Of a stretch of DNA of 49,078 bases, positions 1-49,078 are shown one piece after another. How positions within the stretch are numbered: position 1 is the stretch's first letter; each line of letters begins with the position of its first letter. Source of the stretch: a virus (Duplodnaviria > Caudoviricetes); the IMG/VR virus record IMGVR_UViG_3300033569_000026, positions 1 through 49,078 of that record; one strand, given 5' to 3'. A program made the translations under genes and the position numbers. The notes under the pieces were generated by a model that saw only the letters and a list, made by a program, of their open reading frames with translations, ran no database searches and was not told where the DNA came from.

Positions 1-127
1 GGCGGTGCGGTTCCCTCGATGCCGTCGTTCAATCCAACAGGCTACGCGCAGCAGATGGCGATGAATCAGCCGGGCGGCGCCCAGTACAGCCAGCTTCCCT
101 CGCAGGGGCAGCCACAGTATCCGGGGC
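1..127. repeat. 127-nt terminal overlap (identical to 48952-49078); circular assembly overlap
   Basis: Exact identity of the first and last 127 nt; lies mid-gene and in frame; 127 is a common assembler k-mer. Confidence 0.93.
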
Positions 128-156
128 CGTTCTCGCCCTTCTTCTTCAATTTCTAA

Positions 157-2235
157 ATGCCAGGCATCGACGAAACACTACAGCCGCCGCCGGGGACAAC
201 GCTCTCGTTCGATGAGGACCCGCCCGCGCCGAGTCCTGTCCTTCCCCCAATCCTTAGCACCCCAGGTGAGCATCCTGCGGCCAACATTCCTTTTCCCGGA
301 GAGCAACAGACTCCTCCGGCGGTGCAGCCCGGACAAGCGGTCAAGCAGAGCACTTCCGCCAACGGGTCGTATCGCGGTGTTACTCAGCAGGGACTGGCGG
401 TCACGTCTTCTCTTAATAAGAAGGCGGATCAGGCAGCCCTCTCCGACGTTGCGCAGTTCGCACCGCAGTTCGCACAAGAGAGAGCTGACTACGAGCGCGT
501 TGCACAAGAGAGACGCCAGGCCAATCAATTAGAGCTCGAAGCGCAGAGGCGACACGCAGCCGAAGAGCAGAAGCTCTGGGAGGTACAGCGTGGCTTCATC
601 ACTGAGCAGCACGAGCTTGAAAAGCAAGCTTACGCGCAATCGCAGGTGGTCAAGCAGCAGTACCTTGCGAACTACGAGCACGACCTCATGTCCGCGCGAA
701 TGCTCGCGATGCAAACAGGCGACCCGTACGAGCGTATGTCGGCAGGGCAAGCGGTCGGTCTTATCGCTGCTCACGCGGTGCAGGGCTTCCTGAAGGTCGG
801 TGGTCATAACATCGATGTTGCTGAGCAGACAAATCGTTGGGTCAACCGCGAGATTGCGAAGCATCAGCAGCTCGTGCAGGACACGCAGCAGGCGGCGCAG
901 GGGCAGTTTCACCTGTACCAGCTCGCTCGTCAGAACGCGATGGACGACTACGAAGCCCGCGAGCGCTATCGCGGAATGGTGATGGAGGGGCTTAAGGCGC
1001 AGGTCGGCGCGGAAGCAGCTCGATTCGGGTCACAGATGGCAACTGCAACCGCAGCGCAGAAGGCCGCCGAGATCGATGCGCAGCTCGTAACACTCAAGGC
1101 GAATCTCGGTGAGCGTCAACGTGGTCTCTATTTCGAGGCCCAGAAGATGCGCATCAACCAGGCCGCTGAACAGGCTCGCAACTCGGTGGCGATGTACTCC
1201 GCTCGTACTGGTCGGCTGGAAGAGGAGCGACTTGCAGCGAAACAGAAGGCTGAGCTGGAGAAGACGGAGAAGGGCGAAGAGCTGTTCCCCGTATACGATC
1301 CGTTTGAACCGATCGGCGCAACTACACAACCGAAGTGGGGAATCAGCAAAGACGACAAAGACGCGATGCACAAGTTCCGCGAGAAGGAGACCGCTACACG
1401 CGCTGTTGCAGCTCAGCTCGACAAACTCGAAGCGGCTCGCGCCCGTGCGTACAAAGCGATTGGCGGCGCTCCGATGAGCAGCTTTGTGGCTGACCGAATG
1501 GGTAAAGGCGCAGACGAAATGCGCGAGTACAAACGAGAACACGCCGCCACCGTGATGACCATCCGCAAGGCGAACACGGGCGCTGCGTTTACCAAAGAGG
1601 AGACCGCCGAATACCTGCGGATGCTGCCAGGAGAGACCTTCTGGGAGGCTGGAGACAACGTCACCGCTGTTCCTCAGCTTCGCGACAAAATTCGCACGGA
1701 CTTCCAGGCGGCGGCGGATACGTACTCTACGAAGGGTAAAGGCAACGTCGCTGGTCCAACACGCGCCGCCGAGTACAGCGCGATGATGAGCGAGAACAAC
1801 CCCTCGCAGTCGTACGCGGACAAGTACGTGGAGAGCACCGATAAGCTTGAAAAGGAGAAGCCGCAGGAGGCGACTCGCGTATTCAAGGAGCTGATGGGTC
1901 CCGGCGACTGGTCGAAGGGAACGCAGCCCGCGAAGATGACGGTGGTTGAAGACCTCGCGAAGATCTACCTCAGCCCGGCACAAGCTCGACGCGAGCACGG
2001 TGACGCACTTCCCGCGAATGATGACCTCGTTCGTGCGCAGGCGCGTGAGGCATTGCAGCGGATTGCTGCTGACCCCGATCAGAAGGACGTTTATCTCGCC
2101 GGTTACGCCCAGATTGTTCTCGACAAAGCCAACGAAGACCCGGCAACCCTCGCGGGTTTGCTTGGAATGCGGCAGGTGAGTGTTGAAGAGAGCAGCTGGT
2201 CAATGTCCGGTGCTCCGGTGAATAGTGGGCAGTAA
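157..2235 (+). CDS. Putative internal virion/ejection protein (coiled-coil, 692 aa)
   Basis: Long Ala/Gln/Glu-rich helical ORF after the tail genes; podovirus synteny. Confidence 0.6.
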   Translation: MPGIDETLQPPPGTTLSFDEDPPAPSPVLPPILSTPGEHPAANIPFPGEQQTPPAVQPGQAVKQSTSANGSYRGVTQQGLAVTSSLNKKADQAALSDVAQFAPQFAQERADYERVAQERRQANQLELEAQRRHAAEEQKLWEVQRGFITEQHELEKQAYAQSQVVKQQYLANYEHDLMSARMLAMQTGDPYERMSAGQAVGLIAAHAVQGFLKVGGHNIDVAEQTNRWVNREIAKHQQLVQDTQQAAQGQFHLYQLARQNAMDDYEARERYRGMVMEGLKAQVGAEAARFGSQMATATAAQKAAEIDAQLVTLKANLGERQRGLYFEAQKMRINQAAEQARNSVAMYSARTGRLEEERLAAKQKAELEKTEKGEELFPVYDPFEPIGATTQPKWGISKDDKDAMHKFREKETATRAVAAQLDKLEAARARAYKAIGGAPMSSFVADRMGKGADEMREYKREHAATVMTIRKANTGAAFTKEETAEYLRMLPGETFWEAGDNVTAVPQLRDKIRTDFQAAADTYSTKGKGNVAGPTRAAEYSAMMSENNPSQSYADKYVESTDKLEKEKPQEATRVFKELMGPGDWSKGTQPAKMTVVEDLAKIYLSPAQARREHGDALPANDDLVRAQAREALQRIAADPDQKDVYLAGYAQIVLDKANEDPATLAGLLGMRQVSVEESSWSMSGAPVNSGQ

Positions 2236-4588
2236 AATCAATGTGGTCCTTCCAAACGGAAAGACCGTAGCGGTTGACGAAGAGACCTACAACAAGCTGC
2301 AAGGCAGCAAGCTCGTTACTCGCCAGTCAGTTGAAGCTGAAGGCGCGGCGCGAGAGCAGCGCGAACATGATGAGAAGTACAGCGGCGCTGGTGCAACGCT
2401 CAAAGCGGCGGCTCTTGGTGCGGCCGATACGCTTACGTTTGGAGCTGCAACGACTGCGGCGGGCGTCGTCGGTGGCGAAGACTTCAAGAACGACCTCATC
2501 AATTCAGCGAAGGCCCATCCTGTTGCGCACATGGCGGGCGCGGTTGGTGCCTCACTGCTTCCTGTTGGCGCTGGTGGTATCGCTCGAAACGCCAGCAAAG
2601 CTCTGGGTGGAGGCGTAGCTGGTCGTGCTGTTGAAGGCGCGATTATGGGCGGCGTCGGCGAGATTGCCACGACGAACGTTACTGGTGACCCGGTAACGAT
2701 CGAAGGCATGGCGCTGAGCATGGGTGTTGGTGGTGTGCTCAATGTCGGGTTCGGTGCTGCGGCCGATAAAGTCTCCTCGTGGGGCAAGAAGGCGGCGAGC
2801 TACGCGGACGAAGGTAAGACCATCAAGGCCGATGTCGATACCGTGAAAGAAGCACGTGAGCTGTTCGCCAAACCGATGGACTCGTGGGACGGGTTCATGG
2901 AGTCCACGAAGGCGGCGGCGAAGGACGCGGACGCTGCTTACAAGCTGGCTGAGAAAGCCACGAAGCAGTACACCAACTTTGCGAAGGGGAAGCCGCTCCG
3001 CACGGAGATCAACAAGACCGAGGCAGCGATTAACCGCGTCTCGAAGTATTGGAGTGACCCCGAGGTCCCTGCCGCAGTCGGCTCGAAGGCGAAGCAACCG
3101 ATTAGCGACGAGATGAAAGCGAAGCTAAAGGACTGGCGTGACCGTCTCCGTAAGGTTGACCAGCTCCGCTCCGGCGGCTTCGATGTGGACGCGACACAGA
3201 AGGCGGGGCGTTGGGTGAAGAACGCCGACATTCAACCTGATCATATGAAGGCGCTCGAAGAGCTGCGCGCCCTCCGTGAAGAGTTGAAGGGCTTTCCCGC
3301 TGCGACTCGCAAGTCGGACTGGGCGGACCTCCCTCCCCCGCCGCCAACGGATGTTGTTCCTCCTGAGTCGATTCGTGTTCCCAAATCGTTGCGCGAGATG
3401 GCCGACATGACCGAGGGCTCAATCGCAAAGCTCAACAACCTCATGCAGAAAGACCCTCGGGTCGCTGGTGAGTTTGCAAAGCTGGCGAAGGAGCTGGACG
3501 TGGATCCTTCGATGGGAATCGCTGGTATTCACGCGAAGCTCGGAAAGTACATGAGTGCCGGGAAGAGGCTCGAAGCCCTCGCTGCAAAGGAAGCGGCGGA
3601 CGATGGCGGCGACGGAATGCTCTCGCTACTGAAGCGCGGTGCAAACAAGTTCGTTCGTTACGGTACCGCTCGATGGGCGGACGCAGCGCTCGGCGGCAAA
3701 TGGATGGGCGCACTCGGGCGCGTAGCTGCCGGCGAAGGAGTTGGCCTCGCGATGAACGCCACGGAAGATCTCATCAGCGGCTCGATGATGCAGTCGCGGC
3801 TTGGGCTGAAGAACACGATCGCGGGGCTCATCGGTAAGGCCGCTGGTCCCACGGCTGGTGGGCTGAAGAAGCTCGGACCGATTACCGCGTACCTCCAGGC
3901 CGATCTGCTGACCGGCGAGAAGGACAAGGACGCGGACCCGGAGGACTTCACGGCGGCGGCGGTCAAACGAATTGGGAACACGTTCTCGGTTGGTGCGACG
4001 GCGAACGACGCGGCGTTTCTCTCGGTGCAGTCACTGATGGGTCACGCAAGCGATGCAGCGGCGAAGCTGGCGAACAAGGTCACGGGCGACATCGGTTATC
4101 TGATGCAGGTTGCGCCGAAGGATCCGGGTATCGCAACGCACCTACTCTCTTCTGATTGGAAGCCGTCCCCCGAGGAGGCGTACACGTTCGCTTATCAGAT
4201 TGAGGCGGTCATGAACCCGCTCAAGGCTATCGAACGAACCATCGCTGGTGATGGACACCCGGCGGCAGTCGAAGCGCTCTGGGTTCGCTGGCCCGCTCTG
4301 ATGAAGACAGCGGCGGAAGAGATGGCGTTCGCGCTGCACGATATGACGGACGTGAGCTACGAGAAGGCGAGTCACCTCTCGACGCTGTTCCGTACTCCAA
4401 TCACCGGCCTTAGCGATCCAATGATTTCGTTGGAGCTTCAAGGTCTATACCTCCCCCGCTCCGAAGCGGAACCACAGAACGCAGCCGAGTCGTGGCAGCG
4501 TCAAGGCTCGGGCCGTCCAGTTGGGCGCCCTGCCGCAGTTCAAAGCAGCGTCGCCGGCAGCTCCGTCTCCGGCCTGCTCTCTCAGTAA
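2225..4588 (+). CDS. Putative internal virion/ejection protein (787 aa)
   Basis: Gly/Ala-rich hydrophobic helices (GAADTLTFG, AGAVGASLLPVG); position in operon. Confidence 0.6.
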   Translation: MGSKINVVLPNGKTVAVDEETYNKLQGSKLVTRQSVEAEGAAREQREHDEKYSGAGATLKAAALGAADTLTFGAATTAAGVVGGEDFKNDLINSAKAHPVAHMAGAVGASLLPVGAGGIARNASKALGGGVAGRAVEGAIMGGVGEIATTNVTGDPVTIEGMALSMGVGGVLNVGFGAAADKVSSWGKKAASYADEGKTIKADVDTVKEARELFAKPMDSWDGFMESTKAAAKDADAAYKLAEKATKQYTNFAKGKPLRTEINKTEAAINRVSKYWSDPEVPAAVGSKAKQPISDEMKAKLKDWRDRLRKVDQLRSGGFDVDATQKAGRWVKNADIQPDHMKALEELRALREELKGFPAATRKSDWADLPPPPPTDVVPPESIRVPKSLREMADMTEGSIAKLNNLMQKDPRVAGEFAKLAKELDVDPSMGIAGIHAKLGKYMSAGKRLEALAAKEAADDGGDGMLSLLKRGANKFVRYGTARWADAALGGKWMGALGRVAAGEGVGLAMNATEDLISGSMMQSRLGLKNTIAGLIGKAAGPTAGGLKKLGPITAYLQADLLTGEKDKDADPEDFTAAAVKRIGNTFSVGATANDAAFLSVQSLMGHASDAAAKLANKVTGDIGYLMQVAPKDPGIATHLLSSDWKPSPEEAYTFAYQIEAVMNPLKAIERTIAGDGHPAAVEALWVRWPALMKTAAEEMAFALHDMTDVSYEKASHLSTLFRTPITGLSDPMISLELQGLYLPRSEAEPQNAAESWQRQGSGRPVGRPAAVQSSVAGSSVSGLLSQ

Positions 4589-4595
4589 GGATTGA

Positions 4596-5387
4596 ATGGC
4601 AATTGGTACTGTAATTTCTAACGGCACGAAGCGTTCTATTCGTCTCCTCGAAGACCAGACCACCGCAAAGGCCGCTCCGTCGGACTCCGAAGATGGTGTT
4701 CCCTGCTACGTGACTCGCGCCGACATGGCGAAGGGCGAAGAGGCTGAAAAGGGCGTGTGCTTTCTCGGACGTGACGCCGGGCAGAGCACGCTTATGATCA
4801 AAGGCCGCGTGTCGGTTCGCGCATCGCTGGACCTCGACGGCGTTACGGTGAACCTCGACACAATTATCGAGACGCTTGCCCCCAACGATGACAGCGTCAC
4901 AATCACTACGGTTCACAGCGCGGGTGCTCCGAACGCCGGTTCGCTGACTCGCGTCGGCAATGCCTTCACGTTCACGTACAAAGGCGGCACCACGACGGTT
5001 GCCAACTTCGAGGCGGCGGTCGCGGCGCTCACGGGTGACGACCAGCTGATTGGCGTCAAGACCGCTGGCACGGGCGGCAACATCCTGGCGGACACGGACG
5101 ATGAGGTTGTGGACGAGCCGATCGAGACGTTCGCAGCGGTCACTATTGTCGCTACCGCTACGCTCTGGGGTTATCTCGCTGAGGCTGACGCCTGGTTTGA
5201 GATTCCGGTAAACGGCGGCACGGTGGGAACGCCGGTCGCTCTCGCTGAGACGAGCACCGACCAAATCAATTTCCAACAGCGCTTCGAGAACCTCGGGCAC
5301 TACGACCGGATCGATATCGAGCTGGCGTCGCCTGCTGCGGGGTCCTCGTTCGACGCCTGGATCGTGTCGGGACGGTACGGCGAGTAA
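4596..5387 (+). CDS. Putative virion structural protein (beta-rich, acidic)
   Basis: 263-aa ORF, Thr/Gly/Asp-rich, at end of structural operon. Confidence 0.45.
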   Translation: MAIGTVISNGTKRSIRLLEDQTTAKAAPSDSEDGVPCYVTRADMAKGEEAEKGVCFLGRDAGQSTLMIKGRVSVRASLDLDGVTVNLDTIIETLAPNDDSVTITTVHSAGAPNAGSLTRVGNAFTFTYKGGTTTVANFEAAVAALTGDDQLIGVKTAGTGGNILADTDDEVVDEPIETFAAVTIVATATLWGYLAEADAWFEIPVNGGTVGTPVALAETSTDQINFQQRFENLGHYDRIDIELASPAAGSSFDAWIVSGRYGE

Positions 5388-5566
5388 TGGACTACGCATC
5401 AATCTTCACAATCGTCGCGGACCTCGGGCTCGGTGCCTCCGCGTTGTGGCTCGCTAGTCGCCTGACGTTCACCGTCCGCAGTCAGGGCCAGGAAATCGTT
5501 AGCATCCGTAGTAAGCAGTCGGAACACGAAAACCGCATTGGGGTGCTAGAGCAGAAAGCAGCTTAA
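5387..5566 (+). CDS. Small membrane protein, putative holin/antiholin (59 aa)
   Basis: MDYASIFTIVADLGLGASALWLASRL...; one TM segment plus coiled tail; TAATG coupling on both sides; not in ORF track. Confidence 0.55.
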   Translation: MDYASIFTIVADLGLGASALWLASRLTFTVRSQGQEIVSIRSKQSEHENRIGVLEQKAA

Positions 5567-5844
5567 TGATTGGCTGGCTGAAATCTGTACTATCTTTCTG
5601 CTGGTCAGTTGTGTTACAATGGATCAAGGGGAGTGGGTCTGATGACTCAACCCTGAGATTGCGCGACGCGGAGATCGCTAGTCAGCGAGAACGCATCGCC
5701 GCCCTTGAGGCTGCCCTCGCCACCGAGCGAGCTGAGCGCCTGCGAGTGTTGGATGAGAAGGCTGCTAGTGTTCGGGATGCTGCTGGCGCAGCTGAGTTGC
5801 TCCGAAGCGTTACGGGAGCCCGACCCGCCGACCCCGCCAAGTAA
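5566..5844 (+). CDS. Putative inner-membrane spanin (Rz-like)
   Basis: N-terminal hydrophobic segment followed by coiled coil; overlapped by a lipoprotein gene. Confidence 0.6.
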   Translation: MIGWLKSVLSFCWSVVLQWIKGSGSDDSTLRLRDAEIASQRERIAALEAALATERAERLRVLDEKAASVRDAAGAAELLRSVTGARPADPAK

Positions 5845-6019
5845 TTGTGCCGTCCTTCGATTGACGGACCCGCCGCCGCTCCATGTGGAGCCGTGCAACG
5901 AGACGATGGATTGCCTCCCTTGGTTTGAGGCCCGCGATCTCGCTCTGTGGATTGCTCGCGTGAAGGAAACGAAGCGCGACCTAGAAGGCTGCACGACGCT
6001 GCGGCTGGTTGACCTTTGA
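5753..6019 (+). CDS. Putative outer-membrane spanin lipoprotein (Rz1-like)
   Basis: MRRLLVFGMLLAQLS-C lipoprotein signal, Pro-rich, overlaps the Rz-like gene out of frame. Confidence 0.65.
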   Translation: MRRLLVFGMLLAQLSCSEALREPDPPTPPSNCAVLRLTDPPPLHVEPCNETMDCLPWFEARDLALWIARVKETKRDLEGCTTLRLVDL

Positions 6020-6648
6020 AAACTGCATTTCTGTTTGCTCTCACTCTCGCTGCTTGCCAGGTTCCCGCCCCCAGTTATGTGAAGCCCGCCGATGCGGCTG
6101 ACGGCACGTTCAAAGTGGAGATTCTCCATAACGGTGAATCGCTCGGGACCGGAACCGCATGGGTGTACGACCGGAACGATTCGCGCTCGCTGCTCGTTAC
6201 CGCCGGCCACGTCTGCGCTGGTGATGCGTACAAACTCATCGACGCGAACGGGGCTGAGATTCCCGCCGTGGAAGTGAAGCGGAGTGGTGATTACGATTTG
6301 TGTCTGCTCGCGACGGACTCTCCGGTTGGGGTTGCGCTTCCCATTGCACCCCGAGATGTAGAACTTTACGAGAGGGTTCAGTATGTCGGGGCTCCCCTCG
6401 GCGTCTACGGGTGTAGCGATCAGTACAGCGGCGAGAAGTGCGGCTATCGGCCCTACTACTCTGGCGTGTACGCGGGCGGCGACCTGATTACTGCTCCAGG
6501 TTACGGCGGCAGCTCGGGCAGCGCGGTTTTCACGCACGAGGGTGTCATTGGCGTTCTCGTCGCTGGTTACCGGCAGTTCCCGCACCTGGTGTTCATCGAG
6601 TCGCGGGCTCACCTGCTCGAATTCCTGGCGGGTCAAACGGCCAAATGA
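6016..6648 (+). CDS. Lipoprotein trypsin-like serine protease
   Basis: Lipobox LAA-C; catalytic motifs TAGH, DYDL, GGSSGSAV. Confidence 0.85.
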   Translation: MKTAFLFALTLAACQVPAPSYVKPADAADGTFKVEILHNGESLGTGTAWVYDRNDSRSLLVTAGHVCAGDAYKLIDANGAEIPAVEVKRSGDYDLCLLATDSPVGVALPIAPRDVELYERVQYVGAPLGVYGCSDQYSGEKCGYRPYYSGVYAGGDLITAPGYGGSSGSAVFTHEGVIGVLVAGYRQFPHLVFIESRAHLLEFLAGQTAK

Positions 6649-7232
6649 ATGTAATGGCGGTCCGCTTCGGCCAGCTCTACAAGGGCACCGACGCAGAGCG
6701 CTCACTCGAAGACGCTATCGGAGCGCTGGGCGTTCCGTATCGTTTCCAGTTCCCCGGATACCTCTACGGCGTCCGGTTCTTCCCCGACTTCCTGTTGCCG
6801 ACGCTGAGGCTGGTCATCGAAGTAGACGATGACTCGCATCGCAGGCCGGAGAAGATCGAGGCGGACTTGGAACGGACCTCCATCCTCGAAAGAGAGTGGG
6901 GTGTTCGTGTTGTGCGCTGTACAAACGACGAAGCCCGGAGCGATCCGCATGGGACCGTCCGGGCGCTTCTTAGTTCAGTTGGTCTTTGGCCAATTCCCAC
7001 CCGTCTTCCAACCGTCGCAGCCTCTCTTCCTCAGCGGAAGAAAGCTCCGGCGAAGGCGAAGCGCGAGATGGTGAGTGCTGCTCGTAAAACGCAGCGAGAA
7101 TCGTCTCGGCGCCGACCACCCGAGGATCGCGAACAGCGTCCCCGTCGGCCGCGTCCTCCAGCAAGGGCGCCTCGTCCAGCTCTCGATAAGCGTCCAGCAC
7201 AAGCTGCAACGCTCCAGCTAACTCAAGACTAG
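6645..7232 (+). CDS. DUF559/Vsr-like endonuclease with basic tail
   Basis: TDAE..L, FQFP, FFPDF, LVIEVDDDSH, DLERT..L, GVRVVR.TN pattern; ATGA overlap with protease stop. Confidence 0.8.
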   Translation: MNVMAVRFGQLYKGTDAERSLEDAIGALGVPYRFQFPGYLYGVRFFPDFLLPTLRLVIEVDDDSHRRPEKIEADLERTSILEREWGVRVVRCTNDEARSDPHGTVRALLSSVGLWPIPTRLPTVAASLPQRKKAPAKAKREMVSAARKTQRESSRRRPPEDREQRPRRPRPPARAPRPALDKRPAQAATLQLTQD

Positions 7233-7262
7233 TTACTTTCATCAACCTCCAACAAAGGACAA

Positions 7263-7421
7263 ATGGACACCACACTACTGATTGGTATTGGCATCGGACT
7301 CCTCGCCGGCATCGTCGCCGGCCTCAAGGTCATCGCACCGCTCACGAAGAACACGGTGGACGACAAGGCACTGGCTATCGCCGAGAAGGTGAAGCAGCTC
7401 GCCGACTCGCTGAAGAAGTAG
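7263..7421 (+). CDS. Small holin-like membrane protein (52 aa)
   Basis: AAGGA RBS; MDTTLLIGIGIGLLAGIVAGLKVIAPLTKNTVDDKA; one TM plus T-x-N-x-x-DD motif; not in ORF track. Confidence 0.55.
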   Translation: MDTTLLIGIGIGLLAGIVAGLKVIAPLTKNTVDDKALAIAEKVKQLADSLKK

Positions 7422-7462
7422 TATCGAAATCCCGATAGAGATATCGGAATATCGATAAAACG

Positions 7463-7506
7463 AAGCCCGGGACGCCATGGCATTGCGCCGTGGTATCCCG
7501 GGTTTT
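7463..7506. terminator. Bidirectional terminator at convergence of the two arms
   Basis: AAGCCCGGGAcGCCATGGC-attgc-GCCGTGGTaTCCCGGGTTTT hairpin flanked by A and T runs. Confidence 0.75.
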
Positions 7507-7507
7507 C

Positions 7508-8125
7508 TTATGTCCACAGATCGGCGATTGATTGCAGCTTCAGGGTTGTGATGCTGCGGATGTTGCGTGCCCAGTGGATGATGGCGCTCGCAAAGTTGTT
7601 GGTGCTGGCTTTGATTCTCGGCGGCGGGACGTGTTGTAGCCGCTTACGAGGCAGCCATAAATTCAGCCGTCGCTGATAACCATTCCCAGTGTCGTTGTTC
7701 ACCAGCTGCGCCCACCACTTCGTAGTCGGGTCCAGCTTCACAAGGAAGATTGCTTCCTTCAGTCGGCCAGATCGCCATTCCTCATTAGCCTTTTCGCACC
7801 AAGGAAGCATGTCACTGTACGGACCGTTGAGGAAGATGGAGCCGTTCCAAGGAATAGAGAGACCATCACCCTGCTCAAACCGGCGAATGTCATTTCGCCC
7901 TTTGAAGTAGCTCTGGTCATCAACCGAGGGAGAATGGGTCCAAACGATTTGACGCTTCGCTTTGACCTTTGAGCGAATGTTCGTCGCCGGGTCCAGGTCC
8001 ACCTCGGGCAACAACTCCGCTACGTCCGCCGGAGTACACCAACTATCGCGTAGCTTCTTCGCTTCGGGACAATCACTGATGTGGTACTCGCCGGCCCGCC
8101 AATTCGTTTGGCAGGGGCAAATCAC
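7508..8125 (-). CDS. Phage DNA N6-adenine methyltransferase (phage Dam family)
   Basis: DSWCTP, DLDPA, DGL..PW.GSIFLNGPYS, W..KA, T.WW motifs; NGPY in place of NPPY. Confidence 0.8.
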   Translation of the reverse strand: MICPCQTNWRAGEYHISDCPEAKKLRDSWCTPADVAELLPEVDLDPATNIRSKVKAKRQIVWTHSPSVDDQSYFKGRNDIRRFEQGDGLSIPWNGSIFLNGPYSDMLPWCEKANEEWRSGRLKEAIFLVKLDPTTKWWAQLVNNDTGNGYQRRLNLWLPRKRLQHVPPPRIKASTNNFASAIIHWARNIRSITTLKLQSIADLWT

Positions 8126-8262
8126 CAGACCACCTCGATCCAGTCACTCTCGACGTGATACTTATCCCGCTGGCTATACGGGTAGACGTAGAGGCAGCGC
8201 CCGGTGTGGACCTTGATGAAGTAGAAGCTGCCCAGCGCTCGACAGAAGTAATCGAGCGTCAA
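8122..8262 (-). CDS. Hypothetical protein (46 aa)
   Basis: TTG-started ORF overlapping neighbours by 4 nt at both ends. Confidence 0.4.
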   Translation of the reverse strand: MTLDYFCRALGSFYFIKVHTGRCLYVYPYSQRDKYHVESDWIEVVW

Positions 8263-8849
8263 GCGTAGAACATCGGCCGAACAACCTCACACGCTTTGCT
8301 CCAAGCGTATCCGACGCTAATTGCGGCGCGTCGAAGAGAATCGTGACGAGGCGAACAGTCGATGACGAGCATCGGGTTCACCTTCTTTTTGTTGGTAGCG
8401 GGATCAATCATCGTCGGGTCAGTCCAGCTCGGACGCAGAACCATCCCGATGTGGTCCTTCGTCAGTAGCCAATCGCCCGGAGCCGGCTGCTCGTCCTCAC
8501 GAAGCGTACGACAGAACCTCTGGGCGCCGTGTGCGTCAGCAAGGAGCGAGCCGCAGTGGAGCCAATCGCCAGCAGTGCCGACGTATCCCGGTTGCTTCCG
8601 GTCGATGCCTGACGCCCAGAGCACGAAGCCAATGCAGTCAGCAGTAGGAGCCTGACCGCCGAAGGAGTAGCTAGCGCAATGCGGTGCTTCGGGATCAAAC
8701 CCTCCATTGAATCCACCTTCGAGCCGGTAACCGATCGGCATCGGCTGGCCCTTCGGAGCCTTCACCAGCGCAATCATTTGGGAGAGAGCACGCTGAACCG
8801 CTTGGCCCGGCGTCATCTTCAGGATCTTGCCGCGCTTCTTAGCGGCCAT
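8259..8849 (-). CDS. NlpC/P60-CHAP-like cysteine peptidase, probable endolysin
   Basis: DCIGFVLWA (catalytic Cys), PAPGD, DHIGMV (catalytic His), VIDCS. Confidence 0.7.
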   Translation of the reverse strand: MAAKKRGKILKMTPGQAVQRALSQMIALVKAPKGQPMPIGYRLEGGFNGGFDPEAPHCASYSFGGQAPTADCIGFVLWASGIDRKQPGYVGTAGDWLHCGSLLADAHGAQRFCRTLREDEQPAPGDWLLTKDHIGMVLRPSWTDPTMIDPATNKKKVNPMLVIDCSPRHDSLRRAAISVGYAWSKACEVVRPMFYA

Positions 8850-8933
8850 TGAGTCCCTTCGGATACGTCAAGGTTGCGACCGCACCAAAGAGCACCCCTA
8901 AACCGAAGCAGCACAAGCCGTACGCAACGATCA

Positions 8934-9116
8934 TCAGTATTGCCTCTGCGCGTTGAGCGCCTCAACCAGCGCCTCAAGTACGCACTTCACTCCGTCTGTT
9001 TGGATCTTCGGCAGCGCTTCCGGTGCGACGTAACCGAGGTCCGTCTCTTTCTTCCGCAGCTTCTTGCAGGCATAGAGCACGTTCGCGCGCTCCAGAATCT
9101 TCTTCGCGTCTAGCAT
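8934..9116 (-). CDS. Hypothetical protein
   Basis: ORF in operon with RBS. Confidence 0.5.
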   Translation of the reverse strand: MLDAKKILERANVLYACKKLRKKETDLGYVAPEALPKIQTDGVKCVLEALVEALNAQRQY

Positions 9117-9517
9117 CCAATCTCCTTGGGCTCGATGCAGCTCTTCAGATTGAGCGGTCGGCGCCAGAATTCGTCTCGTTGGAACAGCAGCAGCTCGATG
9201 TCCTCATCCAGCAACAACCGTTGTGGTAGCTGCGAGAGCAGACCGACGTAAGCGGGCACCGGCATACGGACCGCGTTATCCGCGAATCGTTGGCGATGCT
9301 GCTCGTACGTCTTCAACTCAGCGTCAATCAGCTGGAGCCCGAGCTTTTTCTGTTGGTCCTTCGAGCAGACAGCGAGGCACTTGTCGCCCTTCGCGTTCTC
9401 GCCCATCATCACGTCCCACTCCTTCGGGATAAGGAACGCAACGACTGGCTTCTCAGTGGTAAACGGCGAGGGCAGCACCTCAAACCATTGCCGATTCTTC
9501 GGTGGTACTACTCTCAT
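9110..9517 (-). CDS. Hypothetical protein
   Basis: ATGA-coupled to the polA C-fragment. Confidence 0.6.
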   Translation of the reverse strand: MRVVPPKNRQWFEVLPSPFTTEKPVVAFLIPKEWDVMMGENAKGDKCLAVCSKDQQKKLGLQLIDAELKTYEQHRQRFADNAVRMPVPAYVGLLSQLPQRLLLDEDIELLLFQRDEFWRRPLNLKSCIEPKEIGC

Positions 9518-10431
9518 TTTGCCTCGTAGTAATTGGGTCCGTACCCAATCGATGTCTGGAGCTTGAACAGCAACTCCGTTCCGTTCGCAGTGGCGTTCGT
9601 CATGTGGCGACGCACCAATAGGACTGCCTTCTCGATGTTCCGCAGCGGACCACGCAACACCAACTCATCGTGGACCTGGAGGATGATGCGGAAGCCCAGC
9701 TCAATCAGCTCGCGGCAACGAGTGACAGCGACCATCGCGTTACCGATGATTTCCGCGCCGCTCGCCTGCATCGGGAAATTGAGTGCTCGACGGATCGCCC
9801 GCCGAATCATCCAATCCATCCCCGACTCCATCTCTTCCTTCAGGTCACACCAGCGGCCACCCAACGAATAGATGCCGTGCCATTTGCGCACGAACTGCTC
9901 GACCCATTGCATCCAGCGCCGCATCCCCGGCACTGCATCGAGGAGAGCGTCAACCATCTGCTGAGCGCGGTCCTCGCCAATCATTTTGCCGTCGGGACCA
10001 ATCAACGTTGAGAACCCGTACGCGCCTTTGCCGTAAGCGAGGCCGTACCAGATCTCTTTGATCATGCCGCGCAGCTTTTCGCCGTACGGATGCTTCTTGA
10101 AATCCTCGGTCGGGATTGCGTCGACGCGCTCACCCGCGTACTTGCAGATGACATCGACGCCATCGATCTTGACGGTGCTCGGTACCTTCCACCCGAGCCA
10201 GCGGCCGAACACTTCCCTCGCGTTGTACGAGTGAATGTCGAGACCCTTACCGCCCTGCTCCGGCTTCGCCTGATCGGCGTACATCTGAATCAGCTGGTTG
10301 TCGCCAAACAGCCGTTTGCAGAGGTCGCCTTGGATTCCGACTTCCAGCGAGGAGTAGTCGGCGACGAGAAGAGTGGGTGTCTCGCCCTTTAATCGGTCTT
10401 CAAAGTAATTAGGCGGTAGGTTCTGGCTCAT
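9514..10431 (-). CDS. polA: DNA polymerase A, C-terminal catalytic fragment (motifs A, B, C)
   Basis: ADYSSLE (A), RGMIKEIWYGLAYG (B), NFPMQASGA, QVHDEL (C); own GGAGGTGA RBS. Confidence 0.92.
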   Translation of the reverse strand: MSQNLPPNYFEDRLKGETPTLLVADYSSLEVGIQGDLCKRLFGDNQLIQMYADQAKPEQGGKGLDIHSYNAREVFGRWLGWKVPSTVKIDGVDVICKYAGERVDAIPTEDFKKHPYGEKLRGMIKEIWYGLAYGKGAYGFSTLIGPDGKMIGEDRAQQMVDALLDAVPGMRRWMQWVEQFVRKWHGIYSLGGRWCDLKEEMESGMDWMIRRAIRRALNFPMQASGAEIIGNAMVAVTRCRELIELGFRIILQVHDELVLRGPLRNIEKAVLLVRRHMTNATANGTELLFKLQTSIGYGPNYYEAK

Positions 10432-10447
10432 TCACCTCCATGGCAAT

Positions 10448-10918
10448 TCAGCGCTTCCATTTGCCTTGTCCCGGAAGCTCAACGCCTTCGGAGCGCAGCA
10501 CACGCCGAATCGTATGACGCTCGACGTTGAACAACTCGGCTAGCCTCTTCATGCGGTACCCTGCGGCGTAGGCACGCACAATCGCAGCTCGATTTTGCGC
10601 ACTCGTTACACCTCGGCGATTTCGCGCCTGCTCTTCCTTAGTCGCCCATCTACAATTACCTGGTGAGTAATTCTTCGACGGATTCTTGCGATCGAGCGTC
10701 ATCCCCTCGGGACGTTCACCCATGTCCGCAAGGAAGTTCGCAAACGACTTCAACCAGCGACGACACACGGTAATCCCAACGGCGCCGTAGCGTTCGTAAC
10801 TGGCGGCGCGAACGTCGTAACAACGGCGCTTCATCTGCCGCCAACTACGATACGTCGAAGTCAATCCCGCTGTGCGCGTCGCATGCCCGTGCTTTAGCTG
10901 GCCGCCCGGAGATCGCAA
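10448..10918 (-). CDS. Free-standing HNH endonuclease with C-terminal HTH
   Basis: YRSW..MKRRC, YGAVGITVC.RW, F..F.ADMGERP, TLDR.NP..NYSPGNCRWAT..EQ.RN. Confidence 0.9.
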   Translation of the reverse strand: MRSPGGQLKHGHATRTAGLTSTYRSWRQMKRRCYDVRAASYERYGAVGITVCRRWLKSFANFLADMGERPEGMTLDRKNPSKNYSPGNCRWATKEEQARNRRGVTSAQNRAAIVRAYAAGYRMKRLAELFNVERHTIRRVLRSEGVELPGQGKWKR

Positions 10919-12411
10919 GCGACCACCGCCTTTCGCACCTGATACAGATCCAACTCTTCTTTGGTCGGCAACTGCTGCATTTCCATCGTCCCCTTGATAC
11001 CCAATCGCCCCGTCACAGCGCCGTTTCGATCGTCCGCATCACCAGCCGGCCCACAAATGACATTGATCCAGCCCCCGGAGTTGGCGAGCTTTCGCATGTA
11101 TTTAAGTCCAGCTCGTACCTTCTTCAGATGAAGGAGGTGATCGATCATCTGCTTCGATTGCGGGCAGTTCTTCGCGACCCACTTGAGCGCCGTGCTGTCC
11201 AACTTGATCTCATCGTTCTTCACGCGGCCCTTCTTCCAGATGGGACTACGCGGGAATTCGAGACCATCGAACAGCTCACCCAATTGTTTGGGACTCGACC
11301 AGACCGCATCAACCTCCTCGCGACGATGCGGCCCGTACTCCAGCGCGCCGTTAATCACGAACCACTTGTGCAGCCACGCAAGCTCCTTCTCTTCGTCGGC
11401 GCTCGCCCGCTCCACCATTGATTGTGAGTAACCGACATCGATCGGGAAGCCTTCGCGCTCCATGAGTACAACGCAATCCTCGACGGACTGGTTGAATTCG
11501 GGACGCCCCCGTGACTCTCCCGGTCCAGCCCCGGCGTCGCTGTACGGGTACGGCGCGGGGTCTCGCTCCTTCTGCGCCAGCTCCTCGCACTCCAGCGCCG
11601 CTATCGCGTCCTCAGCTGCATATCGAACCAGCAGCTCCCAGCGTTTATGGCCCGGTAAGATCGACTCAAGGGGGTGCTGAAACTTCTCATCCTTCAGCTT
11701 CACCTCCTCTACCGTCTCCTTCACCCGCGTCTTGATGTGCAGCCGCTCGACCACTTCCAGTAGTTTGGCGTTGTCCATCCCGAACACCTCGACCTGCTCC
11801 GGTTTTCGTTTCCGGCAGCCATCAACCCCGCAGGAACAAGCACCCCTCTCTACAATCTTCTGTTTGCGAATTTCAATTTGGCGGGTATCGGCTACCACGT
11901 CTTTGAATTCCGCAATCGGGGGGCGCCGTAGCTTTACGAGCATCAGGTTCTTCAACCCGAAGCCGCCTTGCGTGACGAGCCACGGCCACTTCCAGCGCGC
12001 GTACCCGAGAGTGTTGAACGCTCCCCGCAGCTTCACGCCGTGGTTGTGGAATGTGTGGTCATCCACTGGTTGATTGTGGATGTCCTTCTGGATCGACGGG
12101 TCTTCTAGAACAGCTCGGAGCGAAGGATGGAGCAGAGCTGCCATAGGCAGAACCCAACCAACAGCACAATGAAAGCCCAGTGCGGATCTCTTCCGCGTTC
12201 GCACTGCAATGCTCCACACATGTACTCGGGCTCGACCGACACAGGACTCTTTCCGTACGTCCAATCCGTAGAATTCCGAGTCCAGGCCACACACTCCGGC
12301 AGCTCGCACGACTTCCGCGAGAACATCCCAAGCAGCCGGGTCGTCCAGGTATGTCTCGTCGAGATAGCCGAATGGATCGAGTGCCCGTACATCAACCGGC
12401 CCGGCGGACAT
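10894..12411 (-). CDS. polA: DNA polymerase A, N-terminal fragment (3'-5' exonuclease plus thumb)
   Basis: ExoI GLDSEF, ExoII HNQPVD, ExoIII YAAED, MEREGFPID, SPKQL, TGRL..QQLP..VRKAVVA; ends just before motif A. Confidence 0.88.
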   Translation of the reverse strand: MSAGPVDVRALDPFGYLDETYLDDPAAWDVLAEVVRAAGVCGLDSEFYGLDVRKESCVGRARVHVWSIAVRTRKRSALGFHCAVGWVLPMAALLHPSLRAVLEDPSIQKDIHNQPVDDHTFHNHGVKLRGAFNTLGYARWKWPWLVTQGGFGLKNLMLVKLRRPPIAEFKDVVADTRQIEIRKQKIVERGACSCGVDGCRKRKPEQVEVFGMDNAKLLEVVERLHIKTRVKETVEEVKLKDEKFQHPLESILPGHKRWELLVRYAAEDAIAALECEELAQKERDPAPYPYSDAGAGPGESRGRPEFNQSVEDCVVLMEREGFPIDVGYSQSMVERASADEEKELAWLHKWFVINGALEYGPHRREEVDAVWSSPKQLGELFDGLEFPRSPIWKKGRVKNDEIKLDSTALKWVAKNCPQSKQMIDHLLHLKKVRAGLKYMRKLANSGGWINVICGPAGDADDRNGAVTGRLGIKGTMEMQQLPTKEELDLYQVRKAVVACDLRAAS

Positions 12412-12700
12412 AACCTTTAGGGTCGAAGATCTGTACCCACCCGTCGCGATCGTTGCCGACCTCGATGAAGTAGGCGCGATCAGCCCAATGAGTTGCGAGG
12501 CTCTTCTCGATGGCGTGCGCCGAGTCCTTCCAGCGGCCGGGCAGGATGTTGGTCGTTGCAACCTTCATCCTCGTCTTCACGAGCGTCCGCAGCTTGCCTA
12601 GATCGTCGTCGGCCCGCAGCTCCAAGCCAGCGATGTACTCGACACCTTCACGGATCTGCACGACCCTCAGGTAACACTCTCTGGTTGGTGACATCGTCAC
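12392..12700 (-). CDS. Hypothetical protein
   Basis: Coupled ORF with GGAGGTGA start context. Confidence 0.55.
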   Translation of the reverse strand: MTMSPTRECYLRVVQIREGVEYIAGLELRADDDLGKLRTLVKTRMKVATTNILPGRWKDSAHAIEKSLATHWADRAYFIEVGNDRDGWVQIFDPKGYVRRAG

Positions 12701-12894
12701 CTCCGTCGGATGAACAGCGGCGGCTTGGTCAAATCAATATCGACCTCGACCACTGCATCTCCGTCTTTCGTTGCCGCTCGCTGTGCCGTCTTCGCGTTGA
12801 CGTAGATCATCAGATGATTGGACCGCAGCGAACGCCGAACTTGTCCCTCACGATTGAGAACCGCCCAGACCTTCACGACTTCCCCTTGAGCCAC
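12697..12894 (-). CDS. Hypothetical protein
   Basis: Coupled small ORF. Confidence 0.5.
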   Translation of the reverse strand: MAQGEVVKVWAVLNREGQVRRSLRSNHLMIYVNAKTAQRAATKDGDAVVEVDIDLTKPPLFIRRR

Positions 12895-13036
12895 TCAACA
12901 ACGGTACGCCACGTGTCCATGGCATGCATCGCTTCGTAGTCGTCAGTCTCCTCAAAGGTCTCTCGGTGAGCGTCGTAAGCCTGATCAGCCTCCGCGATCA
13001 ACTCAGCAATAAGCTGCTTCCTGATCTCTGACTTCT

Positions 13037-13741
13037 TCATCGTGCCCTCTGCCGGTGCCCATCGAACCACGCACCGCAACCCTGGCAGTTGAGCCGTTCG
13101 ATTGTGAGCGCCTTGGTTCGACGACTACCTCTCCGTTGCACCTTCGACGAGCCGCACACCGGGCAGCGCTCCTTATGCACGTGCAGCGCTGGGTGAGCTT
13201 TGATGTACGGACGCAGCTTCGTGTAGAGCTTTTCGAGTAGCGCAACGTCCTGCTTGTTGTAGCGAAGCATCTTCGCCCAAGCCTTCTCGTTGCCCGCCAG
13301 CACTTCCGCCCACAGCCGGAACCCGTGCGTCGAGATTTTCTCTCCGATGCCCAGGTACTTCGCGATAAACTGTAGCTTGCCCGACTGGTAGCCAAGTCGT
13401 TTGACGGTCTTGAACAGGTCAATGCTCGGAATCGGCGGCACCGGGTGCAGACCAGCGGAGACAAACTCGCCGTTGATCTTCGGCAGGTCGAACCGATCAC
13501 CGTTGTACGTCACCACCGCGTCAGCCTCGCTGAGTAGTGCGTGCAGCGACTTCAGCATCGCTCGCCGATTACCGCGCTCGTCCGCGATGTGCCATCCGCC
13601 GCGATACCACTTCGCCGCCCAACACAGCATCCTGCTCGGTGCGATCAGCTGATCGATACCGATGTTCTCGTCAAACAACTTCCAGACGTACGCCGTAGCT
13701 GGTGCTGTCTCAATATCCAGAAACAGAATCTTCGATGTCAT
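13037..13741 (-). CDS. RNase H-like (DEDD) exonuclease with C-terminal Zn ribbon
   Basis: LFLDIET, VTYNGDRFDLP, SIDL, YNKQDV; CPVCGS...CQGCG. Confidence 0.85.
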   Translation of the reverse strand: MTSKILFLDIETAPATAYVWKLFDENIGIDQLIAPSRMLCWAAKWYRGGWHIADERGNRRAMLKSLHALLSEADAVVTYNGDRFDLPKINGEFVSAGLHPVPPIPSIDLFKTVKRLGYQSGKLQFIAKYLGIGEKISTHGFRLWAEVLAGNEKAWAKMLRYNKQDVALLEKLYTKLRPYIKAHPALHVHKERCPVCGSSKVQRRGSRRTKALTIERLNCQGCGAWFDGHRQRAR

Positions 13742-14344
13742 TCACACCAGCGCCGGGAAATACTTCCGGCAGGCTTCGAGGTAGGCATCTTCGGCTTCGT
13801 CAGCGGGCCACTCCATAAAGTCGCCCGTGTTCCAGTAGTCGAATGGCTCCAGCGCCCCCTTGTAGTCGTCGGACTGCTCGCCGTGGCGACCGTTGAAGAG
13901 CTGCTCTCGTTCCGTCAGCCACATCCGGTAATCCAGCTCCTTCACGAGAGGGTCGCCGATGAACGTCAGGTCAAAGAACTTCTCCATGGCCAGCTGCATC
14001 GCGTCTTCAACCCGCTTGTAGTCGGGCAAAAGTGATTTGAGCGGGCTGCTCACGTCACCGACGAACGCCTCATCAGCGTCGTGGATGAGCATGCGTGCCG
14101 GCAGCAGAGCCATCGAGCCTCTGTGTCCCGGGTAGTGCAGCTCAGCCATCTTCGCGGCAACCACGCAATGCTGCGCAACCGTGTAGCGGCTGGCTCCAAC
14201 GTAACGATTGATGCCCGCCAGGTTTCGAGCGATGTCTTCAATCGTGAAGTCTTCGGGACGTGGATCGCCGATAAAGACTTTGTTCCCGTAAAACGTCTTG
14301 ATGTACGGCCCTCGATTGCCCGAGGCCCAGCGGTGCTCCTCCAT
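13742..14344 (-). CDS. HD-domain phosphohydrolase (YfbR/YfdR-like deoxynucleotidase)
   Basis: IEDIA..L..INRY.G, YTVAQH, LIHDADEAFVGD..SPLK. Confidence 0.85.
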   Translation of the reverse strand: MEEHRWASGNRGPYIKTFYGNKVFIGDPRPEDFTIEDIARNLAGINRYVGASRYTVAQHCVVAAKMAELHYPGHRGSMALLPARMLIHDADEAFVGDVSSPLKSLLPDYKRVEDAMQLAMEKFFDLTFIGDPLVKELDYRMWLTEREQLFNGRHGEQSDDYKGALEPFDYWNTGDFMEWPADEAEDAYLEACRKYFPALV

Positions 14345-14763
14345 TACGCTCCTAGAACACTCAGCATCTCCTCGTTGGTCGTGAATACACGAGACGCGAG
14401 TCGATACATGACGTCAAATCGATCGGGCTCCCCAGCTAAGAGGATGTATCCCGGTTTACCTTGTCCGAGCAGATAACCCAGCTCAAGGTGGCCGCTGCGA
14501 CCAGCGGGAAGAACAAGTAATCCGGCAGAGCATCGGTCAAGATGAGACTGGTCGTAACGAGCGACGTGATTAGCGGCAAAGCCATCCAGAGCTTCAGCGT
14601 AACTACGTCCCCTGCTCTTTTCGTATCGCTGCCAGTAATCATCCGCCTCCGGCCCCGCTGCGTACCAATCATCGAATACGTCCCAGCCGACATCACGTAA
14701 CGACTGGGCCACTTCAGGAATCGCCGGATTGCGAAGCGACCCAATGATGTAGATGGAACGCAC
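14344..14763 (-). CDS. Nucleoside 2-deoxyribosyltransferase-like protein
   Basis: IYIIGS.RN, D..HLDRC..GLLVLPAGRSGHLELGY..GQGKP. Confidence 0.75.
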   Translation of the reverse strand: MRSIYIIGSLRNPAIPEVAQSLRDVGWDVFDDWYAAGPEADDYWQRYEKSRGRSYAEALDGFAANHVARYDQSHLDRCSAGLLVLPAGRSGHLELGYLLGQGKPGYILLAGEPDRFDVMYRLASRVFTTNEEMLSVLGA

Positions 14764-15137
14764 TAACCCTCGCCGCCCAGCTCTGCCCGCTCCAGCTCGA
14801 CCTCATTAATCATCGCTTCGATGACCTCTTGCGGAATGTCCTCTGGAGCATCGGCATCGAGAACCAGCGGCGGCTCCTTCTGCTTCGGCATTTCGCAACT
14901 AACGATGATGCGGGCCTGGTACGTAGCGTTGTGGCGCCCATTGAGCCACGCAACATCACCAAGGCACTTCGCCTGTCCTGCCGGTGTGTCGGGATACCCA
15001 ATCACTTTCTGCCAGCTACCATCCGGCATCAGGCGAGCAGTCTCAAAGCCGCGCACCTCGTACTCGTTGATTGGCGTGCCCGCAGTCGGAAGCGGTGTCT
15101 TCACGTCGGCCTTCAGAGCTTTATCAGTCGGCGTCAT
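14763..15137 (-). CDS. Hypothetical protein
   Basis: Coupled ORF within nucleotide-metabolism cluster. Confidence 0.55.
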   Translation of the reverse strand: MTPTDKALKADVKTPLPTAGTPINEYEVRGFETARLMPDGSWQKVIGYPDTPAGQAKCLGDVAWLNGRHNATYQARIIVSCEMPKQKEPPLVLDADAPEDIPQEVIEAMINEVELERAELGGEG

Positions 15138-15481
15138 CGATTATCCCCGCTGCCGCTAATCACGTCTCGATCGCGGCGGTCCTTCAGCTTCTCCAGATTC
15201 CCACAAGCAACGTCGGAGAGAAGCAATCCCCAATGACGTGCCGTCTCACTCAGATACCAAAGAACGTCGCCTAGCTCTTTGCGCACAGCCTCACGAACCG
15301 TTTCCCTGTCGCCGCCGTCGCGATAGAACTTCTTGACCTTCTCCGCTACCTCGCCCGCTTCACCGCAGAGCCCGAGCACTGTGTAGGCGTCGGGCGGAAT
15401 CTGTTTGATGATCTTCGCGGTGGTTGCAGCGGCCTCTTGATACTCGTCAAACAACTGGAAATCACGCACTCGGAGGTTCAT
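15134..15481 (-). CDS. mazG: MazG-like NTP pyrophosphohydrolase
   Basis: LGLCGEAGEVAEKVKK, KELGDVLWYL, N.EKL.DR..R..ISGSGDNR. Confidence 0.92.
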   Translation of the reverse strand: MNLRVRDFQLFDEYQEAAATTAKIIKQIPPDAYTVLGLCGEAGEVAEKVKKFYRDGGDRETVREAVRKELGDVLWYLSETARHWGLLLSDVACGNLEKLKDRRDRDVISGSGDNR

Positions 15482-15836
15482 TCCCCGCGCCCGGATCCAA
15501 CGGCAGCACTTCCTCTTTGATGAGAATGCCGCGCAGCATGATCAGAGTCGCAATAGCGTGGTCGATGTGTGGCAGACCGGACTCTTCATCTCGCGCCGCC
15601 AACGACTCATTCGTCCACGTTCCGTCAAGGTTCTGCATCTCGGCAGCGTGACGATAGAGGGCGCCCATGTAACGCTCCCCTGCTCCGTCGCTCAGCTGAG
15701 CCAGCAGGTAGTTCCCGGCGCCGTGCTTCTTCCGACCGTAGCCGAAGACGCGAGCAACGCCGAAGAGCGATTTGAAAGCCACCATCATGATGGGAGCCTT
15801 CTTCGCCGCCCAAGCGATTTTGCTATCGACCCGCAT
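15462..15836 (-). CDS. dATP/dGTP diphosphohydrolase-domain protein (DUF5664-like)
   Basis: VARVFGYG.KKH...NY, Y..AL.RH, DEESGLPH..HA; GAGGTG RBS before ATG 15836. Confidence 0.8.
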   Translation of the reverse strand: MRVDSKIAWAAKKAPIMMVAFKSLFGVARVFGYGRKKHGAGNYLLAQLSDGAGERYMGALYRHAAEMQNLDGTWTNESLAARDEESGLPHIDHAIATLIMLRGILIKEEVLPLDPGAGNEPPSA

Positions 15837-16239
15837 GAACACCTCGCGGACCTTTGATGATGAACGCCCAGATAGGCGCTCCAGAATTGACCGCATCGAG
15901 CACTCGCCCTTTAAATCGGTCGCCGAAGAATTCACGCGCCCACCTCTCCGCATCACCCCAGCTCGGGAAGTAGCGCAGCTTTCGCTCACCCGAATACTCG
16001 GGGTCCAGCGTGCCGCTACTCACCCAATCATCAGGGCCGCGTGTCGAATACGGGACGTTGAGAATCTCCACCTCATCCGGGTCCATCCCGCAATCAGGTA
16101 GAAGCTCGTCGGCTAGTTCCTCACTGCCTTGTACGAGCGCTTCCTCTTCGTCATCAAGCTCTTCGTCGTCTTTACTTGGTGTGCAAGGCGGCGGCTGCTT
16201 CAACAATGTCCTGCTCGAAGAAATCGGCGTCGGGTGCAA
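15823..16239 (-). CDS. Acidic hypothetical protein (start uncertain)
   Basis: ORF filling the operon gap. Confidence 0.45.
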   Translation of the reverse strand: MHPTPISSSRTLLKQPPPCTPSKDDEELDDEEEALVQGSEELADELLPDCGMDPDEVEILNVPYSTRGPDDWVSSGTLDPEYSGERKLRYFPSWGDAERWAREFFGDRFKGRVLDAVNSGAPIWAFIIKGPRGVHAGR

Positions 16240-16594
16240 TGCCCCGAAGCATCGACTTAATCTCTTCAGTGATCGCCGGGACGCTCATCCCAGCAAACTC
16301 GTTTGGGTCCAGGCAGAGATCCGCGCTGGTAGTACCAACGAAGGTGCGCGGCATTCGTTCCCTCGTCGGCTGCTCGTCGCTGAAATCAAAGCTCAGCTGT
16401 TGCGGCTCAGTCGTCATCTTCAGCCTCATCGGCGGCTGCGTTCAGTTCGCGAGCCAACTCACGAGCCCTGTCCGGTGTCATCTCAAACGAATGGCCGTGC
16501 TCGTTCTCGTCGTTGCAGATTTCCAACCGAACAAACCCGTTAGTTTGAGACTCGGCTGTAGCGTACTCGTGGACTCCGTAGATTTTTTCCATTG

Positions 16595-17521
16595 CTATTC
16601 CTTCTCGTTCAAATCGAAGAAGCGAGCGGTTTTGAGATCGATGCCGACACGAATCCGACCCTCAGCACCCCAATTCCGCTTCGGGAAGTCGAATTCCATG
16701 ATGTCGTCCTTCACGTCTCCGTGACCCAATCGTTTGTAGTGACGACCGGGCCGGCACATACCGCCCAGCTCCTTCGCATTGCGTCCTGCGTCGGTACACC
16801 ACGCAAGATCCTCGGCGTCGTAGATGCGGAATCCGTCGATGTCAGGCTTCGCCTTCGGGTCAGTCGCGAACCGTTTGGACCGTTGAGCTATCTCAAGTCC
16901 TCGCTTCGTGACTTCACCCTTCAGCTGTGCCAATGCGACGCCAGCACGATTTCTCTGCTGGCAAAGCTTCGTCCAGCCCCACATGAATTCCGACACCTCG
17001 CGCTCACGACCGTTACGACCATGAGGGAGGGCGCTCAGGTAATCGAAAACATCGAGGTCTGACTCGTGCTCTGCGAATAGTCCAAGCGCTTCCTCCCCCG
17101 TGCGAACCCCGTCGAAATACTCGACACGATCCGCCCATTCCTCAGCCTCTTCTAGTGCGTCGGCAATCCTGATGATGTCGTCATCTTCTAGATCGCCAGC
17201 AAGAATGCGCGCTGAGTTGATGTCAGTGCCGCGAGCAAAAACTCTATCCGCTGTGCGGTCTGCCGGGTCTTCGAGGTCAACAAGATTGACTCGATAACCC
17301 TCTGATGCCGCAGCCCATGCGAGATGGAGCTTCCATAACGATTTGCCGCCGCCGGTCTCCGCTGCGTAGAGCGCGATGCTTTTCCGCTTGTGTCCACCGC
17401 GTTTGTCAAACTCTCTCAGTCGAGTCGGGATGAACGATGGTGGCGGTTTCCCCGCTTTGATCGCTGCCCGCTCTTCCTTGATCCCCCGGTAACGATCCCG
17501 GAGAACTTTCGTCAGCTTCAT
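16595..17521 (-). CDS. dnaB: DnaB-like (SF4) helicase, C-terminal domain only
   Basis: FIPT.L.EFD..GG, Walker A AAETGGGKS, VDLED, VFDYL, ALAQL, KRNWG; GGAGGA RBS. Confidence 0.75.
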   Translation of the reverse strand: MKLTKVLRDRYRGIKEERAAIKAGKPPPSFIPTRLREFDKRGGHKRKSIALYAAETGGGKSLWKLHLAWAAASEGYRVNLVDLEDPADRTADRVFARGTDINSARILAGDLEDDDIIRIADALEEAEEWADRVEYFDGVRTGEEALGLFAEHESDLDVFDYLSALPHGRNGREREVSEFMWGWTKLCQQRNRAGVALAQLKGEVTKRGLEIAQRSKRFATDPKAKPDIDGFRIYDAEDLAWCTDAGRNAKELGGMCRPGRHYKRLGHGDVKDDIMEFDFPKRNWGAEGRIRVGIDLKTARFFDLNEKE

Positions 17522-17629
17522 CGTCCTCCCAAGGACCATCCACATCGGGGTCCCACGGAATGCTGGCTGACGGTCCGTACGTGATCATATTGAAGTAGCA
17601 CCTCAATCTAATCTCGATGGCGTCGTCGC

Positions 17630-18112
17630 TCACAGCTCGGTCAAAAGCGGCTCACTCTCATAGCGGCCAAAGTCGTTTGAGGTACTACTCTCGGTCGGCA
17701 GTGGTTCGCTCTCCGCGTTGTGCAGCAACTTCTCAGCTTGATTCAAAATCGACTGGGCTTTGATGCTGCCCTGCCACTCACGCCCCGCCTGACTCGCCGC
17801 CGTTACGCACTGCTCGTACGTCAGCGCCAGCGCTTTGAGCTTCGCCTGCATTTGGATGTAGACGAGGCCCGCACCGTTCGGCGGAACCACGAGCCGGCGA
17901 TCGAGCACCGAGCGGAAAGCTGCTACAGCCTGATTGACTGTTAGCCCCGTAGATTTCTCCTTGGGGTGCTCTGCCTCTTCCAGCTTGGCTATGACGCTCT
18001 GGGCAGCCGCCACCACGCTCTTCGAGATGCCGATCGGGCAGCTCGCAATCTCCTTGCAGTGATCCAGTATCAGCTCGCGCTCCGGCTTCGTGAAACGGAC
18101 CGCCCGCGCCAT
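17630..18112 (-). CDS. Hypothetical protein upstream of helicase (possible loader/initiator)
   Basis: Position only. Confidence 0.45.
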   Translation of the reverse strand: MARAVRFTKPERELILDHCKEIASCPIGISKSVVAAAQSVIAKLEEAEHPKEKSTGLTVNQAVAAFRSVLDRRLVVPPNGAGLVYIQMQAKLKALALTYEQCVTAASQAGREWQGSIKAQSILNQAEKLLHNAESEPLPTESSTSNDFGRYESEPLLTEL

Positions 18113-18308
18113 TAGCCCAGCACGATCCAGCGATCGGTGTCGTTGATCAGCTTCTCGCGGCGTCCGTTCGGTGTGCGGTAGTACGCGGTACCGTCGGCTG
18201 CCATTTCGATGATGCGCCGAATCTTCAGCTCCGCGCAGCAGCTGCCCTTACGGCTAGCGATTGCGACATCGGAACCAACGAACGGCTCACGACCAAATCG
18301 ATCCTTCA

Positions 18309-18740
18309 TTAGTAGGGAAGATCGTCATTGGGAAGAGCTTCGATCTCTCGGCTCTTCTTCGCTGCGGGCTTCTTGGCGGTAGTCTTCGCCGGCTGCTTCT
18401 CGTCACCCGACGGACCACCGAGGAACTGCACATCCGAGCAAACGATCTCCGTGATGTACTTCTTGTTCCCGTCCTTGTCGTCGTACGTGCGAGTCGTGAG
18501 CTTACCCTCGACGTAGATCTGACGACCCTTCGCGAGATACTTGCCGCACGCTTCAGCCTGCTTGCCCCAAACGATTAGGCGATGAAACTCGGCCTTCTCC
18601 TGCTTCTGGCCCGCCTTGTCCGTCCAGCTCTCGTTCGTCGCGAGGCGCATCTCGCAGACTGCCTGGCCGTTCGGAGTGAAACGCGAATCGGGGTCCGCGC
18701 AGAGATTGCCAATGAGTTGAACCTTGTTTACAGATGACAT
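18309..18740 (-). CDS. ssb: Single-stranded DNA-binding protein
   Basis: [46 protein letters not shown]; acidic tail NDDLPY. Confidence 0.96.
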
Positions 18741-19093
18741 TGATTAGAGATCCTTCGTCGTGACGTTGTTGGTCACGCTCATCGTCTCGGGGACTACCCG
18801 ACAGACGAAATACTTGTTTCCAGGGGACGCGGCGGCGGTCTTCTCGGCTGCACGAACAGCTTCCGCCTTGTTGGAGTGCCACGAGACAACCCCACCGTTT
18901 GCGCCACGCACACACCACTCGGTAATCTTGTTTTCCATCTTCTTCCCCTCTTCTTCGCTGCGATACCAGTAGCCGTAATCGATTCCGTACCTGGTGTACG
19001 TCGGTGTGTACGCCGGTATCGGATACAGCCGATCAAACTCAGCCTGCAAAGCCTTCAGATTCGCTTCGCCGTAGTAAGTAAAGTGTTTACCCA

Positions 19094-19552
19094 TCAATCC
19101 TCCGGCAACGGCTCGATCTCGCGCCGCTGATTCGTATGGCGGGTTGAGCCAAATCCGCCGCTTCTCCCCGCTGTAGCCGCCCCTCCAGCCCATCCTCGCT
19201 CCTTCAGTTGCCTCTTCAGCTCCGACGGAAAAATGATTTGAGCCCGCTCAAGCACGACCTCAATCATCCGCTTCCCTTCACCGAACCGACGAAGAATCGG
19301 CTTGCCCCTGACCTCATGAAGCACGTCTTTGTTCCGCAAGAACGACGCGGCCTCGGCGTGGTAGTCGGAAGGCTTCACCACGATCCAAAGGTCGTCGATG
19401 TCGTTCTTCCCCTTGTTGCGGCTCGTCGAAACGATCTTGAACGAGACCATCAGACCGTTGCGCGTATTCTTCGATTCCGGGTCGCCAATCACTCGGCAGC
19501 CTGGATAACGGTACTCGTCGGGGCTATCGACTGACTTGTACTCGGTCTCCAT
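19094..19552 (-). CDS. Possible divergent OB-fold/SSB-like protein
   Basis: R..GDPE.K.T.NG..V.F.I...R, LWIVV, A..L.NKD..EVRG pattern. Confidence 0.45.
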   Translation of the reverse strand: METEYKSVDSPDEYRYPGCRVIGDPESKNTRNGLMVSFKIVSTSRNKGKNDIDDLWIVVKPSDYHAEAASFLRNKDVLHEVRGKPILRRFGEGKRMIEVVLERAQIIFPSELKRQLKERGWAGGAATAGRSGGFGSTRHTNQRREIEPLPED

Positions 19553-20378
19553 TAATCACCTTCATGATTCCCGGCATGCAGTACGGCAACGTGCGGTGCC
19601 AGAAGTTGGTCAGCCACTCGGAGACGCCCGGCACCGGCTCACGACACGGACAGCCGGCGCAGTTCGGCAGCTCTTCCGTTCCGTACGGACTCGGCTTAAC
19701 GATTTGCGGATTCGAGAGTGCCCACCGGAGATCCTGCAAGTGCTCTTGGACCTCGAAGCCCGTCACGAGCCCCGCCGTACGTCGCGGCAACGCAGCCAGC
19801 GGATACTTCCCCCACTGCGTAATCGAGACATCGCACTCCCACTCGTCGGGTTTGCCATCCATCAGCCAGGGGACAATCACGTAGCTCAGCAGCTGCTTGT
19901 TGTCCTCTACGCCAACCGGCCACGCTCCCGTCTTCAGGTCATCGACCCACCAGCGACCCCGCCGCTTGCCCAACCAATCGATCGTGCCGGTGACCCAGCG
20001 AGACGGCTCAAACCGCGCCTGCTTCTTCCACTCATCAGCACCCCCTCGTTCGCCGTCATAGGAGACCAACTCAAGTGTGAAAGGAGAGTAAGCAAACGTG
20101 ACCTCGTGCCGTCCCTGATCCTCCGGCCAATACTCAGCCCGTAGATCGTCGAGACCTGACAGCCCCAGCTTCTTGTTCAGCAGGCGAACAAACTCATCCT
20201 GCTTCTCAGTCAGCGGCGACGGAAAGCACCCGGCCCAGTGCCCGACCTCTTTCCAGTGATGACAGAGCGTTCCAAATTGATTGGCGTCGTCCGTCTTCTC
20301 TCGACGAGGGAGGATGTGCTGCGGCAGTACGAGGCTAGCGGGACACTCGATTACGCGGTCACTACTGCTCGCCCGCAG
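19524..20378 (-). CDS. PD-(D/E)xK Cas4/DUF2800-like exonuclease (probable CTG start)
   Basis: Frame open upstream of 20069: LRASSSDRVIECPAS...GTLCHHW...HEVTF, then GTIDW, VDDLKTG, QLLSY, CAGCPC. Confidence 0.75.
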   Translation of the reverse strand: MRASSSDRVIECPASLVLPQHILPRREKTDDANQFGTLCHHWKEVGHWAGCFPSPLTEKQDEFVRLLNKKLGLSGLDDLRAEYWPEDQGRHEVTFAYSPFTLELVSYDGERGGADEWKKQARFEPSRWVTGTIDWLGKRRGRWWVDDLKTGAWPVGVEDNKQLLSYVIVPWLMDGKPDEWECDVSITQWGKYPLAALPRRTAGLVTGFEVQEHLQDLRWALSNPQIVKPSPYGTEELPNCAGCPCREPVPGVSEWLTNFWHRTLPYCMPGIMKVINGDRVQVSR

Positions 20379-20446
20379 CTAAACGTCTCTCGACCTTATC
20401 GGCCGCGAACAGGAACGCTAGGCAGCAGGCGACGACGATGAATAGC

Positions 20447-20638
20447 TCAGGCAAGTGCGGCCTTGAGCGCAGCCTTGACCGCCGCCGACGCAGCCGTCTT
20501 CTTATAGCGCTTATCGAGCAGCGGACGCTGACCACGGACGCCCGTGACCTTCTTGCCGCGCGTCATCACGACGTACTCAGCGCGCTTACCAAACGTACCA
20601 ATTGCGAAACGGTTCTTCGAGATAGCGAAAATGTTCAT
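20447..20638 (-). CDS. Small basic hypothetical protein
   Basis: GAGG RBS, Lys/Ala-rich. Confidence 0.55.
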   Translation of the reverse strand: MNIFAISKNRFAIGTFGKRAEYVVMTRGKKVTGVRGQRPLLDKRYKKTAASAAVKAALKAALA

Positions 20639-20659
20639 TCTGTTTCCTCTGACTGTTGG

Positions 20660-21436
20660 TTACTGCTGCTCTTCAGCGAGAAAAGCCTCGCGACGAGCTA
20701 GATACGCTGCTTGTACTGGCTTGCTCTTCAGTGCGTTCGCTTCATCGCGCAACGCCTTGAGTGCGTCGAACGTAGGAATCTGACTGATCCGCTCAATCAT
20801 TTGGGCCTCGGCAGACTGACCTTGGGGTGCTGAGCCCTGAGCAGTCGTGTCACCCGTCCCCGGCGGCACGTAACTCGCCTCGGCTCCGTCGTCGTCCGTC
20901 TGCGTGATGCCAGCGACCGCGACCCACATGTACCGGCGTGCGTAGCTGAGCGCCGATCCGCTGGTCTGCGGATTGAGCACCAGCTTGCCGTCCTTGCTGA
21001 GCGTGAACGCTGGCAGCTGCATCATGAACGAGAGCGATTGGCCACTCGAATGCAGCAGGAACCCGTGCATCGAGATGTACGGATTACCGTCGCTCTTCAC
21101 CTCGATTGCACCGGGATACTGGAGCAGCCACAGCCCGTTGCTCAGGAACGATTCGCGGACCGACGTCAGCACGCTGCCAAGGTCTGCGTACTGATTGCGG
21201 AGGTGCGGGTTGGTCGCGTTCTTGTGAGCGTCACGGCTCGCTGCCACCGCCTTGACGTACGCACCAGCCAGTTGATCGAGGCCCGTCGTTCGATTAGCGA
21301 GCTGCTGGCTAATCTGGTTGAAGACCGCTGTGCCGACCTTCTGAACCTCCGCGCGGACGAACGCCTGCACGTCGAAGCCTTGCGTCGGCTCCTTATCTTT
21401 CTCTGGTGTCTTGTCGCTCTTCTTCTCTGCTGCCAT
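20660..21436 (-). CDS. erf: ERF-family ssDNA annealing protein
   Basis: KNA.NPH....YADL, LLHSSGQ, PQ..GSALSYARRY, DDDG. Confidence 0.92.
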   Translation of the reverse strand: MAAEKKSDKTPEKDKEPTQGFDVQAFVRAEVQKVGTAVFNQISQQLANRTTGLDQLAGAYVKAVAASRDAHKNATNPHLRNQYADLGSVLTSVRESFLSNGLWLLQYPGAIEVKSDGNPYISMHGFLLHSSGQSLSFMMQLPAFTLSKDGKLVLNPQTSGSALSYARRYMWVAVAGITQTDDDGAEASYVPPGTGDTTAQGSAPQGQSAEAQMIERISQIPTFDALKALRDEANALKSKPVQAAYLARREAFLAEEQQ

Positions 21437-21457
21437 CTTTCTCCTTATTCAGAACCC

Positions 21458-21486
21458 TTGACGAATCCATGCGGCGTGCATATGTT
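21458..21486 (+). promoter_or_regulatory. sigma70-like promoter of the Zn-finger gene
   Basis: TTGACG-17-TATGTT; ATG 21494 at predicted +1. Confidence 0.6.
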
Positions 21487-21493
21487 TACCGCT

Positions 21494-21811
21494 ATGGCTT
21501 TTAAGACAGGCAAGCGATTGGGCGGGCGCGGCTGCCCATCGTGCGGCTCTCACGATACGGAGAGCATGGGCCGTGCTGGCTCCGCTACGTGGTGCAACAG
21601 CTGCGGGCACAAATGGGTCCCCTGCAAACCCGGCTGCCGTGGTTACGAATTCGATCTCAACGTGAAGGCCGGCCCGACGGTCGTGGGCTGCGAGGGCTGC
21701 GGCGTTCCCGACAAGATTGCGCGTCAGTGGCCCGAGGCGCATCGAGCGCTCGCCAATCGCCTCGCGTCAGTGCAAGGCGACGATTACCGGACCGAGTCAG
21801 TCACGAAGTGA
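21494..21811 (+). CDS. Cys-rich Zn-binding protein; only + strand gene in the - arm
   Basis: CPSC, CNSC, CKPGC, CEGC; fills an intergenic gap; own promoter. Confidence 0.7.
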   Translation: MAFKTGKRLGGRGCPSCGSHDTESMGRAGSATWCNSCGHKWVPCKPGCRGYEFDLNVKAGPTVVGCEGCGVPDKIARQWPEAHRALANRLASVQGDDYRTESVTK

Positions 21812-21947
21812 GCCACTCGCCGAGTTGCACGGAAGACCCCGTAGGGCACCCGGTGTACAGCCGGGTCGATCCTCGATCGCAACGGTAGCTCTTGGGAGCC
21901 AGCACGGGTCAACACCGGCTCAACTAGTTTCTTTGGGACCCGTTCCG

Positions 21948-22028
21948 TGTCGGGGGCAGGATTCGAACCTGCACGCTTTGCTCGTCAGCATTGCGGCAGC
22001 CACACACGCTGCTGCGTCTAACCCCGAC
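21948..22028 (-). ncRNA. tRNA-like RNA (acceptor stem plus T arm; non-canonical D and anticodon regions)
   Basis: GTCGGGG/CCCCGAC 7-bp stem; GCAGG-TTCGAAT-CCTGC T arm; no encoded CCA. Confidence 0.65.
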
Positions 22029-22039
22029 GATTCACAAAT

Positions 22040-22069
22040 AGTATACGCTAAGCATATGGATGCCGTCAA
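22040..22069 (-). promoter_or_regulatory. sigma70-like promoter of the tRNA-like RNA
   Basis: TTGACG-18-TATACT; +1 a few nt before 22028. Confidence 0.65.
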
Positions 22070-22071
22070 GC

Positions 22072-22272
22072 TCAATCGTCAGCTGTGCAATAGCAACGAG
22101 ATTGCCTAATGGGATCGCCGCAATGGAGGCAGTAGCCGACGCCGAACGCCTCCCCGAGAAACGCCATCCGCTGCTCTGCGGTGAGCTTTGCGAGCAGCCC
22201 CCGCACATCGTCACGCACCCGGTTCCACTCCTTCAAGTCTGGAGTAGGTGTCGGTTTGTCGCGATACGGCAT
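22072..22272 (-). CDS. Hypothetical Cys-containing protein
   Basis: Coupled ORF, CLHCG..CYC. Confidence 0.5.
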   Translation of the reverse strand: MPYRDKPTPTPDLKEWNRVRDDVRGLLAKLTAEQRMAFLGEAFGVGYCLHCGDPIRQSRCYCTADD

Positions 22273-22533
22273 TAGCCAGCCAACTCAGACTCGGAAGGTT
22301 CACGCAGCGGAGTGATTGCCACTGCCTTCACGCTGCCCATCGAGGCAAGACTCCAGTAATGGTCAAAAGCGTTCTGGATCGAGCTGAGAAAGCTGCGACG
22401 CTTCTCCGTCGTGTCCAGCTCGTCCTGCCAATCATCAGGCACATCAATCCGCAACGTGAAGCTCTTCATCGCTTGCCCTTCCCTCTCGTGATGAATGCTA
22501 GAACAAACCACGCGACGAGCGCTAGGACCGTCA

Positions 22534-22824
22534 CTACGCTACCTGATTCTGATTGTTCGCCATATGGTCACAGTAAGCATGAGCGCCCACCACCGCAAGG
22601 GCCACCTTCAGCCGATCCCACCATCCCATCCTCGTGAGGTCCATCACCACGTCATCAGCTCGCCACGCGCCGCGCTGGATTGCTTCCTCCGCAGCGATTG
22701 GCCCAACCTCGTCATCCGGCACGCCAGCACGAGGACGGCAGTAGATCGGCAGACCAGTCAGCTTCGCCACGTCGCACGCAACGAAGCCGGTGAGGTAACG
22801 CGGGGAGTTGCCGGGCTTACTCAT
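22534..22824 (-). CDS. Hypothetical protein
   Basis: GGAGG RBS. Confidence 0.55.
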   Translation of the reverse strand: MSKPGNSPRYLTGFVACDVAKLTGLPIYCRPRAGVPDDEVGPIAAEEAIQRGAWRADDVVMDLTRMGWWDRLKVALAVVGAHAYCDHMANNQNQVA

Positions 22825-23113
22825 TGGCTGCCTCCATCAGGGCAATCAGTGCGATTACAACCTCAGTTAGCACCTTCGCCTCACCATCAGCACGGAAATA
22901 GACACCTTCAGCCCGCCGCCGGAGGTACTTCAGCCTCTCGCGGATCTCCTCATCATCCATACGTCACGATCCCGTCGTTGTAGACGCAGCGCTCAGCAGC
23001 GAGCATTGCATCAGCCTGATCATCGAACGGTCCCGCCTCGTCTACTTCCTTGCCGTCGACACGAAGCGAAACCATCCACTCACCGTCACGACCGATAAAG
23101 ATGTGCGCGTCCA

Positions 23114-23629
23114 TTAGCTTTGCTCCCCGTTCCAGCGAGGCGTGCCACTCGGAGCAACGCCGCGATCAATCCCGTAGAAAGACTCACCCGCTGCTGCCGC
23201 CTCAGCCTCCAAACGAATTGCCTGGCGATTCCGACGAGCGCTCAACCCCTTCACCTTCGCCGCCTTCTTCGGTACGCCCCGCTTCTTCGCAGCCGCCTTG
23301 ATCTGGCTGTGACGCAGCACCCATTTACTCTTCATATGATTCCTGCGACGACGCCGAGACAGCTTCGACTCGTCGGTCGCAGCACGCATCTGCTCGTAGC
23401 CGATCTGCTTCTCCTGGCGATCCAGCGACTCGTAATCGGTGGACGGCCCCATCGGCTTGTAGCCGTGGCATTCCAAGCAGATCAGGTGCTCAACGATGTA
23501 ATCGCCGAATAGTCCGAGCTTCTCCAGTGCAATCGAGCCTATTTTCGCGAGTATTTTCGCGAGTTTACAGCGGTTAGACAGTTGTCCCGGGTTGTCGCAC
23601 TCGAATTGTTGTTCACACGCCTTAATCAC
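23114..23629 (-). CDS. Hypothetical protein (Cys motifs, basic C-half); contains repeat copy 1
   Basis: GTGA-coupled to upstream ORF. Confidence 0.5.
   Translation of the reverse strand: MIKACEQQFECDNPGQLSNRCKLAKILAKIGSIALEKLGLFGDYIVEHLICLECHGYKPMGPSTDYESLDRQEKQIGYEQMRAATDESKLSRRRRRNHMKSKWVLRHSQIKAAAKKRGVPKKAAKVKGLSARRNRQAIRLEAEAAAAGESFYGIDRGVAPSGTPRWNGEQS
23527..23579 (+). repeat. 53-bp direct repeat, copy 1
   Basis: GTGCAATCGAGCCTATTTTCGCGAGTATTTTCGCGAGTTTACAGCGGTTAGAC, identical to 30980-31032. Confidence 0.95.
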
Positions 23630-23907
23630 TTCTCACCCCCAGTAAGACGCAGGTACATCAGCAGATCGGCGTAGTACGTATCCCGCAGCTCGTTGCCACT
23701 AACTGTGACCTTCGAGGGCTGCCGACGGATGACGGGCTTGCGCTCAACCACACCGTTCCCATTATCGCGGACGTACATGAACCGTGCGGTCCCGTCCTCC
23801 TGCCAGTCGTACTTCGCCATCTCCCAACCGTCCAGCCCGTGAGCTGGATAGAGGTTGTGGCGGGCTTCTTCCAACTGGCGCTTCTCCACAGACGTCGCGA
23901 TGACCAT
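23626..23907 (-). CDS. Hypothetical protein
   Basis: TAATG-coupled ORF. Confidence 0.55.
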   Translation of the reverse strand: MVIATSVEKRQLEEARHNLYPAHGLDGWEMAKYDWQEDGTARFMYVRDNGNGVVERKPVIRRQPSKVTVSGNELRDTYYADLLMYLRLTGGEK

Positions 23908-24354
23908 TACGCCACCGCCTTCTGTGCAGCGCTCAGCTGCGTAACGCGGGCCTTCGCCTCACGAGCACAGTCCACGAAGAACAGCTGTCCCACCGGACCA
24001 AACGACTTTGCACAGAGTGCCTTAGCCGCTTTGTAGTCGCTCACAGTCGTTGCCCCAGCAAACGCCTTGAGCACCTCGTACACCTTCTTGTCAGACATCT
24101 CAGACTCCGAGCACCTCGGGATATCCCCGGGTGATAATTGACAGCAGCCACACCGGCTGTGTAGAGAGGACACTAACAGTCCGCTCTGACGTTCAGTAGG
24201 ATCACGAAGGATCCCTAACGCTTCGCTCGATCCACCTTCGAGCGACCGGCCTAGTTGTACGCTTCCGGGACAGGCAGAGCCCGGAGCGGGCTTCTTTGTC
24301 GGTTGTTTGGTCTTCACAACCACCTACAGCGGTGGAGGAGCCCGAGCCGACGTA

Positions 24355-24556
24355 AAAAGGTGTTACCAACGTAACTAGTTGGCACTCATAGCGGAATCGA
24401 CAGTCTGGTAATCAGAGTTGTCAGTAACCAGCTAATTACACAAGCGGTCTACTGGACTGCTTGGCTTGTTGGCAACACCTTTGGAGAACACTTCCCCGAG
24501 AAAATACCACAGCTTACGTGTCAGTTGACCTCCTGGTTTTGCTGGTTGGTAACGTC
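24355..24556. other. Candidate attP region
   Basis: Next to int 3' end; CCAAC-N7-GTTGG inverted core (24366-24382); 14/15 inverted repeat AAAGGTGTT(A/G)CCAAC at ~24356 and ~24468; GTTGGTAAC inside int. Confidence 0.55.
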
Positions 24557-25558
24557 TCCTGGCGATTCATTACCAGCAATCAGCGTTTCGATACCTCGTG
24601 CACGGCCACTCTCGATTGCGCCGCCGCCCAGGTAGTGACCCTTGAGCGTAATCCCCTTGTCCGCGTGGCCCACCTGAGCAGCCACCGCTTCAATCGCCTG
24701 CCCTGCCCGTACCGCCATCGTCGCCGCTGAGCCACGGAGCCCGTGCGGCGTCACCCTGTCCACCCCAGCCCGCTTGCAGTAGTTGATCGTCTGGCGCCAC
24801 AGCGACCACCGCGTCATGTCACCAAACAGTTTGTCCGTCGGCTTCTTACCCTCGGCCAGCTTCAGCAGTTTGGTACGAAGGAACGCCGGGACCTCGATCT
24901 CCATGTCACCGGCAGCGGTCTTGTTGTTGCGCACCCAGAGCAACCACCCGTTGTCATCCAAATCCGCAACCGTCCGACCAACCACCGCGCTCGCACGCAG
25001 CGCCAGCGTTAGACACGTCAACACCGCAATCGCTTCCTTCGAGTCGTCGGGTAGGAGGACTTCCAGCAGCGTCCGGGTTCCGTTCACACGGAGCTTCGGC
25101 TTGCCTTTGTTCTTCTTGCCCTCTTTCTTGATGCCGTCAAATGGATTGGCCTTCAGCCGACCAAGCTCGATTTGCCGCTGAAAGAACCGGCGCGCGTAGC
25201 CCAGCTCGCTCTGTTGCGTAGCCGCCGCCACCTCCTCGACCCGTTTCCTGTACAGCGCCAGCGCAACGGTGGGCGTGACGGAGTTGAGGGGTCTATCGCC
25301 CTCGTCCAGCCTGAAGATGCCACGTAGACGATACTTCACGTCTTCCCGCTGCTCCTTCTCTTGAAGGTACTCCGTCACGGCGTGGTCTAGCGTCCTACAA
25401 CCCGCCGCTGCGTTGAACGCGTCTTTGTGCGCAATGGCTTCGGCTTTGCTCTCAAATGATTCAGTCTCGCTAACGCCGTTTGCTCCAGTGAAGACAACGC
25501 GCCATCGCGTACCGTGCTGATAAGGTCCATTGGCTCTCTCTTTTCCTTGTTTGGGCAT
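24521..25558 (-). CDS. int: Tyrosine integrase
   Basis: Catalytic R (LALRAS), K (NKT), HGLR, GH and Y (GHYL); NPF motif. Confidence 0.9.
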   Translation of the reverse strand: MPKQGKERANGPYQHGTRWRVVFTGANGVSETESFESKAEAIAHKDAFNAAAGCRTLDHAVTEYLQEKEQREDVKYRLRGIFRLDEGDRPLNSVTPTVALALYRKRVEEVAAATQQSELGYARRFFQRQIELGRLKANPFDGIKKEGKKNKGKPKLRVNGTRTLLEVLLPDDSKEAIAVLTCLTLALRASAVVGRTVADLDDNGWLLWVRNNKTAAGDMEIEVPAFLRTKLLKLAEGKKPTDKLFGDMTRWSLWRQTINYCKRAGVDRVTPHGLRGSAATMAVRAGQAIEAVAAQVGHADKGITLKGHYLGGGAIESGRARGIETLIAGNESPGDVTNQQNQEVN

Positions 25559-25689
25559 TCTGGCTTTCCTTGCCCAGATGCCGACTCCGCTCCATGAATG
25601 GTAACCATTTGGATGGCGTCCGCAAGGGCTTTTGGTAGGGCTTTAGCGAGAGCTTCCTCGACGATTCGGCGAACGGTTAGCGGGCTCAC
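25387..25689 (-). CDS. Hypothetical protein overlapping int start (possible directionality factor)
   Basis: Position only. Confidence 0.35.
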   Translation of the reverse strand: MSPLTVRRIVEEALAKALPKALADAIQMVTIHGAESASGQGKPECPNKEKREPMDLISTVRDGALSSLEQTALARLNHLRAKPKPLRTKTRSTQRRVVGR

Positions 25690-26295
25690 TGGTTAACGGT
25701 TTGGCGCTCTGCTGGCTGCCATACGGGGATTAGCGCCACTGCCCCGCGAAACCTGATATCCCTCTCCTCGCGTGTTCTGCCGGTTTGATCGAGTACCGCC
25801 GCGTACAGCAGCATTGCGACCAGCTCCCTGATAGTCATTCTGCATCTCCTCTCGCGGTGTCGGGTCCAGATACTCAGCCATCTCCAGGTTCTGTTGCGCC
25901 GAGTCGTCGAATCCCGCCCGCTTCATCTCCATCGCATCGCGCCGTAGCTGCTTTGCACGAGTCTTCTTGTTAGTGGATTGGTAGCTATTCCGAAGCTGCA
26001 TACAGCACCCCTCTGTTCAAATTAATTGGGCTAGCTCATCAGTGTCAGCAGCCCATCGCTGACAGACAGTGGTAGCGGCGTCCCTCGATCGGCCGCACGC
26101 ACACCCACCGTTTCGCTAATCGAAGATAGAAGGAATCCCCTCAGCGTATCGGCTAATCGTCATATGGCACCGTCACGTGATAACCACACCCCGTCGGGCA
26201 TTCGGTACGCCTGCCCGCCATCACCTTACCCGCCTTGAGTCCCCACTCATTGCGTCGGTCGTAGTTGTGATGAACGTCAAAACAACGGCAACACT

Positions 26296-26511
26296 TTACT
26301 TTTGGGCCTCTGTAGTCTGACCCTTGGGGTGCTGTGGCTTGGGACTGTCTATCACCACCGTCCCTCTCAGCACCTTGCACCCGTCGCACGGGCACATCGC
26401 TCCGTGGCCTAGACACTGCGCTAGGAGTCGGTCGTACTTCGCGCGGCTTAGCTTTGTTACGAGCTGGTTCACGAGGTTCCTTGGGTCTGGCGGTTGCGGG
26501 TTTGCAGACAC
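26296..26511 (-). CDS. Hypothetical protein
   Basis: Small ORF with H..MCPCDGC. Confidence 0.45.
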   Translation of the reverse strand: MSANPQPPDPRNLVNQLVTKLSRAKYDRLLAQCLGHGAMCPCDGCKVLRGTVVIDSPKPQHPKGQTTEAQK

Positions 26512-26704
26512 AGAGCAGCGCTACTCCATCGGCGCCACAATCATCACATTCTTGGTTTGAGAGAGCTTGTGACATGACAACCCCAATGGCTTTGATAGCC
26601 GTTCGTAGCTAGCCCGACTCGGGCCGAGGTAAAGCCGTTCCCTTTGCGCACAGCTGCCGTTTGGAGGGCTTTGCGTACGCCTGGCGATTGCTCGGGCCGG
26701 AGCA

Positions 26705-26932
26705 TCATTCCTCGTCGTCCTCTGCCCGCTCTTCGTTGTGCGATTGGAATCGTGCGTTAAGCCACATCTCCAGATCACCCTCTTTGTAATCACAGCGTCG
26801 CCGCAGCATGTGGAGGATATTGGTAACGAGGTCAGCCGCCATCGTTTCGAGATCCTCGTTTGGGCAGCTCTCGCGCCCGAATACTTCTACGGCCTTTTCA
26901 GCCACAGCGGCCCGATCTTCGTTGGTGTACAC
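26705..26932 (-). CDS. Hypothetical protein
   Basis: GGAG RBS; ADLVTNILH motif. Confidence 0.6.
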   Translation of the reverse strand: MYTNEDRAAVAEKAVEVFGRESCPNEDLETMAADLVTNILHMLRRRCDYKEGDLEMWLNARFQSHNEERAEDDEE

Positions 26933-26934
26933 GG

Positions 26935-27792
26935 CTACTCCTCGTCAACCGTAACGAGCTTCTCCAGGCCCATCGAAAACAGAACCTTTGAAAGCCGTTC
27001 CAGCGTCTCCGTCATTGCTTCTTTGGTCTTCTCGCCAGCTGCCTTACCAGCGAACCCACTAAGGAGCTTGCGGGCATTCTCGATCCGCTCCTTCGGCGTC
27101 TTGACGGTCTTACCTTGCTTCTCGGCGACCTTCTTTTTCGCCTTCTCGACGGTGGTCTTTTTGCCCGTCTCTTTCTCTTCGGCCTTCAAGTCAGCGAGCA
27201 CTGCGCTCTGATCGGCCTTCGGAAGTGACGCCAATTGGATTGCAGTCGTGCTGCTAATCTCGTCGGCGACCATCGCGGCGATCACATCGGGCGCTAGGTC
27301 AAGCATCGCCTGGTAATTGCGGATAGTCTGCTCGCTGCACTGATACGCTAACGCCACCTCCCCAATCGTTTTGCCGAGCGCCATCATGCGTTGCACGTTC
27401 TGTGCGGTGGTCATGGGACCGTCGGCTTTGTGGGTGTTCAGCGTGCGAGAGAGGGCAAACAGATCCGCGTCACTGCCCTTTTCAAACAGACAGGGAACCT
27501 TAATCGGGTCCTCGCCACGTTTGATCTGCTCTGCCTTCACGAGACGCGCACGGCGCACACGTTGCCGACCGTCGACAACCTCTAGGCGCCCATCATTGCG
27601 ACGCACCGTAACGGGCTCGCGAACGCCGTAGAAGGCGATAGACGCTACCTCCTGGTCACTGATCGAGAGCTTGATCCGAGGGTCATAGAGCGGGTGCTCG
27701 GTGCCGTCTTTCGTATCCAAGCCGATGATAACGAGATCGTCGGGATCGACGAGTTGACCACGAAATTCCTTATTGCGCTGCTTATCAGACAT
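26935..27792 (-). CDS. ParB/Sulfiredoxin-like protein with HTH
   Basis: SI..YGVREPVTVR, EVVDGRQRVR, IGEVA.AYQCSEQTIRNY..LDL. Confidence 0.85.
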   Translation of the reverse strand: MSDKQRNKEFRGQLVDPDDLVIIGLDTKDGTEHPLYDPRIKLSISDQEVASIAFYGVREPVTVRRNDGRLEVVDGRQRVRRARLVKAEQIKRGEDPIKVPCLFEKGSDADLFALSRTLNTHKADGPMTTAQNVQRMMALGKTIGEVALAYQCSEQTIRNYQAMLDLAPDVIAAMVADEISSTTAIQLASLPKADQSAVLADLKAEEKETGKKTTVEKAKKKVAEKQGKTVKTPKERIENARKLLSGFAGKAAGEKTKEAMTETLERLSKVLFSMGLEKLVTVDEE

Positions 27793-30509
27793 CGTCGGAC
27801 TCCTTGAATTGCGGGATAGTTGAGGCGTCAATCTTGGCAATCCAAGACCCACCAATGATTTTGCTGTGATGGTACGTAACGAGGGCTTGCCCGTTGTCCC
27901 ATTCGGTACATTCGAGACTGATAGTGTCCCACGACACCTGTAGCGCTCTGCCTTTGATCAGCTCCAGGCACTGATCGGTTAGCTCGATATCGAGGTAAAG
28001 CCGCCTGTGTCCCCGTCGGTTCAGGCTACATCCCGAGCTGAGATACATCGCGGCTGCTACGGACCTGGCACGCCCCTTTTTGGTGTACTCATTCTCGCGC
28101 CACTCCCATGTGTAGAGTGTCCGGGAATCATAACGAACGGCACCTTTGACGCCGTGGCCTTTGAGCAAATCGACGGGCGTAGCCGCCTTGAAGATATCGC
28201 CCCATTGCGTCCATTCTGGTTTGAGTAGTGGTCTAGTCATCGGAGCTATCCTCGTTTTCCTCGTCGAAACGTGGGGACCATTCGTTAGCGTCAAGCATCT
28301 CTCTCACATCGTCGCCTGACATGTATTTGAGTGCAGCGGTTAGCAGTGTCATCGCGTCAACTAAACCACTCTCAACTAGGCCGATTGCGTAATCGCGTGG
28401 GTTGTCCTGATACTCGTCGGCTTTATTCACTGCGCATCTCCTTCCCCAGCTCACCATGACAGAAGGCGTCATTAGTCAAATCTTCGCCATATGAACGCAT
28501 CCAAGCCTTCTCTTTGGGATCGTCCGCGCACCATGGCGCCGATGCAAAGCTGATAGCGGATCTAGCGGCCGCCGCCTCGCCCCATGATTCACCTTGCATC
28601 ATGATGATTGGCGAACCGACGCATAAAGTGATTTGATCGCCTGTCTTTTTGTGACGAATATCTACCGCGATGTAATCCCGCTTTTCAGCGATACCCGCTC
28701 GATTGGCTTGCGATTCCTCATCGGTGAGATCGCGGCAGCCGAGGATGAAACCCGGCAGGATGAATCGACGATTGTAGTCTGATGCTCTCATGATCATCCT
28801 CCTAGTAGATTCGGCACCTGACATCACCAGGGATACCGTACTCAAGCAAAACGGTTGGGCGCGATACACGGGACCATTGCCGTTGCTGCTCGTCGTGCTC
28901 TAGCTGACAACGCTGTGACAGCGATAGGAACGTGACACCGCACCAATCGCACTTGTCACCATCATCCATGCGGTCTAGTGGGCCTTCTGCAACGTACAAA
29001 TCACCGTAGATCTTCCGTGGATCTTTGAGCGCTGCTTTGTCGTGGCAAGTGACGCAATACGCTCGATAGCACCCTGCCTCATTCCAGCCGCAATATGCGA
29101 TCACCGCATCGCGCGCATTCGGGATGTAAGGCAGCTTCGTGTAATCGATGTCACTCGGACTGTGCATGGTGCTCCTTGCACTGCTCTAGAAGGTCGCGCG
29201 CCACATCGATGCTCTTAAATCGGCGTCCATTGAGACTGCTAGAGCCCCAGTAACCGCGATGGTCCTGATCGTAGGAGCTATCACCTACGCGGATAGTCCA
29301 ATCACCGTCGGGGTAGACTTGAAGGCGGACATCACACCATTTGCCGTCGGGGAAATCGTTGGGATCGAGACCCCGATTGATGACACGGAGGGATTCCGCT
29401 ACGTCTGTGATGCTGGGGAATTTCACGAGACACCCCCCAACGCGACAATCAGCTCATTCGCGCGCCACATCGCATCGGGCCTACGTGACTCGATAGCGGC
29501 AGTCAGAGCACGATAGGCGCACTGGATCGCCAGCTTCGGGTTACGGAGGGCGTAGGTCAGTGCGAGGTCAAGCTCGCAGTGGTAGGTCAGCACTGGGGAA
29601 CCTTTTGTTAGGGTTGCGCGGGGGAAATTGGATGGTTTGGACATTTGGACTCTCTAGAAAGGCTCGGGCATCGTCCCTTGCAATCGGGTTCGGGCATTCG
29701 TCCGGTTTCATGTTCCGGCAACGCGGACCTTCCTAGGTGTCCTACGCCCCTGCGTTCCCGAGCCTTGCTACAGCTTCCAAACGGTTAGCATATGGTTTCA
29801 GCTACGCATTGAACGCGCTATCGATGGCCGTTATTGCAGCGTCAAGATCGGCATTCAGAATCGAGCGGATATACGATCCCATGTGGCAGATTTGGTGCCT
29901 GTACTCACTCGCGAACGGCCAATCAGCGATCTCGTGAGGATTGGCGTTTGGGTCCATAAGCAGAACCTCGCAGCCGTTCTCATCCCATTCGATGCGGATA
30001 GGTGCGTTGTGTGCAGCCTGGATTGCTCCAATCACTTCAGCGATCGAGTGTGTGTAGTCGGTGGTTCCGTCGGGTCCGAGGTGCATTGTGGTCTCCAATC
30101 GTTGGGGTTAGAGCATGTGATCGAGATTCATCAGCAGGAAATCGCAATCGCGATAGCCCGCACGACACTGGAAATCAAACTCGGTGCTGTTGATACGCCC
30201 GCAGTGACCCCAGCCCGCGATGAATTCAATCACCTCACAAAGATCAACATTGGGCGTCACATGCGAACGAAACGTGGACTGAGCGCCAGCAAGCTCGGTG
30301 CGAGTGAACGTGAACGGGTCCCACAGCTCAAGCGAGTCCGTCACCGGCATTGCCGTAGCGCAGGCATCGCAAACCACTTGATCGCGTTGGTTGCGCACAT
30401 CCGCATTGAACAAGAAGTGGAGCTTGCCGCCCTCAGGAATCGCGACACCGCACGACGAGCAGGCACAGCCGTCAATCTCAGCAGTCCCGGCGAATTCGAT
30501 GTTCAGCAT
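27785..30509 (-). other. Cluster of ~8 small early hypothetical genes (27785-28240, 28233-28430, 28423-28797, 28802-29167, 29151-29426, 29423-29644, 29802-30098, 30108-30509; some starts approximate)
   Basis: Tightly coupled - strand ORFs; no recognised motifs. Confidence 0.55.
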
Positions 30510-30529
30510 GACCGGACATAGAGCAACCC

Positions 30530-31135
30530 TGAGGCCAAACCTTCAACATATGAATAACGCTGAGCATACGGTGACCATATGGCTGGAAACTGGCAAAAAC
30601 CACGACATCAATGCCATGACACACGAGTCATAGCGAGCCAAGCTACTGGAATCGTTGACTACCGCTATGAAATCTTTGCATAGCATCTAACTAGCTGGAA
30701 CCATGAGTCTTTAAGCTCAGTCGCCGCATGGCTCTGGAATCATTGAGCATCGCATCGGGCCAAATCGGTGGGTTGAGATGTCAAGGATATCAAGAGGTTG
30801 AGTTGACACACTAGATGTAGGGTCGCGAGACATCGAGACACACTAGATCATGTGGTCTACAGCCCCCAGCTCTAAGTAGCTGATATCGTTTCACTAGACT
30901 AGCTGTACTGTGAGTTGTCCAAAGGCACGAAATCACACGTAAATATGCGATTGGTAACAACTATTCCGTTACCAGTAGGGTGCAATCGAGCCTATTTTCG
31001 CGAGTATTTTCGCGAGTTTACAGCGGTTAGACCAAAGGCTCGTAAGTACCTGATTTCCCCAGGGCGAAACGGCGGGGGCCCGCAGGAGGCTCCATGCCGG
31101 TCGAATTTTTAAATTTCCAAAAATCCAAAATCCAG
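30530..31135. other. Non-coding divergent control region and probable genome terminus
   Basis: Repeated CTGGAA(T/A/C)C motifs, GACACACTAGAT twice, IHF consensus TATCAAGAGGTTG at 30788, GC-rich then AT-rich tract 31070-31130. Confidence 0.5.
30980..31032 (+). repeat. 53-bp direct repeat, copy 2
   Basis: Identical to 23527-23579. Confidence 0.95.
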
Positions 31136-31177
31136 CCCGACGGGTTCCATATGGCCGATGCTGCTCCGTGAGATTGC

Positions 31178-31206
31178 TTGACACACGAAACGCGCATCTG
31201 TATAAT
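31178..31206 (+). promoter_or_regulatory. Consensus sigma70 promoter
   Basis: TTGACA-17-TATAAT. Confidence 0.9.
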
Positions 31207-31210
31207 AGAT

Positions 31211-31357
31211 CCTACCTCCCTTCCTAAGAGCCCTAGCGGCGACTGAGCGGCTTCCTCTTGAATCTGTAGCTCCTGAAACTTTCCCTTGGGGTGCTGAACA
31301 GGATCAGAGTAAAGACTTCAGAGAGGCCAAAAGAGAGGGCTTCCCGAGCAAGGTAGG
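31211..31357 (+). ncRNA. Long hairpin RNA or structured leader
   Basis: Nested pairings CCTACCT/AGGTAGG, GAGCCCT/AGGGCTT, GGCTTCCTCTTGAATCT/AGACTTCAGAGAGGCC, GCTCCTGA/TCAGAGT, starting at predicted +1. Confidence 0.6.
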
Positions 31358-31375
31358 AATGGTTACCCTCGGTTC

Positions 31376-31486
31376 ATGATCGTGCTCTACATCGCGGGCG
31401 GCGTCGTTATCGGGCTCTGGTTGTTCGGCGCGCTGGCCAACTGGTCGGCGCCGAAGAGGCCGGGCAGAGCTTTTCCAGAGGACTAG
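31376..31486 (+). CDS. 36-aa single-TM peptide
   Basis: MIVLYIAGGVVIGLWLFGALANWSAPKRPGRAFPED; ATGA-coupled to a 6-codon uORF at 31359-31379. Confidence 0.5.
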   Translation: MIVLYIAGGVVIGLWLFGALANWSAPKRPGRAFPED

Positions 31487-31567
31487 ATCTGGTGGCCATG
31501 AGGCCGCACCCCAGGTCAGCCTACAAGTGCCAACAATAATTCAGGAATCCAGCCTGAAACTATATGG

Positions 31568-31596
31568 TTGACATTTGGCTACGGATCGTTTAAGAT
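31568..31596 (+). promoter_or_regulatory. sigma70 promoter of tRNA/ncRNA cluster
   Basis: TTGACA-17-TAAGAT. Confidence 0.8.
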
Positions 31597-31737
31597 ATAT
31601 GGGTAGGGTTGAGTTAGAGCTGATGGCGCAAGCTGCCGGCTGAGACGACTCCCCTACAACCATTTGGGCACGGTGCCGCCCCGCAGTTGAAAGCGCGAAG
31701 CACCGACCACGCTCTGTCTCACGGGACATCGTGTTGA

Positions 31738-31811
31738 CGCGGGATGAGGAAGCAGTATCCGCTGAGACTCATTATCTCAGAACCCGAGTGCGAATCTCGG
31801 TCCCGCTACCA
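31738..31811 (+). tRNA. tRNA-Met(CAT), initiator-like, atypical
   Basis: C-GCGGGA/TCCCGC-T-ACCA acceptor; TGAGA-CTCATTA-TCTCA anticodon arm; CCGAG-TGCGAAT-CTCGG T arm. Confidence 0.85.
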
Positions 31812-32078
31812 AGGTCAGGTTGATCTTTCATGTCTGGCGCAGGGGTGCCACCAGATAGCATGACTCGTCACTGACCTCCCTTTTCTCAGTAGACCGCGAG
31901 AAACCCGCTGTCACTTCGGTGGCGCGGGTCGCGGTCGGCGCCTTTTCGTTCACGGCTTGTCCGTGAGCTGCGTCGAGAATAACCGGCAACGGGAACCCTC
32001 GACCGCTATCGGTTACCGGCAGAGCGCTATCGTGTTGACCGAGCGTAGACCAGTTGAGCCTGCCGAACTTTTGAACAC

Positions 32079-32127
32079 ACCCGCCCGGCCTCTTCGCCTA
32101 GTGCGAATGCTCGGCGGGTTCTTTTTT
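32079..32127 (+). terminator. Rho-independent terminator-like hairpin
   Basis: ACCCGCC...GGCGGGT followed by TCTTTTTT. Confidence 0.6.
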
Positions 32128-32755
32128 GCCTGAAGGGTCCAAGTTGGAAGATCTACCGCTCGATGACGAACCAGTACAGCCCGTAAAGAGAGGCCGGGGT
32201 CGGCCGAAGGGAAGCAAGAACACCTACAAATCAACACGCGTCGAGTCGATGACCGGCGGCGGCGATAGGCTCGTTCCTCCCACCGCATCAAAGCACGATG
32301 ACTTCGCGCACGCGGATCCTGCAACGATGCTTTCTCGCCAGCTCTCGCTAATCAGTTGGCAGCAGCAGGCGCTACGCATCAAGATGTTCGGCGGCGTAAA
32401 GACCGCTGAGCAAGCGTTGGACGATGTTCGCAAGGGCGGCAAGATCACCTACCCTGAAGACACGAAGGAGCTGCTCGACCTCTCCAATGCGCTCACGCGG
32501 TGCATGGAAGGAATGAAGAAGCACTCCGACCTAGCTAACGAGTTGGCGTCTCGCATGTCCGCAGAGGATTTGCTTGAGGCAGCCATCGCGAAGCTCGAAG
32601 GTCAATCGCTGCCAACGCTGAACTACGCAATCAAGCGGCTCAAGGCGAAGCGCGAATCGCTTGCTCCGGTTCACGGGCGCGAGCGTGTGTCGATTGGTCC
32701 GAAGGACGAAGACGAGAAGGCGACGAGTGCAATCGCCTCGCTGCTGACCGAATGA
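32126..32755 (+). CDS. Putative terminase small subunit
   Basis: AT-hook KRGRGRPKGSKN, helical, upstream of terL. Confidence 0.6.
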   Translation: MPEGSKLEDLPLDDEPVQPVKRGRGRPKGSKNTYKSTRVESMTGGGDRLVPPTASKHDDFAHADPATMLSRQLSLISWQQQALRIKMFGGVKTAEQALDDVRKGGKITYPEDTKELLDLSNALTRCMEGMKKHSDLANELASRMSAEDLLEAAIAKLEGQSLPTLNYAIKRLKAKRESLAPVHGRERVSIGPKDEDEKATSAIASLLTE

Positions 32756-33069
32756 GAAGTGGTGACGGGTGGCGAGCGGAAGGGGCTCACGTGATGGTGG
32801 GTACTCCTTCACCACTCTCCAAATGCTTTACACCTTCAGGGCGTCAGCTCTGCGGGTGCTGCGGTAAGCAGCTCCACCTGAAGGACGATCAGTCGCTGCA
32901 TTGTGAGTGCATGGACTGTGAACACCTCCCCTGCTGTCACGGAGTTTGTCTCCGATGGCAGCCGTTCTGTGCTGTGTGGACTGATGTTGCCAGGCTTGCT
33001 CGTGGTGTTCACCCGATGCAGCTGCTCGGTGCTCGTCTTCGCGGCGGCAAAAGAATTGGACGACGATGA
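32752..33069 (+). CDS. Cys-rich hypothetical protein
   Basis: ATGA-coupled on both sides. Confidence 0.45.
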   Translation: MRSGDGWRAEGAHVMVGTPSPLSKCFTPSGRQLCGCCGKQLHLKDDQSLHCECMDCEHLPCCHGVCLRWQPFCAVWTDVARLARGVHPMQLLGARLRGGKRIGRR

Positions 33070-33482
33070 AGTTCGCTGAAGCCGAAGCCGATGAGCTGGC
33101 GTTTGTGTTCGATAGCTGGGCGCGCTCTTTCCAGAAGTCGCCGTACGCTGGCTGCATTCCTAATCACATGTACCCGCAGGTCTCTCGTGCAGCAGCAGCC
33201 GAGATTATCGATCGCGGCGCGAGGGTGCTGGTCGCCTACGCGGACATGGAGGACGGCAGCCGTCGAATCATGGGCTATTCGGTAAGCGAGCCGGAGAAGC
33301 AGACGCTTCATTGGTTGTTTGTGAAGCACGATTATCGCGGGCTCGGGGTTGGTACTGCACTGCTCAATGAGACGTGTGCAACCTGGAAGGCACCGAGCTA
33401 CACGTACCGCACGAAGGCGTCGGCGAAGTTCCTCGGTCCCACGTTCCGGTGGGAGCCTCGCTTCGCTCGCATTAAGGCGTAA
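33066..33482 (+). CDS. GNAT-family acetyltransferase
   Basis: IMGY, LHWLFVK..YRGLGVGTALL acetyl-CoA motif. Confidence 0.85.
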   Translation: MKFAEAEADELAFVFDSWARSFQKSPYAGCIPNHMYPQVSRAAAAEIIDRGARVLVAYADMEDGSRRIMGYSVSEPEKQTLHWLFVKHDYRGLGVGTALLNETCATWKAPSYTYRTKASAKFLGPTFRWEPRFARIKA

Positions 33483-35227
33483 TGGACCTCGGATTAGAGG
33501 CCGCGCTCAGGCAGGAAGCTAGCAAGAACGCAGTAACGGACGAGATCAAGGAGCGTTGTCGCGCACGGGCCGCGCAGATGTTGAAGGACATCGCCGCGAA
33601 GAACCCGAAGCAGGCACAGCTCATCCTCGATCCCTCTCCGCACTGCTCCGGCATCTGCCCTCGACGCGCAGGAAAGAGCTACGCGGGTGCCGCAGCAGCT
33701 CTAATCACTGGTGAAGCGAAGCCTGGCTCCATCAGCATCATCATCTCGCTCAACTTGAAGCAGCTCCGTCGCCTTTACTGGAAGGGCGGCGCTTCCGGTT
33801 TGTTCACACTTGCACAGAAGTACAACCTCAACATCAAGTTCAACAGCGGGCTCCTCATGTGGGAGCACGAGAACGGGTCCATCGGATACCTACTCGGCGT
33901 TGAAGATGATGAGCAGCTCGAAGTTATCCGTGGTCTCGAAGCCGATCTGTACCTGATTGACGAGTGCAAATCGTTTGCGCCCACCGTTCTGACGACTCTG
34001 ATTGACGAAATCATCGAGCCGCAGCGGTCATCGCGTGATGGCAAGCTGATTCTTATCGGTACGCCCGGCTATATCTTCGCCGGTCCCTTCTATCAGGCCA
34101 CGTGCATTGACGCGAAGGACCCGAAGGACCCCGAGAAGAAGCCGTACATGCTGCCTTATGGGAAGAAAGACCCGTGGGGACGCACGCCGGAAGCGGATTT
34201 GCTCTGGAGCTGCCACAGCTGGACGCTCAAAGAGAACACCGCGAAACCGAAGCAGTGGGATTCTGCGCTACGGCTCAAGCGATCGAAGCGCTGGGCGGAT
34301 GATCATCCGATTTGGCGCCGCGAATATCTCGGCGAATGGACAATCGGCGGCTCTGGCCTCGTCTACCGCTACGGCGCGGAGAAATCCAGCGGCCGAGTCA
34401 ACTGGACGCCGGTCGTTATCCTCGATCCGCGCGATCCTGAGAAGCACAACCCGACTGGGCTCCCCAAAGAGGGCGCACCGTGGCGGCTCATTGCTGGTTT
34501 GGACCTCGGCTACGAGGCTCCGACCGCTTTTGTTATTGCAGCGTACTCGCCGAAGCTCAAACAGCTGCGGCACGTCCACGATGAGCAGCATCGGCACCTA
34601 CTGCCGCCTGACATCGCCGACATGATTGAAACCGCTCAGCAGAAGTACGGTCCGTTGGAGCGAATTTTCGCGGACGCCGGCAACCTGGGCAAGATGATCA
34701 TTGCGCAACTCATCCGAGACTATGGTCTTCCGATTGAGCGCGCTGAGAAACGCGAGAAGCTGGATTACATCGAGTTGGTGAACGGCTCGCTCGCTCGCGG
34801 TGAGATCAAGATCATCGAGAACACGCAGCTTGAGGCTCAGCTCCTCACGAATGCGTGGAAGCTACAGGACGAGGACGAGGACGAAATCCTTGACCTCGCT
34901 CGACGCGGCAAACTGAAAGAGGACGACGCAATCCCCAACGATTTGGCGGATGCGTTCCTCTACCTCTATCGCGGCTCTCTCCATCACTTCGGCGCACGGG
35001 ACGAGGAAGAGAAGCCTCAGCCCGGTACGCCCGAAGCAATCGTGCTGGAGCTGAAGGAAGAGCTGGCGAAGGCCCGCGCTTCTTTCAAAAACGAAGAACG
35101 ACAATTCAGCCGTGTGATGGCTAGAGCGCCACGCTTTGCACAGCGGGCAATGAAGTTCCCATGGACAATCCCTTCCCGCCCGAGACATTCGACACGCTCG
35201 ACCTCGACAAGCTCCAAGACCTCATAA
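33482..35227 (+). CDS. terL: Terminase large subunit
   Basis: Walker A PRRAGKS, Walker B LYLIDE, IGTP, RREYLGEW, nuclease GLDLG and D.ADA..Y. Confidence 0.95.
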   Translation: MDLGLEAALRQEASKNAVTDEIKERCRARAAQMLKDIAAKNPKQAQLILDPSPHCSGICPRRAGKSYAGAAAALITGEAKPGSISIIISLNLKQLRRLYWKGGASGLFTLAQKYNLNIKFNSGLLMWEHENGSIGYLLGVEDDEQLEVIRGLEADLYLIDECKSFAPTVLTTLIDEIIEPQRSSRDGKLILIGTPGYIFAGPFYQATCIDAKDPKDPEKKPYMLPYGKKDPWGRTPEADLLWSCHSWTLKENTAKPKQWDSALRLKRSKRWADDHPIWRREYLGEWTIGGSGLVYRYGAEKSSGRVNWTPVVILDPRDPEKHNPTGLPKEGAPWRLIAGLDLGYEAPTAFVIAAYSPKLKQLRHVHDEQHRHLLPPDIADMIETAQQKYGPLERIFADAGNLGKMIIAQLIRDYGLPIERAEKREKLDYIELVNGSLARGEIKIIENTQLEAQLLTNAWKLQDEDEDEILDLARRGKLKEDDAIPNDLADAFLYLYRGSLHHFGARDEEEKPQPGTPEAIVLELKEELAKARASFKNEERQFSRVMARAPRFAQRAMKFPWTIPSRPRHSTRSTSTSSKTS

Positions 35228-35472
35228 CGAGACTCAAGGAATCGGAGGTCCCCTACTTCCGATACGGCATCATGGAGATCAGCTTCGCAGCGCCGGAGCA
35301 GGCAGCCTCGTCAATGGGCTTCGTTCCGATGAGCGAGCGAGCCGGTGTCAAGGCGACGAAGGACGGCGATAAGCCGGATCCTGATGCACACATTCCCGAG
35401 CACTACCGCAAGGCGTTCGGCAATCGGCCCATTCCGAGGCACCGGCCACGCGAGGTGAATGCAAACGAATAG
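35161..35472 (+). CDS. Hypothetical protein between terL and portal
   Basis: Overlapping ORF in operon. Confidence 0.55.
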   Translation: MDNPFPPETFDTLDLDKLQDLITRLKESEVPYFRYGIMEISFAAPEQAASSMGFVPMSERAGVKATKDGDKPDPDAHIPEHYRKAFGNRPIPRHRPREVNANE

Positions 35473-37315
35473 AGCCCCGTGGCGTACGCCCAACCCCGAC
35501 GATCCTGACGACAACAAGAAGCGGGCCATGGACCTCTACATGGAGGCCGCTTCGATCGAACAGCGCCAATCGAGCTGGCACGAGCTGAACCTCTGGAATT
35601 CGACACTCGTGTTCAATCGCGAGCTGCCGGCGTTCCGCTGGGGTGACCCTCAGGCCGATTGGGAGCTTCAGCCAGTTGATCTCAGAACTGAGAATCTGCT
35701 GGAAGCAATCGCCGAATCGTTTGTTAGCAAGGCCGCTAGCTCTCCGCTCAAGCCGTCGCTCGTTCCCCACGGGCAAAGCCTTGAGACGGAGACAGCGGTT
35801 CGTGTTGCCGATGACTTCGTGTTCGGCGTGTGGAACCAGACGCAGGCCGAAGAGGCGTGCATCCAGATGTTCCTCGACGCCTACGTATCCGGTATCGGCT
35901 GCGTAGAGGTCGCGTACAACAAGAAGACCGAAGAGCTGCACGTCGAGAGCGTCTTCTTCGACAACATCATTATCGACAATCGCGAGTGCCCCGCTGGCGG
36001 CGGTTCAGCGCCACGCACCTACCGCATTCGTCGAGTGCTTCCGCAGGCAACCGTGGAGGCGCAATACGGCGTCAAGCTCGACAAGCAGCAGACGTATAAG
36101 GTCGGCTATCGCCAAGGCTGTGCTCCTGGCTGGGTGGTCGTCATTGAGGCGTGGACTCCGGGCGAGCGCCATATGGTTGCGACCGGCGACACGATCCTCT
36201 TTGAAGAGGAATGGAAAGAGGACTGGGTTCCGCTCGTCTTCTTCCACTGGACGGATCACCGTTCCGGCTTCCTTGGCAAGTCCGGTGTTGAGCAGCTGCT
36301 TCCCTACCAGACGAAGCAGAACGACCTAGGCGAAGCAGTCGAGAAGGCGATCGACATCGTTTGTGTTCCGCGCCTTCTGATGAACGCAAACTCGATGATG
36401 GACGTCGGCCAGCTCGATAATGAGATGGGCCGCGCATGGCTCTACTCCGGCATCGAGCCTAAGCCGTTTGAGTGGCGTACCGACCTGAGCACTCTCCTCA
36501 ATGAGCGCGAGCGTAACTGGTCGAAGGCGTTTTCACACGTCGGACTGTCTGAGCAGTTTGCTGGCGCTGACATGCCCCAGCAGGTTCGCCTTGATAGCTC
36601 CGCTGGTGTTCGCGAGTTTCACAACATGGAGGACCGGCGCAATCTACGGCGCTGGTCTCGCTACGAGAAGGCCCGCGAGAACGTAGCCAAAACGATTGTG
36701 AACGTACTCGGCAACGAGAAGGGCGCTGACGCTTTCTCGACGTATTACCACTCGGGCAATCCTCGCACGAACGTTGTTGAGATTCCGTACGAGGCAATCA
36801 AGCAACTAGGCAAGGACCAGTACAGCTGGACGATGGCGATGACGCCGCTCCAAGCGATGTCCCCCGCCGCTCGTCGTGAGTTGATTCGCGATTACACGTC
36901 GCGCGGTCTCATCAAAGAAGGCTCGGAAGAGGCCCGCCGCATGGAGGGCAACACCAACCTGGAGCGTGAAGAAGAGCTGGAGATGATGTCGAAGGAAGAC
37001 ATTGATCTCCGCGTTCTCAAGATCCTCCAGAGCGGTGAGTACGAGCAGCCCACCAATCTACAGAACCTCACGTACGGCATTCGTCGAGTCGCTGCGAACA
37101 TGCACCGGCTCAAGAAGTACGAAGACGTGAAGCCTGGCGACAAGCGGATCATGAACCACACGAAGTGGATTGTGAACGCCATCGCGATTCAGAAGCAGAC
37201 TCTGATTCAGGCGCAGCAGCAAAACCAAATGACCGCCTTCAGTCCCACGCAGGGAATGCCAGGCACCAACTCTTCAAACGGGCCGCCCACGATTGTACAG
37301 GCCCCGCCGCAGTAA
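35459..37315 (+). CDS. Portal protein
   Basis: 618 aa after terL; DA..SG.G, P.V.F.W......F.G.S.VEQL.P.Q...N, SAG; Gln-rich tail. Confidence 0.85.
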   Translation: MQTNRAPWRTPNPDDPDDNKKRAMDLYMEAASIEQRQSSWHELNLWNSTLVFNRELPAFRWGDPQADWELQPVDLRTENLLEAIAESFVSKAASSPLKPSLVPHGQSLETETAVRVADDFVFGVWNQTQAEEACIQMFLDAYVSGIGCVEVAYNKKTEELHVESVFFDNIIIDNRECPAGGGSAPRTYRIRRVLPQATVEAQYGVKLDKQQTYKVGYRQGCAPGWVVVIEAWTPGERHMVATGDTILFEEEWKEDWVPLVFFHWTDHRSGFLGKSGVEQLLPYQTKQNDLGEAVEKAIDIVCVPRLLMNANSMMDVGQLDNEMGRAWLYSGIEPKPFEWRTDLSTLLNERERNWSKAFSHVGLSEQFAGADMPQQVRLDSSAGVREFHNMEDRRNLRRWSRYEKARENVAKTIVNVLGNEKGADAFSTYYHSGNPRTNVVEIPYEAIKQLGKDQYSWTMAMTPLQAMSPAARRELIRDYTSRGLIKEGSEEARRMEGNTNLEREEELEMMSKEDIDLRVLKILQSGEYEQPTNLQNLTYGIRRVAANMHRLKKYEDVKPGDKRIMNHTKWIVNAIAIQKQTLIQAQQQNQMTAFSPTQGMPGTNSSNGPPTIVQAPPQ

Positions 37316-37346
37316 CCAAGCGGCGTATTCCGATTGAGGTCCATCG

Positions 37347-38051
37347 TTGTCCACTGAATTTCTGACTCGTATCGCTGTACTCGAAACTGAACTTGCCAAG
37401 CTCCGTGCCGCTAATTCGCCTGGTGCGATCAAACAGCAGCTCGTGAACAATCCGGCTGGGTTCTTTGCGTCCCTCGGACTCACCCCTGAAGAGAAGACGC
37501 ACGTACAGCGTGTCACCGTCGCCGATGCCCTCGGTGATCAAGCCCCGCCCGAGATGAGGATGCTCGCGCAGTTGGGGCCGCAAATCGCGCAGCAGAGTCA
37601 ACTCGCCGCCACTATTGAAGCCCTTAGCCGGAGGGTTGAAGAGTTGGTGGTCGCGCCTCGCAAGGCTGAGGAGACTCGCACAAGTCTGAACGCGCTGATT
37701 GCAAACAAAGAAGCGTACCCATTCCTCTCGGCTGCCATCGCGAAGAACCCCTCGCTACTCGATAGCAAGGTGAAGAATCGCACGGGCGAAGCAGCCGACA
37801 TCGCCAAAGAACTGGAGGCCGAAGCAAAGGAATTTGCGACTGCGTTCGGTTACCAGGCACCAGCCCAACCCGCGAGTGATGCAAACGCGGAGACGAATAA
37901 GGATGCTCAAAGTACGCAGAGCAAACCGGCTCCCTTGGCGGGCGCTCAAATGATTGTTCCGCCGATTCCTGGGGCGACCGTTGGTCCTCTCACTCCTGAA
38001 GAGGACAAGCAGCTCAAGGAAGAATTCCTCCGCAAGCAAGGATGGGCATAG
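37347..38051 (+). CDS. Putative scaffolding protein
   Basis: Helical protein between portal and capsid; AYPFL motif. Confidence 0.7.
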   Translation: MSTEFLTRIAVLETELAKLRAANSPGAIKQQLVNNPAGFFASLGLTPEEKTHVQRVTVADALGDQAPPEMRMLAQLGPQIAQQSQLAATIEALSRRVEELVVAPRKAEETRTSLNALIANKEAYPFLSAAIAKNPSLLDSKVKNRTGEAADIAKELEAEAKEFATAFGYQAPAQPASDANAETNKDAQSTQSKPAPLAGAQMIVPPIPGATVGPLTPEEDKQLKEEFLRKQGWA

Positions 38052-38097
38052 CCCTCCTGTCTGCATTACATAACAGCAATTAGCTGTCACGGAGTTA

Positions 38098-39375
38098 ATG
38101 GGCAGTTCCATTAACATGGGTTCGGTCAACACGTCGAACCTGGCTGAGTATTTCATCAAGCGGTACAACCTCGTTGGCCGCGACGCAGAGTATTACAAGA
38201 ACCGTCCGACGCTGGCGGCTCTCGCTGCTTCTCGCGACACCGAGTCTCTCAAGAAGTCGGATGGCTTCTACGAGACGCTGAAGGTCGCTGGTGGTTTCAG
38301 CGCCTCGCCCGATTGGGAAGAGGGTAATAAGAACCACAAGCCGTCGAAGAAGGTTCGTTGGCACGTTGAAGATCCGTACGCACAGTACGGTTTTGTTGCC
38401 TTCGATAGCCTGATGCTCGCTCGTAACGAGGGCGGCGCTGCGCTGCTCGACGTCAAGGCGTCCGAGGCGGACGACGTTCGCGAAGGCATGCTCGACACGT
38501 GCGAATTCGAGCTGTGGAACGATGGTTCGGGCTCACGCGGTCAAATCGCTGTTGGCGGCCTTAACGGCACGGCGGCGGTCCGCGTTATTACGCTGGTTAC
38601 CGAGTCGGACGTTTACAACTTCCCGTACGGCGCGATCATCACGGGTAACACGGCGGCAGACGGCAGTGGCACTGCTCGCACCAACCGTTACGAGGTTACC
38701 GACCTCGACCCGCAGAACGGTAAGGTCACCCTCACCCGGACGATCGATAACAGCTCTGCGCTCGTTGCGGAGGATTACCTGCACGTCGTTGGTTCTGCCG
38801 GCGATTACATGCCCGGTATCCCGACCTTCATCCCGGCGTCGGCTCCGAGCGATACGCTGCTCGGTGTTACGCGCGGTGCGAACCCGGCAACGTCTGGTTG
38901 GCGTTTCGCGTTCAAGATGTCGATCGCTGAGACGATCGGTCTCTCGTTCTCGAAGATGGGCCGCTGGGTCCACAAAGAGAAGGGCCGGTTCGTTTGCGTT
39001 CTCTCGACCAACGATTGGTACCAGCTCTCGCTTGAGCGTGAGGGCCGTGTCCAGCCGGATCCGGGTGCGGTCCAGAAGTGGGGCCTCGAAGGTCTCTCTG
39101 TTCGTACCTCGTACGGCTCGATCAGCTGCATCGCAATCCCGCAGCTCAAGGATGGCCGTGGCTACATCCTCGACTTCAGCACGTGGAAGTTCTACACGCT
39201 GAAGAACGTCCCGCACGTCATCGACGGTGACGGTCAGACGTTTGTCCGTGGCGGTGTTGATGCACCGGACGGCTACAAAAACGGCGACTTCATCAAGATG
39301 CAGCTCCGCATGTGGAAGCACCTGCTCTGCCTCAAGCCGATGAGCAACGCCACGTTCCCGACGGTTCCGAGCTAA
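38098..39375 (+). CDS. Major capsid protein
   Basis: 425 aa, strongly biased codons, LWNDGSGSRG, position after scaffold. Confidence 0.85.
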   Translation: MGSSINMGSVNTSNLAEYFIKRYNLVGRDAEYYKNRPTLAALAASRDTESLKKSDGFYETLKVAGGFSASPDWEEGNKNHKPSKKVRWHVEDPYAQYGFVAFDSLMLARNEGGAALLDVKASEADDVREGMLDTCEFELWNDGSGSRGQIAVGGLNGTAAVRVITLVTESDVYNFPYGAIITGNTAADGSGTARTNRYEVTDLDPQNGKVTLTRTIDNSSALVAEDYLHVVGSAGDYMPGIPTFIPASAPSDTLLGVTRGANPATSGWRFAFKMSIAETIGLSFSKMGRWVHKEKGRFVCVLSTNDWYQLSLEREGRVQPDPGAVQKWGLEGLSVRTSYGSISCIAIPQLKDGRGYILDFSTWKFYTLKNVPHVIDGDGQTFVRGGVDAPDGYKNGDFIKMQLRMWKHLLCLKPMSNATFPTVPS

Positions 39376-39398
39376 TCGGTAGCTGTCTAGGAGACTAA

Positions 39399-39824
39399 AT
39401 GGAGAACCGCAATAGCGCATCTCACGCGCGAGGGTTCCAGCTCGACATTCACGGAATGTTCCGTATCAATAGCACGAGCGACCCCGATAATATCCGCGAC
39501 GGCAACAGCGATATGGTTGCTAGTGTTGGTCGCGGATCAGCGGGTCTCTTTACGGTCACTCTGGCCTCCGGCTTTACTCTTCCCGAGAAGCTGAATTACC
39601 AGAGCGCGGAGATTGCACAGGCGGCGAACCCGACTGTTTGGTCTAAAGCGCACATCGTGAAGGACTCGTATAGTCAGGTTAATCGTACGTTTCAGATCCA
39701 GGTACTCAAGGCTACGGCCTCGGGCGATACGGCTGACGCGGCGAGCGACGCTGACGACAATGACCAGGTCTCGTTCTGGCTTCGCGGCTCGATCGATTCC
39801 ATCGGCACGGATAACGTGACGTAG
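39399..39824 (+). CDS. Virion structural protein (possible decoration)
   Basis: Co-transcribed with capsid before terminator; GLFTVTL beta motif. Confidence 0.55.
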   Translation: MENRNSASHARGFQLDIHGMFRINSTSDPDNIRDGNSDMVASVGRGSAGLFTVTLASGFTLPEKLNYQSAEIAQAANPTVWSKAHIVKDSYSQVNRTFQIQVLKATASGDTADAASDADDNDQVSFWLRGSIDSIGTDNVT

Positions 39825-39827
39825 AAG

Positions 39828-39876
39828 AGTCCTGCTGGTTCCAAATCATTGGTTTGGAGCTAGCGGGATTTCTTTT
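39828..39876 (+). terminator. Rho-independent terminator after capsid genes
   Basis: AGTCCTGCTGGTTCCAAA...TTTGGAGCTAGCGGGATT followed by TCTTTT. Confidence 0.85.
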
Positions 39877-39898
39877 ATGTACTTCGACACGGAGGGCA

Positions 39899-40672
39899 AT
39901 GGCTTTCTTTACGCTTGAGCAACTGATCGCGCGCGCAAAAACGTACGTGGATGATGACCATAACGACGAGAAGAGCTGGATCAGCGACGAGCGATGGAAG
40001 GATATCGCGAACGTTGAGTACGGCCAGCTTTACAAGCGGTGGATTCGGCAAGGTCTGATTACCCCCGAGCCGACGACGGCTTACATCGTTGAGTCCGACG
40101 GCACCTTACAGATTGACGGGGTGCTAGCGATTGTCGGAGTCGGAAAAGACTTCGGCGACTTCATTCGGCCGCTCACACCCGCGCAGCCATTGATCGGCAA
40201 GCACGCTTTCTGGCGAGGCTCGACGCAGCCGGTGAACCCGTCGGTTACGTGGGCCGCGTTTTCGCAGGGCGATCGAATCGTCGTGAAGCTGGAGCCGGTC
40301 CCAAGCGATTTGGTCGTCACAGACGAGACCAGCAATTACGTTGTTCGCTACATCGCAGCCCCGACGGCAATCGATTACCAACCCGCAGAACCGCTCGAAT
40401 CGGAAGACCTCTACGTCGGTATGTACGATATCCCGTTCGGTGCCGATGAGCGCGTAGTTCTCGGCATGGCCCGCCGCGCCCACCTGAAGGACTCGGTGAA
40501 CAGCACACTGCTGAACGGCCTCATCGCCGAAGCCGACGCGGAGCTGAATTTCACAGCCGCCAGCAAGATCGACGGGATCAAGGTTCGGCGACTTCCTAAA
40601 CGCTCTGCCCTCATGCGCAGCACCCCAAGGGTCAGCATTTGGCCAGAACGATCTGAGTGGATGTACTTCTAA
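39899..40672 (+). CDS. Head-tail adaptor / tail tubular protein A-like
   Basis: GGAGG RBS; TLEQLI.RA...D......ISD.....N start typical of adaptors. Confidence 0.7.
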   Translation: MAFFTLEQLIARAKTYVDDDHNDEKSWISDERWKDIANVEYGQLYKRWIRQGLITPEPTTAYIVESDGTLQIDGVLAIVGVGKDFGDFIRPLTPAQPLIGKHAFWRGSTQPVNPSVTWAAFSQGDRIVVKLEPVPSDLVVTDETSNYVVRYIAAPTAIDYQPAEPLESEDLYVGMYDIPFGADERVVLGMARRAHLKDSVNSTLLNGLIAEADAELNFTAASKIDGIKVRRLPKRSALMRSTPRVSIWPERSEWMYF

Positions 40673-43108
40673 ATGGGTCTTAAGGTTCTCGCCAATCTCA
40701 GTGGCATCGCAGAACAAGCGGTGCAGCGTGCGTTTCGTCAGATTGAAAACGTCATCAATGATATTCGCGAGCGCCTAGCTGATCTTGAAGAGCAGAGTGG
40801 TGAGCCCGTTGTCGGTGGTGTCTCTTCGGTAACCGGCACTGGCGCAGCGAACGTCTCCCCAACAACTGGGGATGTCATCGTTGACGTTGATCTCTCCGGT
40901 TACGCGCTCGACGGGCACACGCATCCGATTTCCGACGTCACGAACCTCCAAACGGAGCTTGATGGCAAAGCGGACGTAAGTCACACACACGTCATTGCGG
41001 ACGTCACCGACCTTGGTGTGTTCACGGACACCGATGACGGTCTCGTTCCGGCTCCGAACAACGGCAGTGATCCGACCAAGGTTCTCGCGGCCGATGGAAC
41101 GTGGATTGACGTCGCGGCGCTAATTGATGGGTTCTTTGGTTCCGGCGACGACGGGGATGTCACCATCTCGGTGAACACCACGCTCACGCGGGACATGGCC
41201 TACGATGACCTAACCGTCAACAGCGGCATCGAGCTGAACACGGGCGGGTATCGCATCTTCGTTAAGGGCACGCTCACCCTCGACGGTAAGATTGTTCGTA
41301 ACGGAACGGCGGGGGATCCGGGAGCAGCTTCACCATCTAACGCAGGCGGCGCAGGTGGTGCGGCTCTGGCAGGCGGAACACTTCCGGGTAGCACTGTGGG
41401 TGGTGCCGGTGGAGCAGCGGCCGGTGGCGGGACTGGTACTGGTGGCGCGTCACTAACGCGCTACACCGGACTCGGCACGGGCGCTCCGAGCGGGACTGGT
41501 GGTGCTGGTCAAGGTGGTGCCGGTGGAGCCAACTCCGGCGGCACTGCTGGTGGCGCGGGTGGTAACTGCACCGAAGCCACAATCACTAACGGCGCAACAA
41601 TCTACAACATGCTTCAGTCCGTAACCGGGCGCATGCTTACCGGCGACCTATTCTCCGGTGCGACGGGTGGCGGTGGTGGTCGTGGTAGTCCGAATGCCGG
41701 TGAACGCGGCGGTGGTGGTGGTGGTTCGGGTGGCGGCTACATCGTCGTGTGCGCTCGCACGTGTACCGGAGGCACCATTGAAGCTAAGGGCGGCGAGGGT
41801 GGTGCTGGCGGTTCGGGCGGCGGGACTAATGCCGGTGGCGGTGGTGGCGGTGGCGGCGGCACAATCATTGTCGTCGTCGGGACCGGACCGTTTCCGACGT
41901 GTGATGTCTCGGGGGGAACTGGTGGCCTTGGTACTGGCTCCGGCGTAAACGGATACAGCGGCGGTGCTGGTCACGTGGAGTGTTATCGACTGTCAACAGG
42001 CGTTGCCGGTGGCGGCGGCGGATCAGTCGCTGATGGTGACTACGGCGACATTACCGTATCGACCTCCGGCGGAACCTGGACGATTGATCCGAGCGCTGTT
42101 ACGTCGGGCAAGATTGCCACTGGGGCCGTAACGACGGCCAAGATCGCCGCGTCGGCTGTCACCGCCACCGAGCTTGCCACCGACGCAGTCACCACGGCCA
42201 AAATCGATGACGACGCGGTTACTACCGCCAAGATTCTGGCCAACAACGTTACCCTGGCGAAGCTGGCCCAACTAGCGACGGCGCGGTTTCTAGGTCGCAC
42301 CACGGCGGGCACTGGTGACGTCGAAGCCCTTACTGGGACACAGGCGACGGCCCTGTTGGACGTCGTTACGACATCCGTCAAGGGCCTGGTTCCGACGGCC
42401 CCGAACGATGCGACCAAGTACCTCGACGGCACTGGTGGCTGGTCGGTTCCGGCCGGTGGTGGAGGCGGCGGGGGGCTCTTTTCGCCCACGCTTAGCTCGG
42501 TCCCCACGTCGTCCAACACGGGTCTCAACGCCTGGAACAATCAGCCCACGTCTGCCACGGTGAACGACCGCTCCAATGGTCTTGTCGTCTACACGCCGAA
42601 TCAGGGCGGCGGTGCGACTATCAACAGCGCCATCCGCTACAAGGTCTGCCCGTCTACGCCCTTCACGGTTACGGCCCTGCTGGCTGCCAATCACGCCTGG
42701 GGCACCAACGCGGGGTTGATGTTCGGGTTCACGGACGGCACCACGTCGACGGCCAAATTCCAAGGCTTTGTCTGGAAGCCGTACTACACCACGGCCAACG
42801 ACAACTTTGGAATTTTCAACTTCTCAGCCCTGAACGCCGGGTCTGCTTCGAGCGTTCGGACCCTTACAAATAACAACGGCTTCTTCATGACGGGGTCACA
42901 GTTTTTCTGGTTCAGGTTGTCGGACGACGGAACCACGGTGCTGTACCAGACGTCACCAACGGGCGACGACGGAACGTGGATTACCTTCCAGTCCGTCACC
43001 AAGTCTGGCAGCTACCTCGGGTCCACGGGGTACGACAACGTGGCGTTCGGCTGTTTCGGATACAGCGGCGAAATCTACGCCCAAATGCTGAGCTACACGG
43101 AGGCTTAG
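40673..43108 (+). CDS. Tail fibre / receptor-binding protein
   Basis: HTH.I.DV repeats, poly-Gly domain, VT.AKIA repeats, C-terminal aromatic beta domain. Confidence 0.8.
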   Translation: MGLKVLANLSGIAEQAVQRAFRQIENVINDIRERLADLEEQSGEPVVGGVSSVTGTGAANVSPTTGDVIVDVDLSGYALDGHTHPISDVTNLQTELDGKADVSHTHVIADVTDLGVFTDTDDGLVPAPNNGSDPTKVLAADGTWIDVAALIDGFFGSGDDGDVTISVNTTLTRDMAYDDLTVNSGIELNTGGYRIFVKGTLTLDGKIVRNGTAGDPGAASPSNAGGAGGAALAGGTLPGSTVGGAGGAAAGGGTGTGGASLTRYTGLGTGAPSGTGGAGQGGAGGANSGGTAGGAGGNCTEATITNGATIYNMLQSVTGRMLTGDLFSGATGGGGGRGSPNAGERGGGGGGSGGGYIVVCARTCTGGTIEAKGGEGGAGGSGGGTNAGGGGGGGGGTIIVVVGTGPFPTCDVSGGTGGLGTGSGVNGYSGGAGHVECYRLSTGVAGGGGGSVADGDYGDITVSTSGGTWTIDPSAVTSGKIATGAVTTAKIAASAVTATELATDAVTTAKIDDDAVTTAKILANNVTLAKLAQLATARFLGRTTAGTGDVEALTGTQATALLDVVTTSVKGLVPTAPNDATKYLDGTGGWSVPAGGGGGGGLFSPTLSSVPTSSNTGLNAWNNQPTSATVNDRSNGLVVYTPNQGGGATINSAIRYKVCPSTPFTVTALLAANHAWGTNAGLMFGFTDGTTSTAKFQGFVWKPYYTTANDNFGIFNFSALNAGSASSVRTLTNNNGFFMTGSQFFWFRLSDDGTTVLYQTSPTGDDGTWITFQSVTKSGSYLGSTGYDNVAFGCFGYSGEIYAQMLSYTEA

Positions 43109-43130
43109 GTTCCTCCGGCCACAAGGATTA

Positions 43131-44189
43131 ATGATTGGAACTGACCTCGACCTCGACCTACCCGACCTCGGCGACTCGCTAGCTACAATCGTTAGCAAGA
43201 CCGTTGTGGCGCTGTCTGCGATTGAAGACAGCCACGCTGATCTAGCAACGCCTTCAGCCCTCGACATCAACAGCAACATTTCGTTCGGAGGTAATCACGC
43301 CACGAACGTCGGCGGCGTCGTGCTGGCGGCGGGCAACTCTCCAACTGCTGCGGGTAGCTTCTATTACTCTGGCGGCAAGTTCTACCTGAAGGACGCGACT
43401 GGCGTTATTCAGCTCAGCGCGGACGGCACAATCAATGTGTCAAGCAGCGGCGGCATCGGCGGCGACTACGGCCAGGGCGGCAATCCAGCGGTCGTCACGT
43501 ATGACGATGCTTCCGGGCAGTATCGCTTCAAAGAGTCGACCGGGCCTGACGTCTGGGCTGACCTCGTTGTCGACGACGTTGTGTTGATGGAGACGAGTGG
43601 CACGGACTCAATTCGGCTCTCTGCTCCGGCCGACGTGACGACTAGTTACACGCTGACGCTCCCGGCGGCGCTCGCAGCAACAAGCGGCCCTCTTCGGGTT
43701 GACGCGACCGGGCAGGTTTCGTTGGGCGCACAGACGCACAACAGAAATATCTCCCCGGCAGGCTGGCAAACGACTCCGAGTGCTTGGCGCATTCAGGCTG
43801 GTGCTGGTAACGGACCGATCTACTGGGAGCCAGCAGCCCTCAGTTCAGCGGCAGAAACGCTAATGGCGCCCGTCGATCTTGAAGTAGGGCAGACCATTAC
43901 GGACTTTCGTGTCAACGTTCGCAAGAATAGTAGTGATGATGCAAACCTCATCATCACACTGGTTAAGATTGACGAGACCACCGGAGTAATCACGACCGTC
44001 CGCGCTGTGGCTACTAACGCCAACGCACCGGGAACGGACTCCACACTGACCCCGGCAGCCTTTACTGAGACAATCGCAGCGGGCTACTCCTATGCGTTCA
44101 TTACCGATTACGGATTTGTAACCGGCCCCGACCCCTCCGCAAAGGACCGCATTTACAGCATCAAGCTGACCTACACGGACCCTCACTAA
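43131..44189 (+). CDS. Virion tail-associated protein
   Basis: Beta-rich, SYTLTLP fibre-type motif. Confidence 0.6.
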   Translation: MIGTDLDLDLPDLGDSLATIVSKTVVALSAIEDSHADLATPSALDINSNISFGGNHATNVGGVVLAAGNSPTAAGSFYYSGGKFYLKDATGVIQLSADGTINVSSSGGIGGDYGQGGNPAVVTYDDASGQYRFKESTGPDVWADLVVDDVVLMETSGTDSIRLSAPADVTTSYTLTLPAALAATSGPLRVDATGQVSLGAQTHNRNISPAGWQTTPSAWRIQAGAGNGPIYWEPAALSSAAETLMAPVDLEVGQTITDFRVNVRKNSSDDANLIITLVKIDETTGVITTVRAVATNANAPGTDSTLTPAAFTETIAAGYSYAFITDYGFVTGPDPSAKDRIYSIKLTYTDPH

Positions 44190-44192
44190 CCA

Positions 44193-47100
44193 ATGGGACA
44201 ACGCCAGCCCGACCAGGACAAAATCATTTGGCAGTCGGTTCCGTTCCCTATCGGCGGGACGGGACTTGACCTCCGAACCCCAACAACTCCGGGCGCGCTG
44301 ACGAAACTCATCAACGCCCGTTTCCGTGATGAGCGCACCGTCGAACGTCGACTCGGCTACAGCAGCATCGAGCTTCAGGACGCCAGCGACTTCGCGAACG
44401 GCACGAACACCCCGGAAGGCTGGCTCTACGGCCACGGGCAGCTGCTCACCGACCTCGGTGACGCACACTTCCCGATTGCTAAGCAGGGCAAGGGCGTCTT
44501 CAAGTACGGCGATACGCACCTCTGCTGGACCGGCGACCGACTTCTAATCGCTCGTGAGGGAACGTCGATCGGCAGCAGCCCTTTTTGGAGTCGCGGAGGT
44601 GGAACGAGCAATCGTGGTATCCCGGCCTACCTACCAGTGCAGACCGACAACGCCCCGCCCGATAAGGTGACCGGCGATTACGTCGAGACCTGCCTCACCG
44701 AGACGCTGCGTGTTGTTCTCGCCTCGACAGATAGCGAAGACCTGATCGCGTGGGTCATCGACCGCGCAACCGGCGCAGTGCTCAACCGTACCGACATCGT
44801 GTCCGGTGGTGATGGGATCTACGAACCGCGCGTCATCAACTCCGGTGACCTTCCCGTCGCGGTGTGGCTCGACGGCACCGAGCTTTTCATCAGTTGGTGG
44901 TCTGGAATCCAATGGAGCACCCCAAGTGTCATTTCTGATGCTGTAACGACTTTTGAGGTTGCAGAAGTATCAGGCGGCTTTGCGTTGGCTTGGCAGACAG
45001 GCGGCGTCGTGAAAGTCGGACGCTACACGCAGCACACGACCGACAACACGCTGTTCGATTTTGGAACCGCGCTGACGCTGCCGAGTGATGCAGCCGGCGC
45101 ACTGGCCTTTGCTGTTGCTCCCAACGATTCGGTTGGGCTCGTCTGGCAGGATGCGGAGGATGTAACGCTTTGGGCGAGCACATTTGGGCCTGACCTCGAA
45201 ACAGACGCACACCTTCAGATCAGCTCGACGGCTGGCCCGTGGGATTCAGGTATCTCCTGCTGCTTCCGCGCAATCGAGGACGAGTACGAGCGGCACAAGC
45301 TCGTTGTTCACGCGGGCAACGGGGCGCTGTACACGCAGCTGTGGGAGCTGGCGCATTCGGACGATGATGTGCTGGAGACTGTGCAGACGGACAAGCGCTA
45401 CCGCACGAAGCTGGCGAGCAAATCGTTTCGCATCGGCGACGAGGTGTTCTGCTGGCTGCAAGCACGCAATAGCGAGACCAATTACCTGGCGGCGGGCGTT
45501 ACGATGCCTCAGGTTTGCGGCATTGCTGACCGTGAAGACGCGGTGTCTCGAATCGTTCGCGATACCGGCGCACCGGGCTATGGCGTGAAGGGGTTGCCGA
45601 TGGTGTACCCCGACCCTCTCGATGAGCACCGCGTTACGTGGATTCGGCCGTTCAACACGACGCGAATTACCACAATCGACGACGAGCGCTCGAAGGTCGC
45701 TGATCTCTACGTACGCGCCGGTAACTGCCGCATCGGTGACATGAACTTTCTGCCGCCGCTGTGCGCAGTGCAGTATGGGGAGAGCGTCTACTTCGCTGGC
45801 TCGCACGTTCGCAACTGGGACGGCATGGAGCTGGGTGACGCGGGCTTCCATGATTACCCGCTCGTCAGCTTCAGTCAGTCGGACGGTGCAGGGGCGCTCA
45901 GTAACGGCGTTTACCAGGTTCGCGCCTACCCGGTGCGCTACAACAAACGTGGCGAGCGATTCCAGGGCTCAGCAATTACCGAGTCGGTAGAGATCACTGG
46001 AGCCAACGATACACTGCTTGTTACGGCGCAAACGGTTCCCGTTACGAACCACGACGATCTGACGTTTGAGATTTGGCGCACCGAAGCGGGTGGCACGACG
46101 TTCTACCTGGACGGTGTTGTCACAAACGATTTGGCGGCGGGCAGCGTCAGCTACACGTGCACACTCAGCGACGCGGCGCTTCGGCTCCGTCCCGCTGATC
46201 CTCATGCGCCCGGTATCGGGATTGCTGCTGAGGTCGAAGAGCTGGGACCTCTCGGCTGTGAAATCTTGGCTGTCTCTGGAGATCGACTTTGGGGTGCTGG
46301 AGGCCAGGTTCCCGGAGGCTTCGTTCAATTCTCGAAGCTCAAGGAGCCGGGCGAGGCGGCGGGTTTTGATCCGCTGGCTGGCTACCAGGAGATTGACATC
46401 CAGGGCGCGCGTATCACCTCGATGATTGGGTACGCCGAATCGATGTTGTTCTTCTCGCTTGGCGGCTTCTATCAGTTGCACGGCGCGGGACCAAACAACT
46501 ACGGCTCGGGCGGCTATTCGACGCCGCAGCTCAATCTTGTCGACGGGGCAGTGACTCATCTCGGAACCGGCATTACGCAAGAGGGTCCGGTGTACTGGGG
46601 AGTTGATGGGCCGCGCCTGATGAGACCCAATAGCGGCGTAGTGAATATCTCCGCGCCAGTTCGGCTCTTGACGAAGACGCTCACGCCCTCCGGTGTGCAA
46701 ATCGATTTTGCTCGTCAGGAAGTCGTGTGGTTCACGGAGGACGGGAACGCGGTTCTGTGGAACTACCAGAACAGCTCTCGATGGGCACAATGGAAGGGGT
46801 TGAAGGTCGCGGGGTGCTGCAACGACGCGCTGATGATGACGAACGGTAGGCTCTTTCAAGAGTCGGCCGAGGCGTACGGCGACGGTGGGGCGCCATTTAC
46901 CTTCGCTGGCGCTACCGGCGAGCTGAACAGCGGCTCGTACGGCGGCGACATGGAAGTGAATCGGGTCGGTGTTGCGGGCGTGTACGAAGGAGAGCACGAG
47001 CTTCGTCTTCGCATCTTCTACAACGGCTCACCGCTTTGGTCGGAGCAGTGGATCTTTGACCCGCGCGATCGAACGTGGCTGACATCCGGCGCTGAGTTGG

Positions 47101-47321
47101 AGAGTCTAACGCCGGAAGCGATTGACGACCTTGGTTGGAATACGCAGAACGGCTCTTACGCGGTGACGAAGAAGGCAAACCGTCACAGCTGTCGCCACTT
47201 CCGTGTGGAGTGGTCGGATATCAATTCGGACCGACCGACGTACCGGCTCTTTGAGCTGTCACTCGAAGTCGGTTCTCGCGGTGGAACGGGCCGTGCGCCC
47301 GTCCAATCGTTTGGGAGTTAA
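44193..47321 (+). CDS. Tail nozzle / tubular protein B-like (1042 aa)
   Basis: GLD.RT...L..L.NARF.....ERRLGY start; beta-propeller-like repeats; podovirus synteny. Confidence 0.7.
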   Translation: MGQRQPDQDKIIWQSVPFPIGGTGLDLRTPTTPGALTKLINARFRDERTVERRLGYSSIELQDASDFANGTNTPEGWLYGHGQLLTDLGDAHFPIAKQGKGVFKYGDTHLCWTGDRLLIAREGTSIGSSPFWSRGGGTSNRGIPAYLPVQTDNAPPDKVTGDYVETCLTETLRVVLASTDSEDLIAWVIDRATGAVLNRTDIVSGGDGIYEPRVINSGDLPVAVWLDGTELFISWWSGIQWSTPSVISDAVTTFEVAEVSGGFALAWQTGGVVKVGRYTQHTTDNTLFDFGTALTLPSDAAGALAFAVAPNDSVGLVWQDAEDVTLWASTFGPDLETDAHLQISSTAGPWDSGISCCFRAIEDEYERHKLVVHAGNGALYTQLWELAHSDDDVLETVQTDKRYRTKLASKSFRIGDEVFCWLQARNSETNYLAAGVTMPQVCGIADREDAVSRIVRDTGAPGYGVKGLPMVYPDPLDEHRVTWIRPFNTTRITTIDDERSKVADLYVRAGNCRIGDMNFLPPLCAVQYGESVYFAGSHVRNWDGMELGDAGFHDYPLVSFSQSDGAGALSNGVYQVRAYPVRYNKRGERFQGSAITESVEITGANDTLLVTAQTVPVTNHDDLTFEIWRTEAGGTTFYLDGVVTNDLAAGSVSYTCTLSDAALRLRPADPHAPGIGIAAEVEELGPLGCEILAVSGDRLWGAGGQVPGGFVQFSKLKEPGEAAGFDPLAGYQEIDIQGARITSMIGYAESMLFFSLGGFYQLHGAGPNNYGSGGYSTPQLNLVDGAVTHLGTGITQEGPVYWGVDGPRLMRPNSGVVNISAPVRLLTKTLTPSGVQIDFARQEVVWFTEDGNAVLWNYQNSSRWAQWKGLKVAGCCNDALMMTNGRLFQESAEAYGDGGAPFTFAGATGELNSGSYGGDMEVNRVGVAGVYEGEHELRLRIFYNGSPLWSEQWIFDPRDRTWLTSGAELESLTPEAIDDLGWNTQNGSYAVTKKANRHSCRHFRVEWSDINSDRPTYRLFELSLEVGSRGGTGRAPVQSFGS

Positions 47322-48082
47322 TGGATCCAGAAGTAGAGCGAATCACGGCGGCGCTGCTCCACCAGCACCCGACAATGTCCCCTGAGTACGCGCGGTCAAT
47401 CGCCCGGCAGATTCAGCCCAGCGCTAACGCCGGGTACGGCACTGCGGCGAACGGATACGACGTCGTTGACGACACCGGAGTTACTTACCCTAACCCCGGA
47501 AGGATTGCGGCGGCAGAAAGCATTGCGGCGCAGGAAGCCTCGACGACTCCGATTTACTCAGGCCCCGAAGGCCCGGTAGCCCTCGCTAAGCAGTACCTCG
47601 ACGAGCAGGCCGCTAAACGCCACATGCTTGCTCAGCGAGATCAGATGCAGAAGGCGACGATGCTGATGCAACGAGACGACTCTGCTCAAGCCCGAATGGT
47701 CGCGCAGCGTGACGCCTCGATGGATGCGGTGAAACGGTTGAAGGCCGACGACGCCGCAAACAGCAAAGCCTCCCCACCAACGGTTGTGGGCAACCCGGAC
47801 GAGAAGATGAAATCTCAACGGATTCCCTACACGCCGACGACGCCGCAGTACCAGGCGTATCGTGAGAAGCAGGGGCTGGGGCCGGATCTTCGGCCTGACG
47901 CGGTCAGTGCTGCGGATCCACGTACGGTGCGTGACCCCGTTGCCGAGAAGAAGAAGCAGCGCGTTGCTGCCTATTACGGCCTGATGGCGAAGCAAACATC
48001 CGGGCAGCCGCTGACGCCGGAAGAGTCTCAATGGCTCGACCTCGTTCACTACGGCGCTCGTAACATGAAGAGTGGTCTCTAA
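47321..48082 (+). CDS. Hypothetical protein, possibly internal virion
   Basis: TAATG-coupled on both sides. Confidence 0.55.
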   Translation: MDPEVERITAALLHQHPTMSPEYARSIARQIQPSANAGYGTAANGYDVVDDTGVTYPNPGRIAAAESIAAQEASTTPIYSGPEGPVALAKQYLDEQAAKRHMLAQRDQMQKATMLMQRDDSAQARMVAQRDASMDAVKRLKADDAANSKASPPTVVGNPDEKMKSQRIPYTPTTPQYQAYREKQGLGPDLRPDAVSAADPRTVRDPVAEKKKQRVAAYYGLMAKQTSGQPLTPEESQWLDLVHYGARNMKSGL

Positions 48083-49078
48083 TGTCTGATTACAACTGGA
48101 GCCAAGGCGCACAAGGCGCGGTTGGCGGTGCAATGACGGGCGCTGCTCTCGGTAGCGTCGTGCCGGGCATCGGAACCGGAATTGGCGCGGGTGTTGGTGC
48201 AGTCGCGGGCGGGCTCGCTGGCCTGTTCGGCGGTGGCGGTGCTGCTGATTACGAAGACCGACTCAAACAATTGGCGGCAGGGTACGGCGGCGCGCAAGCC
48301 CCTCAGCTCGGGCAGGCATCGCAGGGCGCCTATTCGCAGTTTCGAGGCAACCAAGCCGGTCTGATTGCGAATCTCGAAGCAATGGCTCGTGGTGAGGGAC
48401 CGTCGGCCGCTCAAATTCAGATGCGCGAAGCAATGGATCGCGCGGCGGGCGCTCAGGCGTCGGCGGCTGCTGGGGCGGGCGGGCGCGGCGTCAATGCAGG
48501 CGCGGCTCTCCGTAACGCGACGAACACCACGGCGGCGCAGACACAGCAGAACAACCGTGACATGGCGACGATGCGCGCTAATGAGCAGTTCAATGCGTAC
48601 GGCATGCTCGGTCAGGCGGTTGCTCAGGGACGCGCGGGCGACGAGAACATGAACCAGTTCAACGCTGGTCAGCAAAATCAGTTTGCGATGGCGAACCAGG
48701 ACGCGGCGCTTCGGCATTGGGGCATGAAAACGCAGGCTGAGCTTCAGGCCAATCAGATGGCGATGGGTGCAGCCGGACCTGGAATGGGAACGCAGCTGCT
48801 CGGTATGGGCGCCTCCGCGATTGGTCCCGCGATGCAGTATTCGATGGGCCAGCAGCAGATGCAGAACCAGCAGGCAATGCAGCAGCAGTACCTCCAATAC
48901 ATGCAGCAGCAGCAGATGCGTCCGCAGGGTGCGGGCTTCATGGGCTCGGTCGGCGGTGCGGTTCCCTCGATGCCGTCGTTCAATCCAACAGGCTACGCGC
49001 AGCAGATGGCGATGAATCAGCCGGGCGGCGCCCAGTACAGCCAGCTTCCCTCGCAGGGGCAGCCACAGTATCCGGGGC
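48082..49078 (+). CDS. Gly/Ala/Gln/Met-rich DNA ejection (pilot)-like virion protein; continues across the junction to TAA at 154-156 (~341 aa)
   Basis: ATG 48082 overlaps the previous TAA; MSDYNWSQGAQGAVGGAMTGAALGSVVPGIGTGIGAGVG glycine-zipper start; frame continuous through the overlap; missed by the ORF track. Confidence 0.75.
   Translation, partial: MSDYNWSQGAQGAVGGAMTGAALGSVVPGIGTGIGAGVGAVAGGLAGLFGGGGAADYEDRLKQLAAGYGGAQAPQLGQASQGAYSQFRGNQAGLIANLEAMARGEGPSAAQIQMREAMDRAAGAQASAAAGAGGRGVNAGAALRNATNTTAAQTQQNNRDMATMRANEQFNAYGMLGQAVAQGRAGDENMNQFNAGQQNQFAMANQDAALRHWGMKTQAELQANQMAMGAAGPGMGTQLLGMGASAIGPAMQYSMGQQQMQNQQAMQQQYLQYMQQQQMRPQGAGFMGSVGGAVPSMPSFNPTGYAQQMAMNQPGGAQYSQLPSQGQPQYPG

Follow-up and report, generated by a model that had tools for sequence, protein, structure and literature searches.

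A short, strictly defined G-rich word is enriched across a phage genome and its clade

Two described systems come closest to the repeated word discussed here, Chi in phages that carry many copies of it and the stoperators of phage L5. PMC12315714 reports 23 Chi sites in the lambdoid phage LLS and 32 in Pseudomonas phage MD8, with Chi the top octamer by count in LLS and P1 (1 per 1.86 kb and 1 per 1.9 kb, respectively) and strong polarity in LLS (20 vs 3) and MD8 (32 vs 0). The same paper describes lambdoid phages in which the Rec module is missing where Chi density is high (PMC12315714). In our own counts, P1 had 50 Chi sites, distributed 31+/19− with the orientations interleaved, and the first 50 kb, analyzed by the same measure as our phage, held 27 sites vs 2.48 expected, with one-mismatch neighbours at 48 vs 46.7. 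P1 is a headful phage that needs RecBCD, and in Escherichia coli the activity of Chi is tuned by sequence context.

The stoperators of L5 and cluster A resemble our word in being asymmetric, ~13 bp long and dispersed in tens of copies through a temperate phage. Using the consensus GGTGGMTGTCAAG, we counted 31 such sites in L5 (NC_001335), distributed 24+/7− and oriented by arm, of which 13 are degenerate.

The window, by which we mean the whole analyzed stretch of 49,078 nucleotides, resembles P1, LLS and MD8 in carrying a strict G/T-rich word of 7–8 nt, here GGGGTGC(T), that is among its commonest octamers. We found no match to GGGGTGC(T) as a described word in the published literature and, unlike the word of the Chi-rich phages, it is not known as any Chi.

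Frequency and strictness of the word

The 8-mer GGGGTGCT occurs exactly 17 times in the window, in both orientations and at the places listed in the first-pass annotation, vs 1.24–1.32 copies expected from composition (0 of 100 shuffles reached 17); the annotation had assumed roughly 3, which is too high, the composition giving nearer 1.3. The enrichment survives the codon-preserving null that had been proposed as a check. In 1000 shuffles, which kept the amino-acid sequence and the codon usage of each gene and left non-coding DNA fixed, the 17 copies of GGGGTGCT compare with 5.3 (maximum 11), the 9 of TTGGGGTGCT with 1.2 (maximum 3) and the 4 of CTTGGGGTGCTG with 1.0 (maximum 2), and 0 of 1000 equalled the observed count for any of these words.

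The 13-mer CCTTGGGGTGCTG has four exact copies, at 20820, 26322 and 31284 (+) and at 40618 (−). These positions, like that of the 12/13 match at 17959, had been annotated correctly; a further 12/13 match at 46287 had been overlooked. Allowing up to two mismatches yields 10 matches vs 1.29 expected, a count that none of 100 shuffles attains. The previously noted identity of 26317–26334 and 40618–40635 over 18 bp, in inverted orientation, was verified, and the top over-represented 10-mer of the genome is AGCACCCCAA. By count, AGCACCCC is the 5th commonest octamer of the window and the 1st and 2nd of two relatives (L136 and L142), and GGGGTGC is the top-ranked heptamer of a third (G001, 74 copies).

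The exact word is about 11–13 times over expectation in the window phage and in G001 (74 vs 6.66 there), whereas one-mismatch neighbours stay at the baseline, with 42 vs 38.7 expected for all 24 pooled in the window and 196 vs 181 in G001. P1 Chi has the same profile (~11–13 times over expectation, neighbours at baseline). Density is also comparable: the 8-mer occurs once per 2.9 kb in the window and the 7-mer once per 0.64 kb in G001 (74 sites in 47.5 kb), so that the clade and the Chi-rich phages lie together at 1 per 0.6–2.9 kb, with intragenic sites in any frame. Such strictness speaks against the word being the site of a phage-encoded sequence-specific DNA-binding protein, be it a global regulator, a roadblock repressor or a genome-marking protein, as L5 stoperators are so often degenerate. 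We consider a protein of this kind unlikely, though far from negligible, and return to it where other evidence bears on it.

Placement, orientation and flanks

Table 1. Copies of the word and associated features in the window
Feature	Position	Strand	Context
GGGGTGCT	256..263	−	antisense in tail-region ORF wrapping 48082->2235
ATTGGGGTGCTA	5540..5547	+	close to end of small ORF 5387-5566; + and − gene blocks converge here
heptamer only (GGGGTGC, next base not T)	6346..6352	−	
GGGGTGCT	8891..8898	−	intergenic, 42 nt upstream of ORF 8259-8849 (−)
GGGGTGCT	11671..11678	+	antisense in N-terminal DNA polymerase A fragment gene (10894-12561, −)
GGGGTGCT	11839..11846	−	sense in the same polymerase A fragment gene
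AATTGGGGTGCTG, 11/13	16663..16675	−	sense, close to 3' end of DnaB-like helicase gene
CCTTGGGGTGCTC, 12/13	17959..17971	+	ORF 17630-18112 (−); mRNA GAGCACCCCAAGG, EHPK
GGGGTGCT	20037..20044	−	close to start of PD-(D/E)XK nuclease ORF 19524-20069 (−); GATG follows directly
exact 13-mer	20820..20832	+	Erf recombinase gene (20660-21436, −); mRNA CAGCACCCCAAGG, SAPQG
GGGGTGCT	26004..26011	−	ribosome-binding position, 2 nt before ATG of ORF 25693-26001 (−); hammerhead ribozyme match immediately upstream
CTGACCCTTGGGGTGCTG, 18-bp copy	26317..26334	+	within ORF 26153-26575 (−)
predicted sigma-70 promoter TTGACA-17-TATAAT, 12/12 consensus	31178..31206	+	upstream of 31283 copy
CCCTTGGGGTGCTG	31283..31296	+	large non-coding region, ~75 nt downstream of predicted transcript start
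heptamer only	31506..31512	−	non-coding region
heptamer only (CAGGGGTGCC)	31842..31848	+	directly after tRNA-like element
GGGGTGCT	40118..40125	+	sense in ORF 39854-40672 (+)
18-bp copy, inverted vs 26317-26334	40618..40635	−	42 nt before stop of ORF 39854-40672 (+)
ACTTGGGGTGCTC, 11/13	44915..44927	−	antisense in 1042-aa structural ORF 44193-47321 (+)
CTTTGGGGTGCTG, 12/13	46287..46299	+	sense in structural ORF 44193-47321 (+)
GGGGTGCT	46811..46818	+	structural ORF 44193-47321 (+)

The 20 heptamers of the window are split 10+/10− and 15 of them are intragenic; relative to transcription, 7 of the 8-mers are sense, 7 antisense and 3 intergenic. Pooled over seven genomes, the 185 heptamers comprise 84 sense, 73 antisense and 28 intergenic sites and occupy six out of six frame/orientation classes. 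As in P1, both orientations are interleaved, without map polarity, also in G001 (33+/41−) and a further relative (G003, 19+/19−), and spacing is even along each strand, at about 1 per 1.2–5 kb per strand. The peptides encoded by intragenic copies (EHPK, SAPQG/TAPQG, STPRV) do lie in differing frames, as had been annotated. The use of all six classes, the absence of polarity and the non-homologous positions of sites in relatives (see below) place the signal in the DNA, in agreement with the earlier assignment to the nucleic acid.

The density of sites roughly doubles in non-coding DNA (28/185 sites vs 4–10% non-coding sequence), which favours a phage-encoded binding protein. So do the flanks: in the window, TT precedes the core in 9/17 copies, G follows it in 10/17 and YGAC lies 4–9 nt upstream in 6/17, a preference summarized as YGAC-N1-2-YTT 5' of the core and G 3' of it. 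The conserved part reaches 13–18 bp, and these longer versions, among them the four exact 13-mers and the 18-bp pair, would be high-affinity sites. The base at position −1 varies by phage (T, A or C), as expected of sites that co-evolve with their reader. Against such a protein stand the absence of orientation relative to transcription and the mostly intragenic sites, whose positions are not conserved. The proposed analogy to stoperators is unsupported on similar grounds. Of the five window copies that match the 13-mer in at least 12 positions, four do face against transcription, as L5 sites do. In L5, however, orientation follows the genome arm and the sites cluster in the early arm, whereas the core in the window shows no preferred orientation, is spread evenly, falls mostly inside genes and is all-or-none, one-mismatch variants showing no enrichment.

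Even spacing on both strands and an exact, gene-independent word are also what lagging-strand priming sites would show, the word serving either as template of an unrecognised phage primase or as annealing site for a leader RNA with GGGGUGCUG. The template words preferred by T7 primase, GGGTC/TGGTC, are G-rich, and words of this type resemble ours in G-rich template, use of both strands and kilobase spacing. Further, none of the scanned ORFs matched a primase family, the helicase ORF is short (316 aa) and has the C-terminal domain of DnaB, and the strongest promoter is followed by a copy within the non-coding region whose GC is lowest, a possible place for an origin. However, known primases read 3 specified bases, for which enrichment is unnecessary, and we know of no case of primase words enriched in phage genomes. 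Since, in addition, the outgroup has the same polymerase and helicase yet no word, and the promoter-proximal copy of G003 has the opposite sense, we judge priming distinctly unlikely.

The copy at 31284, ~75 nt into the predicted transcript, is complementary to five intragenic copies, so that control by RNA is weakened rather than dismissed by the evidence below. A leader RNA from the 31178 promoter, which matches the consensus at 12/12 positions, would carry CCCUUGGGGUGCUG and pair with CAGCACCCCAAGG in five phage mRNAs, with perfect complementarity over 13–14 nt to 20820, 26322 and 40618 and pairing at 12–11 of 13 positions to 17959 and 44915; GGGGTGCTG is conserved in the G001 leader, in the same sense. 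All strong intragenic copies had been thought to read CAGCACCCCAAGG in the mRNA. This holds for these five, but 46287, 16663 and 5536 have the 'wrong' sense. Moreover, the 8-mer is equally frequent in the sense of the leader (see the counts above), the targets lie deep inside coding regions, away from starts, the leader, for which a hairpin RNA at 31211 had been suggested, is no more stably folded than shuffled sequence (z 0.63), the post-promoter copy of G003 is opposite and the extended copies of G001 are of mixed sense. Of all readings we consider this the least probable.

Distribution among related phages

The enrichment of the exact word does not depend on frame, strand or position, and it extends across the clade. 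GGGGTGC occurs 74 times in G001 vs 23.8 expected and 38 times in G003 vs 16.8 (0/200 shuffles reaching the count in both), 14 times in L139 vs 3.7 and 23 times in L138 vs 12.3, and the 8-mer 6 times in L136 vs 1.4 and 8 times in L142 vs 1.5. The enriched genomes, all from uncultured phages, form one clade in the capsid tree; enrichment was found neither in the outgroup, which has polymerase and helicase in common with the window phage, nor in the inner clade member L133, which has lost the word. This pattern suits a phage-encoded binding protein.

When four shared genes were compared in up to 11 genomes, most sites turned out to lie at non-homologous positions, indicating that copies turn over as density signals do. 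The word is also found at the G001 codon position aligned with 46811..46818, and the place matching 31842..31848 holds two CAGGGGTGCAG copies in G001. The copy after the perfect early promoter has the same arrangement in the window and G001, where it is kept although the leader around it has diverged, again as a binding protein would predict, and is inverted in G003. On the other side, 74 sites in 47.5 kb are well above any known phage regulator, and the only DNA-binding family matched in the PHROGs and Pfam scans is a ParB HTH domain. The ParB-like protein, one of the proposed binders, has no tblastn match in 11/11 relatives, including the site-rich G001, and the other, a Zn-ribbon ORF (21494-21811, +), has only a 28-residue partial match, in G001. 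In contrast to L5, no cognate repressor was found, and those proposed are not conserved.

The phage has two convergent gene blocks and encodes a split polymerase A, an HNH endonuclease, a Dam-family methylase and several nucleotide-metabolism genes, which, with the exactness of the word, could mean that a sequence-specific enzyme of the phage modifies or nicks DNA at the word. T5-like and LUZ24-like phages carry localized nicks. Known nick motifs are one-stranded, however, while both strands carry our word equally, tblastn found no counterpart of the methylase and HNH genes in G003, where the word is present, and we see no reason for positive selection on the density of modification sites. We regard this as highly improbable.

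As the phage encodes an integrase, the word might instead belong to the host, as a genome-wide word of the DNA-uptake type gained by a temperate phage via recombination or drive in a host with a preference for DNA that bears the word. Uptake sequences (DUS/USS) occur in Neisseriaceae and Pasteurellaceae and share with our word an equal split of orientations, a uniform spread (~1 per kb) over all frames and a sharp core whose flanks vary as lineage 'dialects'. They are, to our knowledge, limited to these two families, 9–12 nt long and a property of competent host genomes, whereas our word comes from phage genomes. No prophage of the clade turned up in species genomes searched with two peptide patterns from the capsid or two from the integrase. 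We consider a host uptake word very unlikely.

A tentative Chi-like reading

Of the interpretations listed in the first-pass annotation, 'Chi-like or priming sites' is the best-fitting class, while the stoperator, the proposed binders and the hairpin are unsupported. Tentatively, as our best explanation, and from word statistics that equal those of P1 Chi, we suggest that GGGGTGC(T) may be a Chi-like strict recognition word that tames a DNA-degrading enzyme of the host, a helicase-nuclease. The scans for RecBCD/AddAB inhibitor families, which gave no match (66 ORFs against PHROGs, 54 against Pfam), count in favour.

Several observations count against it. Comparable density was not found in E. 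coli K-12 and five replicons (Acidobacteriota, Alpha-, Beta- and Gammaproteobacteria, Actinomycetota), a tiny sample. The window phage brings a recombination module of its own (Erf, SSB and a weakly matched PD-(D/E)XK nuclease), whereas Chi-rich lambdoids are described as being without Rec module, and it lacks the strong polarity of LLS and MD8 (PMC12315714). The 13–18-bp conserved part exceeds any known Chi, and Chi makes no prediction of a conserved copy after a perfect promoter; both set the window apart from the Chi-rich phages. Enrichment in a single clade is equally compatible with a reader encoded by the phages and with a group of hosts that they share. Finally, the Pseudomonas Chi octamer GCTGGCGC occurs 0+/12− in G001 vs 3.6/5.5 in the codon-shuffle null (0/300 reach 12), a post-hoc result after several words were tried; if this were the real Chi of G001, GGGGTGC would be something else there.

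On the Chi-like reading, selection would hold GGGGTGC(T), as a strictly defined word, at high density through the phage and its clade. The flanks YGAC-N1-2-YTT and G may tune its activity in the window phage. Packaging would be headful and permuted, with genome ends anywhere, which would explain the absence of polarity. By meeting the word, a host helicase-nuclease of the RecBCD/AddAB class would be switched from degrading linear phage DNA to its recombination or repair.

A sharp word in the window and its relatives

The first-pass annotation had reported a 13-mer with an 8-mer core scattered through the genes, and on recount all of its coordinates were correct. Four exact copies of the 13-mer are present, together with two copies at one mismatch, and at up to two mismatches the window holds 10 matches where 1.29 are expected. 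The 8-mer GGGGTGCT occurs 17 times (expected 1.24), the segments 26317-26334 and 40618-40635 share an inverted identity of 18 bp, and the encoded peptides are those originally described. Among all 10-mers of the genome, AGCACCCCAA shows the highest over-representation. In a check set beforehand, a codon shuffle that keeps the amino-acid sequence and per-gene codon usage and leaves non-coding DNA fixed, the 8-mer remained enriched (17 vs. 5.3, maximum 11 in 1000 shuffles), as did the 10-mer TTGGGGTGCT (9 vs. 1.2). The enrichment belongs to the exact 8-mer (17 vs. 1.32 expected), whereas its 24 one-mismatch neighbours, pooled, stand at 42 against 38.7. The dispersed word is real, and stronger than could have been known from a first reading. 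A preference extending beyond the core is seen in the window only, with TT before the core at 9 of 17 sites and G after it at 10; by our own count, YGAC lies 4-9 nt upstream of the core at 6 of 17 sites.

The same word, as the heptamer GGGGTGC, recurs in uncultured relatives. In G001, a syntenic and complete relative (47,636 bp) whose capsid protein is 64% identical to that of the window, GGGGTGC is the commonest heptamer, with 74 occurrences against 6.66 expected and one-mismatch neighbours at 196 vs. 181; the longer words GGGGTGCT and AGGGGTGC have 33 and 38 copies in G001. The codon shuffle shows an excess of the heptamer in G001 (74 vs. 23.8) and in three further relatives, G003 (38 vs. 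16.8), L138 (23 vs. 12.3) and L139 (14 vs. 3.7), and of the octamer in two others, L136 (6 vs. 1.4) and L142 (8 vs. 1.5). Neither word is enriched in L132 (10 vs. 6.7; 19 of 200 shuffles reach 10), L133 (3 vs. 2.8) or G004 (1 vs. 4.4). G002 (GC 41%) has three copies, as many as of a control word, and L150 has none.

In a tree built from 14 capsid rows, the enriched genomes form one clade, with G002, G004 and L150 as outgroup; L133 is nested within this clade, where its sisters are L138 and L139, both strongly enriched. Just before the core the window has T, G001 has A, and G003 and L138 have C; the T after the core is retained in lower-GC members. No other word of comparable sharpness was found in the outgroup phages. 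A scan of half of the IMG/VR collection for the 14-mer gave at least 118 loci, and none of the 80 listed had more than one match.

Orientation, placement and possible binders

The first-pass annotation had likened the sites to the stoperators of mycobacteriophage L5, a likeness that our counts do not support: the word has no orientation, is spread evenly, lies mostly within genes and is all-or-none. Counting L5 stoperators in NC_001335 at up to two mismatches, we found 31 sites oriented by genome arm (24+/7-) and concentrated in one arm, of which 13 deviate from the consensus; GGGGTGC(T), in contrast, has no orientation and is enriched only as the exact word. The heptamer lies on both strands in the window (10+/10-), G001 (33+/41-) and G003 (19+/19-), with the orientations interleaved along the map and neither map polarity nor terminal clustering in these three genomes. 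Its density in G001 is even, at 3-9 copies per 4 kb.

Orientation does not follow transcription either. The 8-mer of the window is sense at seven sites, antisense at seven and intergenic at three, and although four of five intragenic copies of the 13-mer at up to one mismatch share one sense, this is not significant. By crude longest-ORF calls, the 185 heptamers of seven genomes comprise 84 sense, 73 antisense and 28 intergenic sites and fill all six frame classes, with site density about twofold higher in non-coding than in coding DNA. Short intergenic gaps are not their main location, since 15 of 20 heptamers in the window and 65 of 74 in G001 lie within ORFs (again by crude ORF calls). In four shared genes aligned across up to 11 genomes, word sites mostly occupy different columns, and the few that coincide do so where the protein is conserved.

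Several other origins were rejected. An amino-acid or codon artefact is out because the codon shuffles were passed and all frames are used. So is a Shine-Dalgarno role, as window genes use GGAG, GAGG or GGTGA before their starts and few copies precede a start, the only clear case in the window being that at 26004. An arrangement of copies as close pairs or hairpins was likewise dropped, gaps below 35 bp in G001 numbering three against about four expected (our Poisson estimate). A likeness of CAGCACCCCA to a tRNA 3' end, noticed by eye, was given up on account of the A-GGGGTGC of G001, which lacks TGG.

A phage-encoded protein that binds the words is an unlikely, though not negligible, alternative. 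No repressor family was matched among the window ORFs, and the two binders first proposed fare poorly in tblastn searches of 11 relatives: the ParB-like protein has no match in any, and for the zinc finger the sole match is one of 28 residues, in G001. The zinc-ribbon ORF is the + strand one of the two overlapping ORFs in the table; of it, G001 retains no more than an ORF of 42 codons that matches the C-terminal part, and it has a different zinc-ribbon ORF on the other strand.

Genome organisation, leader and side features

The first and last 127 bases of the window are the same; the record is therefore circular as assembled, with 48,951 unique bases, and the repeat is an assembly overlap. A + strand gene block runs from about 32.1 kb through the record end on to 5.6 kb and, by family searches, encodes the capsid protein, the large terminase and long proteins of the tail or virion. 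The - strand block, from 31.7 kb down to 5.6 kb, includes genes for a Dam-family methylase, an exonuclease subunit, a DnaB-like helicase, SSB, Erf, a tyrosine integrase, the ParB-like protein and a weak PD-(D/E)XK nuclease match, as well as dNMP phosphatase, MazG-like and dGTP/dATP diphosphohydrolase-like genes; in this block DNA polymerase A is split by a free-standing HNH endonuclease gene. The nucleotide-metabolism cluster may point to a modified base or to an unusual nucleotide pool.

Searched by tblastn against 50,697 deposited phage records, capsid, terminase and the N-part of the polymerase matched none, and searches for cultured relatives with these three and a 12-kb stretch gave no megablast or tblastn match. 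The C-part of the polymerase yielded matches of 26-29% identity only, spread over many hosts. Among metagenome-derived proteins the capsid has 151 relatives, many on contigs of 47-51 kb. A PDB sequence search with the terminase and ORF 17630-18112 was without match.

Features of the window and of G001 (L126 is one of the loci that make up G001)
Genome	Position	Strand	Feature	Remarks
Window	9514-12561	-	DNA polymerase A	two ORFs
Window	10448-10918		HNH endonuclease gene	between the two polymerase ORFs
G001	20467-22014, 19618-20454		polymerase matches	almost abut; HNH homologue located elsewhere
Window	13742-15989	-	nucleotide-metabolism cluster	dNMP phosphatase, nucleoside deoxyribosyltransferase, MazG-like, dATP/dGTP diphosphohydrolase N-domain
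Window	21449-21742	-	ORF	not a zinc finger
Window	21494-21811	+	zinc-ribbon protein	three CxxC pairs; encoded against surrounding - strand genes
Window	21948-22028	-	Rfam tRNA match	30.1 bits (threshold 29); acceptor and T arms good, anticodon loop almost deleted; no ARAGORN call
Window	26025-26118	-	Hammerhead_II ribozyme match (Rfam)	38.9 bits (gathering score 37); between ORFs 26153-26575 and 25693-26001; ~470 bp from integrase gene
Window	31178-31206, 31568-31596	+	sigma-70 consensus promoters	perfect or near-perfect; in a 1.4-kb non-coding region, the lowest-GC part of the genome
L126	17220-17248, 17669-17698		sigma-70 consensus promoters	perfect or near-perfect
Window	~31367-31477		hydrophobic 36-codon ORF	downstream of first promoter
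Window	~31738-31810	+	tRNA-like element (by eye)	encoded CCA end; CTCATTA loop (anticodon CAT)
L126	~17796-17872		tRNA-like element (by eye)	conserved with that of the window
Window	48082-49078	+	ORF	continues in frame across assembly junction into ORF 157-2235; single protein of ~1035 aa
Window	831, 16728, 27364, 29353, 34937, 47305		second word family	examples of dispersed copies

The tRNA match may be what is left of a tRNA at an attP-type site, or else a tRNA-like element. The tRNA-like element found by eye follows a strong promoter in the window, G001 and G003, and its anticodon and T stems differ between window and G001 by paired changes; neither Rfam nor ARAGORN reports it, and Rfam finds no match in 31100-32150. 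A second over-represented word family of the window has the form AAA[TC][CG][GA]TT, often followed by GGG, with 11 copies of AAATCGTT and 10 of AAACGATT (about 1.2 expected each), and the palindrome CCATATGG occurs in four places.

In the window and G001 a perfect promoter (TTGACA-17-TATAAT) precedes a copy of GGGGTGC, and promoter and copy are the only blocks of the leader to be conserved; in G003 the promoter-proximal copy has the opposite sense. Statistically the association is only marginal (Fisher combination about 0.04 over three genomes, our own calculation). The first-pass annotation had placed a hairpin RNA at 31211 and suggested the words as its targets. The perfect promoter of the leader speaks for such an sRNA, but its fold does not improve on that of shuffled sequence (z 0.63), 8-mers within genes have the sense of the leader copy in half of the cases where all should be complementary, and three of eight intragenic extended sites also have that sense. 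We regard this as the least probable reading of the word.

Priming sites, another early suggestion, are improbable. They would call for either a primase of unprecedented specificity or an annealed primer RNA, the latter cut from the strongly transcribed leader bearing GGGGUGCUG, with selection having placed a copy roughly once per kilobase along both strands. No primase is recognisable in the phage clade; that the exact 7-8-nt word starts Okazaki fragments, in a priming system replacing a conventional primase, is more doubtful still.

Comparison with Chi and the search for a host

The mechanism that in our analysis fits best, as a tentative candidate, is a strict recognition word of Chi type, which would be recognised by a RecBCD/AddAB enzyme and attenuate its nuclease. 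A 2025 study (PMC12315714) gives 23 Chi sites for LLS, one per 1.86 kb, and 50 for P1, one per 1.9 kb, with Chi the commonest octamer in both; it describes strong Chi polarity in LLS (20 vs. 3) and MD8 (32 vs. 0) and the lack of a Rec module in Chi-rich lambdoids. Our direct count for P1 gave 31 forward and 19 reverse sites, interleaved, and in its first 50 kb exact Chi occurs 27 times (2.48 expected), with one-mismatch neighbours at 48 vs. 46.7. GGGGTGC(T) resembles P1 Chi in being about 11-13 times over expectation, with neighbours at baseline and both orientations in use, and like Chi it is a strict word of 5-8 nt that is over-represented while its variants are not. P1 packages its DNA by a headful mechanism; if the present phage does so too, absence of word polarity would be expected. 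The word differs in strand balance (10/10 in the window, 33/41 in G001, 19/19 in G003) from the strongly polar Chi of LLS and MD8.

Other features fit a Chi-type word less well. Whereas the Chi-rich lambdoids, according to that study, lack a Rec module, this phage has Erf, SSB and, from the weak PD-(D/E)XK match, a possible exonuclease, which may speak against the reading. Chi predicts neither the 13-18-bp extension in the window nor the copy downstream of the perfect promoter in the window and G001. A Chi-rich phage would be expected to lack a RecBCD inhibitor as well; no such family was matched among the window ORFs scanned, most of which are without any family.

The E. coli Chi, GCTGGTGG, does not stand out in any of the 14 genomes or loci that we checked. 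In G001 the octamer GCTGGCGC, the Chi of Pseudomonas, has 12 copies, from 14177 to 46565 and all on the - strand, four of them antisense to + strand genes; in a post-hoc test against codon-shuffle nulls of 3.6 and 5.5, none of 300 shuffles reached 12. This bias is a possible hint to the host of G001, and if GCTGGCGC is the true Chi there, GGGGTGC has another role in that phage.

An uptake-type word of the host is a very improbable explanation, and so is a target of modification or nicking. A Chi-type word should also be over-represented in the host chromosome; the six named replicons sampled, E. coli K-12 and five plasmids (from Granulicella, Sinorhizobium, Ralstonia, Rhodococcus and Pseudomonas putida), have nothing like the word density of the phages. 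Capsid and integrase peptide patterns found no prophage of the clade in species genome contigs, the integrase had a single weak match to plasmids, and relatives of SSB in the protein atlas come from mixed phyla. GGGGTGCT, AGCACCCC, TTGGGGTGCT and AGCACCCCAA were not found in full-text literature; for GGGGTGC, GCACCCC, GGGGTG and CACCCC, the matches listed, judged by title and the opening of the abstract, come from eukaryotic or otherwise unrelated contexts. We did not find the word in print in these texts, and a Chi-motif survey that lists 75 over-represented octamers in Proteobacteria (PMC8022716) may bear on the point.

A Chi-like role would make the word the first signal of Chi type to be recognised in a clade of uncultured phages, and a handle for host finding, a genome rich in GGGGTGC(T) being a candidate host; the strategy of the Chi-rich phage would then extend past P1 and the lambdoids of enterobacteria and Pseudomonas, and include a phage equipped with an Erf recombinase. 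Otherwise, a phage-borne factor would be reading one exact heptamer, as often as 74 times in a genome, and the word would be a genome-wide phage signal of a new kind. On either reading, the word is a simple, testable self marker of the clade.
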